Source: Squalus acanthias (Eukaryota). From it: a stretch of DNA of 64,000 nucleotides. The stretch's first letter is position 1. Each line of letters starts with the position of its first letter. Shown here piece by piece: positions 1 through 64,000 of the stretch. The stretch covers positions 2,296,001 to 2,360,000 of the forward strand of contig JASTWF010000033.1 in assembly GCA_030390025.1 (NCBI GenBank), read 5' to 3'. Below the pieces are notes generated by a model. It saw nothing but the letters and a program-made list of their open reading frames with translations, searched no databases and had not been told where the DNA came from. Position numbers and translations under genes: made by a program.

Positions 1-270
1 TGTGAGGCAAACCGCTATGCTTGTAGTTTCGGTAGGGAAGTAACATTTGATCCGAACGTACATATTATAATTAGAAGTCTGTTGCTAAGGCCATGTGATT
101 GGATGAATAATGTATAATAGGAATCTCATACCACTGTAATTTCGAGAAGAAGCAAGTCACAAGACTGCGGAGTTTATGGCATCTTCTCCCAGAGATCTCT
201 GAATATTAATAAACTGTTTGCTTGTAACTATCAACACAGACTGGAGTGAAGTAATTTCTCCACAACAACA
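1..270 (+). mobile_element. Possible 3' part of an LTR (5' end outside the window)
   Basis: TATA-like TGTATAATAG near 111-120, AATAAA at 208-213, and an end in ...CCACAACA(ACA) just before unrelated sequence. This layout is LTR-like, but no partner LTR or TSD is visible. Confidence 0.3.
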
Positions 271-302
271 CCTACCATGATTGGATTGGGAGTGATTTAA
301 AT

Positions 303-401
303 AGAAGAATGAGCGGGGATTTCATCGAAACATATAAAATTCTTACGGGTCTGGACAAACTAGATGCAGGAAGAATGTTCCCGATGGTCGAAGAGTCCAG
401 A
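303..401 (+). mobile_element. CR1-clade LINE ORF2 C-terminal fragment
   Basis: Translates as RRMSGDFIETYKILTGLDKLDAGRMFPMVEESR, which matches the CR1 motif RRxRGDLIETYKILxGLD...RMFP. It is homologous to the LRGDLIEVFTILSGTDSVDRAK segment in the array units. Confidence 0.8.
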
Positions 402-409
402 TTCTTACC

Positions 410-2055
410 TGTATGTACCTGAAACACCACTTTCAAAAGGGGAATGAATGTTTGGGTTTTTAGTTTAGGTAATACAGGGGAAGGTTGGTTTTCGGGGATC
501 GGAAATTTTGCTCACCTGTTAATGATACTAATTCAGTGTTAGTATCAAAGTGGGGGATGTTGGCTTCGCAAAATCCCCCAGAAACTCGAACAGAGCCCTA
601 AAGGGAGTGATTTTTGAACTTTTCATACAAACTTGGGATGATGGGGCCTTAGTGAAGTGATTTGATGTAAAAACCTAAAGATCAGGGAAGAAAAACCTGA
701 GGAAACTGATTTTTTTTAAATCTTATTGTTGGGAGAGACATTTTTTCACAGACACAAGCTGCGAGGGGCGTGGCCGGTCAGTGAACAGATCAAGCTGTCT
801 GGGAATTGTTTGAGACAAAGCAAAACTCACAAACACATTCAAATATGGATCCCCAGGGGCAAACAAGATGCTGGAAATCTAAAAACGATTCAATGACAAT
901 ATAACTTCGATCACACAGTTTCATAGCCATTATCCCATCAAAAAAACCAATCAGCCAGTTATCCACAGAACAGATTTAAAAGACCGCCAACAGAAGGACA
1001 ATAGGGTGGAGAATTGGCGCGTAGATAAGGCTGTGTTTAACTCGGAAAACGATTAACACTAAGCAAAAACCATTGGAACTGGCGAGCCCGCCAAAAACTA
1101 GACAATTGGACTAAGCAAGGTTTATTTACAATCAAAAACGAATTCGTTTTAGTCAGGGGTTTTTGGGCGCGAAAAAGAAACAGTATAATTTGAGAGCCTG
1201 TGCCATCATGTCTCTCTCTTTCGGACTGACTGACGACGCGGACACAGCTCTCTCCCTGCTCCAGCAAAACTTACCACAAGCCACGAGGAAGAAGGCCAGA
1301 AGATCAGCACGCAAGAAGAAACCAGAGCGACTGCCTCAGTGACCATCAGACACCTCGCAGCAACAAGGGCCTTACGGAGTCCTTTTAAACAAAAGACTCT
1401 AATATCCTGTCAAGGATTCGTTGGTGAGCATTATCCCTGATCTCCTGAAACCAAAAACCTAGCCAGATAGTGGGATCTTTGGGAGGGATAAGGTTTTGTT
1501 TGATATATTGTCATTTCCCTCGCTTGCACCGTGTGTTCCCCGAATCTGTGTTTAAGTAATAAGTGTGTTTCAAGTTTGTTACTTTTTTCTTTTAATAAAG
1601 TAAAATTCTTTCATCAGAACCTGTATACTGCAATTTTGCTCACAACCCGGGCAAGGCGGTGGCATAGTGGTTAGCATTAGAGCCGGGTTCGAAACCGGCC
1701 CCGGGTGACTGTCTGTGTGGAGTGTGCGCATTCTCCCTGTGTCTGCGTGGGTTTCCTCCGGGTGCTCCTGTTTTATCCCACAGTCCAAAGATGTGCGGGT
1801 TAGGTAGATTTGGCTATGATAAATTGACCCTTAGTGTTGGGGGGATTAAATACGTGGGGTAACGGGGATAGGGTGGGATATGTGTCTGTGCAGGCTCGAT
1901 GGGCCGAAATGGCCTCTATCTGCACTGTGGGGCTTCTGTGACTCGGTGAACCCCTAAATAAGCCCATAGTCTAGAAACCGGAGGGGTGTTGGAGCGATTC
2001 AAAACGCTCACTGTGTCAGAAAGCGAAGGCTGACCCCATTAAGATATCCCTTACA
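410..2055 (+). mobile_element. Unclassified LTR-like segment interrupted by a SINE
   Basis: Non-coding, with AATAAA at 1594-1599 in a T-rich context. It ends in ...CCCTTACA (2055) exactly where the satellite starts. The 5' boundary is not identifiable. Confidence 0.25.
1649..1942 (+). mobile_element. HE1-like tRNA-derived V-SINE
   Basis: Head with A box TGGCATAGTGG and B box GGTTCGAAACC, with a shortened spacer. V-domain CTGTGTGGAG...TGCGTGGGTTTCCTCCGGGTGCTCC...CCCACAGTCCAAAGATGTGCGGGTTAGGT. CR1-like tail GCTCGATGGGCCGAAATGGCCT...CTGCACTGT. Confidence 0.85.
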
Positions 2056-5000
2056 ATGGTATCTGTCAATTCACTTTCCAAATCCATTGTTAGTATCTGT
2101 CCATTCACTTTCCCAATCCATTGAGGGCATCTGTCCATTCACGTTCCCAATCCAATGATGGTAGCTGTCCATTCGTTTTCTCAATCCAATGATGGTATCT
2201 GTCCACTCACTTTCCCAATCCAATGATGGAATCTGTCCATTCACTTTCTAAATCCATTGATGGTGTCTGTCCATTCACTTTCCCAATCCAATGATGGCAT
2301 CTGTCCATTCACTTTCCCAATCCTTTGATGGTATCTATCCATTCACTTTCCCAATCCATTTGATGGAATCTGTTCATTCACTTTCCCAATCCAATGATGT
2401 TATCTGTCCATTTAAATTCCCAATCCATTGATGGTATCTGTTCAATCACTTTCCGCATCCATTGAGGGTATCTGTTCATTCACTTTCCAATCAAATGATG
2501 ATATCTCTCCATTCACTTTCCCAATCCATTGGTGGTATCAGTCCATTCACTTTCCCAATCCAATGATGGGATCAGTCCATTCACTTTCCCAATCCAATAA
2601 TGGTATCTGTTCATTCACTTTCCCAATCCATTGTTCGTATCTGTCCATTCACTTTCCCAATCCATGGATGGTATCTATCCATTTACTTTCTCAATCTAAT
2701 GACGGTATATGTCCATTCAATTTCCAAAACCATTGATGATATCTGTCCACTCACTTTCTCAAGCAAATGATGGTATCTATCCATTCCCTTTCCAAATGCA
2801 TTGATGTTATCTATCCATTCACTTTCCAAATCCATTGTTAGTATCTGTCCGTTCACTTTATCAATACAACGATGGTATCTGTCTTTTCACTTTCTATATC
2901 CTTGATGGTATCTGTTCATTCACTTTCCAACTCCATTGGTGGTATCTGTTCATTCACTTTCTGAATCCATTGATGGTATCTGTCCATTCACTTTCTGAAT
3001 CCATTGATGGTATCTGTTCATTCACTTTCCCAATCCATTGATGGTATCTGTCCATTCACTTTCCCACACCACTGATGGTATCTGTCCATTCACTTTCTGC
3101 ATCCATTGATGAAATCTGTCCATTCACTTTCTGAATCCATTGATGGTATCAGTCCACTCACTTTCTCAATCCATTGATGAAATCTGTCCATTCACTTTCT
3201 GAATCCATTGATGGTATCTGTCCATTCACTTTCTCAATCCATTGATGAAATCTGTCCATTCACTTTCTCAATCCATTGATGGTGTCTGTCCATTCACTTT
3301 CTCAATCCATTGATGGTACCTGTCCATTCACTTTCCCAATCCATTGATGGTATCTGTCCATTCACTTTCTCAATCCATTGATGGTATCTGTCCATTCACT
3401 TTCTCAATCCATTGATGGTATCTGTCCATTCACTTTCTCAATCCATTGATGGTATCTGTCCATTCACTTTCTCAATCCATTGATGGTATCTGTCCATTCA
3501 CTTTCCCAATCCATTGATGGTATCTGTCCATTCACTTTCTCAATCCATTGATGATATCTGTCCATTCACTTTCTCAATCCATTGATGGTATATGTCCATT
3601 CACTTTCCCAATCCATTGATGGTATCTGTCCATTCACTTTCCCAATCCATTGATGGTATCTGTCCATTCACTTTCTCAATCCATTGATGTTATCTGTCCA
3701 TTCACTTTCCCAATCCATTGATGGTATCTGTCCATTCACTTTCCCAATCCATTGATGGTATCTGTCCATTCACTTTCTCAATCCAATGATGGTATCTGTC
3801 CATTCACTTTCCCAATCCAATGATGTTATCCGCCCATTCACTTTCCCAATCCATTGATGGTATCTGTTCCTTCACTTTCTGCATCCATTGATGAAATCTG
3901 TCCATTCAATTTCCCAATCCATTGATGGTATCTGCCCATTCACTTTCCCATTCGATTGATGGTATCTATCCATTCACTTTCCCAATCCATTGTTGGTATC
4001 TGTCCATTTACTTTCGGAATCCATTGATGGTATCTTTCCATTCACTTTCTCAATCCAATGATGGTACGGTCATTCACTTTCCCAATCCATTGATGGTACC
4101 TGTCCATTTACTTTCTCAATCCAATGATGGTATCTGTCCATTCAATTTCCAAAACCAAAGGTGGTATTTGTCGATTCACTTTCCCAATCCATTGATGGTA
4201 TCTGTCCATTCACTTTCTCAATCCATTGATGGTGTCTGTCAATTCACTTTCCAAATCCAATGATGGTATCTGTCCATTCACTTTCCCAATCCATTGATGG
4301 TATCTGTCCATTCACTTTCAAAATCCATTGATGGTATCTGATCATTCACTTTCCCAATCCATTGATGGTATCTGTCCATTCACTTTCTCAATCCATTGAT
4401 GGCATCTGTCAATTCACCTTCTCAATACATTGATGGTATCTATCCATTCACTTTCCCAATCCAATGATGGTATCTGTCCATTCACTTTCCCAATCCATTG
4501 ATGGTATCTGTCCATTCACTTTCAAAATCCATTGATGGTATCTGTACATTCACTCTCCCAATCCGTTGATGGTATCTGTCCATTCACTTTCAAAATCCAT
4601 TGATGGTATCTGTCCATTCACTTTCACAATCCATTGATGGTATCTGTCCATTCACTTTCACAATCCATTGATGGTATCTGTCCATTCACTTTCCCAATCC
4701 ATTATTGGTATCTGTCAATTCAATTTCCCAATCCATTGATGGTATCTGTCCATTCACTTTCCCAATGAATTATTGGTATCTGTCCATTCAATTTCCCAAT
4801 CCATTATTGGTATCTGTCCATTCAATTTCCCAATCCATTGATGGTATCTGTGCATTCACTTTCTCAATCCATTATTGGTATCTGTCCATTCAATGTCCCA
4901 ATCCATTGATGGTATCTGTCAATTCACTTTCTCAATACATTGATGGTATCTATCCATTCACTTTCCCAATCCAATGATGGTATCTGTCCATTCACTTTCC

Positions 5001-8000
5001 CAATCCATTGATGGTATCTGTCCATTCACTTTCCCAATCCATTATTGGTATCTGTCCATTCAATTTCCCAATCCATTATTGGTATCTGTCCATTCACTTT
5101 CACAATCCATTGATGGTATCTGTCCATTCACATTCTCAATCCATTGATGGTATCTGTCCATTCACTTTCCCAATCCATTTATGGTATCTGTTCATTCATT
5201 ATCCCAATCCATTGATGGTATCTGTCCATTCACTTTCCCAATCTATTGAGAGTATCTGTCCATTCACTTTCCCAATCCATTGATGGCATCTGGCCGTTCA
5301 CTTTCTCAATCCAATGATGGTATCTGTCCATTTACTTTTCAAATCCATTAATGGTATCTGTACATTCACTTTCCCAATCCAATTATGGTATCTGTCCATT
5401 CACTTTCCCAATCCATTGATGGTAACTGTCCATGCACTTTGCCAATCCAAGGACGGTATCTGTCCATTCACATTTTCAATCCATTGATGGTATCTGTCCA
5501 TTCACTTTGCCAATCCAATTATGGTATCTTTCCATTCACTTTCCCAATCCATTGATGGTAACTGTCCATTCACTTTGCCAATATAATGGTGGTATCTGTC
5601 CATTCACTTTCTCAATCCATTGGTGGTATTAGTCCGTTCACTTTCCCAATCCAATAATGGTATCTGTCCATTCACTTTCCCAATCCATTGTTGGTATCTG
5701 ACCATTCACCTTCACAATCCATTGATGGTATCTGTCCATTTACCTTCTGAATCCATTGTTGATATCTGACCATTCACTTTCACAATCCATTGATGGTATC
5801 TGACCATTCACCTTCAGAATCCATTGTTGGTTTCTGTCCATTCAGCTTCTCAATCCATTGATGGTATCCGTTCATTTACTTTCCTAATCCAATGATAGTA
5901 TCTGTCCTTTTACTTTCTCAATCCATTAATGATATCTGTCCATTAACCTTCCCAATCCAATGATGGTTTCTATCCATTCACTTTCTCAATCCATTGATGG
6001 TAACTGTCCATTCACTTTCCCAATCCATTGATGGTATCTGTCCATTCACTTTCTCAATCCATTGATGTTATCTGTCCATTCACTTTCCCAATCCATTGAT
6101 GGTATCTGTCCATTCACTTTCCCAATCCATTGATGGTATCTGTCCATTCACTTTCTCAATCCAATGATGGTATCTGTCCATTCACTTTCCCAATCCAATG
6201 ATGTTATCCATCCATTCACTTTCCCAATCCATTGATGGTATCTGTTCATTCACTTTCTGCATCCATTGATGAAATCTGTCCATTCAATTTCCCAATCCAT
6301 TGATGGTATCTGCCCATTCACTTTCCCATTCGATTGATGGTATCTGTCCATTCACTTTCCCAATCCATTGTTGGTATCTGTCCATTTACTTTCGGAATCC
6401 ATTGATGGTATCTTTCCATTCACTTTCTCAATCCAATGATGGTACGGTCATTCACTTTCCCAATCCATTGATGGTACCTGTCCATTTACTTTCTCAATCC
6501 AATGATGGTATCTGTCCATTCAATTTCCAAAACCAAAGGTGGTATTTGTCGATTCACTTTCCCAATCCATTGATGGTATCTGCCCATTCACTTTCTCAAT
6601 CCATTGATGGTATCTGTCAATTCACTTTCCCAATCCAATGATGGTATCTGTCCATTCACTTTCCCAATCCATTGATGGTATCTGTCCATTCACTTTCACA
6701 ATCCATTGATGGTATCTGTCCATTCACTTTCCCAATCCATTATTGGTATCTGTCAATTCAATTTCCCAATCCATTGATGGTATCTGTCCATTCACTTTCC
6801 CAATGAATTATTGGTATCTGTCCATTCAATTTCCCAATCCATTATTGGTATCTGTCCATTCAATTTCCCAATCCATTGATGGTATCTGTGCATTCACTTT
6901 CTCAATCCATTATTGGTATCTGTCCATTCAATGTCCCAATCCATTGATGGTATCTGATCATTCACTTTCCCAATCCATTGATGGTATCTGTCCATTCACT
7001 TTCTCAATCCATTGATGGCATCTGTCAATTCACCTTCTCAATACATTGATGGTATCTATCCATTCACTTTCCCAATCCAATGATGGTATCTGTCCATTCA
7101 CTTTCCCAATCCATTGATGGTATCTGTCCATTCACTTTCAAAATCCATTGATGGTATCTGTACATTCACTCTCCCAATCCGTTGATGGTATCTGTCCATT
7201 CACTTTCAAAATCCATTGATGGTATCTGTCCATTCACTTTCACAATCCATTGATGGTATCTGTCCATTCACTTTCACAATCCATTGATGGTATCTGTCCA
7301 TTCACTTTCCCAATCCATTATTGGTATCTGTCAATTCAATTTCCCAATCCATTGATGGTATCTGTCCATTCACTTTCCCAATGAATTATTGGTATCTGTC
7401 CATTCAATTTCCCAATCCATTATTGGTATCTGTCCATTCAATTTCCCAATCCATTGATGGTATCTGTGCATTCACTTTCTCAATCCATTATTGGTATCTG
7501 TCCATTCAATGTCCCAATCCATTGATGGTATCTGTCAATTCACTTTCTCAATACATTGATGGTATCTATCCATTCACTTTCCCAATCCAATGATGGTATC
7601 TGTCCATTCACTTTCCCAATCCATTGATGGTATCTGTCCATTCACTTTCCCAATCCATTATTGGTATCTGTCCATTCAATTTCCCAATCCATTATTGGTA
7701 TCTGTCCATTCACTTTCACAATCCATTGATGGTATCTGTCCATTCACATTCTCAATCCATTGATGGTATCTGTCCATTCACTTTCCCAATCCATTTATGG
7801 TATCTGTTCATTCATTATCCCAATCCATTGATGGTATCTGTCCATTCACTTTCCCAATCTATTGAGAGTATCTGTCCATTCACTTTCTCAATCCAATGAT
7901 GGTATCTGTCCATTTACTTTTCAAATCCATTAATGGTATCTGTACATTCACTTTCCCAATCCAATTATGGTATCTGTCCATTCACTTTCCCAATCCATTG

Positions 8001-11000
8001 ATGGTAACTGTCCATGCACTTTGCCAATCCAAGGACGGTATCTGTCCATTCACATTTTCAATCCATTGATGGTATCTGTCCATTCACTTTGCCAATCCAA
8101 TTATGGTATCTTTCCATTCACTTTCCCAATCCATTGATGGTAACTGTCCATTCACTTTGCCAATATAATGGTGGTATCTGTCCATTCACTTTCTCAATCC
8201 ATTGGTGGTATTAGTCCGTTCACTTTCCCAATCCAATAATGGTATCTGTCCATTCACTTTCCCAATCCATTGTTGGTATCTGACCATTCACCTTCACAAT
8301 CCATTGATGGTATCTGTCCATTTACCTTCTGAATCCATTGTTGATATCTGACCATTCACTTTCACAATCCATTGATGGTATCTGACCATTCACCTTCAGA
8401 ATCCATTGTTGGTATCTGTCCATTCAGCTTCTCAATCCATTGATGGTATCCGTTCATTTACTTTCCTAATCCAATGATAGTATCTGTCCTTTTACTTTCT
8501 CAATCCATTAATGATATCTGTCCATTAACCTTCCCAATCCAATGATGGTTTCTATCCATTCACTTTCTCAATCCATTGATGGTAACTGTCCATTCACTTT
8601 CCCAATCCATTGATGGTATCTGTCCATTCACTTTCTCAATCCATTGATGTTATCTGTCCATTCACTTTCCCAATCCATTGATGGTATCTGTCCATTCACT
8701 TTCCCAATCCATTGATGGTATCTGTCCATTCACTTTCTCAATCCAATGATGGTATCTGTCCATTCACTTTCCCAATCCAATGATGTTATCCATCCATTCA
8801 CTTTCCCAATCCATTGATGGTATCTGTTCATTCACTTTCTGCATCCATTGATGAAATCTGTCCATTCAATTTCCCAATCCATTGATGGTATCTGCCCATT
8901 CACTTTCCCATTCGATTGATGGTATCTGTCCATTCACTTTCCCAATCCATTGTTGGTATCTGTCCATTTACTTTCGGAATCCATTGATGGTATCTTTCCA
9001 TTCACTTTCTCAATCCAATGATGGTACGGTCATTCACTTTCCCAATCCATTGATGGTACCTGTCCATTTACTTTCTCAATCCAATGATGGTATCTGTCCA
9101 TTCAATTTCCAAAACCAAAGGTGGTATTTGTCGATTCACTTTCCCAATCCATTGATGGTATCTGCCCATTCACTTTCTCAATCCATTGATGGTATCTGTC
9201 AATTCACTTTCCCAATCCAATGATGGTATCTGTCCATTCACTTTCCCAATCCATTGATTGTATCTGTCCATTCACTTTCCCAATCCATTGATGGTATCTG
9301 TCCATTCACTTTCAAAATCCATTGATGGTATCTGATCATTCACTTTCCCAATCCATTGATGGTATCTGTCCATTCACTTTCAAAATCCATTGATGGTATC
9401 TGTCCATTCACTTTCACAATCCATTGATGGTATCTGTCCATTCACTTTCACAATCCATTGATGGTATCTGTCCATTCACTTTCCCAATCCATTATTGGTA
9501 TCTGTCCATTCAATTTCCCAATCCATTATTGGTATCTGTCCATTCAATTTCCCAATCCATTGATGGTATCTGTCCATTCACTTTCCCAATCCATTATTGG
9601 TATCTGTCCATTCAATTTCCCAATCCATTGATGGTACCTCTCCATTTACTTTCTCAATCCAATGATGGTATCTGTCCATTCAATTTCCAAAACCAAAGGT
9701 GGTATTTGTCGATTCACTTTCCCAATCCATTGATGTTATCTGTCCATTCACTTTCTCAATCCATTGATGGCATCTGTCAATTCACCTTCTCAATACATTG
9801 ATGGTATCTATCCATTCACTTTCCCAATCCAATGATGGTATCTGTCCATTCACTTTCCCAATCCATTGATGGTATCTGTCCATTCACTTTCAAAATCCAT
9901 TGATGGTATCTGTACATTCACTCTCCCAATCCGTTGATGGTATCTGTCCATTCACTTTCAAAATCCATTGATGGTATCTGTCCATTCACTTTCACAATCC
10001 ATTGATGGTATCTGTCCATTCACTTTCACAATCCATTGATGGTATCTGTCCATTCACTTTCCCAATCCATTATTGGTATCTGTCAATTCAATTTCCCAAT
10101 CCATTGATGGTATCTGTCCATTCACTTTCCCAATGAATTATTGGTATCTGTCCATTCAATTTCCCAATCCATTATTGGTATCTGTCCATTCAATTTCCCA
10201 ATCCATTGATGGTATCTGTGCATTCACTTTCTCAATCCATTATTGGTATCTGTCCATTCAATGTCCCAATCCATTGATGGTATCTGTCAATTCACTTTCT
10301 CAATACATTGATGGTATCTATCCATTCACTTTCCCAATCCATTGATGGTATCTGTCCATTCACTTTCCCAATCCATTGATGGTATCTGTCCATTCACTTT
10401 CCCAATCCATTGATGGTATCTGTCCATTCACTTTCAAAATCCATTGATGGTATCTGTCCATTCACTTTCACAATCCATTGATGGTATCTGTCCATTCACT
10501 TTCACAATCCATTGATGGTATCTGTCCATTCACTTTCCCAATCCATTATTGGTATCTGTCAATTCAATTTCCCAATCCATTATTGGTATCTGTCCATTTA
10601 TTTTCCCAATCCATTGATGGTATCTGTCCATTCACTTTCCCAATCCATTATTGGTATCTGTCTATTCAGTTTCCCAATCCATTATTGGTATCTGTCCATT
10701 CAATTTCCCAATCCATTGATGGTATCTGTCCATTTACTTTCTCAGTCCATTGATGGTATCTGTCCATTCACTTTCCCAATCCATTATTGGTATCTGTCCA
10801 TTCAATTTCCCAATCCATTATTGGTATCTGTCCATTCACTTTCACAATCCATTAATGGTATCTGTCCATTCACATTCTCAATCCATTGATGGTATCTGTC
10901 CATTCACTTTCCCAATCCATTTATGGTATCTGTTCATTCACTATCCCAATCCATTGATGGTATCTGTCCATTCACTTTCCCAATCTATTCAGAGTATCTG

Positions 11001-14000
11001 TCCATTCACTTTCCCAATCCATTGATGGTATCTGGCCGTTCACTTTCCCAATCCAATGATGGTATCTGTCCATTCACTTTCCCAATCCATTGATGGTAAC
11101 TGTCCATTCACTTTGCCAATCCAAGGATGGTATCTGTCCATTCACATTTTCAATCCATTGATGGTATCTGTCCATTCACTTTGCCAATCCAATTATGGTA
11201 TCTTTCCATTCACTTTCCCAATCCATTGATGGTAACTGTCCATTCACTTTGCCAATATAATGGTGGTATCTGTCCATTCACTTTCTCAATCCATTGGTGG
11301 TATTAGTCCGTTCACTTTCCCAATCCAATAATGGTATCTGTCCATTCACTTTCCCAATCCATTGTTGGTATCTGACCATTCACCTTCACAATCCATTGAT
11401 GGTATCTGTCCATTTACCTTCTGAATCCATTGTTGATATCTGACCATTCACTTTCACAATCCATTGATGGTATCTGACCATTCACCTTCAGAATCCATTG
11501 TTGGTATCTGTCCATTCAGCTTCTCAATCCATTGATGGTATCCGTTCATTTACTTTCCTAATCCAATGATAGAATCTGTCCTTTTACTTTCTCAATCCAT
11601 TAATGATATCTGTCCATTAACCTTGCCAATCCAATGATGGTTTCTATCCATTCACTTTCTCAATCCATTGATGGTAACTGTCCATTCACTTTCCCAATCC
11701 ATTGATGGTATCTGTCCATTCACTTTCTCAATCCATTGATGTTATCTGTCCATTCACTTTCCCAATCCAATGATGGTATCTGTCCATTCACTTTCCCAAT
11801 CCAATGATGTTATCCGTCCATTCACTTTCCCAATCCATTGATGGTATCTGTTCATTCACTTTCTGCATCCATTGATGAAATCTGTCCATTCAATTTCCCA
11901 ATCCATTGATGGTATCTGCCCATTCACTTTCCCATTCGATTGATGGTATCTGTCCATTCACTTTCCCAATCCATTGTTGGTATCTGTCCATTTACTTTCG
12001 GAATCCATTGACGGTATCTTTCCATTCACTTTCTCAATCCAATGATGGTACGGTCATTCACTTTCCCAATCCATTGATGGTACCTGTCCATTTACTTTCT
12101 CAATCCAATGATGGTATCTGTCCATTCAATTTCCAAAACCAAAGGTGGTATTTGTCGATTCACTTTCCCAATCCATTGATGGTATCTGTCCATTCACTTT
12201 CTCAATCCATTGATGGTATCTGTCAATTCACTTTCCCAATCCAATGATAGTATCTGTCCATTCACTTTCCCAATCCATTGATTGTATCTGTCCATTCACT
12301 TTCCCAATCCATTGATGGTATCTGTCCATTCACTTTCAAAATCCATTGATGGTATCTGATCATTCACTTTCCCAATCCATTGATGGTATCTGTCCATTCA
12401 CTTTCAAAATCCATTGATGGTATCTGTCCATTCACTTTCACAATCCATTGATGGTATCTGTCCATTCACTTTCACAATCCATTGATGGTATCTGTCCATT
12501 CACTTTCCCAATCCATTATTGGTATCTGTCCATTCAATTTCCCAATCCATTATTGGTATCTGTCCATTTACTTTCTCAATCCATTGATGGTATATGTCCA
12601 TTCACTTTCCCAATCCATTATTGGTATCTGTCCATTCAATTTCCCAATCCATTGATGGTACCTGTCCATTTACTTTCTCAATCCAATGATGGTATCTGTC
12701 CATTCAATTTCCAAAACCAAAGGTGGTATTTGTCGATTCACTTTCCCAATCCATTGATGGTATCTGTCCATTCACTTTCCCAATCCATTGATGGTATCTG
12801 TCCATTCACTTTCTCAATCCATTGGTGGTATTAGTCCGTTCACTTTCCCAATCCAATAATGGTATCTGTCCATTCACTTTCCCAATCCATTGTTGGTATC
12901 TGACCATTCACCTTCACAATCCATTGATGGTATCTGTCCATTTACCTTCTGAATCCATTGTTGATATCTGACCATTCACTTTCACAATCCATTGATGGTA
13001 TCTGACCATTCACCTTCAGAATCCATTGTTGGTATCTGTCCATTCAGCTTCTCAATCCATTGATGGTATCCGTTCATTTACTTTCCTAATCCAATGGTAG
13101 AATCTGTCCTTTTACTTTCTCAATCCATTAATGATATCTGTCCATTAACCTTGCCAATCCAATGATGGTTTCTATCCATTCACTTTCTCAATCCATTGAT
13201 GGTAACTGTCCATTCACTTTCCCAATCCATTGATGGTATCTGTCCATTCACTTTCTCAATCCATTGATGTTATCTGTCCATTCACTTTCCCAATCCAATG
13301 ATGGTATCTGTCCATTCACTTTCCCAATCCAATGATGTTATCCGTCCATTCACTTTCCCAATCCATTGATGGTATCTGTTCATTCACTTTCTGCATCCAT
13401 TGATGAAATCTGTCCATTCAATTTCCCAATCCATTGATGGTATCTGCCCATTCACTTTCCCATTCGATTGATGGTATCTGTCCATTCACTTTCCCAATCC
13501 ATTGTTGGTATCTGTCCATTTACTTTCGGAATCCATTGACGGTATCTTTCCATTCACTTTCTCAATCCAATGATGGTACGGTCATTCACTTTCCCAATCC
13601 ATTGATGGTACCTGTCCATTTACTTTCTCAATCCAATGATGGTATCTGTCCATTCAATTTCCAAAACCAAAGGTGGTATTTGTCGATTCACTTTCCCAAT
13701 CCATTGATGGTATCTGTCCATTCACTTTCTCAATCCATTGATGGTATCTGTCAATTCACTTTCCCAATCCATTGATGGTAACTGTCCATTCACTTTGCCA
13801 ATCCAAGGATGGTATCTGTCCATTCACATTTTCAATCCATTGATGGTATCTGTCCATTCACTTTGCCAATCCAATTATGGTATCTTTCCATTCACTTTCC
13901 CAATCCATTGATGGTAACTGTCCATTCACTTTGCCAATATAATGGTGGTATCTGTCCATTCACTTTCTCAATCCATTGGTGGTATTAGTCCGTTCACTTT

Positions 14001-17000
14001 CCCAATCCAATAATGGTATCTGTCCATTCACTTTCCCAATCCATTGTTGGTATCTGACCATTCACCTTCACAATCCATTGATGGTATCTGTCCATTTACC
14101 TTCTGAATCCATTGTTGATATCTGACCATTCACTTTCACAATCCATTGATGGTATCTGACCATTCACCTTCAGAATCCATTGTTGGTATCTGTCCATTCA
14201 GCTTCTCAATCCATTGATGGTATCCGTTCATTTACTTTCCTAATCCAATGATAGAATCTGTCCTTTTACTTTCTCAATCCATTAATGATATCTGTCCATT
14301 AACCTTGCCAATCCAATGATGGTTTCTATCCATTCACTTTCTCAATCCATTGATGGTAACTGTCCATTCACTTTCCCAATCCATTGATGGTATCTGTCCA
14401 TTCACTTTCTCAATCCATTGATGTTATCTGTCCATTCACTTTCCCAATCCAATGATGGTATCTGTCCATTCACTTTCCCAATCCAATGATGTTATCCGTC
14501 CATTCACTTTCCCAATCCATTGATGGTATCTGTTCATTCACTTTCTGCATCCATTGATGAAATCTGTCCATTCAATTTCCCAATCCATTGATGGTATCTG
14601 CCCATTCACTTTCCCATTCGATTGATGGTATCTGTCCATTCACTTTCCCAATCCATTGTTGGTATCTGTCCATTTACTTTCGGAATCCATTGACGGTATC
14701 TTTCCATTCACTTTCTCAATCCAATGATGGTACGGTCATTCACTTTCCCAATCCATTGATGGTACCTGTCCATTTACTTTCTCAATCCAATGATGGTATC
14801 TGTCCATTCAATTTCCAAAACCAAAGGTGGTATTTGTCGATTCACTTTCCCAATCCATTGATGGTATCTGTCCATTCACTTTCTCAATCCATTGATGGTA
14901 TCTGTCAATTCACTTTCCCAATCCAATGATAGTATCTGTCCATTCACTTTCCCAATCCATTGATTGTATCTGTCCATTCACTTTCCCAATCCATTGATGG
15001 TATCTGTCCATTCACTTTCAAAATCCATTGATGGTATCTGATCATTCACTTTCCCAATCCATTGATGGTATCTGTCCATTCACTTTCAAAATCCATTGAT
15101 GGTATCTGTCCATTCACTTTCACAATCCATTGATGGTATCTGTCCATTCACTTTCACAATCCATTGATGGTATCTGTCCATTCACTTTCCCAATCCATTA
15201 TTGGTATCTGTCCATTCAATTTCCCAATCCATTATTGGTATCTGTCCATTTACTTTCTCAATCCATTGATGGTATATGTCCATTCACTTTCCCAATCCAT
15301 TATTGGTATCTGTCCATTCAATTTCCCAATCCATTGATGGTACCTGTCCATTTACTTTCTCAATCCAATGATGGTATCTGTCCATTCAATTTCCAAAACC
15401 AAAGGTGGTATTTGTCGATTCACTTTCCCAATCCATTGATGGTATCTGTCCATTCACTTTCCCAATCCATTGATGGTATCTGTCCATTCACTTTCTCAAT
15501 CCATTGGTGGTATTAGTCCGTTCACTTTCCCAATCCAATAATGGTATCTGTCCATTCACTTTCCCAATCCATTGTTGGTATCTGACCATTCACCTTCACA
15601 ATCCATTGATGGTATCTGTCCATTTACCTTCTGAATCCATTGTTGATATCTGACCATTCACTTTCACAATCCATTGATGGTATCTGACCATTCACCTTCA
15701 GAATCCATTGTTGGTATCTGTCCATTCAGCTTCTCAATCCATTGATGGTATCCGTTCATTTACTTTCCTAATCCAATGATAGAATCTGTCCTTTTACTTT
15801 CTCAATCCATTAATGATATCTGTCCATTAACCTTGCCAATCCAATGATGGTTTCTATCCATTCACTTTCTCAATCCATTGATGGTAACTGTCCATTCACT
15901 TTCCCAATCCATTGATGGTATCTGTCCATTCACTTTCTCAATCCATTGATGTTATCTGTCCATTCACTTTCCCAATCCAATGATGGTATCTGTCCATTCA
16001 CTTTCCCAATCCAATGATGTTATCCGTCCATTCACTTTCCCAATCCATTGATGGTATCTGTTCATTCACTTTCTGCATCCATTGATGAAATCTGTCCATT
16101 CAATTTCCCAATCCATTGATGGTATCTGCCCATTCACTTTCCCATTCGATTGATGGTATCTGTCCATTCACTTTCCCAATCCATTGTTGGTATCTGTCCA
16201 TTTACTTTCGGAATCCATTGACGGTATCTTTCCATTCACTTTCTCAATCCAATGATGGTACGGTCATTCACTTTCCCAATCCATTGATGGTACCTGTCCA
16301 TTTACTTTCTCAATCCAATGATGGTATCTGTCCATTCAATTTCCAAAACCAAAGGTGGTATTTGTCGATTCACTTTCCCAATCCATTGATGGTATCTGTC
16401 CATTCACTTTCTCAATCCATTGATGGTATCTGTCAATTCACTTTCCCAATCCAATGATAGTATCTGTCCATTCACTTTCCCAATCCATTGATTGTATCTG
16501 TCCATTCACTTTCCCAATCCATTGATGGTATCTGTCCATTCACTTTCAAAATCCATTGATGGTATCTGATCATTCACTTTCCCAATCCATTGATGGTATC
16601 TGTCCATTCACTTTCAAAATCCATTGATGGTATCTGTCCATTCACTTTCACAATCCATTGATGGTATCTGTCCATTCACTTTCACAATCCATTGATGGTA
16701 TCTGTCCATTCACTTTCCCAATCCATTATTGGTATCTGTCCATTCAATTTCCCAATCCATTATTGGTATCTGTCCATTTACTTTCTCAATCCATTGATGG
16801 TATATGTCCATTCACTTTCCCAATCCATTATTGGTATCTGTCCATTCAATTTCCCAATCCATTGATGGTACCTGTCCATTTACTTTCTCAATCCAATGAT
16901 GGTATCTGTCCATTCAATTTCCAAAACCAAAGGTGGTATTTGTCGATTCACTTTCCCAATCCATTGATGGTATCTGTCCATTCACTTTCTCAATCCATTG

Positions 17001-20000
17001 ATGGCATCTGTCAATTCACCTTCTCAATACATTGATGGTATCTATCCATTCACTTTCCCAATCCAATGATGGTATCTGTCCATTCACTTTCCCAATCCAT
17101 TGATGGTATCTGTCCATTCACTTTCAAAATCCATTGATGGTATCTGTACATTCACTCTCCCAATCCGTTGATGGTATCTGTCCATTCACTTTCAAAATCC
17201 ATTGATGGTATCTGTCCATTCACTTTCACAATCCATTGATGGTATCTGTCTATTCACTTTCACAATCCATTGATGGTATCTGTCCATTCACTTTCCCAAT
17301 CCATTATTGGTATCTGTCAATTCAATTTCCCAATCCATTGATGGTATCTGTCCATTCACTTTCCCAATGAATTATTGGTATCTGTCCATTCAATTTCCCA
17401 ATCCATTATTGGTATCTGTCCATTCAATTTCCCAATCCATTGATAGTATCTGTCCATTCACTTTCTCAATCCATTATTGGTATCTGTCCATTCAATGTCC
17501 CAATCCATTGATGGTATCTGTCAATTCACTTTCTCAATACATTGATGGTATCTATCCATTCACTTTCCCAATCCAATGATGGTTTCTGTCCATTCACTTT
17601 CCCAATCCATTGATGGTATCTGTCCATTCACTTTCCCAATCCATTGATGGTATCTGTCCATTCACTTTCAAAATCCATTGATGGTATCTGTCCATTCACT
17701 TTCACAATCCATTGATGGTATCTGTCCATTCACTTTCACAATCCATTGATGGTATCTGTCCATTCACTTTCCCAATCCATTATTGGTATCTGTCAATTCA
17801 ATTTCCCAATCCATTATTGGTATCTGTCCATTTATTTTCCCAATCCATTGATGGTATCTGTCCATTCACTTTCCCAATCCATTATTGGTATCTGTCCATT
17901 CAGTTTCCCAATCCATTATTGGTATCTGTCCATTCAATTTCCCAATCCATTGATGGTATCTGTCCATTTACTTTCTCAATCCATTGATGGTATCTGTCCA
18001 TTCACTTTCCCAATCCATTATTGGTATCTGTCCATTCAATTTCCCAATGCATTATTGGTATCTGTCCATTCACTTTCACAATCCATTGATGGTATCTGTC
18101 CATTCACATTCTCAATCCATTGATGGTATCTGTCCATTCACTTTCCCAATCCATTTATGGTATCTGTTCATTCACTATCCCAATCCATTGATGGTATCTG
18201 TCCATTCACTTTCCCAATCTATTGAGAGTATCTGTCCATTCACTTTCCCAATCCAGTGATGGTATCTGGCCGTTCACTTTCTCAATCCAATGATGGTATC
18301 TGTCCATTTACCTTTCAAATCCATTACTGGTATCTGTACATTCACATTCCCAATCCATTGATGGTATCTGTCCATTCACTTTCAAAATCCATTGATGGTA
18401 TCCGTCCATTCACTTTCCCAATCCAATGATGGTATCTGTCCATTCACTTTCCCAATCCATTGATGGTAACTGTCCATTCACTTTGCCAATCCAAGGATGG
18501 TATCTGTCCATTCACATTTTCAATCCATTGATGGTATCTGTCCATTCACTTTGCCAATCCAATTATGGTATCTTTCCATTCACTTTCCCAATCCATTGAT
18601 GCTAACTGTCCATTGACTTTGCCAATATAATGGTGGTATCTGTCCATTCACTTTCTCAATCCATTGGTGGTATTAGTCCGTTCACTTTCCCAATCCAATA
18701 ATGGTATCTGTCCATTCACTTTCCCAATCCATTGTTGGTATCTGACCATTCACCTTCACAATCCATTGATGGTATCAGTCCATTTACCCTCTGAATCCAT
18801 TGTTGATATCTGACCATTCACTTTCACAATCCATTGAAGCTATCTGACCATTCACCTTCAGAATCCATTGTTGGTATCTGTCCATTCAGCTTCTCAATCC
18901 ATTGATGGTATCCGTTCATTTACTTTCCCAATCCAATGATAGTATCTGTCCTTTTACTTTCTCAATCCATTAATGATATCTGTCCATTAACCTTCCCAAT
19001 CCAATGATGGTTTCTATCCATTCACTTTCTCAATCCATTGATGGTAACTGTCCATTCACTTTCCCAATCCATTGATGGCATCTGTCCATTCACTTTCTCA
19101 ATCCATTGATGGTAGCTGTCCATTCACTTTTCCAATCCATTGAAGGTATCTTTCCATTCACTTTCTCTTTCCATTGATGGTATCTGTTCATTCACTTTCC
19201 AAATCCATTGATGGTATCTGTTCATTCATGTTCCAAATCCATTGAAGTTATCTGTCCATTCAGTTTCTCAATCCAATGATGGCATCTGTCCATTCTCGTT
19301 TCTAATCCAATGCTTGTATCTGTCCATTCACTTTGCCAATCCATTGATGGTAGCTGTACATTTACCTTCCCAATCCATTGATGGTATCTGTTCATTCACT
19401 ATCCCTATCCAATGATGTTATCTTTCCATTCACTATCCCAATCCATTAAAGGTAACTGTCCATTCACTCTCTCAATCCATTGATGGGATCTGTCCATTCA
19501 CTTTCTCAATCCATTCATGGTAGGTGTCCATTCACTTTACCAATCCATTTATGGTATCTGTCCATTCACTTTCCCAATCCATTGAAGGTATCGGTCCATT
19601 TACTTTCCCAACCTACTGATGGTATCTGACCATTCACTTTACCAATCCATTGATGGTAACTCTCCATTCACATTCCCAATCCATTGATGGTATCTGTCCA
19701 TTTACTATCCCAAATCAATGATGGCATCTGTCCATTCACTTTGCCAATCCATTGATGGTATCTGACATTCACTTTACCAATCCATTGATGCTATCTGTCC
19801 ATTCACTTTCTCAATCCATTGATGGTATCTGTTCATTCACTTTCTCAATCCATTGATGGTATCTGCCCATTCACTTTCTCAATCCATTGATGGTATCTGT
19901 CCATTCACTTTCTCAATCCATTGATGGTATCTTTCCATCCACTTTCTCAATCCATTGATGGTATCTGTCCATTCACTTTCCCAATCCATTGATGGTATTT

Positions 20001-20321
20001 GCCCATTCACTTTCTCAATCCATTGATGGTAACTGCCCATTCACTTTCTCAATCCATTGATGGTAACTGCCCATTCACTTTCTCAATCCATTGATAGTAT
20101 CTGTCCATCCACTTTCTCAATCCATTGATGGTAACTGCCCATTCACTTTCTCAATCCATTGATGGTATCTGCCCATTCACTTTCTCAATCCATTGATGGT
20201 ATCTGTCCATCCACTTTCCCAATCCATTGATGGTATCTGTTCATTCACTTTCTCAATCCATTGATGGTATCTGTCCATTCACTTTCTCAATCCATTGACG
20301 GTATCTGTCCATTCACTTTCT
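2056..20321. repeat. 34-bp satellite array (~18.3 kb, ~537 monomers) with higher-order repeats
   Basis: Continuous tandem copies of ATGGTATCTGTCCATTCACTTTCCCAATCCATTG. The consensus has no CpG and the plus strand is C/T-rich (23 of 34 nt). Diagnostic variant blocks recur at kb scale. Confidence 0.98.
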
Positions 20322-20483
20322 AGCTAGAGTTCACAAAAGGACTTTAATTGGCTGCAGTGCATCATTGCACCTTCTACAAATTCCGTTTCCTTGTCCGTAA
20401 TCCAGCCTGTGCAGCGCATTTCTCCCACAAATCCTCACACCGGCTTCACGTCAAAAATATTCTCCCTCTCACAAACGACATGC

Positions 20484-20872
20484 TCTTTAGCAGTGGCGTC
20501 AGCTGTGACAACTGCCGTTCCCCAAATATCTGTATTGGATCTTCAACTTTTCACCGTATTTATGATTGACTTGGATGGAGCAATTGAGCGCTGTAGATGG
20601 AAGTTTGAAGATTGCCCGAAGTTAGAAGGTCCGGTCGTGGTGCAAATGGGAACGGGAGCAAACCAAAGGGACAGAGACAGATGAAGTAAGCCGGCAAAAC
20701 AATGGCAAATCGAGTTCACTGTGCGCAAGTGTGACACCATCCACCTTGCAACATTATAAGATAGTTCGGAGTATTTTCTAAATAATGGGAGGCTATTAAC
20801 TGTTGAGGAGCAAAGGTTGTTTATGAGTCCCAGTTCACAAATCATTATTAGCCAGTAGACATGCAGCAAAAT
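20484..20872 (+). mobile_element. Decayed CR1 RT fragment A (representative; present in every unit)
   Basis: VTTAVPQISVLDLQLFTVFMIDLDGAIERCRWKFEDCPKLEG...QRDRDR*SKPAKQWQIEFTVRKC corresponds to CR1 VTSGVPQGSVLGPxLFxIFINDLDxGIE...KFADDTKLGG...QRDLDRLxxWAxxWQMxFNxxKC. The catalytic FADD is lost and stops are present. Confidence 0.85.
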
Positions 20873-20874
20873 AC

Positions 20875-21958
20875 AATTTCATTGTCCTGGTTAGGAAATT
20901 GGTTGCGCGACAGGAAACACAGTTTACGGATAATGATCTGTTACTTTATTTGGCAGGATATGACGAGTGGTGTCCCTGAGGGATCTCTTATGTGGCCTCA
21001 TCTATTCACCGATTTTATTAACGACTTACTTGATAGGATTGAGAGCCACACATTCAAGTTTAACGATGACAAAATAGATAGGCGGCATTATAAGCAGTTT
21101 AGGTGGAAGCAAGAAATTTGCCCAGATATTGATAGATTAAGTGAATGGGCAAATCTGTGGCAAATTGATTTAAATATTCGCAAGTGTGATGTCATCCACC
21201 TCGGATCCAAGAAGTGGCGTTCAGAATACACTCTGTATAATGTTAAGATGGAAGCAGTTGAGATCCAAATAGACTTAAGGGTCCATGTAGATATATCATT
21301 AAACGGCCATGGACAGGTACAGAAAAGAATCAAACAGGCTAATTGAAAGGTGATACTTATATCTATAGGATGACAATATAAGGGGGATAAATTATGCCAC
21401 AGCTATACAATGCACTGGTTAGACCACACCTGGAGTACTGTCTACAGTTCTGGGCATCAAACATTAGGAAGGTAATATTAGGCTTAAAAAGTGAAGCATA
21501 GATTTACCAGAATGATTCACAGAGTCCAAGGGACAAATTAGAATGGGAGATTGCACAAACTAGGGATATATTCCCTGGAATTTAGATGCTTAAGGGGCGA
21601 TTTGATTGAAGTATTCACGATATTAAGTGGAACAGATAGTGTCGATAGAGCGAAGGTATTTCGATGATAGGCCCGACTAGGAGTACGGTACACAGATACA
21701 ACATTAGATCCAACCATATCTGGAGAGAAGTTAGGAAAGGCTTCGACATGGAATGGGTGGCAGAAACTTGTAAAGCACTTCCGCAAACAGCAGTTAAAGC
21801 TGGGTCAATTGTCAATGTTATCTTGAGATTGATAGATGTTTGTTAACCAAAGATAGAAAGGGTTCTGGAGCAAAGGGATGCAAACGGAGCTCGATCACAT
21901 CTCTAATTGAAAGGCAGAAAGGTTGGAGCGGTTAAAAGGCCTAGTCCTGTTGTTATTC
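20875..21958 (+). mobile_element. Decayed 5'-truncated CR1 LINE B: RT core, C-terminus and 3' UTR (representative; present in every unit)
   Basis: WLGNWLRDRKH...WQDMTSGVPEGSLMWPHLFTDFINDL...KFNDD; DIDRLSEWANLWQIDLNIRKCDVIHLG; LYNALVRPHLEYCLQFW; LRGDLIEVFTIL. It then has a CR1-type 3' end, AATTGAA.GGCAGAAAGG...AAAAGGCCTAGTCCTGTT. Multiple frameshifts and stops. Confidence 0.92.
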
Positions 21959-22015
21959 TCATTGCTGAAGGATAAGAGCACGAATGTAGAAATGATTATC
22001 GTGATTTAAAAACAG

Positions 22016-22088
22016 CGCCCGAACAGGGACTTGAACCCTGGACCCTCAGATTAAAAGTCTGATGCTCTACCGACTGAACTATCCGGGC
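22016..22088 (-). tRNA. tRNA-Lys(UUU), copy 1, C11U variant
   Basis: Reverse complement GCCCGGATAGTTCAGTCGGTAGAGCATCAGACTTTTAATCTGAGGGTCCAGGGTTCAAGTCCCTGTTCGGGCG. One change from the other copies, at 22078. Confidence 0.95.
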
Positions 22089-23786
22089 ACTTGCTGACTC
22101 AATCTCACAAAAGGACTTTCATTGGCTGCAGTGACTCATTGCACCTTCGACAAATTCCATTTTCTTGTCCATAATCCAGCCTGTGTCGCTCATTTCTCCC
22201 ACAAATCCAGTTTAACTGCCTCAAACCGGCTTCACGCCAGAAATATTCTCCCTCTCACAAGCGACATGCTCTTTAGCAGTGGCGTCAAATGTGACAACTG
22301 CCGTCCCTCAAATATCTGTATTGGATCTTCAACTTTTCACCGTATTTACGATTGACTCGGATGGAGCAATTGAGCGATGTAGATCCAAGTTTGAAGATCG
22401 CACTAAGTTAGAAGGTCCGGTCGTAGTGCAACTGGGAACGGGAGCAAATCAAAGGGACAGAGACAGACGGAGTAAGTCGGCAAAACAAAAGGCAAATCGA
22501 GTTCACTGTGCCCAAGTGTGACTGCATCCACCTTGCAACATTATGAGATAGTTCGGAGTATTTTCTAAATAATTGGAGCCAATTAACTGTTGAGGTGTAA
22601 AGAAGTTTATGAGCCCCAGTTCACAAATCATTAGTAGCTGGCAGACATGGAGCAAAATACAGTTTATTGTCCTCGTTAGGAAATTGTTTGCGCGACAGGA
22701 GACGCAGTTTACGGATAATGATCTGTTACTTTATTTGGCAGGATATGACGAGTGCTGTCCGTGAGGGATCTCTTATGTGGCCTCATCTATTCACCGATTT
22801 TATTAACGACTTACTTGATGGGATTGAGAGCCAAACATTCAAGTTTAATGATGACAAAATAGATAGGCGGCATTATAAGCAGTACAGGTGGAAGCAAGAA
22901 ATTTGCCCAGATATTCATCGATTATGTGAATGGGCAAATCTGTGGCAAATTGATTTAAATATTAGCGAAGTGTGATGTCATCCACTTCGGAAATAAAAAG
23001 GGGCTTTTAGAATACACTCTATACAATGTTAAGCTGGAAACAGTTGAGATCCAAATAGACTTAAGGGTCCATGTACATATATCATTTAATGGTAATGGAC
23101 AGGTACAGAAAAGAATCAAAAAGGCTGAATGAAAGGTGATACTTATATCTATAGGATGACAATATAAGGGGGAGAAATTATGCAACAGCCATACAAAGCA
23201 CTGGTTAGACCACACCTGGAGTACTGTGTGCAGTTCTGGGCATCACACCTTAGTATTAGGCTTAAAAAGTGAAGCGTAGATTTACCAGAATGATACACAG
23301 AGTCCAAGGGACAAATTACAATGGGAGATTGCACAAACTAGGGATATATTCCCTGGAATTTAAATGCTGACGTGGTGATTTGATTGAAGTATTCACGATA
23401 TTAGGTGGAACTGATAGTGTCGATAGAGCGAAGCTATTTCCGATGATTGGCGCGTCTCGGAGTACGGGAGACAGACTCAACATCAGTTCCAAGCCTTTCA
23501 GGAGAGAAGTTAGGAAAGGCTTCGACATGGAATGGGTGGCAGAAATTTGTAACACACTTCCGCAAACAGCATTTAAATCTGGGTCAATTGGCAATGTTAA
23601 ACTTGAGATTGACAGATATTGGTTAACCAAAGTATTAAGGAATCTGGAGCAAAGGGATGCAAACGGAGTTCGATCACAGATCCAATTGAACGGCAGAAAG
23701 GCTCGAGCGGTTGAAATGCCTTGTTCTGTTGTTATTCTCATTGCTGAAGGATCAGAGCACGAATGCAGAAATGAATATCGTCATTC

Positions 23787-23791
23787 AAAAA
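23787..23791 (-). terminator. Pol III T5 terminator (representative; follows every tRNA copy)
   Basis: The minus strand reads ...GGGCG-CTG-TTTTT: a 3-nt trailer followed by five T. Confidence 0.88.
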
Positions 23792-23794
23792 CAG

Positions 23795-23867
23795 CGCCCG
23801 AACAGGGACTTGAACCCTGGACCCTCAGATTAAAAGTCTGATGCTCTACCGACTGAGCTATCCGGGC
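23795..23867 (-). tRNA. tRNA-Lys(UUU), copy 2
   Basis: GCCCGGATAGCTCAGTCGGTAGAGCATCAGACTTTTAATCTGAGGGTCCAGGGTTCAAGTCCCTGTTCGGGCG. 73 nt, full cloverleaf, anticodon TTT, no intron, no encoded CCA. It is the same sequence as the conserved vertebrate tRNA-Lys3. Confidence 0.98.
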
Positions 23868-23870
23868 ACT

Positions 23871-23906
23871 TGCTGACTCAATCTCACAAAAGGACTTTCA
23901 TTGGCT
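23871..23906 (-). promoter_or_regulatory. Candidate upstream motifs of the tRNA gene: AP-1/MARE-like TGCTGACTCA and CCAAT box (representative)
   Basis: TGACTCA at -7..-13 (23874-23880) and AGCCAATGA on the tRNA strand with CCAAT at -37..-33. This is a motif match only. Confidence 0.3.
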
Positions 23907-25560
23907 GCAGTGCATCATTGCACCTTCGACAAATTCCATTTTCTTGTCCATAATCCAGCCTGTGCAGCTCATTTCTCCCACAAATCCAGTTTAACTGCCT
24001 CAAACCGGCTTCACGCCAGAAATATTCTCCCTCTCACAAGCGACATGCTCTTTAGCAGTGGCGTCAAATGTGACAACTGCCGTCCCTCAAATATCTGTAT
24101 TGGATCTTCAACTTTTCACCGTATTTACGATTGACTCGGATGGAGCAATTGAGCGATGTAGATCCAAGTTTGAAGATCGCACTAAGTTAGAAGGTCCGGT
24201 CGTAGTGCAACTGGGAACGGGAGCAAATCAAAGGGACAGAGACAGACGGAGTAAGTCGGCAAAACAAAAGGCAAATCGAGTTCACTGTGCCCAAGTGTGA
24301 CTGCATCCACCTTGCAACATTATGAGATAGTTCGGAGTATTTTCTAAATAATTGGAGCCAATTAACTGTTGAGGTGTAAAGAAGTTTATGAGCCCCAGTT
24401 CACAAATCATTAGTAGCTGGCAGACATGGAGCAAAATACAGTTTATTGTCCTGGTTAGGAAATTGTTTGCGCGACAGGAGACGCAGTTTACGGATAATGA
24501 TCTGTTACTTTATTTGGCAGGATATGACGAGTGCTGTCCGTGAGGGATCTCTTATGTGGCCTCATCTATTCACCGATTTTATTAACGACTTACTTGATGG
24601 GATTGAGAGCCAAACATTCAAGTTTAATGATGACAAAATAGATAGGCGGCATTATAAGCAGTACAGGTGGAAGCAAGAAATTTGCCCAGATATTCATCGA
24701 TTATGTGAATGGGCAAATCTGTGGCAAATTGATTTAAATATTAGCGAAGTGTGATATCATCCACTTCGGAAATAAAAAGGGGCTTTTAGAATACACTCTA
24801 TACAATGTTAAGCTGGAAACAGTTGAGATCCAAATAGACTTAAGGGTCCATGTACATATATCATTTAATGGTAATGGACAGGTACAGAAAAGAATCAAAA
24901 AGGCTGAATGAAAGGTGATACTTATATCTATAGGATGACAATATAAGGGGGAGAAATTATGCAACAGCCATACAAAGCACTGGTTAGACCACACCTGGAG
25001 TACTGTGTGCAGTTCTGGGCGTCACACCTTAGTATTAGGCTTAAAAAGTGAAGCGTAGATTTACCAGAATGATACACAGAGTCCAAGGGACAAATTACAA
25101 TGGGAGATTGCACAAACTAGGGATATATTCCCTGGAATTTAAATGCTGACGTGGTGATTTGATTGAAGTATTCAGGATATTAGGTGGAACTGATAGTGTC
25201 GATAGAGCGTAGCTATTTCCGATGATTGGCCCGCCTAGGAGTACGGGACACAGACTCAACATTAGTTCCAAGCCTTTCAGGAGAGAAGTTAGGAAAGGCT
25301 TCTACATGCAATGAGTGGCAGAAATTTGTAACACACTTCCGCAAACAGCATTTAAATCTGGGTCAATTGGCAATGTTAAACTTGAGATTGACAGATGTTG
25401 GTGAACCAAAGTATGAAGGAATCTGGAGCAAAGGGATGCAAACGGAGTTCGATCGCAGATCCAATTGAACGGCAGAAAGGCTCGAGCGGTTAAAATGCCT
25501 TGTTCTGTTGTTATTCTCATTGCTGAAGGATCAGAAATGAATATCGTCATTCAAAAACAG

Positions 25561-25633
25561 CGCCCGAACAGGGACTTGAACCCTGGACCCTCAGATTAAA
25601 AGTCTGATGCTCTACCGACTGAGCTATCCGGGC
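25561..25633 (-). tRNA. tRNA-Lys(UUU), copy 3
   Basis: Same 73-mer as copy 2, with T5 terminator. Confidence 0.98.
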
Positions 25634-27329
25634 ACTTGCTGACTTAATCTCACAAAAGGACTTTCATTGGCTGCAGTGCATCATTGCACCTTCGACAAAT
25701 TCCATTTTCTGGTCCATAATCCAGCCTGTGCAGCTCATTTCTCCCACAAATCCAGTTTAACTGCCTCAAACCGGCTTCACGCCAGAAATATTCTCCCTCT
25801 CACAAGCGACATGCTCTTTAGCAGTGGCGTCAAATGTGACAACTGCCGTCCCTCAAATATCTGTATTGGATCTTCAACTTTTCACCGTATTTACGATTGA
25901 CTCGGATGGAGCAATTGAGCGATGTAGATCCAAGTTTGAAGATCGCACTAAGTTAGAAGGTCCGGTCGTAGTGCAAATGGGAACGGGAGCAAACCAAAGG
26001 GACAGAGACAGACGAAGTAAGTCGGCAAAACAAAAGGCAAATCGAGTTCACTGTGCCCAAGTGTGACTGCATCCACCTTGCAACATTATGAGATAGTTCG
26101 GAGTATTTTCTAAATAATTGGAAGCTATTAACTGTTGAGGAGTAAAGAGGTTTATGGGCCCCAGTTCACAAATCATTAGTAGCTGGCAGACATGGAGCAA
26201 AATACAGTTTTATTGACCTGGTTAAGAAATTGTTTGCGCGACAGGAGACGCATTTTACGGATAATGATCTGTTACTTTATTTGGCAGGATATGACGAGTG
26301 CTGTCCGTGAGGGATCTCTTATGTGGCCTCATCTATTCACCGATTTTATTAACGACTTACTTGATGGGATTGAGAGGCAAACATTCAAGTTTAATGATGA
26401 CAAAATAGATAGGCGGCATTATAAGCAGTACAGGTGGAAGCAAGAAATTTGCCCAGATATTCATCGATTATGTGAATGGGCAAATCTGTGGCAAATTGAT
26501 TTAAATATTAGCGAAATGTGATGTCATCCACTTCGGAAATAAAAAAGGGCTTTTAGAATACACTCTATACAATGTTAAGCTGGAAACAGTTGAGATCCAA
26601 ATAGACTTAAGGGTCCATGTACATATATCATTTAATGGTCATGGACAGGTACAGAAAAGAATGAAAAAGGCTGAATGAAAGGTGATACTTATGTCTATAG
26701 GATGACAATATAAGGGGGAGAAATTATGAAACAGCCATACAAAGCACTGGTTAGACCACACCTGGAGTACTGTGTGCAGTTCTGGGCATCACACCTTAGT
26801 ATTAGGCTTAAAAAGTGAAGCATAGATTTACCAGAATGATACACAGAGTCCAAGGGACAAATTACAATGGGAGATTGTACAAACTAGGGATATATTCCCT
26901 GGAATTTAAATGCTGACGTGGTGATTTGATTGAAGTATTCACGATATTAGGTGGAACTGATAGTGTCGATAGAGCGAAGCTATTTCCGATGATTGGCCCG
27001 CCTAGGAGTACGGGACACAGACTCAACATTAGTTCCAAGCCTTTCAGGAGAGAAGTTAGGAATGGAATGAGTGGCAGAAATTTGTAACACACTTCCGCAA
27101 ACAGCATTTAAATCTGGGTCAGTTGGCAATGTTAAACTTGAGATTGACAGATGTTGGTTAACCAAAGTATTAAGGAATCTGGAGTAAAGGGATGCAAACG
27201 GAGTTCGATCGCAGATCCAATTGAACGGCAGAAAGGCTCGAGCGGTTAAAATGCCTTGTTCTGTTGTTATTCTCATTGCTGAAGGATCAGAGCACGAATG
27301 CAGAAATGAATATCGTCATTCAAAAACAG

Positions 27330-27402
27330 CGCCCGAACAGGGACTTGAACCCTGGACCCTCAGATTAAAAGTCTGATGCTCTACCGACTGAGCTATCCGG
27401 GC
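27330..27402 (-). tRNA. tRNA-Lys(UUU), copy 4
   Basis: Same 73-mer as copy 2, with T5 terminator. Confidence 0.98.
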
Positions 27403-29109
27403 ACTTGCTGACTCAATCTCACAAAAGGACTTTCATTGGCTGCAGTGCATCATTGCACCTTCGACAAATTCCATTTTCTTGTCCATAATCCAGCCTGTGC
27501 AGCTCATTTCTCCCACAAATCCAGTTTAACTGCCTCAAACCGGCTTCACGCCAGAAATATTCTCCCTCTCACAAGCGACATGCTCTTTAGCAGTGGCGTC
27601 AAATGTGACAACTGCCGTCCCTCAAATATCTGTATTGGATCTTCAACTTTTCACCGTATTTACGATTGACTCGGATGGAGCAATTGAGCGATGTAGATCC
27701 AAGTTTGAAGATCGCACTAAGTTAGAAGGTCCGGTCGTAGTGCAAATGGGAACGGGAGCAAACCAAAGGGACAGAGACAGTCGGAGTAAGTCGGCAAAAC
27801 AAAAGGCAAAACGAGTTCACTGTGCCCAAGTGTGACTGCATCCACCTTGCAACATTATGAGATAGTTCGGAGTATTTTCTAAATAATTGGAACCAATTAA
27901 CTGTTGAGGAGTAAAGAGGTTTATGAGCCCCAGTTCACAAATCATTAGTAGCTGGCAGACATGGAGCAAAATACAGTTTTATTGACCTGGTTAGGAAATT
28001 GTTTGCGCGACAGGAGACGCATTTTACGGATAATGATCTGTTACTTTATTTGGCAGGATATGACGAGTGCTGTCCGTGAGGGATCTCTTATGTGGCCTCA
28101 TCCATTCACCGATTTTATTAACGACTTACTTGATGGGATTGAGAGCCAAACATTCAAGTTTAATGATGACAAAATAGATAGGCGGCATTATAAGCAGTAC
28201 AGGTGGAAGCAAGAAATTTGCCCAGATATTCATCGATTATGTGAATGGGCAAATCTGTGGCAAATTGATTTAAATATTAGCGAAATGTGATGTCATCCAC
28301 TTCGGAAATAAAAAGGGGCTTTTAGAATACACTCTATACAATGTTAAGCTGGAAACAGTTGAGATCCAAATAGACTTAAGGGTCCATGTACATATATCAT
28401 TTAATGGTCATGGACAGGTACAGAAAAGAATGCAAAAGGCTGAATGAAAGGTGATACTTATGTCTATAGGATGACAATATAAGGGGGAGAAATTATGCAA
28501 CAGCCATACAAAGCACTGGTTAGACCACACCTGGAGTACTGTGTGCAGTTCTGGGCATCACACCTTAGTATTAGGCTTAAAAAGTGAAGCGTAGATTTAC
28601 CAGAATGATACACAGAGTCCAAGGGACAAATTACAATGGGAGATTGCACAAACTAGGGATATATTCCTTGGAATTTAAATGCTGACGTGGTGATTTGATT
28701 GAAGTATTCACGATATTAGGTGGAACTGATAGTGTCGATAGAGCGAAGCTATTTCCGATGATTGGCCCGCCTAGGAGTACGGGACACAGACTCAACATTA
28801 GTTCCAAGCCTTTCAGGAGAGAAGTTAGGAAAGGCTTCTACATGCAATGAGTGGCAGAAATTTGTAACACACTTCCGCAAACAGCATTTAAATCTGGGTC
28901 AGTTGGCAATGTTAAACTTGAGATTGACAGATGTTGGTTAACCAAAGTATTAAGGAATCTGGAGCAAAGGGATGCAAACGGAGTTCGATCGCAGATCCAA
29001 TTGAACGGCAGAAAGGCTCGAGCGGTTAAAATGCCTTGTTCTGTTGTTATTCTCATTGCTGAAGGATCAGAGCACGAATGCAGAAATGAATATCGTCATT
29101 CAAAAACAG

Positions 29110-29182
29110 CGCCCGAACAGGGACTTGAACCCTGGACCCTCAGATTAAAAGTCTGATGCTCTACCGACTGAGCTATCCGGGC
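29110..29182 (-). tRNA. tRNA-Lys(UUU), copy 5
   Basis: Same 73-mer as copy 2, with T5 terminator. Confidence 0.98.
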
Positions 29183-30887
29183 ACTTGCTGACTCAATCTC
29201 ACAAAAGGACTTTCATTGGCTGCAGTGCATCATTGCACCTTCGACAAATTCCATTTTCTTGTCCATAATCCAGCCTGTGCAGCTCATTTCTCCACAAATC
29301 CAGTTTAACTGCCTCAAACCGGCTTCACGCCAGAAATATTCTCCCTCTCACAAGCGACATGCTCTTTAGCAGTGGCGTCAAATGTGACAACTGCCGTCCC
29401 TCAAATATCTGTATTGGATCTTCAACTTTTCACCGTATTTACGATTGACTCGGATGGAGCAATTGAGCGATGTAGATCCAAGTTTGAAGATCGCACTAAG
29501 TTAGAAGGTCCGGTCGTAGTGCAAATGGGAACGGGAGCAAACCAAAGGGACAGAGACAGTCGGAGTAAGTCGGCAAAACAAAAGGCAAAACGAGTTCACT
29601 GTGCCCAAGTGTGACTGCATCCACCTTGCAACATTATGAGATAGTTCGGAGTATTTTCTAAATAATTGGAACCAATTAACTGTTGAGGAGTAAAGAGGTT
29701 TATGAGCCCCAGTTCACAAATCATTAGTAGCTGGCAGACATGGAGCAAAATACAGTTTTATTGACCTGGTTAGGAAATTGTTTGCGCGACAGGAGACGCA
29801 TTTTACGGATAATGATCTGAACTTTATTTGGCAGGATATGACGAGTGCTGTCCGTGAGGGATCTCTTATGTGGCCTCATCCATTCACCGATTTTATTAAC
29901 GACTTACTTGATGGGATTGAGAGCCAAACATTCAAGTTTAATGATGACAAAATAGATAGGCGGCATTATAAGCAGTACAGGTGGAAGCAAGAAATTTGCC
30001 CAGATATTCATCGATTATGTGAATGGGCAAATCTGTGGCAAATTGATTTAAATATTAGCGAAATGTGATGTCATCCACTTCGGAAATAAAAAGGGGCTTT
30101 TAGAATACACTCTATACAATGTTAAGCTGGAAACAGTTGAGATCCAAATAGACTTAAGGGTCCATGTACATATATCATTTAATGGTCATGGACAGGTACA
30201 GAAAGGAATGAAAAAGGCTGAATGAAAGGTGATACTTATGTCTATAGGATGACAATATAAGGGGGAGAAATTATGCAACAGCCATACAAAGCACTGGTTA
30301 GACCACACCTGGAGTACTGTGTGCAGTTCTGGGCATCACACCTTAGTATTAGGCTTAAAAAGTGAAGCTTAGATTTACCAGAATGATACACAGAGTCCAA
30401 GGGACAAATTACAATGGGAGATTGCACAAACTAGGGATATATTCCTTGGAATTTAAATGCTGACGTGGTGATTTGATTGAAGTATTCACGATATTAGGTG
30501 GAACTGATAGTGTCGATAGAGCGAAGCTATTTCCGATGATTGGCCCGCCTAGGAGTACGGGACACAGACTCAACATTAGTTCCAAGCCTTTCAGGAGAGA
30601 AGTTAGGAAAGGCTTCTACATGCAATGAGTGGCAGAAATTTGTAACACACTTCCGCAAACAGCATTTAAATCTGGGTCAGTTGGCAATGTTAAACTTGAG
30701 ATTGACAGATGTTGGTTAACCAAAGTATTAAGGAATCTGGAGCAAAGGGATGCAAACGGAGTTCGATCGCAGATCCAATTGAACGGCAGAAAGGCTCGAG
30801 CGGTTAAAATGCCTTGTTCTGTTGTTATTCTCATTGCTGAAGGATCAGAGCACGAATGCAGAAATGAATATCGTCATTCAAAAACAG

Positions 30888-30960
30888 CGCCCGAACAGGG
30901 ACTTGAACCCTGGACCCTCAGATTAAAAGTCTGATGCTCTACCGACTGAGCTATCCGGGC
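30888..30960 (-). tRNA. tRNA-Lys(UUU), copy 6
   Basis: Same 73-mer as copy 2, with T5 terminator. Confidence 0.98.
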
Positions 30961-32656
30961 ACTTGCTGACTCAATCTCACAAAAGGACTTTCATTGGCTG
31001 CAGTGCATCATTGCACCTTCGACAAATTCCATTTTCTTGTCCATAATCCAGCCTGTGCAGCTCATTTCTCCCACAAATCCAGTTTAACTGCCTCAAACCG
31101 GCTTCACGCCAGAAATATTCTCCCTCTCACAAGCGACATGCTCTTTAGCAGTGGCGTCAAATGTGACAACTGCCGTCCCTCAAATATCTGTATTGGATCT
31201 TCAACTTTTCACCGTATTTACGATTGACTCGGATGGAGCAATTGAGCGATGTAGATCCAAGTTTGAAGATCGCACTAAGTTAGAAGGTCCGGTCGTAGTG
31301 CAAATGGGAACGGGAGCAAACCAAAGGGACAGAGACAGACGGAGTAAGTCGGCAAAACAAAAGGCAAATCGAGTTCACTGTGCCCAAGTGTGACTGCATC
31401 CACCTTGCAACATTATGAGATAGTTCGGAGTATTTTCTAAATAATTGGAACCAATTAACTGTTGAGGAGTAAAGAGGTTTATGAGACCCAGTTCACAAAT
31501 CATTAGACATGGAGCAAAATACAGTTTTATTGACCTGGTTAGGAAATTGTTTGCGCGACAGGAGACGCATTTTACGGATAATGATCTGAACTTTATTTGG
31601 CAGGATATGACGAGTGCTGTCCGTGAGGGATCTCTTATGTGGCCTCATCCATTCACCGATTTTATTAACGACTTACTTGATGGGATTGAGAGCCAAACAT
31701 TCAAGTTTAATGATGACAAAATAGATAGGCGGCATTATAAGCAGTACAGGTGGAAGCAAGAAATTTGCCCAGATATTCATCGATTATGTGAATGGGCAAA
31801 TCTGTGGCAAATTGATTTAAATATTAGCGAAATGTGATGTCATCCACTTCGGAAATAAAAAGGGGCTTTTAGAATACACTCTATACAATGTTAAGCTGGA
31901 AACAGTTGAGATCCAAATAGACTTAAGGGTCCATGTACATATATCATTTAATGGTCATGGACAGGTACAGAAAGGAATGAAAAAGGCTGAATGAAAGGTG
32001 ATACTTATGTCTATAGGATGACAATATAAGGGGGAGAAATTATGCAACAGCCATACAAAGCACTGGTTAGACCACACCTGGAGTACTGTGTGCAGTTCTG
32101 GGCATCACACCTTAGTATTAGGCTTAAAAAGTGAAGCTTAGATTTACCAGAATGATACACAGAGTCCAAGGGACAAATTACAATGGGAGATTGCACAAAC
32201 TAGGGATATATTCCTTGGAATTTAAATGCTGACGTGGTGATTTGATTGAAGTATTCACGATATTAGGTGGAACTGATAGTGTCGATATAGCGAAGCTATT
32301 TCCGATGATTGGCCCGCCTAGGAGTATGGGACACAGACTCAACATTAGTTCCAAGCCTTTCAGGAGAGAAGTTAGGAAAGGCTTCTACATGGAATGAGTG
32401 GCAGAAATTTGTAACACACTTCCGCAAACAGCATTTAAATCTGGGTCAGTTGGCAATGTTAAACTTGAGATTGACAGATGTTGGTTAACCAAAGTATTAA
32501 GGAATCTGGAGCAAAGGGATGCAAACGGAGTTCGATCGCAGATCCAATTGAACGGCAGAAAGGCTCGAGCGGTTAAAATGCCTTGTTCTGTTGTTATTCT
32601 CATTGCTGAAGGATCAGAGCACGAATGCAGAAATGAATATCGTCATTCAAAAACAG

Positions 32657-32729
32657 CGCCCGAACAGGGACTTGAACCCTGGACCCTCAGATTAAAAGTC
32701 TGATGCTCTACCGACTGAGCTATCCGGGC
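32657..32729 (-). tRNA. tRNA-Lys(UUU), copy 7
   Basis: Same 73-mer as copy 2, with T5 terminator. Confidence 0.98.
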
Positions 32730-34425
32730 ACTTGCTAATTCAATCTCACAAAAGGACTTTCATTGGCTGCAGTGCATCATTGCACCTTCGACAAATTCCA
32801 TTTTCTTGTCCATAATCCAGCCTGTGCAGCTCATTTCTCCCACAAATCCAGTTTAACTGCCTCAAACCGGCTTCACGCCAGAAATATTCTCCCTCTCACA
32901 AGCGACATGCTCTTTAGCAGTGGCGTCAAATGTGACAACTGCCGTCCCTCAAATATCTGTATTGGATCTTCAACTTTTCACCGTATTTACGATTGACTCG
33001 GATGGAGCAATTGAGCGATGTAGATCCAAGTTTGAAGATCGCACTAAGTTAGAAGGTCCGGTCGTAGTGCAAATGGGAACGGGAGCAAACCAAAGGGACA
33101 GAGACAGACGGAGTAAGTCGGCAAAACAAAAGGCAAATCGAGTTCACTGTCCCCAAGTGTGACTGCATCCACCTTGCAACATTATGAGATAGTTCGGAGT
33201 ATTTTCTAAATAATTGGAACCAATTAACTGTTGAGGAGTAAAGAGGTTTATGAGCCCCAGTTCACAAATCATTAGACATGGAGCAAAATACAGTTTTATT
33301 GACCTGGTTAGGAAATTGTTTGCGCGACAGGAGACGCATTTTACGGAAAATGATCTGTACTTTATTTGGCAGGATATGACGAGTGCTGTCCGTGAGGGAT
33401 CTCTTATGTGGCCTCATCCATTCACCGATTTTATTAACGACTTACTTGATGGGATTGAGAGCCAAACATTCAAGTTTAATGATGACAAAATAGATAGGCG
33501 GCATTATAAGCAGTACAGGTGGAAGCAAGAAATTTGCCCAGATATTCATCGATTATGTGAATGGGCAAATCTGTGGCAAATTGATTTAAATATTAGCGAA
33601 ATGTGATGTCATCCACTTCGGAAATAAAAAGGGGCTTTTAGAATACACTCTATACAATGTTAAGCTGGAAACAGTTGAGATCCAAATAGACTTAAGGGTC
33701 CATGTACATATATCATTTAATGGTCATGGACAGGTACAGAAAGGAATGAAAAAGGCTGAATGAAAGGTGATACTTATGTCTATAGGATGACAATATAAGG
33801 GGGAGAAATTATGCAACAGCCATACAAAGCACTGGTTAGACCACACCTGGAGTACTGTGTGCAGTTCTGGGCATCACACCTTAGTATTAGGCTTAAAAAG
33901 TGAAGCGTAGATTTACCAGAATGATACACAGAGTCCAAGGGACAAATTACAATGGGAGATTGCACAAACTAGGGATATATTCCTTGGAATTTAAATGCTG
34001 ACGTGGTGATTTGATTGAAGTATTCACGATATTAGGTGGAACTGATAGTGTCGATATAGCGAAGCTATTTCCGATGATTGGCCCGCCTAGGAGTACGGGA
34101 CACAGACTCAACATTAGTTCCAAGCCTTTCAGGAGAGAAGTTAGGAAAGGATTCTACATGGAATGAGTGGCAGAAATTTGTAACACACTTCCGCAAACAG
34201 CATTTAAATCTGGGTCAGTTGGCAATGTTAAACTTGAGATTGACAGATGTTGGTGAACCAAAGTATGAAGGAATCTGGAGCAAAGGGATGCAAACGGAGT
34301 TCGATCGCAGATCCAATTGAACGGCAGAAAGGCTCGAGCGGTTAAAATGCCTTGTTCTGTTGTTATTCTCATTGCTGAAGGATCAGAGCACGAATGCAGA
34401 AATGAATATCGTCATTCAAAAACAG

Positions 34426-34498
34426 CGCCCGAACAGGGACTTGAACCCTGGACCCTCAGATTAAAAGTCTGATGCTCTACCGACTGAGCTATCCGGGC
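34426..34498 (-). tRNA. tRNA-Lys(UUU), copy 8
   Basis: Same 73-mer as copy 2, with T5 terminator. Confidence 0.98.
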
Positions 34499-36205
34499 AC
34501 TTGCTGGCTGAATCTCACAAAAGGACTTTCATTGGCTGCAGTGCATCATTGCACCTTCGACAAATTCCATTTTCTTGTCCATAATCCAGCCTGTGCAGCT
34601 CATTTCTCCCACAAATCCAGTTTAACTGCCTCAAACCGGCTTCACGCCAGAAATATTCTCCCTCTCACAAGCGACATGCTCTTTAGCAGTGGCGTCAAAT
34701 GTGACAACTGCCGTCCCTCAAATATCTGTATTGGATCTTCAACTTTTCACCGTATTTACGATTGACTCGGATGGAGCAATTGAGCGATGTAGATCCAAGT
34801 TTGAAGATCGCACTAAGTTAGAAGGTCCGGTCGTAGTGCAAATGGGAACGGGAGCAAACCAAAGGGACAGAGACAGACGAGTAAGTCGGCAAAACAAAAG
34901 GCAAATCGAGTTCACTGTGCCCAAGTGTGACTGCATCCACCTTGCAACATTATGAGATAGTTCGGAGTATTTTCTAAATAATTGGAACCTATTAACTGTT
35001 GAGGAGTAAAGAGGTTTATGAGCCCCAGTTCACAAATCATTAGTAGCTGGCAGACATGGAGCAAAATACAGTTTTATTGACCTGGTTAAGAAATTGTTTG
35101 CGCGACAGGAGACGCATTTTACGGATAATGATCTGTTACTTTATTTGGCAGGATATGACGAGTGCTGTCCGTGAGGGATCTCTTATGTGGCCTCATCTAT
35201 TCACCGATTTTATTAACGACTTACTTGATGGGATTGAGAGCCAAACATTCAAGTTTAATGATGACAAAATAGATAGGCGGCATTATAAGCAGTACAGGTG
35301 GAAGCAAGAAATTTGCCCAGATATTCATCGATTATGTGAATGGGCAAATCTGTGGCAAATTGATTTAAATATTAGCGAAATGTGATGTCATCCACTTCGG
35401 AAATAAAAAAAGGGCTTTTAGAATACACTCTATACAATGTTAAGCTGGAAACAGTTGAGATCCAAATAGACTTAAGGGTCCATGTACATATATCATTTAA
35501 TGGTCATGGACAGGTACAGAAAAGAATGAAAAAGGCTGAATGAAAGGTGATACTTATGTCTATAGGATGACAATATAAGGGGGAGAAATTATGCAACAGC
35601 CATACAAAGCACTGGTTAGACCACACCTGGAGTACTGTGTGCAGTTCTGGGCATCACACCTTAGTATTAGGCTTAAAAAGTGAAGCGTAGATTTACCAGA
35701 ATGATACACAGAGTCCAAGGGACAAATTACAATGGGAGATTGCACAAACTAGGGATATATTCCCTGGAATTTAAATGCTGACGTGGTGATTTGATTGAAG
35801 TATTCACGATATTAGGTGGAACTGATAGTGTCGATAGAGCGAAGCTATTTCCGATGATTGGCCCGCCTAGGAGTACGGGACACAGACTCAACATTAGTTC
35901 CAAGCCTTTCAGGAGAGAAGTTAGGAAAGGATTCTACATGGAATGAGTGGCAGAAATTTGTAACACACTTCCGCAAACAGCATTTAAATCTGGGTCAGTT
36001 GGCAATGTTAAACTTGAGATTGACAGATGTTGGTTAACCAAAGTATGAAGGAATCTGGAGCAAAGGGATGCAAACGGAGTTCGATCGCAGATCCAATTGA
36101 ACGGCAGAAAGGCTCGAGCGGTTAAAATGCCTTGTTCTGTTGTTATTCTCATTGCTGAAGGATCAGAGCACGAATGCAGAAATGAATATCGTCATTCAAA
36201 AACAG

Positions 36206-36278
36206 CGCCCGAACAGGGACTTGAACCCTGGACCCTCAGATTAAAAGTCTGATGCTCTACCGACTGAGCTATCCGGGC
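36206..36278 (-). tRNA. tRNA-Lys(UUU), copy 9
   Basis: Same 73-mer as copy 2, with T5 terminator. Confidence 0.98.
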
Positions 36279-37985
36279 ACTTGCTGACTCAATCTCACAA
36301 AAGGACTTTCATTGGCTGCAGTGCATCATTGCACCTTCGACAAATTCCATTTTCTTGTCCATAATCCAGCCTGTGCAGCTCATTTCTCCCACAAATCCAG
36401 TTTAACTGCCTCAAACCGGCTTCACGCCAGAAATATTCTCCCTCTCACAAGCGACATGCTCTTTAGCAGTGGCGTCAAATGTGACAACTGCCGTCCCTCA
36501 AATATCTGTATTGGATCTTCAACTTTTCACCGTATTTACGATTGACTCGGATGGAGCAATTGAGCGATGTAGATCCAAGTTTGAAGATCGCACTAAGTTA
36601 GAAGGTCCGGTCGTAGTGCAAATGGGAACGGGAGCAAACCAAAGGGACAGAGACAGTCGGAGTAAGTCGGCAAAACAAAAGGCAAAACGAGTTCACTGTG
36701 CCCAAGTGTGACTGCATCCACCTTGCAACATTATGAGATAGTTCGGAGTATTTTCTAAATAATTGGAACCAATTAACTGTTGAGGAGTAAAGAGGTTTAT
36801 GAGCCCCAGTTCACAAATCATTAGTAGCTGGCAGACATGGAGCAAAATACAGTTTTATTGACCTGGTTAGGAAATTGTTTGCGCGACAGGAGACGCATTT
36901 TACGGATAATGATCTGTTACTTTATTTGGCAGGATATGACGAGTGCTGTCCGTGAGGGATCTCTTATGTGGCCTCATCCATTCACCGATTTTATTAACGA
37001 CTTACTTGATGGGATTGAGAGCCAAACATTCAAGTTTAATGATGACAAAATAGATAGGCGGCATTATAAGCAGTACAGGTGGAAGCAAGAAATTTGCCCA
37101 GATATTCATCGATTATGTGAATGGGCAAATCTGTGGCAAATTGATTTAAATATTAGCGAAATGTGATGTCATCCACTTCGGAAATAAAAAGGGGCTTTTA
37201 GAATACACTCTATACAATGTTAAGCTGGAAACAGTTGAGATCCAAATAGACTTAAGGGTCCATGTACATATATCATTTAATGGTCATGGACAGGTACAGA
37301 AAAGAATGCAAAAGGCTGAATGAAAGGTGATACTTATGTCTATAGGATGACAATATAAGGGGGAGAAATTATGCAACAGCCATACAAAGCACTGGTTAGA
37401 CCACACCTGGAGTACTGTGTGCAGTTCTGGGCATCACACCTTAGTATTAGGCTTAAAAAGTGAAGCGTAGATTTACCAGAATGATACACAGAGTCCAAGG
37501 GACAAATTACAATGGGAGATTGCACAAACTAGGGATATATTCCTTGGAATTTAAATGCTGACGTGGTGATTTGATTGAAGTATTCACGATATTAGGTGGA
37601 ACTGATAGTGTCGATAGAGCGAAGCTATTTCCGATGATTGGCCCGCCTAGGAGTACGGGACACAGACTCAACATTAGTTCCAAGCCTTTCAGGAGAGAAG
37701 TTAGGAAAGGCTTCTACATGCAATGAGTGGCAGAAATTTGTAACACACTTCCGCAAACAGCATTTAAATCTGGGTCAGTTGGCAATGTTAAACTTGAGAT
37801 TGACAGATGTTGGTTAACCAAAGTATTAAGGAATCTGGAGCAAAGGGATGCAAACGGAGTTCGATCGCAGATCCAATTGAACGGCAGAAAGGCTCGAGCG
37901 GTTAAAATGCCTTGTTCTGTTGTTATTCTCATTGCTGAAGGATCAGAGCACGAATGCAGAAATGAATATCGTCATTCAAAAACAG

Positions 37986-38058
37986 CGCCCGAACAGGGAC
38001 TTGAACCCTGGACCCTCAGATTAAAAGTCTGATGCTCTACCGACTGAGCTATCCGGGC
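37986..38058 (-). tRNA. tRNA-Lys(UUU), copy 10
   Basis: Same 73-mer as copy 2, with T5 terminator. Confidence 0.98.
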
Positions 38059-39764
38059 ACTTGCTGACTCAATCTCACAAAAGGACTTTCATTGGCTGCA
38101 GTGCATCATTGCACCTTCGACAAATTCCATTTTCTTGTCCATAATCCAGCCTGTGCAGCTCATTTCTTCCACAAATCCAGTTTAACTGCCTCAAACCGGC
38201 TTCACGCCAGAAATATTCTCCCTCTCACAAGCGACATGCTCTTTAGCAGTGGCGTCAAATGTGACAACTGCCGTCCCTCAAATATCTGTATTGGATCTTC
38301 AACTTTTCACCGTATTTACGATTGACTCGGATGGAGCAATTGAGCGATGTAGATCCAAGTTTGAAGATCGCACTAAGTTAGAAGGTCCGGTCGTAGTGCA
38401 AATGGGAACGGGAGCAAACCAAAGGGACAGAGACAGTCGGAGTAAGTCGGCAAAACAAAAGGCAAAACGAGTTCACTGTGCCCAAGTGTGACTGCATCCA
38501 CCTTGCAACATTATGAGATAGTTCGGAGTATTTTCTAAATAATTGGAACCAATTAACTGTTGAGGAGTAAAGAGGTTTATGAGCCCCAGTTCACAAATCA
38601 TTAGTAGCTGGCAGACATGGAGCAAAATACAGTTTTATTGACCTGGTTAGGAAATTGTTTGCGCGACAGGAGACGCATTTTACGGATAATGATCTGAACT
38701 TTATTTGGCAGGATATGACGAGTGCTGTCCGTGAGGGATCTCTTATGTGGCCTCATCCATTCACCGATTTTATTAACGACTTACTTGATGGGATTGAGAG
38801 CCAAACATTCAAGTTTAATGATGACAAAATAGATAGGCGGCATTATAAGCAGTACAGGTGGAAGCAAGAAATTTGCCCAGATATTCATCGATTATGTGAA
38901 TGGGCAAATCTGTGGCAAATTGATTTAAATATTAGCGAAATGTGATGTCATCCACTTCGGAAATAAAAAGGGGCTTTTAGAATACACTCTATACAATGTT
39001 AAGCTGGAAACAGTTGAGATCCAAATAGACTTAAGGGTCCATGTACATATATCATTTAATGGTCATGGACAGGTACAGAAAGGAATGAAAAAGGCTGAAT
39101 GAAAGGTGATACTTATGTCTATAGGATGACAATATAAGGGGGAGAAATTATGCAACAGCCATACAAAGCACTGGTTAGACCACACCTGGAGTACTGTGTG
39201 CAGTTCTGGGCATCACACCTTAGTATTAGGCTTAAAAAGTGAAGCTTAGATTTACCAGAATGATACACAGAGTCCAAGGGACAAATTACAATGGGAGATT
39301 GCACAAACTAGGGATATATTCCTTGGAATTTAAATGCTGACGTGGTGATTTGATTGAAGTATTCACGATATTAGGTGGAACTGATAGTGTCGATAGAGCG
39401 AAGCTATTTCCGATGATTGGCCCGCCTAGGAGTACGGGACACAGACTCAACATTAGTTCCAAGCCTTTCAGGAGAGAAGTTAGGAAAGGCTTCTACATGC
39501 AATGAGTGGCAGAAATTTGTAACACACTTCCGCAAACAGCATTTAAATCTGGGTCAGTTGGCAATGTTAAACTTGAGATTGACAGATGTTGGTTAACCAA
39601 AGTATTAAGGAATCTGGAGCAAAGGGATGCAAACGGAGTTCGATCGCAGATCCAATTGAACGGCAGAAAGGCTCGAGCGGTTAAAATGCCTTGTTCTGTT
39701 GTTATTCTCATTGCTGAAGGATCAGAGCACGAATGCAGAAATGAATATCGTCATTCAAAAACAG

Positions 39765-39837
39765 CGCCCGAACAGGGACTTGAACCCTGGACCCTCAGAT
39801 TAAAAGTCTGATGCTCTACCGACTGAGCTATCCGGGC
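39765..39837 (-). tRNA. tRNA-Lys(UUU), copy 11
   Basis: Same 73-mer as copy 2, with T5 terminator. Confidence 0.98.
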
Positions 39838-41533
39838 ACTTGCTGACTCAATCTCACAAAAGGACTTTCATTGGCTGCAGTGCATCATTGCACCTTCGAC
39901 AAATTCCATTTTCTTGTCCATAATCCAGCCTGTGCAGCTCATTTCTCCCACAAATCCAGTTTAACTGCCTCAAACCGGCTTCACGCCAGAAATATTCTCC
40001 CTCTCACAAGCGACATGCTCTTTAGCAGTGGCGTCAAATGTGACAACTGCCGTCCCTCAAATATCTGTATTGGATCTTCAACTTTTCACCGTATTTACGA
40101 TTGACTCGGATGGAGCAATTGAGCGATGTAGATCCAAGTTTGAAGATCGCACTAAGTTAGAAGGTCCGGTCGTAGTGCAAATGGGAACGGGAGCAAACCA
40201 AAGGGACAGAGACAGACGGAGTAAGTCGGCAAAACAAAAGGCAAATCGAGTTCACTGTGCCCAAGTGTGACTGCATCCACCTTGCAACATTATGAGATAG
40301 TTCGGAGTATTTTCTAAATAATTGGAACCAATTAACTGTTGAGGAGTAAAGAGGTTTATGAGACCCAGTTCACAAATCATTAGACATGGAGCAAAATACA
40401 GTTTTATTGACCTGGTTAGGAAATTGTTTGCGCGACAGGAGACGCATTTTACGGATAATGATCTGAACTTTATTTGGCAGGATATGACGAGTGCTGTCCG
40501 TGAGGGATCTCTTATGTGGCCTCATCCATTCACCGATTTTATTAACGACTTACTTGATGGGATTGAGAGCCAAACATTCAAGTTTAATGATGACAAAATA
40601 GATAGGCGGCATTATAAGCAGTACAGGTGGAAGCAAGAAATTTGCCCAGATATTCATCGATTATGTGAATGGGCAAATCTGTGGCAAATTGATTTAAATA
40701 TTAGCGAAATGTGATGTCATCCACTTCGGAAATAAAAAGGGGCTTTTAGAATACACTCTATACAATGTTAAGCTGGAAACAGTTGAGATCCAAATAGACT
40801 TAAGGGTCCATGTACATATATCATTTAATGGTCATGGACAGGTACAGAAAGGAATGAAAAAGGCTGAATGAAAGGTGATACTTATGTCTATAGGATGACA
40901 ATATAAGGGGGAGAAATTATGCAACAGCCATACAAAGCACTGGTTAGACCACACCTGGAGTACTGTGTGCAGTTCTGGGCATCACACCTTAGTATTAGGC
41001 TTAAAAAGTGAAGCTTAGATTTACCAGAATGATACACAGAGTCCAAGGGACAAATTACAATGGGAGATTGCACAAACTAGGGATATATTCCTTGGAATTT
41101 AAATGCTGACGTGGTGATTTGATTGAAGTATTCACGATATTAGGTGGAACTGATAGTGTCGATAGAGCGAAGCTATTTCCGATGATTGGCCCGCCTAGGA
41201 GTACGGGACACAGACTCAACATTAGTTCCAAGCCTTTCAGGAGAGAAGTTAGGAAAGGCTTCTACATGGAATGAGTGGCAGAAATTTGTAACACACTTCC
41301 GCAAACAGCATTTAAATCTGGGTCAGTTGGCAATGTTAAACTTGAGATTGACAGATGTTGGTTAACCAAAGTATTAAGGAATCTGGAGCAAAGGGATGCA
41401 AACGGAGTTCGATCGCAGATCCAATTGAACGGCAGAAAGGCTCGAGCGGTTAAAATGCCTTGTTCTGTTGTTATTCTCATTGCTGAAGGATCAGAGCACG
41501 AATGCAGAAATGAATATCGTCATTCAAAAACAG

Positions 41534-41606
41534 CGCCCGAACAGGGACTTGAACCCTGGACCCTCAGATTAAAAGTCTGATGCTCTACCGACTGAGCTAT
41601 CCGGGC
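41534..41606 (-). tRNA. tRNA-Lys(UUU), copy 12
   Basis: Same 73-mer as copy 2, with T5 terminator. Confidence 0.98.
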
Positions 41607-43303
41607 ACTTGCTAATTCAATCTCACAAAAGGACTTTCATTGGCTGCAGTGCATCATTGCACCTTCGACAAATTCCATTTTCTTGTCCATAATCCAGCCT
41701 GTGCAGCTCATTTCTCCCACAAATCCAGTTTAACTGCCTCAAACCGGCTTCACGCCAGAAATATTCTCCCTCTCACAAGCGACATGCTCTTTAGCAGTGG
41801 CGTCAAATGTGACAACTGCCGTCCCTCAAATATCTGTATTGGATCTTCAACTTTTCACCGTATTTACGATTGACTCGGATGGAGCAATTGAGCGATGTAG
41901 ATCCAAGTTTGAAGATCGCACTAAGTTAGAAGGTCCGGTCGTAGTGCAAATGGGAACGGGAGCAAACCAAAGGGACAGAGACAGACGGAGTAAGTCGGCA
42001 AAACAAAAGGCAAATCGAGTTCACTGTGCCCCAAGTGTGACTGCATCCACCTTGCAACATTATGAGATAGTTCGGAGTATTTTCTAAATAATTGGAACCA
42101 ATTAACTGTTGAGGAGTAAAGAGGTTTATGAGCCCCAGTTCACAAATCATTAGACATGGAGCAAAATACAGTTTTATTGACCTGGTTAGGAAATTGTTTG
42201 CGCGACAGGAGACGCATTTTACGGAAAATGATCTGAACTTTATTTGGCAGGATATGACGAGTGCTGTCCGTGAGGGATCTCTTATGTGGCCTCATCCATT
42301 CACCGATTTTATTAACGACTTACTTGATGGGATTGAGAGCCAAACATTCAAGTTTAATGATGACAAAATAGATAGGCGGCATTATAAGCAGTACAGGTGG
42401 AAGCAAGAAATTTGCCCAGATATTCATCGATTATGTGAATGGGCAAATCTGTGGCAAATTGATTTAAATATTAGCGAAATGTGATGTCATCCACTTCGGA
42501 AATAAAAAGGGGCTTTTAGAATACACTCTATACAATGTTAAGCTGGAAACAGTTGAGATCCAAATAGACTTAAGGGTCCATGTACATATATCATTTAATG
42601 GTCATGGACAGGTACAGAAAGGAATGAAAAAGGCTGAATGAAAGGTGATACTTATGTCTATAGGATGACAATATAAGGGGGAGAAATTATGCAACAGCCA
42701 TACAAAGCACTGGTTAGACCACACCTGGAGTACTGTGTGCAGTTCTGGGCATCACACCTTAGTATTAGGCTTAAAAAGTGAAGCGTAGATTTACCAGAAT
42801 GATACACAGAGTCCAAGGGACAAATTACAATGGGAGATTGCACAAACTAGGGATATATTCCTTGGAATTTAAATGCTGACGTGGTGATTTGATTGAAGTA
42901 TTCACGATATTAGGTGGAACTGATAGTGTCGATAGAGCGAAGCTATTTCCGATGATTGGCCCGCCTAGGAGTACGGGACACAGACTCAACATTAGTTCCA
43001 AGCCTTTCAGGAGAGAAGTTAGGAAAGGCTTCTACATGGAATGAGTGGCAGAAATTTGTAACACACTTCCGCAAACAGCATTTAAATCTGGGTCAGTTGG
43101 CAATGTTAAACTTGAGATTGACAGATGTTGGTTAACCAAAGTATTAAGGAATCTGGAGCAAAGGGATGCAAACGGAGTTCGATCGCAGATCCAATTGAAC
43201 GGCAGAAAGGCTCGAGCGGTTAAAATGCCTTGTTCTGTTGTTATTCTCATTGCTGAAGGATCAGAGCACGAATGCAGAAATGAATATCGTCATTCAAAAA
43301 CAG

Positions 43304-43376
43304 CGCCCGAACAGGGACTTGAACCCTGGACCCTCAGATTAAAAGTCTGATGCTCTACCGACTGAGCTATCCGGGC
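43304..43376 (-). tRNA. tRNA-Lys(UUU), copy 13
   Basis: Same 73-mer as copy 2, with T5 terminator. Confidence 0.98.
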
Positions 43377-45072
43377 ACTTGCTAATTCAATCTCACAAAA
43401 GGACTTTCATTGGCTGCAGTGCATCATTGCACCTTCGACAAATTCCATTTTCTTGTCCATAATCCAGCCTGTGCAGCTCATTTCTCCCACAAATCCAGTT
43501 TAACTGCCTCAAACCGGCTTCACGCCAGAAATATTCTCCCTCTCACAAGCGACATGCTCTTTAGCAGTGGCGTCAAATGTGACAACTGCCGTCCCTCAAA
43601 TATCTGTATTGGATCTTCAACTTTTCACCGTATTTACGATTGACTCGGATGGAGCAATTGAGCGATGTAGATCCAAGTTTGAAGATCGCACTAAGTTAGA
43701 AGGTCCGGTCGTAGTGCAAATGGGAACGGGAGCAAACCAAAGGGACAGAGACAGACGGAGTAAGTCGGCAAAACAAAAGGCAAATCGAGTTCACTGTGCC
43801 CAAGTGTGACTGCATCCACCTTGCAACATTATGAGATAGTTCGGAGTATTTTCTAAATAATTGGAACCAATTAACTGTTGAGGAGTAAAGAGGTTTATGA
43901 GCCCCAGTTCACAAATCATTAGACATGGAGCAAAATACAGTTTTATTGACCTGGTTAGGAAATTGTTTGCGCGACAGGAGACGCATTTTACGGAAAATGA
44001 TCTGAACTTTATTTGGCAGGATATGACGAGTGCTGTCCGTGAGGGATCTCTTATGTGGCCTCATCCATTCACCGATTTTATTAACGACTTACTTGATGGG
44101 ATTGAGAGCCAAACATTCAAGTTTAATGATGACAAAATAGATAGGCGGCATTATAAGCAGTACAGGTGGAAGCAAGAAATTTGCCCAGATATTCATCGAT
44201 TATGTGAATGGGCAAATCTGTGGCAAATTGATTTAAATATTAGCGAAATGTGATGTCATCCACTTCGGAAATAAAAAGGGGCTTTTAGAATACACTCTAT
44301 ACAATGTTAAGCTGGAAACAGTTGAGATCCAAATAGACTTAAGGGTCCATGTACATATATCATTTAATGGTCATGGACAGGTACAGAAAGGAATGAAAAA
44401 GGCTGAATGAAAGGTGATACTTATGTCTATAGGATGACAATATAAGGGGGAGAAATTATGCAACAGCCATACAAAGCACTGGTTAGACCACACCTGGAGT
44501 ACTGTGTGCAGTTCTGGGCATCACACCTTAGTATTAGGCTTAAAAAGTGAAGCGTAGATTTACCAGAATGATACACAGAGTCCAAGGGACAAATTACAAT
44601 GGGAGATTGCACAAACTAGGGATATATTCCTTGGAATTTAAATGCTGACGTGGTGATTTGATTGAAGTATTCACGATATTAGGTGGAACTGATAGTGTCG
44701 ATAGAGCGAAGCTATTTCCGATGATTGGCCCGCCTAGGAGTACGGGACACAGACTCAACATTAGTTCCAAGCCTTTCAGGAGAGAAGTTAGGAAAGGCTT
44801 CTACATGGAATGAGTGGCAGAAATTTGTAACACACTTCCGCAAACAGCATTTAAATCTGGGTCAGTTGGCAATGTTAAACTTGAGATTGACAGATGTTGG
44901 TTAACCAAAGTATGAAGGAATCTGGAGCAAAGGGATGCAAACGGAGTTCGATCGCAGATCCAATTGAACGGCAGAAAGGCTCGAGCGGTTAAAATGCCTT
45001 GTTCTGTTGTTATTCTCATTGCTGAAGGATCAGAGCACGAATGCAGAAATGAATATCGTCATTCAAAAACAG

Positions 45073-45145
45073 CGCCCGAACAGGGACTTGAACCCTGGAC
45101 CCTCAGATTAAAAGTCTGATGCTCTACCGACTGAGCTATCCGGGC
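45073..45145 (-). tRNA. tRNA-Lys(UUU), copy 14
   Basis: Same 73-mer as copy 2, with T5 terminator. Confidence 0.98.
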
Positions 45146-46851
45146 ACTTGCTGACTCAATCTCACAAAGGACTTTCATTGGCTGCAGTGCATCATTGCAC
45201 CTTCGACAAATTCCATTTTCTTGTCCATAATCCAGCCTGTGCAGCTCATTTCTCCCACAAATCCAGTTTAACTGCCTCAAACCGGCTTCACGCCAGAAAT
45301 ATTCTCCCTCTCACAAGCGACATGCTCTTTAGCAGTGGCGTCAAATGTGACAACTGCCGTCCCTCAAATATCTGTATTGGATCTTCAACTTTTCACCGTA
45401 TTTACGATTGACTCGGATGGAGCAATTGAGCGATGTAGATCCAAGTTTGAAGATCGCACTAAGTTAGAAGGTCCGGTCGTAGTGCAAATGGGAACGGGAG
45501 CAAACCAAAGGGACAGAGACAGTCGGAGTAAGTCGGCAAAACAAAAGGCAAAACGAGTTCACTGTGCCCAAGTGTGACTGCATCCACCTTGCAACATTAT
45601 GAGATAGTTCGGAGTATTTTCTAAATAATTGGAACCAATTAACTGTTGAGGAGTAAAGAGGTTTATGAGCCCCAGTTCACAAATCATTAGTAGCTGGCAG
45701 ACATGGAGCAAAATACAGTTTTATTGACCTGGTTAGGAAATTGTTTGCGCGACAGGAGACGCATTTTACGGATAATGATCTGTTACTTTATTTGGCAGGA
45801 TATGACGAGTGCTGTCCGTGAGGGATCTCTTATGTGGCCTCATCCATTCACCGATTTTATTAACGACTTACTTGATGGGATTGAGAGCCAAACATTCAAG
45901 TTTAATGATGACAAAATAGATAGGCGGCATTATAAGCAGTACAGGTGGAAGCAAGAAATTTGCCCAGATATTCATCGATTATGTGAATGGGCAAATCTGT
46001 GGCAAATTGATTTAAATATTAGCGAAATGTGATGTCATCCACTTCGGAAATAAAAAGGGGCTTTTAGAATACACTCTATACAATGTTAAGCTGGAAACAG
46101 TTGAGATCCAAATAGACTTAAGGGTCCATGTACATATATCATTTAATGGTCATGGACAGGTACAGAAAAGAATGAAAAAGGCTGAATGAAAGGTGATACT
46201 TATGTCTATAGGATGACAATATAAGGGGGAGAAATTATGCAACAGCCATACAAAGCACTGGTTAGACCACACCTGGAGTACTGTGTGCAGTTCTGGGCAT
46301 CACACCTTAGTATTAGGCTTAAAAAGTGAAGCGTAGATTTACCAGAATGATACACAGAGTCCAAGGGACAAATTACAATGGGAGATTACACAAACTAGGG
46401 ATATATTCCTTGGAATTTAAATGCTGACGTGGTGATTTGATTGAAGTATTCACGATATTAGGTGGAACTGATAGTGTCGATAGAGCGAAGCTATTTCCGA
46501 TGATTGGCCCGCCTAGGAGTACGGGACACAGACTCAACATTAGTTCCAAGCCTTTCAGGAGAGAAGTTAGGAAAGGATTCTACATGGAATGAGTGGCAGA
46601 AATTTGTAACACACTACCGCAAACAGCATTTAAATCTGGGTCAGTTGGCAATGTTAAACTTGAGATTGACAGATGTTGGTTAACCAAAGTATTAAGGAAT
46701 CTGGAGCAAAGGGATGCAAACGGAGTTCGATCGCAGATCCAATTGAACGGCAGAAAGGCTCGAGCGGTTAAAATGCCTTGTTCTGTTGTTATTCTCATTG
46801 CTGAAGGATCAGAGCACGAATGCAGAAATGAATATCGTCATTCAAAAACAG

Positions 46852-46924
46852 CGCCCGAACAGGGACTTGAACCCTGGACCCTCAGATTAAAAGTCTGATG
46901 CTCTACCGACTGAGCTATCCGGGC
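46852..46924 (-). tRNA. tRNA-Lys(UUU), copy 15
   Basis: Same 73-mer as copy 2, with T5 terminator. Confidence 0.98.
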
Positions 46925-48631
46925 ACTTGCTGACTCAATCTCACAAAAGGACTTTCATTGGCTGCAGTGCATCATTGCACCTTCGACAAATTCCATTTTC
47001 TTGTCCATAATCCAGCCTGTGCAGCTCATTTCTCCCACAAATCCAGTTTAACTGCCTCAAACCGGCTTCACGCCAGAAATATTCTCCCTCTCACAAGCGA
47101 CATGCTCTTTAGCAGTGGCGTCAAATGTGACAACTGCCGTCCCTCAAATATCTGTATTGGATCTTCAACTTTTCACCGTATTTACGATTGACTCGGATGG
47201 AGCAATTGAGCGATGTAGATCCAAGTTTGAAGATCGCACTAAGTTAGAAGGTCCGGTCGTAGTGCAAATGGGAACGGGAGCAAACCAAAGGGACAGAGAC
47301 AGACGGAGTAAGTCGGCAAAACAAAAGGCAAATCGAGTTCACTGTGCCCAAGTGTGACTGCATCCACCTTGCAACATTATGAGATAGTTCGGAGTATTTT
47401 CTAAATAATTGGAACCAATTAACTGTTGAGGAGTAAAGAGGTTTATGAGCCCCAGTTCACAAATCATTAGTAGCTGGCAGACATGGAGCAAAATACAGTT
47501 TTATTGACCTGGTTAGGAAATTGTTTGCGCGACAGGAGACGCATTTTACGGATAATGATCTGTTACTTTATTTGGCAGGATATGACGAGTGCTGTCCGTG
47601 AGGGATCTCTTATGTGGCCTCATCCATTCACCGATTTTATTAACGACTTACTTGATGGGATTGAGAGCCAAACATTCAAGTTTAATGATGACAAAATAGA
47701 TAGGCGGCATTATAAGCAGTACAGGTGGAAGCAAGAAATTTGCCCAGATATTCATCGATTATGTGAATGGGCAAATCTGTGGCAAATTGATTTAAATATT
47801 AGCGAAATGTGATGTCATCCACTTCGGAAATAAAAAGGGGCTTTTAGAATACACTCTATACAATGTTAAGCTGGAAACAGTTGAGATCCAAATAGACTTA
47901 AGGGTCCATGTACATATATCATTTAATGGTCATGGACAGGTACAGAAAGGAATGAAAAAGGCTGAATGAAAGGTGATACTTATGTCTATAGGATGACAAT
48001 ATAAGGGGGAGAAATTATGCAACAGCCATACAAAGCACTGGTTAGACCACACCTGGAGTACTGTGTGCAGTTCTGGGCATCACACCTTAGTATTAGGCTT
48101 AAAAAGTGAAGCGTAGATTTACCAGAATGATACACAGAGTCCAAGGGACAAATTACAATGGGAGATTGCACAAACTAGGGATATATTCCTTGGAATTTAA
48201 ATGCTGACGTGGTGATTTGATTGAAGTATTCACGATATTAGGTGGAACTGATAGTGTCGATATAGCGAAGCTATTTCCGATGATTGGCCCGCCTAGGAGT
48301 ACGGGACACAGACTCAACATTAGTTCCAAGCCTTTCAGGAGAGAAGTTAGGAAAGGATTCTACATGGAATGAGTGGCAGAAATTTGTAACACACTTCCGC
48401 AAACAGCATTTAAATCTGGGTCAGTTGGCAATGTTAAACTTGAGATTGACAGATGTTGGTTAACCAAAGTATTAAGGAATCTGGAGCAAAGGGATGCAAA
48501 CGGAGTTCGATCGCAGATCCAATTGAACGGCAGAAAGGCTCGAGCGGTTAAAATGCCTTGTTCTGTTGTTATTCTCATTGCTGAAGGATCAGAGCACGAA
48601 TGCAGAAATGAATATCGTCATTCAAAAACAG

Positions 48632-48704
48632 CGCCCGAACAGGGACTTGAACCCTGGACCCTCAGATTAAAAGTCTGATGCTCTACCGACTGAGCTATCC
48701 GGGC
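48632..48704 (-). tRNA. tRNA-Lys(UUU), copy 16
   Basis: Same 73-mer as copy 2, with T5 terminator. Confidence 0.98.
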
Positions 48705-50399
48705 ACTTGCTAATTCAATCTCACAAAAGGACTTTCATTGGCTGCAGTGCATCATTGCACCTTCGACAAATTCCATTTTCTTGTCCATAATCCAGCCTGT
48801 GCAGCTCATTTCTCCCACAAATCCAGTTTAACTGCCTCAAACCGGCTTCACGCCAGAAATATTCTCCCTCTCACAAGCGACATGCTCTTTAGCAGTGGCG
48901 TCAAATGTGACAACTGCCGTCCCTCAAATATCTGTATTGGATCTTCAACTTTTCACCGTATTTACGATTGACTCGGATGGAGCAATTGAGCGATGTAGAT
49001 CCAAGTTTGAAGATCGCACTAAGTTAGAAGGTCCGGTCGTAGTGCAAATGGGAACGGGAGCAAACCAAAGGGACAGAGACAGACGGAGTAAGTCGGCAAA
49101 CAAAAGGCAAATCGAGTTCACTGTGCCCAAGTGTGACTGCATCCACCTTGCAACATTATGAGATAGTTCGGAGTATTTTCTAAATAATTGGAACCAATTA
49201 ACTGTTGAGGAGTAAAGAGGTTTATGAGCCCCAGTTCACAAATCATTAGACATGGAGCAAAATACAGTTTTATTGACCTGGTTAGGAAATTGTTTGCGCG
49301 ACAGGAGACGCATTTTACGGATAATGATCTGAACTTTATTTGGCAGGATATGACGAGTGCTGTCCGTGAGGGATCTCTTATGTGGCCTCATCCATTCACC
49401 GATTTTATTAACGACTTACTTGATGGGATTGAGAGCCAAACATTCAAGTTTAATGATGACAAAATAGATAGGCGGCATTATAAGCAGTACAGGTGGAAGC
49501 AAGAAATTTGCCCAGATATTCATCGATTATGTGAATGGGCAAATCTGTGGCAAATTGATTTAAATATTAGCGAAATGTGATGTCATCCACTTCGGAAATA
49601 AAAAGGGGCTTTTAGAATACACTCTATACAATGTTAAGCTGGAAACAGTTGAGATCCAAATAGACTTAAGGGTCCATGTACATATATCATTTAATGGTCA
49701 TGGACAGGTACAGAAAGGAATGAAAAAGGCTGAATGAAAGGTGATACTTATGTCTATAGGATGACAATATAAGGGGGAGAAATTATGCAACAGCCATACA
49801 AAGCACTGGTTAGACCACACCTGGAGTACTGTGTGCAGTTCTGGGCATCACACCTTAGTATTAGGCTTAAAAAGTGAAGCGTAGATTTACCAGAATGATA
49901 CACAGAGTCCAAGGGACAAATTACAATGGGAGATTGCACAAACTAGGGATATATTCCTTGGAATTTAAATGCTGACGTGGTGATTTGATTGAAGTATTCA
50001 CGATATTAGGTGGAACTGATAGTGTCGATAGAGCGAAGCTATTTCCGATGATTGGCCCGCCTAGGAGTACGGGACACAGACTCAACATTAGTTCCAAGCC
50101 TTTCAGGAGAGAAGTTAGGAAAGGCTTCTACATGGAATGAGTGGCAGAAATTTGTAACACACTTCCGCAAACAGCATTTAAATCTGGGTCAGTTGGCAAT
50201 GTTAAACTTGAGATTGACAGATGTTGGTTAACCAAAGTATGAAGGAATCTGGAGCAAAGGGATGCAAACGGAGTTCGATCGCAGATCCAATTGAACGGCA
50301 GAAAGGCTCGAGCGGTTAAAATGCCTTGTTCTGTTGTTATTCTCATTGCTAAAGGATCAGAGCACGAATGCAGAAATGAATATCGTCATTCAAAAACAG

Positions 50400-50472
50400 C
50401 GCCCGAACAGGGACTTGAACCCTGGACCCTCAGATTAAAAGTCTGATGCTCTACCGACTGAGCTATCCGGGC
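50400..50472 (-). tRNA. tRNA-Lys(UUU), copy 17
   Basis: Same 73-mer as copy 2, with T5 terminator. Confidence 0.98.
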
Positions 50473-52177
50473 ACTTGCTGACTCAATCTCACAAAGGACT
50501 TTCATTGGCTGCAGTGCATCATTGCACCTTCGACAAATTCCATTTTCTTGTCCATAATCCAGCCTGTGCAGCTCATTTCTCCCACAAATCCAGTTTAACT
50601 GCCTCAAACCGGCTTCACGCCAGAAATATTCTCCCTCTCACAAGCGACATGCTCTTTAGCAGTGGCGTCAAATGTGACAACTGCCGTCCCTCAAATATCT
50701 GTATTGGATCTTCAACTTTTCACCGTATTTACGATTGACTCGGATGGAGCAATTGAGCGATGTAGATCCAAGTTTGAAGATCGCACTAAGTTAGAAGGTC
50801 CGGTCGTAGTGCAAATGGGAACGGGAGCAAACCAAAGGGACAGAGACAGTCGGAGTAAGTCGGCAAAACAAAAGGCAAAACGAGTTCACTGTGCCCAAGT
50901 GTGACTGCATCCACCTTGCAACATTATGAGATAGTTCGGAGTATTTTCTAAATAATTGGAACCAATTAACTGTTGAGGAGTAAAGAGGTTTATGAGCCCC
51001 AGTTCACAAATCATTAGTAGCTGGCAGACATGGAGCAAAATACAATTTTATTGACCTGGTTAGGAAATTGTTTGCGCGACAGGAGACGCATTTTACGGAT
51101 AATGATCTGAACTTTATTTGGCAGGATATGACGAGTGCTGTCCGTGAGGGATCTCTTATGTGGCCTCATCCATTCACCGATTTTATTAACGACTTACTTG
51201 ATGGGATTGAGAGCCAAACATTCAAGTTTAATGATGACAAAATAGATAGGCGGCATTATAAGCAGTACAGGTGGAAGCAAGAAATTTGCCCAGATATTCA
51301 TCGATTATGTGAATGGGCAAATCTGTGGCAAATTGATTGAAATATTAGCGAAATGTGATGTCATCCACTTCGGAAATAAAAAGGGGCTTTTAGAATACAC
51401 TCTATACAATGTTAAGCTGGAAACAGTTGAGATCCAAATAGACTTAAGGGTCCATGTACATATATCATTTAATGGTCATGGACAGGTACAGAAAGGAATG
51501 AAAAAGGCTGAATGAAAGGTGATACTTATGTCTATAGGATGACAATATAAGGGGGAGAAATTATGCAACAGCCATACAAAGCACTGGTTAGACCACACCT
51601 GGAGTACTGTGTGCAGTTCTGGGCATCACACCTTAGTATTAGGCTTAAAAAGTGAAGCGTAGATTTACCAGAATGATACACAGAGTCCAAGGGACAAATT
51701 ACAATGGGAGATTGCACAAACTAGGGATATATTCCTTGGAATTTAAATGCTGACGTGGTGATTTGATTGAAGTATTCACGATATTAGGTGGAACTGATAG
51801 TGTCGATAGAGCGAAGCTATTTCCGATGATTGGCCCGCCTAGGAGTACGGGACACAGACTCAACATTAGTTCCAAGCCTTTCAGGAGAGAAGTTAGGAAA
51901 GGCTTCTACATGGAATGAGTGGCAGAAATTTGTAACACACTTCCGCAAACAGCATTTAAATCTGGGTCAGTTGGCAATGTTAAACTTGAGATTGACAGAT
52001 GTTGGTTAACCAAAGTATTAAGGAATCTGGAGCAAAGGGATGCAAACGGAGTTCGATCGCAGATCCAATTGAACGGCAGAAAGGCTCGAGCGGTTAAAAT
52101 GCCTTGTTCTGTTGTTATTCTCATTGCTAAAGGATCAGAGCACGAATGCAGAAATGAATATCGTCATTCAAAAACAG

Positions 52178-52250
52178 CGCCCGAACAGGGACTTGAACCC
52201 TGGACCCTCAGATTAAAAGTCTGATGCTCTACCGACTGAGCTATCCGGGC
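52178..52250 (-). tRNA. tRNA-Lys(UUU), copy 18
   Basis: Same 73-mer as copy 2, with T5 terminator. Confidence 0.98.
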
Positions 52251-53954
52251 ACTTGCTGACTCAATCTCACAAAGGACTTTCATTGGCTGCAGTGCATCAT
52301 TGCACCTTCGACAAATTCCATTTTCTTGTCCATAATCCAGCCTGTGCAGCTCATTTCTCCCACAAATCCAGTTTAACTGCCTCAAACCGGCTTCACGCCA
52401 GAAATATTCTCCCTCTCACAAGCGACATGCTCTTTAGCAGTGGCGTCAAATGTGACAACTGCCGTCCCTCAAATATCTGTATTGGATCTTCAACTTTTCA
52501 CCGTATTTACGATTGACTCGGATGGAGCAATTGAGCGATGTAGATCCAAGTTTGAAGATCGCACTAAGTTAGAAGGTCCGGTCGTAGTGCAAATGGGAAC
52601 GGGAGCAAACCAAAGGGACAGAGACAGTCGGAGTAAGTCGGCAAAACAAAAGGCAAAACGAGTTCACTGTGCCCAAGTGTGACTGCATCCACCTTGCAAC
52701 ATTATGAGATAGTTCGGAGTATTTTCTAAATAATTGGAACCAATTAACTGTTGAGGAGTAAAGAGGTTTATGAGCCCCAGTTCACAAATCATTAGTAGCT
52801 GGCAGACATGGAGCAAAATACAGTTTTATTGACCTGGTTAGGAAATTGTTTGCGCGACAGGAGACGCATTTTACGGATAATGATCTGTTACTTTATTTGG
52901 CAGGATATGACGAGTGCTGTCCGTGAGGGATCTCTTATGTGGCCTCATCTATTCACCGATTTTATTAACGACTTACTTGATGGGATTGAGAGCCAAACAT
53001 TCAAGTTTAATGATGACAAAATAGATAGGCGGCATTATAAGCAGTACAGGTGGAAGCAAGAAATTTGCCCAGATATTCATCGATTATGTGAATGGGCAAA
53101 TCTGTGGCAAATTGATTTAAATATTAGCGAAATGTGATGTCATCCACTTCGGAAATAAAAAGGGGCTTTTAGAATACACTCTATACAATGTTAAGCTGGA
53201 AACAGTTGAGATCCAAATAGACTTAAGGGTCCATGTACATATATCATTTAATGGTCATGGACAGGTACAGAAAGAATGAAAAAGGCTGAATGAAAGGTGA
53301 TACTTATTCTATAGGATGACAATATAAGGGGGAGAAATTATGCAACAGCCATACAAAGCACTGGTTAGACCACACCTGGAGTACTGTGTGCAGTTCTGGG
53401 CATCACACCTTAGTATTAGGCTTAAAAAGTGAAGCGTAGATTTACCAGAATGATACACAGAGTCCAAGGGACAAATTACAATGGGAGATTGCACAAACTA
53501 GGGATATATTCCTTGGAATTTAAATGCTGACGTGGTGATTTGATTGAAGTATTCACGATATTAGGTGGAACTGATAGTGTCGATAGAGCGAAGCTATTTC
53601 CGATGATTGGCCCGCCTAGGAGTACGGGACACAGACTCAACATTAGTTCCAAGCCTTTCAGGAGAGAAGTTAGGAAAGGCTTCTACATGGAATGAGTGGC
53701 AGAAATTTGTAACACACTTCCGCAAACAGCATTTAAATCTGGGTCAGTTGGCAATGTTAAACTTGAGATTGACAGATGTTGGTTAACCAAAGTATTAAGG
53801 AATCTGGAGCAAAGGGATGCAAACGGAGTTCGATCGCAGATCCAATTGAACGGCAGAAAGGCTCGAGCGGTTAAAATGCCTTGTTCTGTTGTTATTCTCA
53901 TTGCTAAAGGATCAGAGCACGAATGCAGAAATGAATATCGTCATTCAAAAACAG

Positions 53955-54027
53955 CGCCCGAACAGGGACTTGAACCCTGGACCCTCAGATTAAAAGTCTG
54001 ATGCTCTACCGACTGAGCTATCCGGGC
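53955..54027 (-). tRNA. tRNA-Lys(UUU), copy 19
   Basis: Same 73-mer as copy 2, with T5 terminator. Confidence 0.98.
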
Positions 54028-55730
54028 ACTTGCTGACTCAATCTCACAAAAGGACTTTCATTGGCTGCAGTGCATCATTGCACCTTCGACAAATTCCATT
54101 TTCTTGTCCATAATCCAGCCTGTGCAGCTCATTTCTCCCACAAATCCAGTTTAACTGCCTCAAACCGGCTTCACGCCAGAAATATTCTCCCTCTCACAAG
54201 CGACATGCTCTTTAGCAGTGGCGTCAAATGTGACAACTGCCGTCCCTCAAATATCTGTATTGGATCTTCAACTTTTCACCGTATTTACGATTGACTCGGA
54301 TGGAGCAATTGAGCGATGTAGATCCAAGTTTGAAGATCGCACTAAGTTAGAAGGTCCGGTCGTAGTGCAAATGGGAACGGGAGCAAACCAAAGGGACAGA
54401 GACAGACGGAGTAAGTCCGCAAAACAAAAGGCAAATCGAGTTCACTGTGCCCAAGTGTGACTGCATCCACCTTGCAACATTATGAGATAGTTCGGAGTAT
54501 TTTCTAATAATTGGAACCAATTAACTGTTGAGGAGTAAAGAGGTTTATGAGCCCCAGTTCACAAATCATTAGTAGCTGGCAGACATGGAGCAAAATACAG
54601 TTTTATTGACCTGGTTAGGAAATTGTTTGCGCGACAGGAGACGCATTTTACGGATAATGATCTGAACTTTATTTGGCAGGATATGACGAGTGCTGTCCGT
54701 GAGGGATCTCTTATGTGGCCTCATCCATTCACCGATTTTATTAACGACTTACTTGATGGGATTGAGAGCCAAACATTCAAGTTTAATGATGACAAAATAG
54801 ATAGGCGGCATTATAAGCAGTACAGGTGGAAGCAAGAAATTTGCCCAGATATTCATCGATTATGTGAATGGGCAAATCTGTGGCAAATTGATTAAATATT
54901 AGCGAAATGTGATGTCATCCACTTCGGAAATAAAAAGGGGCTTTTAGAATACACTCTATACAATGTTAAGCTGGAAACAGTTGAGATCCAAATAGACTTA
55001 AGGTCCATGTACATATATCATTTAATGGTCATGGACAGGTACAGAAAAGAATGAAAAAGGCTGAATGAAAGGTGATACTTATGTCTATAGGATGACAATA
55101 TAAGGGGGAGAAATTATGCAACAGCCATACAAAGCACTGGTTAGACCACACCTGGAGTACTGTGTGCAGTTCTGGGCATCACACCTTAGTATTAGGCTTA
55201 AAAAGTGAAGCGTAGATTTACCAGAATGATACACAGAGTCCAAGGGACAAATTACAATGGGAGATTGCACAAACTAGGGATATATTCCTTGGAATTTAAA
55301 TGCTGACGTGGTGATTTGATTGAAGTATTCACGATATTAGGTGGAACTGATAGTGTCGATAGAGCGAAGCTATTTCCGATGATTGGCCCGCCTAGGAGTA
55401 CGGGACACAGACTCAACATTAGTTCCAAGCCTTTCAGGAGAGAAGTTTGGAAAGGCTTCTACATGGAATGAGTGGCAGAAATTTGTAACACACTTCCGCA
55501 AACAGCATTTAAATCTGGGTCAGTTGGCAATGTTAAACTTGAGATTGACAGATGTTGGTTAACCAAAGTATTAAGGAATCTGGAGCAAAGGGATGCAAAC
55601 GGAGTTCGATCGCAGATCCAATTGAACGGCAGAAAGGCTCGAGCGGTTAAAATGCCTTGTTCTGTTGTTATTCTCATTGCTGAAGGATCAGAGCACGAAT
55701 GCAGAAATGAATATCGTCATTCAAAAACAG

Positions 55731-55803
55731 CGCCCGAACAGGGACTTGAACCCTGGACCCTCAGATTAAAAGTCTGATGCTCTACCGACTGAGCTATCCG
55801 GGC
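55731..55803 (-). tRNA. tRNA-Lys(UUU), copy 20
   Basis: Same 73-mer as copy 2, with T5 terminator. Confidence 0.98.
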
Positions 55804-57510
55804 ACTTGCTGACTCAATCTCACAAAAGGACTTTCATTGGCTGCAGTGCATCATTGCACCTTCGACAAATTCCATTTTCTTGTCCATAATCCAGCCTGTG
55901 CAGCTCATTTCTCCCACAAATCCAGTTTAACTGCCTCAAACCGGCTTCACGCCAGAAATATTCTCCCTCTCACAAGCGACATGCTCTTTAGCAGTGGCGT
56001 CAAATGTGACAACTGCCGTCCCTCAAATATCTGTATTGGATCTTCAACTTTTCACCGTATTTACGATTGACTCGGATGGAGCAATTGAGCGATGTAGATC
56101 CAAGTTTGAAGATCGCACTAAGTTAGAAGGTCCGGTCGTAGTGCAAATGGGAACGGGAGCAAACCAAAGGGACAGAGACAGACGGAGTAAGTCGGCAAAA
56201 CAAAAGGCAAATCGAGTTCACTGTGCCCAAGTGTGACTGCATCCACCTTGCAACATTATGAGATAGTTCGGAGTATTTTCTAAATAATTGGAACCAATTA
56301 ACTGTTGAGGAGTAAAGAGGTTTATGAGCCCCAGTTCACAAATCATTAGTAGCTGGCAGACATGGAGCAAAATACAGTTTTATTGACCTGGTTAGGAAAT
56401 TGTTTGCGCGACAGGAGACGCATTTTACGGATAATGATCTGTTACTTTATTTGGCAGGATATGACGAGTGCTGTCCGTGAGGGATCTCTTATGTGGCCTC
56501 ATCCATTCACCGATTTTATTAACGACTTACTTGATGGGATTGAGAGCCAAACATTCAAGTTTAATGATGACAAAATAGATAGGCGGCATTATAAGCAGTA
56601 CAGGTGGAAGCAAGAAATTTGCCCAGATATTCATCGATTATGTGAATGGGCAAATCTGTGGCAAATTGATTTAAATATTAGCGAAATGTGATGTCATCCA
56701 CTTCGGAAATAAAAAGGGGCTTTTAGAATACACTCTATACAATGTTAAGCTGGAAACAGTTGAGATCCAAATAGACTTAAGGGTCCATGTACATATATCA
56801 TTTAATGGTCATGGACAGGTACAGAAAAGAATGAAAAAGGCTGAATGAAAGGTGATACTTATGTCTATAGGATGACAATATAAGGGGGAGAAATTATGCA
56901 ACAGCCATACAAAGCACTGGTTAGACCACACCTGGAGTACTGTGTGCAGTTCTGGGCATCACACCTTAGTATTAGGCTTAAAAAGTGAAGCGTAGATTTA
57001 CCAGAATGATACACAGAGTCCAAGGGACAAATTACAATGGGAGATTGCACAAACTAGGGATATATTCCTTGGAATTTAAATGCTGACGTGGTGATTTGAT
57101 TGAAGTATTCACGATATTAGGTGGAACTGATAGTGTCGATAGAGCGAAGCTATTTCCGATGATTGGCCCGCCTAGGAGTACGGGACACAGACTCAACATT
57201 AGTTCCAAGCCTTTCAGGAGAGAAGTTAGGAAAGGCTTCTACATGGAATGAGTGGCAGAAATTTGTAACACACTTCCGCAAACAGCATTTAAATCTGGGT
57301 CAGTTGGCAATGTTAAACTTGAGATTGACAGATGTTGGTTAACCAAAGTATTAAGGAATCTGGAGCAAAGGGATGCAAACGGAGTTCGATCGCAGATCCA
57401 ATTGAACGGCAGAAAGGCTCGAGCGGTTAAAATGCCTTGTTCTGTTGTTATTCTCATTGCTAAAGGATCAGAGCACGAATGCAGAAATGAATATCGTCAT
57501 TCAAAAACAG

Positions 57511-57583
57511 CGCCCGAACAGGGACTTGAACCCTGGACCCTCAGATTAAAAGTCTGATGCTCTACCGACTGAGCTATCCGGGC
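57511..57583 (-). tRNA. tRNA-Lys(UUU), copy 21
   Basis: Same 73-mer as copy 2, with T5 terminator. Confidence 0.98.
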
Positions 57584-59289
57584 ACTTGCTGACTCAATCT
57601 CACAAAAGGACTTTCATTGGCTGCAGTGCATCATTGCACCTTCGACAAATTCCATTTTCTTGTCCATAATCCAGCCTGTGCAGCTCATTTCTCCCACAAA
57701 TCCAGTTTAACTGCCTCAAACCGGCTTCACGCCAGAAATATTCTCCCTCTCACAAGCGACATGCTCTTTAGCAGTGGCGTCAAATGTGACAACTGCCGTC
57801 CCTCAAATATCTGTATTGGATCTTCAACTTTTCACCGTATTTACGATTGACTCGGATGGAGCAATTGAGCGATGTAGATCCAAGTTTGAAGATCGCACTA
57901 AGTTAGAAGGTCCGGTCGTAGTGCAAATGGGAACGGGAGCAAACCAAAGGGACAGAGACAGACGGAGTAAGTCGGCAAAACAAAAGGCAAATCGAGTTCA
58001 CTGTGCCCAAGTGTGACTGCATCCACCTTGCAACATTATGAGATAGTTCGGAGTATTTTCTAAATAATTGGAACCAATTAACTGTTGAGGAGTAAAGAGG
58101 TTTATGAGCCCCAGTTCACAAATCATTAGTAGCTGGCAGACATGGAGCAAAATACAATTTTATTGACCTGGTTAGGAAATTGTTTGCGCGACAGGAGACG
58201 CATTTTACGGATAATGATCTGTTACTTTATTTGGCAGGATATGACGAGTGCTGTCCGTGAGGGATCTCTTATGTGGCCTCATCCATTCACCGATTTTATT
58301 AACGACTTACTTGATGGGATTGAGAGCCAAACATTCAAGTTTAATGATGACAAAATAGATAGGCGGCATTATAAGCAGTACAGGTGGAAGCAAGAAATTT
58401 GCCCAGATATTCATCGATTATGTGAATGGGCAAATCTGTGGCAAATTGATTGAAATATTAGCGAAATGTGATGTCATCCACTTCGGAAATAAAAAGGGGC
58501 TTTTAGAATACACTCTATACAATGTTAAGCTGGAAACAGTTGAGATCCAAATAGACTTAAGGTCCATGTACATATATCATTTAATGGTCATGGACAGGTA
58601 CAGAAAAGAATGAAAAAGGCTGAATGAAAGGTGATACTTATGTCTATAGGATGACAATATAAGGGGGAGAAATTATGCAACAGCCATACAAAGCACTGGT
58701 TAGACCACACCTGGAGTACTGTGTGCAGTTCTGGGCATCACACCTTAGTATTAGGCTTAAAAGTGAAGCGTAGATTTACCAGAATGATACACAGAGTCCA
58801 AGGGACAAATTACAATGGGAGATTGCACAAACTAGGGATATATTCCTTGGAATTTAAATGCTGACGTGGTGATTTGATTGAAGTATTCACGATATTAGGT
58901 GGAACTGATAGTGTCGATAGAGCGAAGCTATTTCCGATGATTGGCCCGCCTAGGAGTACGGGACACAGACTCAACATTAGTTCCAAGCCTTTCAGGAGAG
59001 AAGTTAGGAAAGGCTTCTACATGGAATGAGTGGCAGAAATTTGTAACACACTTCCGCAAACAGCATTTAAATCTGGGTCAGTTGGCAATGTTAAACTTGA
59101 GATTGACAGATGTTGGTTAACCAAAGTATTAAGGAATCTGGAGCAAAGGGATGCAAACGGAGTTCGATCGCAGATCCAATTGAACGGCAGAAAGGCTCGA
59201 GCGGTTAAAATGCCTTGTTCTGTTGTTATTCTCATTGCTGAAAGGATCAGAGCACGAATGCAGAAATGAATATCGTCATTCAAAAACAG

Positions 59290-59362
59290 CGCCCGAACAG
59301 GGACTTGAACCCTGGACCCTCAGATTAAAAGTCTGATGCTCTACCGACTGAGCTATCCGGGC
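59290..59362 (-). tRNA. tRNA-Lys(UUU), copy 22
   Basis: Same 73-mer as copy 2, with T5 terminator. Confidence 0.98.
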
Positions 59363-61066
59363 ACTTGCTGACTCAATCTCACAAAGGACTTTCATTGGCT
59401 GCAGTGCATCATTGCACCTTCGACAAATTCCATTTTCTTGTCCATAATCCAGCCTGTGCAGCTCATTTCTCCCACAAATCCAGTTTAACTGCCTCAAACC
59501 GGCTTCACGCCAGAAATATTCTCCCTCTCACAAGCGACATGCTCTTTAGCAGTGGCGTCAAATGTGACAACTGCCGTCCCTCAAATATCTGTATTGGATC
59601 TTCAACTTTTCACCGTATTTACGATTGACTCGGATGGAGCAATTGAGCGATGTAGATCCAAGTTTGAAGATCGCACTAAGTTAGAAGGTCCGGTCGTAGT
59701 GCAAATGGGAACGGGAGCAAACCAAAGGGACAGAGACAGACGGAGTAAGTCGGCAAAACAAAAGGCAAATCGAGTTCACTGTGCCCAAGTGTGACTGCAT
59801 CCACCTTGCAACATTATGAGATAGTTCGGAGTATTTTCTAAATAATTGGAACCAATTAACTGTTGAGGAGTAAAGAGGTTTATGAGCCCCAGTTCACAAA
59901 TCATTAGTAGCTGGCAGACATGGAGCAAAATACAGTTTTATTGACCTGGTTAGGAAATTGTTTGCGCGACAGGAGACGCATTTTACGGATAATGATCTGT
60001 TACTTTATTTGGCAGGATATGACGAGTGCGTCCGTGAGGGATCTCTTATGTGGCCTCATCCATTCACCGATTTTATTAACGACTTACTTGATGGGATTGA
60101 GAGCCAAACATTCAAGTTTAATGATGACAAAATAGATAGGCGGCATTATAAGCAGTACAGGTGGAAGCAAGAAATTTGCCCAGATATTCATCGATTATGT
60201 GAATGGCAAATCTGTGGCAAATTGATTTAAATATTAGCGAAATGTGATGTCATCCACTTCGGAAATAAAAAGGGGCTTTTAGAATACACTCTATACAATG
60301 TTAAGCTGGAAACAGTTGAGATCCAAATAGACTTAAGGGTCCATGTACATATATCATTTAATGGTCATGGACAGGTACAGAAAAGAATGAAAAAGGCTGA
60401 ATGAAAGGTGATACTTATGTCTATAGGATGACAATATAAGGGGGAGAAATTATGCAACAGCCATACAAAGCACTGGTTAGACCACACCTGGAGTACTGTG
60501 TGCAGTTCTGGGCATCACACCTTAGTATTAGGCTTAAAAAGTGAAGCGTAGATTTACCAGAATGATACACAGAGTCCAAGGGACAAATTACAATGGGAGA
60601 TTGCACAAACTAGGGATATATTCCTTGGAATTTAAATGCTGACGTGGTGATTTGATTGAAGTATTCACGATATTAGGTGGAACTGATAGTGTCGATAGAG
60701 CGAAGCTATTTCCGATGATTGGCCCGCCTAGGAGTACGGGACACAGACTCAACATTAGTTCCAAGCCTTTCAGGAGAGAAGTTAGGAAAGGCTTCTACAT
60801 GGAATGAGTGGCAGAAATTTGTAACACACTTCCGCAAACAGCATTTAAATCTGGGTCAGTTGGCAATGTTAAACTTGAGATTGACAGATGTTGGTTAACC
60901 AAAGTATTAAGGAATCTGGAGCAAAGGGATGCAAACGGAGTTCGATCGCAGATCCAATTGAACGGCAGAAAGGCTCGAGCGGTTAAAATGCCTTGTTCTG
61001 TTGTTATTCTCATTGCTAAAGGATCAGAGCACGAATGCAGAAATGAATATCGTCATTCAAAAACAG

Positions 61067-61139
61067 CGCCCGAACAGGGACTTGAACCCTGGACCCTCAG
61101 ATTAAAAGTCTGATGCTCTACCGACTGAGCTATCCGGGC
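61067..61139 (-). tRNA. tRNA-Lys(UUU), copy 23
   Basis: Same 73-mer as copy 2, with T5 terminator. Confidence 0.98.
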
Positions 61140-62846
61140 ACTTGCTGACTCAATCTCACAAAAGGACTTTCATTGGCTGCAGTGCATCATTGCACCTTCG
61201 ACAAATTCCATTTTCTTGTCCATAATCCAGCCTGTGCAGCTCATTTCTCCCACAAATCCAGTTTAACTGCCTCAAACCGGCTTCACGCCAGAAATATTCT
61301 CCCTCTCACAAGCGACATGCTCTTTAGCAGTGGCGTCAAATGTGACAACTGCCGTCCCTCAAATATCTGTATTGGATCTTCAACTTTTCACCGTATTTAC
61401 GATTGACTCGGATGGAGCAATTGAGCGATGTAGATCCAAGTTTGAAGATCGCACTAAGTTAGAAGGTCCGGTCGTAGTGCAAATGGGAACGGGAGCAAAC
61501 CAAAGGGACAGAGACAGACGGAGTAAGTCGGCAAAACAAAAGGCAAATCGAGTTCACTGTGCCCAAGTGTGACTGCATCCACCTTGCAACATTATGAGAT
61601 AGTTCGGAGTATTTTCTAAATAATTGGAACCAATTAACTGTTGAGGAGTAAAGAGGTTTATGAGCCCCAGTTCACAAATCATTAGTAGCTGGCAGACATG
61701 GAGCAAAATACAGTTTTATTGACCTGGTTAGGAAATTGTTTGCGCGACAGGAGACGCATTTTACGGATAATGATCTGTTACTTTATTTGGCAGGATATGA
61801 CGAGTGCTGTCCGTGAGGGATCTCTTATGTGGCCTCATCTATTCACCGATTTTATTAACGACTTACTTGATGGGATTGAGAGCCAAACATTCAAGTTTAA
61901 TGATGACAAAATAGATAGGCGGCATTATAAGCAGTACAGGTGGAAGCAAGAAATTTGCCCAGATATTCATCGATTATGTGAATGGGCAAATCTGTGGCAA
62001 ATTGATTTAAATATTAGCGAAATGTGATGTCATCCACTTCGGAAATAAAAAGGGGCTTTTAGAATACACTCTATACAATGTTAAGCTGGAAACAGTTGAG
62101 ATCCAAATAGACTTAAGGGTCCATGTACATATATCATTTAATGGTCATGGACAGGTACAGAAAAGAATGAAAAAGGCTGAATGAAAGGTGATACTTATGT
62201 CTATAGGATGACAATATAAGGGGGAGAAATTATGCAACAGCCATACAAAGCACTGGTTAGACCACACCTGGAGTACTGTGTGCAGTTCTGGGCATCACAC
62301 CTTAGTATTAGGCTTAAAAAGTGAAGCGTAGATTTACCAGAATGATACACAGAGTCCAAGGGACAAATTACAATGGGAGATTGCACAAACTAGGGATATA
62401 TTCCTTGGAATTTAAATGCTGACGTGGTGATTTGATTGAAGTATTCACGATATTAGGTGGAACTGATAGTGTCGATAGAGCGAAGCTATTTCCGATGATT
62501 GGCCCGCCTAGGAGTACGGGACACAGACTCAACATTAGTTCCAAGCCTTTCAGGAGAGAAGTTAGGAAAGGCTTCTACATGGAATGAGTGGCAGAAATTT
62601 GTAACACACTTCCGCAAACAGCATTTAAATCTGGGTCAGTTGGCAATGTTAAACTTGAGATTGACAGATGTTGGTTAACCAAAGTATTAAGGAATCTGGA
62701 GCAAAGGGATGCAAACGGAGTTCGATCGCAGATCCAATTGAACGGCAGAAAGGCTCGAGCGGTTAAAATGCCTTGTTCTGTTGTTATTCTCATTGCTAAA
62801 GGATCAGAGCACGAATGCAGAAATGAATATCGTCATTCAAAAACAG

Positions 62847-62919
62847 CGCCCGAACAGGGACTTGAACCCTGGACCCTCAGATTAAAAGTCTGATGCTCTA
62901 CCGACTGAGCTATCCGGGC
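62847..62919 (-). tRNA. tRNA-Lys(UUU), copy 24
   Basis: Same 73-mer as copy 2, with T5 terminator. Confidence 0.98.
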
Positions 62920-64000
62920 ACTTGCTGACTCAATCTCACAAAAGGACTTTCATTGGCTGCAGTGCATCATTGCACCTTCGACAAATTCCATTTTCTTGTC
63001 CATAATCCAGCCTGTGCAGCTCATTTCTCCCACAAATCCAGTTTAACTGCCTCAAACCGGCTTCACGCCAGAAATATTCTCCCTCTCACAAGCGACATGC
63101 TCTTTAGCAGTGGCGTCAAATGTGACAACTGCCGTCCCTCAAATATCTGTATTGGATCTTCAACTTTTCACCGTATTTACGATTGACTCGGATGGAGCAA
63201 TTGAGCGATGTAGATCCAAGTTTGAAGATCGCACTAAGTTAGAAGGTCCGGTCGTAGTGCAAATGGGAACGGGAGCAAACCAAAGGGACAGAGACAGACG
63301 GAGTAAGTCGGCAAACAAAAGGCAAATCGAGTTCACTGTGCCCAAGTGTGACTGCATCCACCTTGCAACATTATGAGATAGTTCGGAGTATTTTCTAAAT
63401 AATTGGAACCAATTAACTGTTGAGGAGTAAAGAGGTTTATGAGCCCCAGTTCACAAATCATTAGTAGCTGGCAGACATGGAGCAAAATACAATTTTATTG
63501 ATCTGGTTAGGAAATTGTTTGCGCGACAGGAGACGCATTTTACGGATAATGATCTGTTACTTTATTTGGCAGGATATGACGAGTGCCGTCCGTGAGGGAT
63601 CTCTTATGTGGCCTCATCCATTCACCGATTTTATTAACGACTTACTTGATGGGATTGAGAGCCAAACATTCAAGTTTAATGATGACAAAATAGATAGGCG
63701 GCATTATAAGCAGTACAGGTGGAAGCAAGAAATTTGCCCAGATATTCATCGATTATGTGAATGGGCAAATCTGTGGCAAATTGATTTAAATATTAGCGAA
63801 ATGTGATGTCATCCACTTCGGAAATAAAAAGGGGCTTTTAGAATACACTCTATACAATGTTAAGCTGGAAACAGTTGAGATCCAAATAGACTTAAGGGTC
63901 CATGTACATATATCATTTAATGGTCATGGACAGGTACAGAAAAGAATGAAAAAGGCTGAATGAAAGGTGATACTTATGTCTATAGGATGACAATATAAGG

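What the first reader, a model, noticed from the sequence alone, without database searches (positions are those of the whole stretch)
20331..64000. Single-isotype tRNA-Lys(UUU) macrosatellite built on a fossil CR1 LINE scaffold
Seen: at least 24 intact tRNA-Lys(UUU) genes, one per ~1.78-kb unit, each with A/B boxes and a T5 terminator. About 1.47 kb of each unit is dead CR1 sequence. Spacers vary between units, while 23 of 24 tRNAs appear identical. Known: tandem tRNA repeats exist in Xenopus and teleosts, so arrays as such are not new. Inference: a tRNA gene and neighbouring LINE debris were co-amplified and homogenised like rDNA or 5S arrays. This would give a high dose of one AAA-decoding tRNA, perhaps for oocytes or embryos. 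I do not know a description of this unit.
Basis: partly seen in the sequence, partly recalled or inferred. Interest (0 to 1): 0.75.

Follow-up and report, generated by a model that had tools for sequence, protein, structure and literature searches.

The report
Shark tandem arrays of lysine tRNA
A lysine tRNA gene, wrapped in fragments of dead jumping genes, is repeated head to tail 43 times here and several hundred times in this likely shark genome, and its mutation pattern suggests that the copies are, or recently were, read in germ cells; such arrays are a known kind, and this genome has one for a valine tRNA too.

Summary
In detail: 24 tRNA-Lys(UUU) genes, period 1,766-1,780 bp, 23 identical, each followed by five Ts; about 1.44 kb of each unit is two dead LINE 3' fragments. 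The array has 43 genes and is one of at least 20 segmentally duplicated arrays (about 350 units; 166 exact copies of the gene). Invariance inside the window alone is weak evidence. Across 176 units, new tRNA mutations are in excess (75 vs 49 expected), yet none reaches 10 copies (0 vs 5.6). The 20 bases upstream are hypervariable (38 vs 16), peaking at -8 to -15, the published footprint of transcribed tRNA genes. CpG decay is low. Old single-copy paralogs differ 13-14% in spacer but mostly 1-2 bases in the tRNA. So the unit is likely transcribed in the germline and intact copies seed each expansion, while older arrays decay. Not supported: an AAA-specific or LINE-dependent role, since a separate tRNA-Val(AAC) array with LINE debris exists. 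No expression data. The scan had no note on this DNA; it noted an initiator-Met/Leu tRNA array in this genome. New member of a known kind.

The parts
20321..64000 (.). Tandem array of 1.78-kb units, one tRNA-Lys(UUU) gene per unit; 24 genes in the window, 43 in the whole array (G000:C2561 about 2,316,321-2,392,936)
22016..22088 (-). First tRNA-Lys gene, one substitution (C11T); its unit is an old edge unit, 7.9% from the array majority, and groups with first units of other arrays
29110..29182 (-). Representative tRNA-Lys(UUU) gene (unit 5); A box about 29164-29175, B box about 29121-29131; 23 identical copies in the window, 166 exact copies in the assembly
   Evidence: box positions follow standard tRNA numbering (8-19, 52-62)
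29102..29106 (-). Run of five T, predicted Pol III terminator (four T in most other arrays)
29183..29202 (-). Inner 5' flank (-1 to -20), the most variable 20 bases of the unit across arrays; variants peak at -8 to -15
27605..27956 (+). LINE fragment A (reverse-transcriptase region, dead), unit positions 203-554
   Evidence: tblastn; 57-58% similar to fragment B
27979..29069 (+). LINE fragment B (reverse-transcriptase end, C-terminal part and probable 3' UTR, dead), unit positions 577 to about 1667, tail to tail with the tRNA gene; the 3' limit is approximate
62847..62919 (-). Last tRNA-Lys gene inside the window; the array goes on for 19 more genes
2056..20320 (.). 34-bp satellite (about 538 copies) that joins the array about 6 bases upstream of a lost first tRNA gene; neighbour, not part of the unit

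Best explanation
This is a tandem array of one tRNA-Lys(UUU) gene and its chance LINE-fragment neighbours, one of at least 20 segmentally duplicated arrays, whose genes are likely transcribed by RNA polymerase III in the germline and likely turn over by birth and death. Shown: the unit, its copy number, its spread with shared flanks, array-wise homogenisation with diverged edge units, and the three mutation signatures below. Inferred: unequal crossover or gene conversion grows and shrinks each array; germline transcription causes the excess of new mutations in the gene and at -8 to -15; single copies are redundant and decay, but only lineages with an intact gene spread, most simply because selection keeps a large working pool of tRNA genes in general, not of the AAA reader in particular. 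The window's array is a recent expansion (38 of 42 genes intact, T4 turned into T5).
For: Across 176 full units (185 extracted, 9 with 8 or more tRNA substitutions set aside), with expectations matched for base class: tRNA alleles in 1-4 units 75 vs 48.8 (P 3e-4); in 10 or more units 0 vs 5.6 (P 0.0035; with the 9 units kept, 1 vs 6.2, P 0.014); inner 5' flank 38 vs 15.8 (P 1.5e-6), and none of 997 clean 20-nt spacer windows is as variable. This matches active tRNA loci in PMC6130373 (passages read: conserved body, about twice the rare variants, 5' flank peak 12-15 nt upstream). The excess also shows within four single arrays (P 0.004, 0.003, 0.005, 1e-5). Array majorities differ at 0 of 73 tRNA columns and 154 of 1,704 spacer columns (P 0.002). 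Seven single-copy paralogs in three lineages are 12.7-14.2% diverged in spacer; six differ by 1-2 bases in the tRNA (about 10 expected), one by 6. CpG transition excess is 1.0-1.6-fold in three arrays against 2.9-3.8-fold in three controls (odds ratios 1.23 vs 3.27, P 0.004), as expected of DNA unmethylated in the germline. Flanks are shared between arrays at 93-99%; first units group together and last units group together, cores group by array. A and B boxes match the majority in 41 of 43 units of this array.
Against: No transcript or Pol III occupancy data: three probable RNA runs of the best-holding organism held next to none of the words (library types not given, no proof of absence). In older arrays the tRNA mutates as fast as or faster than the spacer (identical copies 3 of 17, 1 of 7, 0 of 4, 0 of 3, 0 of 3), so there is no per-copy constraint. 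In the core of this array the six flank alleles are about four events (P 0.013), and every one also occurs in another array, so they could have been imported by conversion. The inner 3' flank shows no excess (10 vs 7.5) and singletons in the 5' flank none (8 vs 8.2). The young Val arrays show neither signature (45 units, low power). In zebrafish embryos most clustered tRNA genes are methylated and closed, and copy number does not predict tRNA level (PMC11574265, passages). Poisson tests treat alleles as independent, which conversion violates; some arrays may be duplicate haplotypes.
Confidence: 0.55

Rival explanations
1. Transcription-driven amplification without selection for dose: only copies that bind the Pol III machinery stall replication forks and recombine, so intact genes seed expansions as a by-product, and the extra tRNA is not needed.
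For: Fits every sequence result: rare tRNA mutations not depleted, common ones absent, neutral decay of old arrays, an independent Val array. Two rearrangement junctions fall at the gene's start (satellite junction at -6; L034 junction at +1). Fork pausing at tRNA genes needs the pre-initiation complex in yeast (PMC8194067, passages).
Against: Most other array breakpoints lie away from the gene (unit positions 229, 253, 508, 684, 1153, 1167, 1203). Fork stalling at these genes is not shown; conservation in single-copy paralogs is simplest as ordinary selection. Asn(GTT) and Cys(GCA) genes are many but showed no regular short-period arrays in what was seen.
Confidence: 0.2
2. Silent passenger today: the array sits in heterochromatin between satellites; the signatures were earned when the ancestor had one or a few active copies and are carried along or re-imported by gene conversion.
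For: Flanked by a 34-bp and a 54-bp satellite; 84 of 185 units carry a changed tRNA; core flank alleles are shared with other arrays; zebrafish clusters are mostly methylated and closed in embryos (PMC11574265); at least four dispersed identical genes with unrelated flanks could supply the tRNA.
Against: Rare (recent) tRNA variants are in excess, and the flank excess holds inside four separate arrays; CpG decay is low inside arrays but normal in adjoining duplicated flanks.
Confidence: 0.15
3. One reading: a dedicated high dose of the AAA-decoding tRNA for oocytes or embryos, like oocyte-type 5S genes.
For: 166 exact copies against 4-5 dispersed genes on large chromosomes; heritable signs of transcription must arise in the germline; maternal-type tRNA genes are hypothesised for zebrafish chromosome 4 (PMC11075544, passages).
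Against: Val(AAC) is amplified alike (161 hits of a 25-mer, one-gene arrays); sharks have many tRNA loci in general (bioRxiv 2025.06.08.657570, section 6); the array gene is identical to the dispersed genes, not an oocyte-type variant; no stage data.
Confidence: 0.07
4. Chromatin barrier: the tRNA genes are kept to bound the neighbouring satellites.
For: Satellites on both sides; barrier activity is discussed for the human 1q23.3 tRNA repeat (PMC4041453, discussion).
Against: The 34-bp satellite was seen beside this array only; other arrays have different left flanks; the whole gene, not only the boxes, is conserved.
Confidence: 0.03

Closest known systems
Human 1q23.3 tRNA variable-number tandem repeat (Darrow and Chadwick 2014, PMC4041453; abstract and discussion read)
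   Same: [quoted passage not shown]
   Different: There a 7.3-kb GC-rich unit with several isotypes (Leu, Gly, Glu, Asp) at one locus; here a 1.78-kb, 42% GC unit with one gene, a spacer of LINE debris, and at least 20 loci. No CTCF site was tested.
Xenopus laevis 3.18-kb tandem repeat with 8 tRNA genes (title seen only in the reference list of PMC1635290; the paper itself was not held)
   Same: Tandemly reiterated tRNA genes in an egg-laying vertebrate.
   Different: Eight genes per unit there, one here; oocyte expression (recalled for Xenopus) is untested here.
Shark and ray tRNA expansions and clusters (Squalomix, bioRxiv 10.1101/2025.06.08.657570; passages and section 6 read)
   Same: Sharks have unusually many tRNA loci, clustered on a few chromosomes; larger genomes have more.
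   Different: The main text gives counts and a 300-locus cluster, with no unit structure, no mention of CR1 or satellites (0 hits) and no test of activity. Its supplements could not be seen and may list Lys(TTT) counts.
Zebrafish chromosome 4 tRNA clusters (PMC11574265 and PMC11075544; passages read)
   Same: Massive tRNA gene amplification in a repeat-rich region with NLR and zinc-finger genes nearby; function debated.
   Different: Mostly methylated and closed in embryos; the shark units show low CpG decay and a transcription footprint.
Entamoeba tRNA arrays (PMC2652664; search listing and start of abstract only)
   Same: tRNA genes in homogeneous tandem arrays, units of up to 5 genes.
   Different: Spacers are short tandem repeats, nearly all tRNA genes are arrayed; here spacers are LINE fragments and dispersed genes persist.

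Membership tests
Tandem tRNA gene array (tDNA repeat) | Head-to-tail units, each with a canonical tRNA gene | tested here: met
Tandem tRNA gene array (tDNA repeat) | Homogenised units, copy number varying between loci | tested here: met
   core 0.1-0.7% diverged, edges up to 7.9%; 3 to at least 43 units per locus
Tandem tRNA gene array (tDNA repeat) | tRNA conserved relative to spacer | tested here: met
   met for amplified alleles and old paralogs; not met copy by copy in older arrays
Tandem tRNA gene array (tDNA repeat) | Copy-number variation between individuals | not testable with these tools
   one assembly; contig depth is no copy number
Active Pol III type-2 gene | Intact A box, B box and a run of at least four T | tested here: met
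   41 of 43 units with both boxes as majority; T5 in 42 of 43
Active Pol III type-2 gene | Mutation footprint of transcription (hypervariable inner 5' flank, excess rare variants) | tested here: met
   inner 3' flank excess not seen
Active Pol III type-2 gene | Pol III occupancy or pre-tRNA detected | not testable with these tools
   no raw small-RNA or ChIP run offered
Oocyte-type multigene family (like oocyte 5S) | Sequence variant distinct from the somatic gene | tested here: not met
   array gene identical to four dispersed genes
Oocyte-type multigene family (like oocyte 5S) | Oocyte-restricted transcription | not testable with these tools
   no stage-resolved data
LINE (non-LTR retrotransposon) remnant | Homology to a reverse transcriptase of dispersed endonuclease-RT elements | tested here: met
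CR1 clade | Placement with CR1 references; 3' end with short terminal repeat shared with partner SINE | tested here: inconclusive
   no repeat library; C-terminal motif recognised from recall; 3'-end match to a neighbouring SINE tail scored 74, equal to the best of 500 shuffles
tRNA-derived SINE or tRNA-headed LINE | tRNA-like head and LINE tail on one strand, no terminator between, dispersed copies | tested here: not met
   gene and LINE fragments are on opposite strands, a T-run follows the gene, copies are tandem and move with flanks

The most novel reading that the evidence does not exclude
Active tRNA genes are themselves the engine of these arrays: germline Pol III complexes make the unit recombinogenic, so any transcribed tRNA gene in this repeat-rich compartment can found a one-gene array with whatever debris surrounds it. 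That would explain the shark excess of tRNA loci as transcription-driven self-amplification, with the arrays recording their own germline activity in a mutation footprint.
Probability: 0.2. Interest if true: 0.7.

Novelty: new member of a known kind. Interest (0 to 1): 0.42.

Why it matters
Whether the thousands of amplified tRNA genes of fishes and sharks are used or are passengers is open: zebrafish embryo data say mostly silent, others propose a maternal set. This family gives a sequence-only test with hundreds of replicates and an internal neutral control (dead LINE spacer), and the answer leans to germline activity with birth-and-death turnover. Array-specific leaders and trailers (T5 here, T4 elsewhere) make the question directly testable by pre-tRNA sequencing. 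The unit itself is not described in the papers my ten searches reached, but the kind is known and the LINE content is incidental.

Tried and rejected
Direct Pfam scan of the six frames of a unit: no family; the LINE call needed dispersed copies. tRNA invariance within the window as proof of selection: rejected as weak. A first test on 127 units with alleles in 5 or more units was not significant (10 vs 8.2) until the decayed terminal units were set aside; the 10-or-more class is significant either way. SINE or tRNA-headed LINE: rejected by strand and terminator. Assembly artefact: unlikely, since units carry shared variants and an edge gradient, though arrays 0.2-0.7% apart (C3623, C2208, C1484, C29:11.7 Mb) may include duplicate haplotypes, so the total of about 350 units (281 hits of a spacer 20-mer matched by 163 of 202 units) is rough. 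Conservation of the tRNA itself and tandem order in other species remain open, because only the spacer was laid. The Val arrays gave no signal either way. The genome-wide RF00005 search scores only top candidates and gave no census; no Lys(CUU) count was made. Match of the LINE 3' end to a SINE tail: inconclusive. PMC10468316 had no tRNA or CR1 text.
Full report
Observation. ARAGORN finds 24 tRNA-Lys(TTT) genes on the minus strand between 22016 and 62919. They are spaced 1,766-1,780 bp apart; 23 are identical, the first has one change, and all 24 are followed by five Ts. Rfam confirms the first three (window 1-26000). To the left lies a 34-bp satellite, 2056-20320, which joins the array at 20321, about 6 bases upstream of where other arrays have one more tRNA gene. 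The window lies in a 3.7-Gb genome, at G000:C2561:2,296,001-2,360,000. That it is a shark or ray is inferred from recalled repeat types and from earlier scan notes, not tested.

The unit. A Pfam scan of six frames found nothing. Dispersed LINE copies from large chromosomes carry PF00078 and PF14529; their reverse-transcriptase pieces hit the unit at 203-554 and 577-1208, best E 1e-16 against 0.007 for the best of 20 shuffles, and DNA similarity runs to about 1650. So about 1.44 kb is two dead LINE 3' fragments on the strand opposite to the gene (26-30 stops per frame). The name CR1 is recalled from motifs. LINE debris is common around unrelated tRNA genes too: 5 of 10 control loci of 8-10 kb had over 1,300 bases of RT-like sequence.

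Extent. The array holds 43 genes over about 76.6 kb. The 73-base gene has 166 exact matches in the assembly. A spacer 20-mer has 281 matches; 163 of 202 extracted units match it, giving about 350 units, a rough figure because collapsed or duplicated haplotypes are possible. I saw tandem units at more than 20 places on C29, C2561 and small scaffolds. Arrays share flanks at 93-99% on the left and 85-98% on the right, share a decayed last gene with anticodon TGT (six by ARAGORN, one more by alignment), and in a spacer tree of 42 rows first units group together, two last units group together, and cores group by array. In this array divergence from the majority falls from 7.9% at the left edge to 0.1-0.7% in the core and rises to 3.5% at the right edge. 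This is what segmental duplication followed by separate homogenisation gives; unequal crossover or conversion as the process is inferred. At least four identical genes with unrelated flanks lie singly on C1, C11, C13 and C17.

Is the gene under constraint? Within the window the evidence is weak: 19% of 1,748 spacer windows are as invariant, Poisson P 0.037. Across arrays I extracted 202 units from 212 gene positions, kept 185 of full length, and set aside 9 with 8 or more tRNA substitutions. In 176 units, with expectation matched for A/T, G/C and CpG sites, tRNA alleles in 1-4 units number 75 against 48.8, in 5-9 units 5 against 4.8, in 10 or more units 0 against 5.6; with the 9 kept the last class is 1 against 6.2. 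Majorities of 11 array segments differ at 0 of 73 tRNA columns and 154 of 1,704 spacer columns. Seven single-copy paralogs (three lineages, so not seven independent tests) are 12.7-14.2% diverged in spacer; their tRNAs differ by 1, 1, 1, 1, 1, 2 and 6 bases where about 10 are expected; a decayed copy on C7 has 6 of 71 against 17.7%. Against per-copy constraint: only 101 of 185 units carry the identical gene; this array has 38 of 42, but others 3 of 17, 1 of 7, 0 of 4, 0 of 3 and 0 of 3, with tRNA changes at or above the spacer rate. So single copies decay freely, while the alleles that spread are intact.

Is it transcribed? No direct data. PMC6130373 (passages) reports that active tRNA genes have a conserved body, about twice the rare variants, and a divergent 5' flank peaking 12-15 bases upstream. 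Here the 20 bases upstream carry 38 alleles against 15.8 expected, more than any of 997 clean spacer windows, with all four bases at -1, -8, -9, -10, -11, -12 and -15. The excess holds inside four arrays separately (6 vs 1.5, 9 vs 2.9, 6 vs 1.5, 13 vs 3.0). In the 37 core units of this array all six flank alleles lie at -8 to -14, but they amount to about four events (P 0.013) and each also occurs in another array, so import by conversion is possible. Singletons in the 5' flank (8 vs 8.2) and the 3' flank (10 vs 7.5) show no excess. CpG transitions are 1.6, 1.1 and 1.0 times the non-CpG rate in three arrays and 0.9 in single-copy paralogs, against 3.3, 3.8 and 2.9 in a neighbouring duplicated block, the arrays' own left flank and dispersed LINEs (pooled P 0.004), which suggests low germline methylation. 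Heritable footprints must arise in the germline; they do not say which sex or stage, nor what share of copies is active now. The Poisson tests assume independent alleles.

Other species. Twenty public runs from 12 studies hold part of the unit, under eight coded organism labels. I laid the spacer only, on 4 of them, from four other labels: 26, 30, 30 and 26 of 30 bins are covered, with contigs such as 498 bases with 12 differences, 916 with 28, 407 with 12 and 363 with 13. So this particular spacer is shared at about 97% with several other labelled organisms; whether it is tandem there and whether the gene is kept is left open.

Is Lys(UUU) special? No. A 25-mer of tRNA-Val(AAC) has 161 matches, many at a 1,422-bp period; these are one-gene arrays of 18 and at least 20 units on C460 and C3398, unrelated to the Lys unit except for LINE debris. 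Asn(GTT) has 55 matches of a 28-mer with no short regular period, and Cys(GCA) genes cluster irregularly on C13. An earlier scan note reports an initiator-Met and Leu array in this genome (not checked). Sharks are known to have many tRNA loci (bioRxiv 2025.06.08.657570, passages and section 6; supplements not seen).

Mechanism and rivals. Most likely (0.55): germline-transcribed, redundant tRNA genes in arrays that turn over by birth and death, with selection keeping intact lineages. [quoted passage not shown] The first two share germline transcription, which I put at about 0.8.

Comparison and verdict. It works like, and meets the tested features of, vertebrate tandem tRNA arrays (human 1q23.3; Xenopus 3.18-kb repeat, title only). 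It differs by one gene per unit, a LINE-debris spacer and many loci. It is not a SINE and not an oocyte-type variant gene. Ten literature searches found no description of this unit; the library lacks most subscription journals. The scan's own index had no look-alike. New member of a known kind; interest 0.42, mainly because it makes the use of amplified fish and shark tRNA genes testable.

Noticed in passing
L126-L134 (G000 C460:689.6-714 kb and 28-37 kb, C3398:158-186 kb, C26:39.44 Mb, C1989:12-15 kb): Independent one-gene tRNA-Val(AAC) tandem arrays, period 1,422 bp, 99-100% identical, with LINE debris in the spacer; two units on C460 read Val(CAC), an anticodon switch inside an array.
   Followed up: partly
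window 2056-20320: 34-bp satellite of about 538 copies with strong strand skew; it joins the array about 6 bases upstream of a lost tRNA gene.
   Followed up: partly
L017:2634-2707, L020:2398-2471, L023:3626-3699, L038:891-964, L119:8975-9048, L121:6867-6940: The last gene of many Lys arrays is one shared decayed copy with 9 substitutions, anticodon TGT (called Thr by ARAGORN) and no terminator; a marker of common descent that inflates tRNA-Thr counts.
   Followed up: yes
L021:6599-6672, L049:6628-6701, L105:5575-5648, L136:247-320: Decaying Lys copies whose anticodon now reads TTC, TTA (stop) or TAT; possible mistranslating or ochre-reading tRNAs if transcribed, but most carry other changes.
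   Followed up: no
L034:3000-5190 and window 500-2056: A segmentally duplicated block seen left of the satellite; in L034 a tRNA-Lys gene with 500 bases of trailer is joined into it exactly at the gene's first base, followed by a SINE; decayed Asn-like and Val genes lie nearby.
   Followed up: partly
L017:4286-5979 (right of the array): 54-bp satellite shared by the right flanks of several arrays.
   Followed up: no
L106-L112 (G000 C13:6.8-8.4 Mb and 32.2 Mb): Irregular cluster of tRNA-Cys(GCA) genes, 14 seen in seven 10-kb stretches.
   Followed up: no
L085 / L135 (G000 C5:88.2 Mb) and L031 (C11:109.9 Mb): Dispersed tRNA-Lys genes that share 40-55 bases of trailer with the array unit at about 91%; possible relatives of the founder or conversion products.
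   Followed up: no
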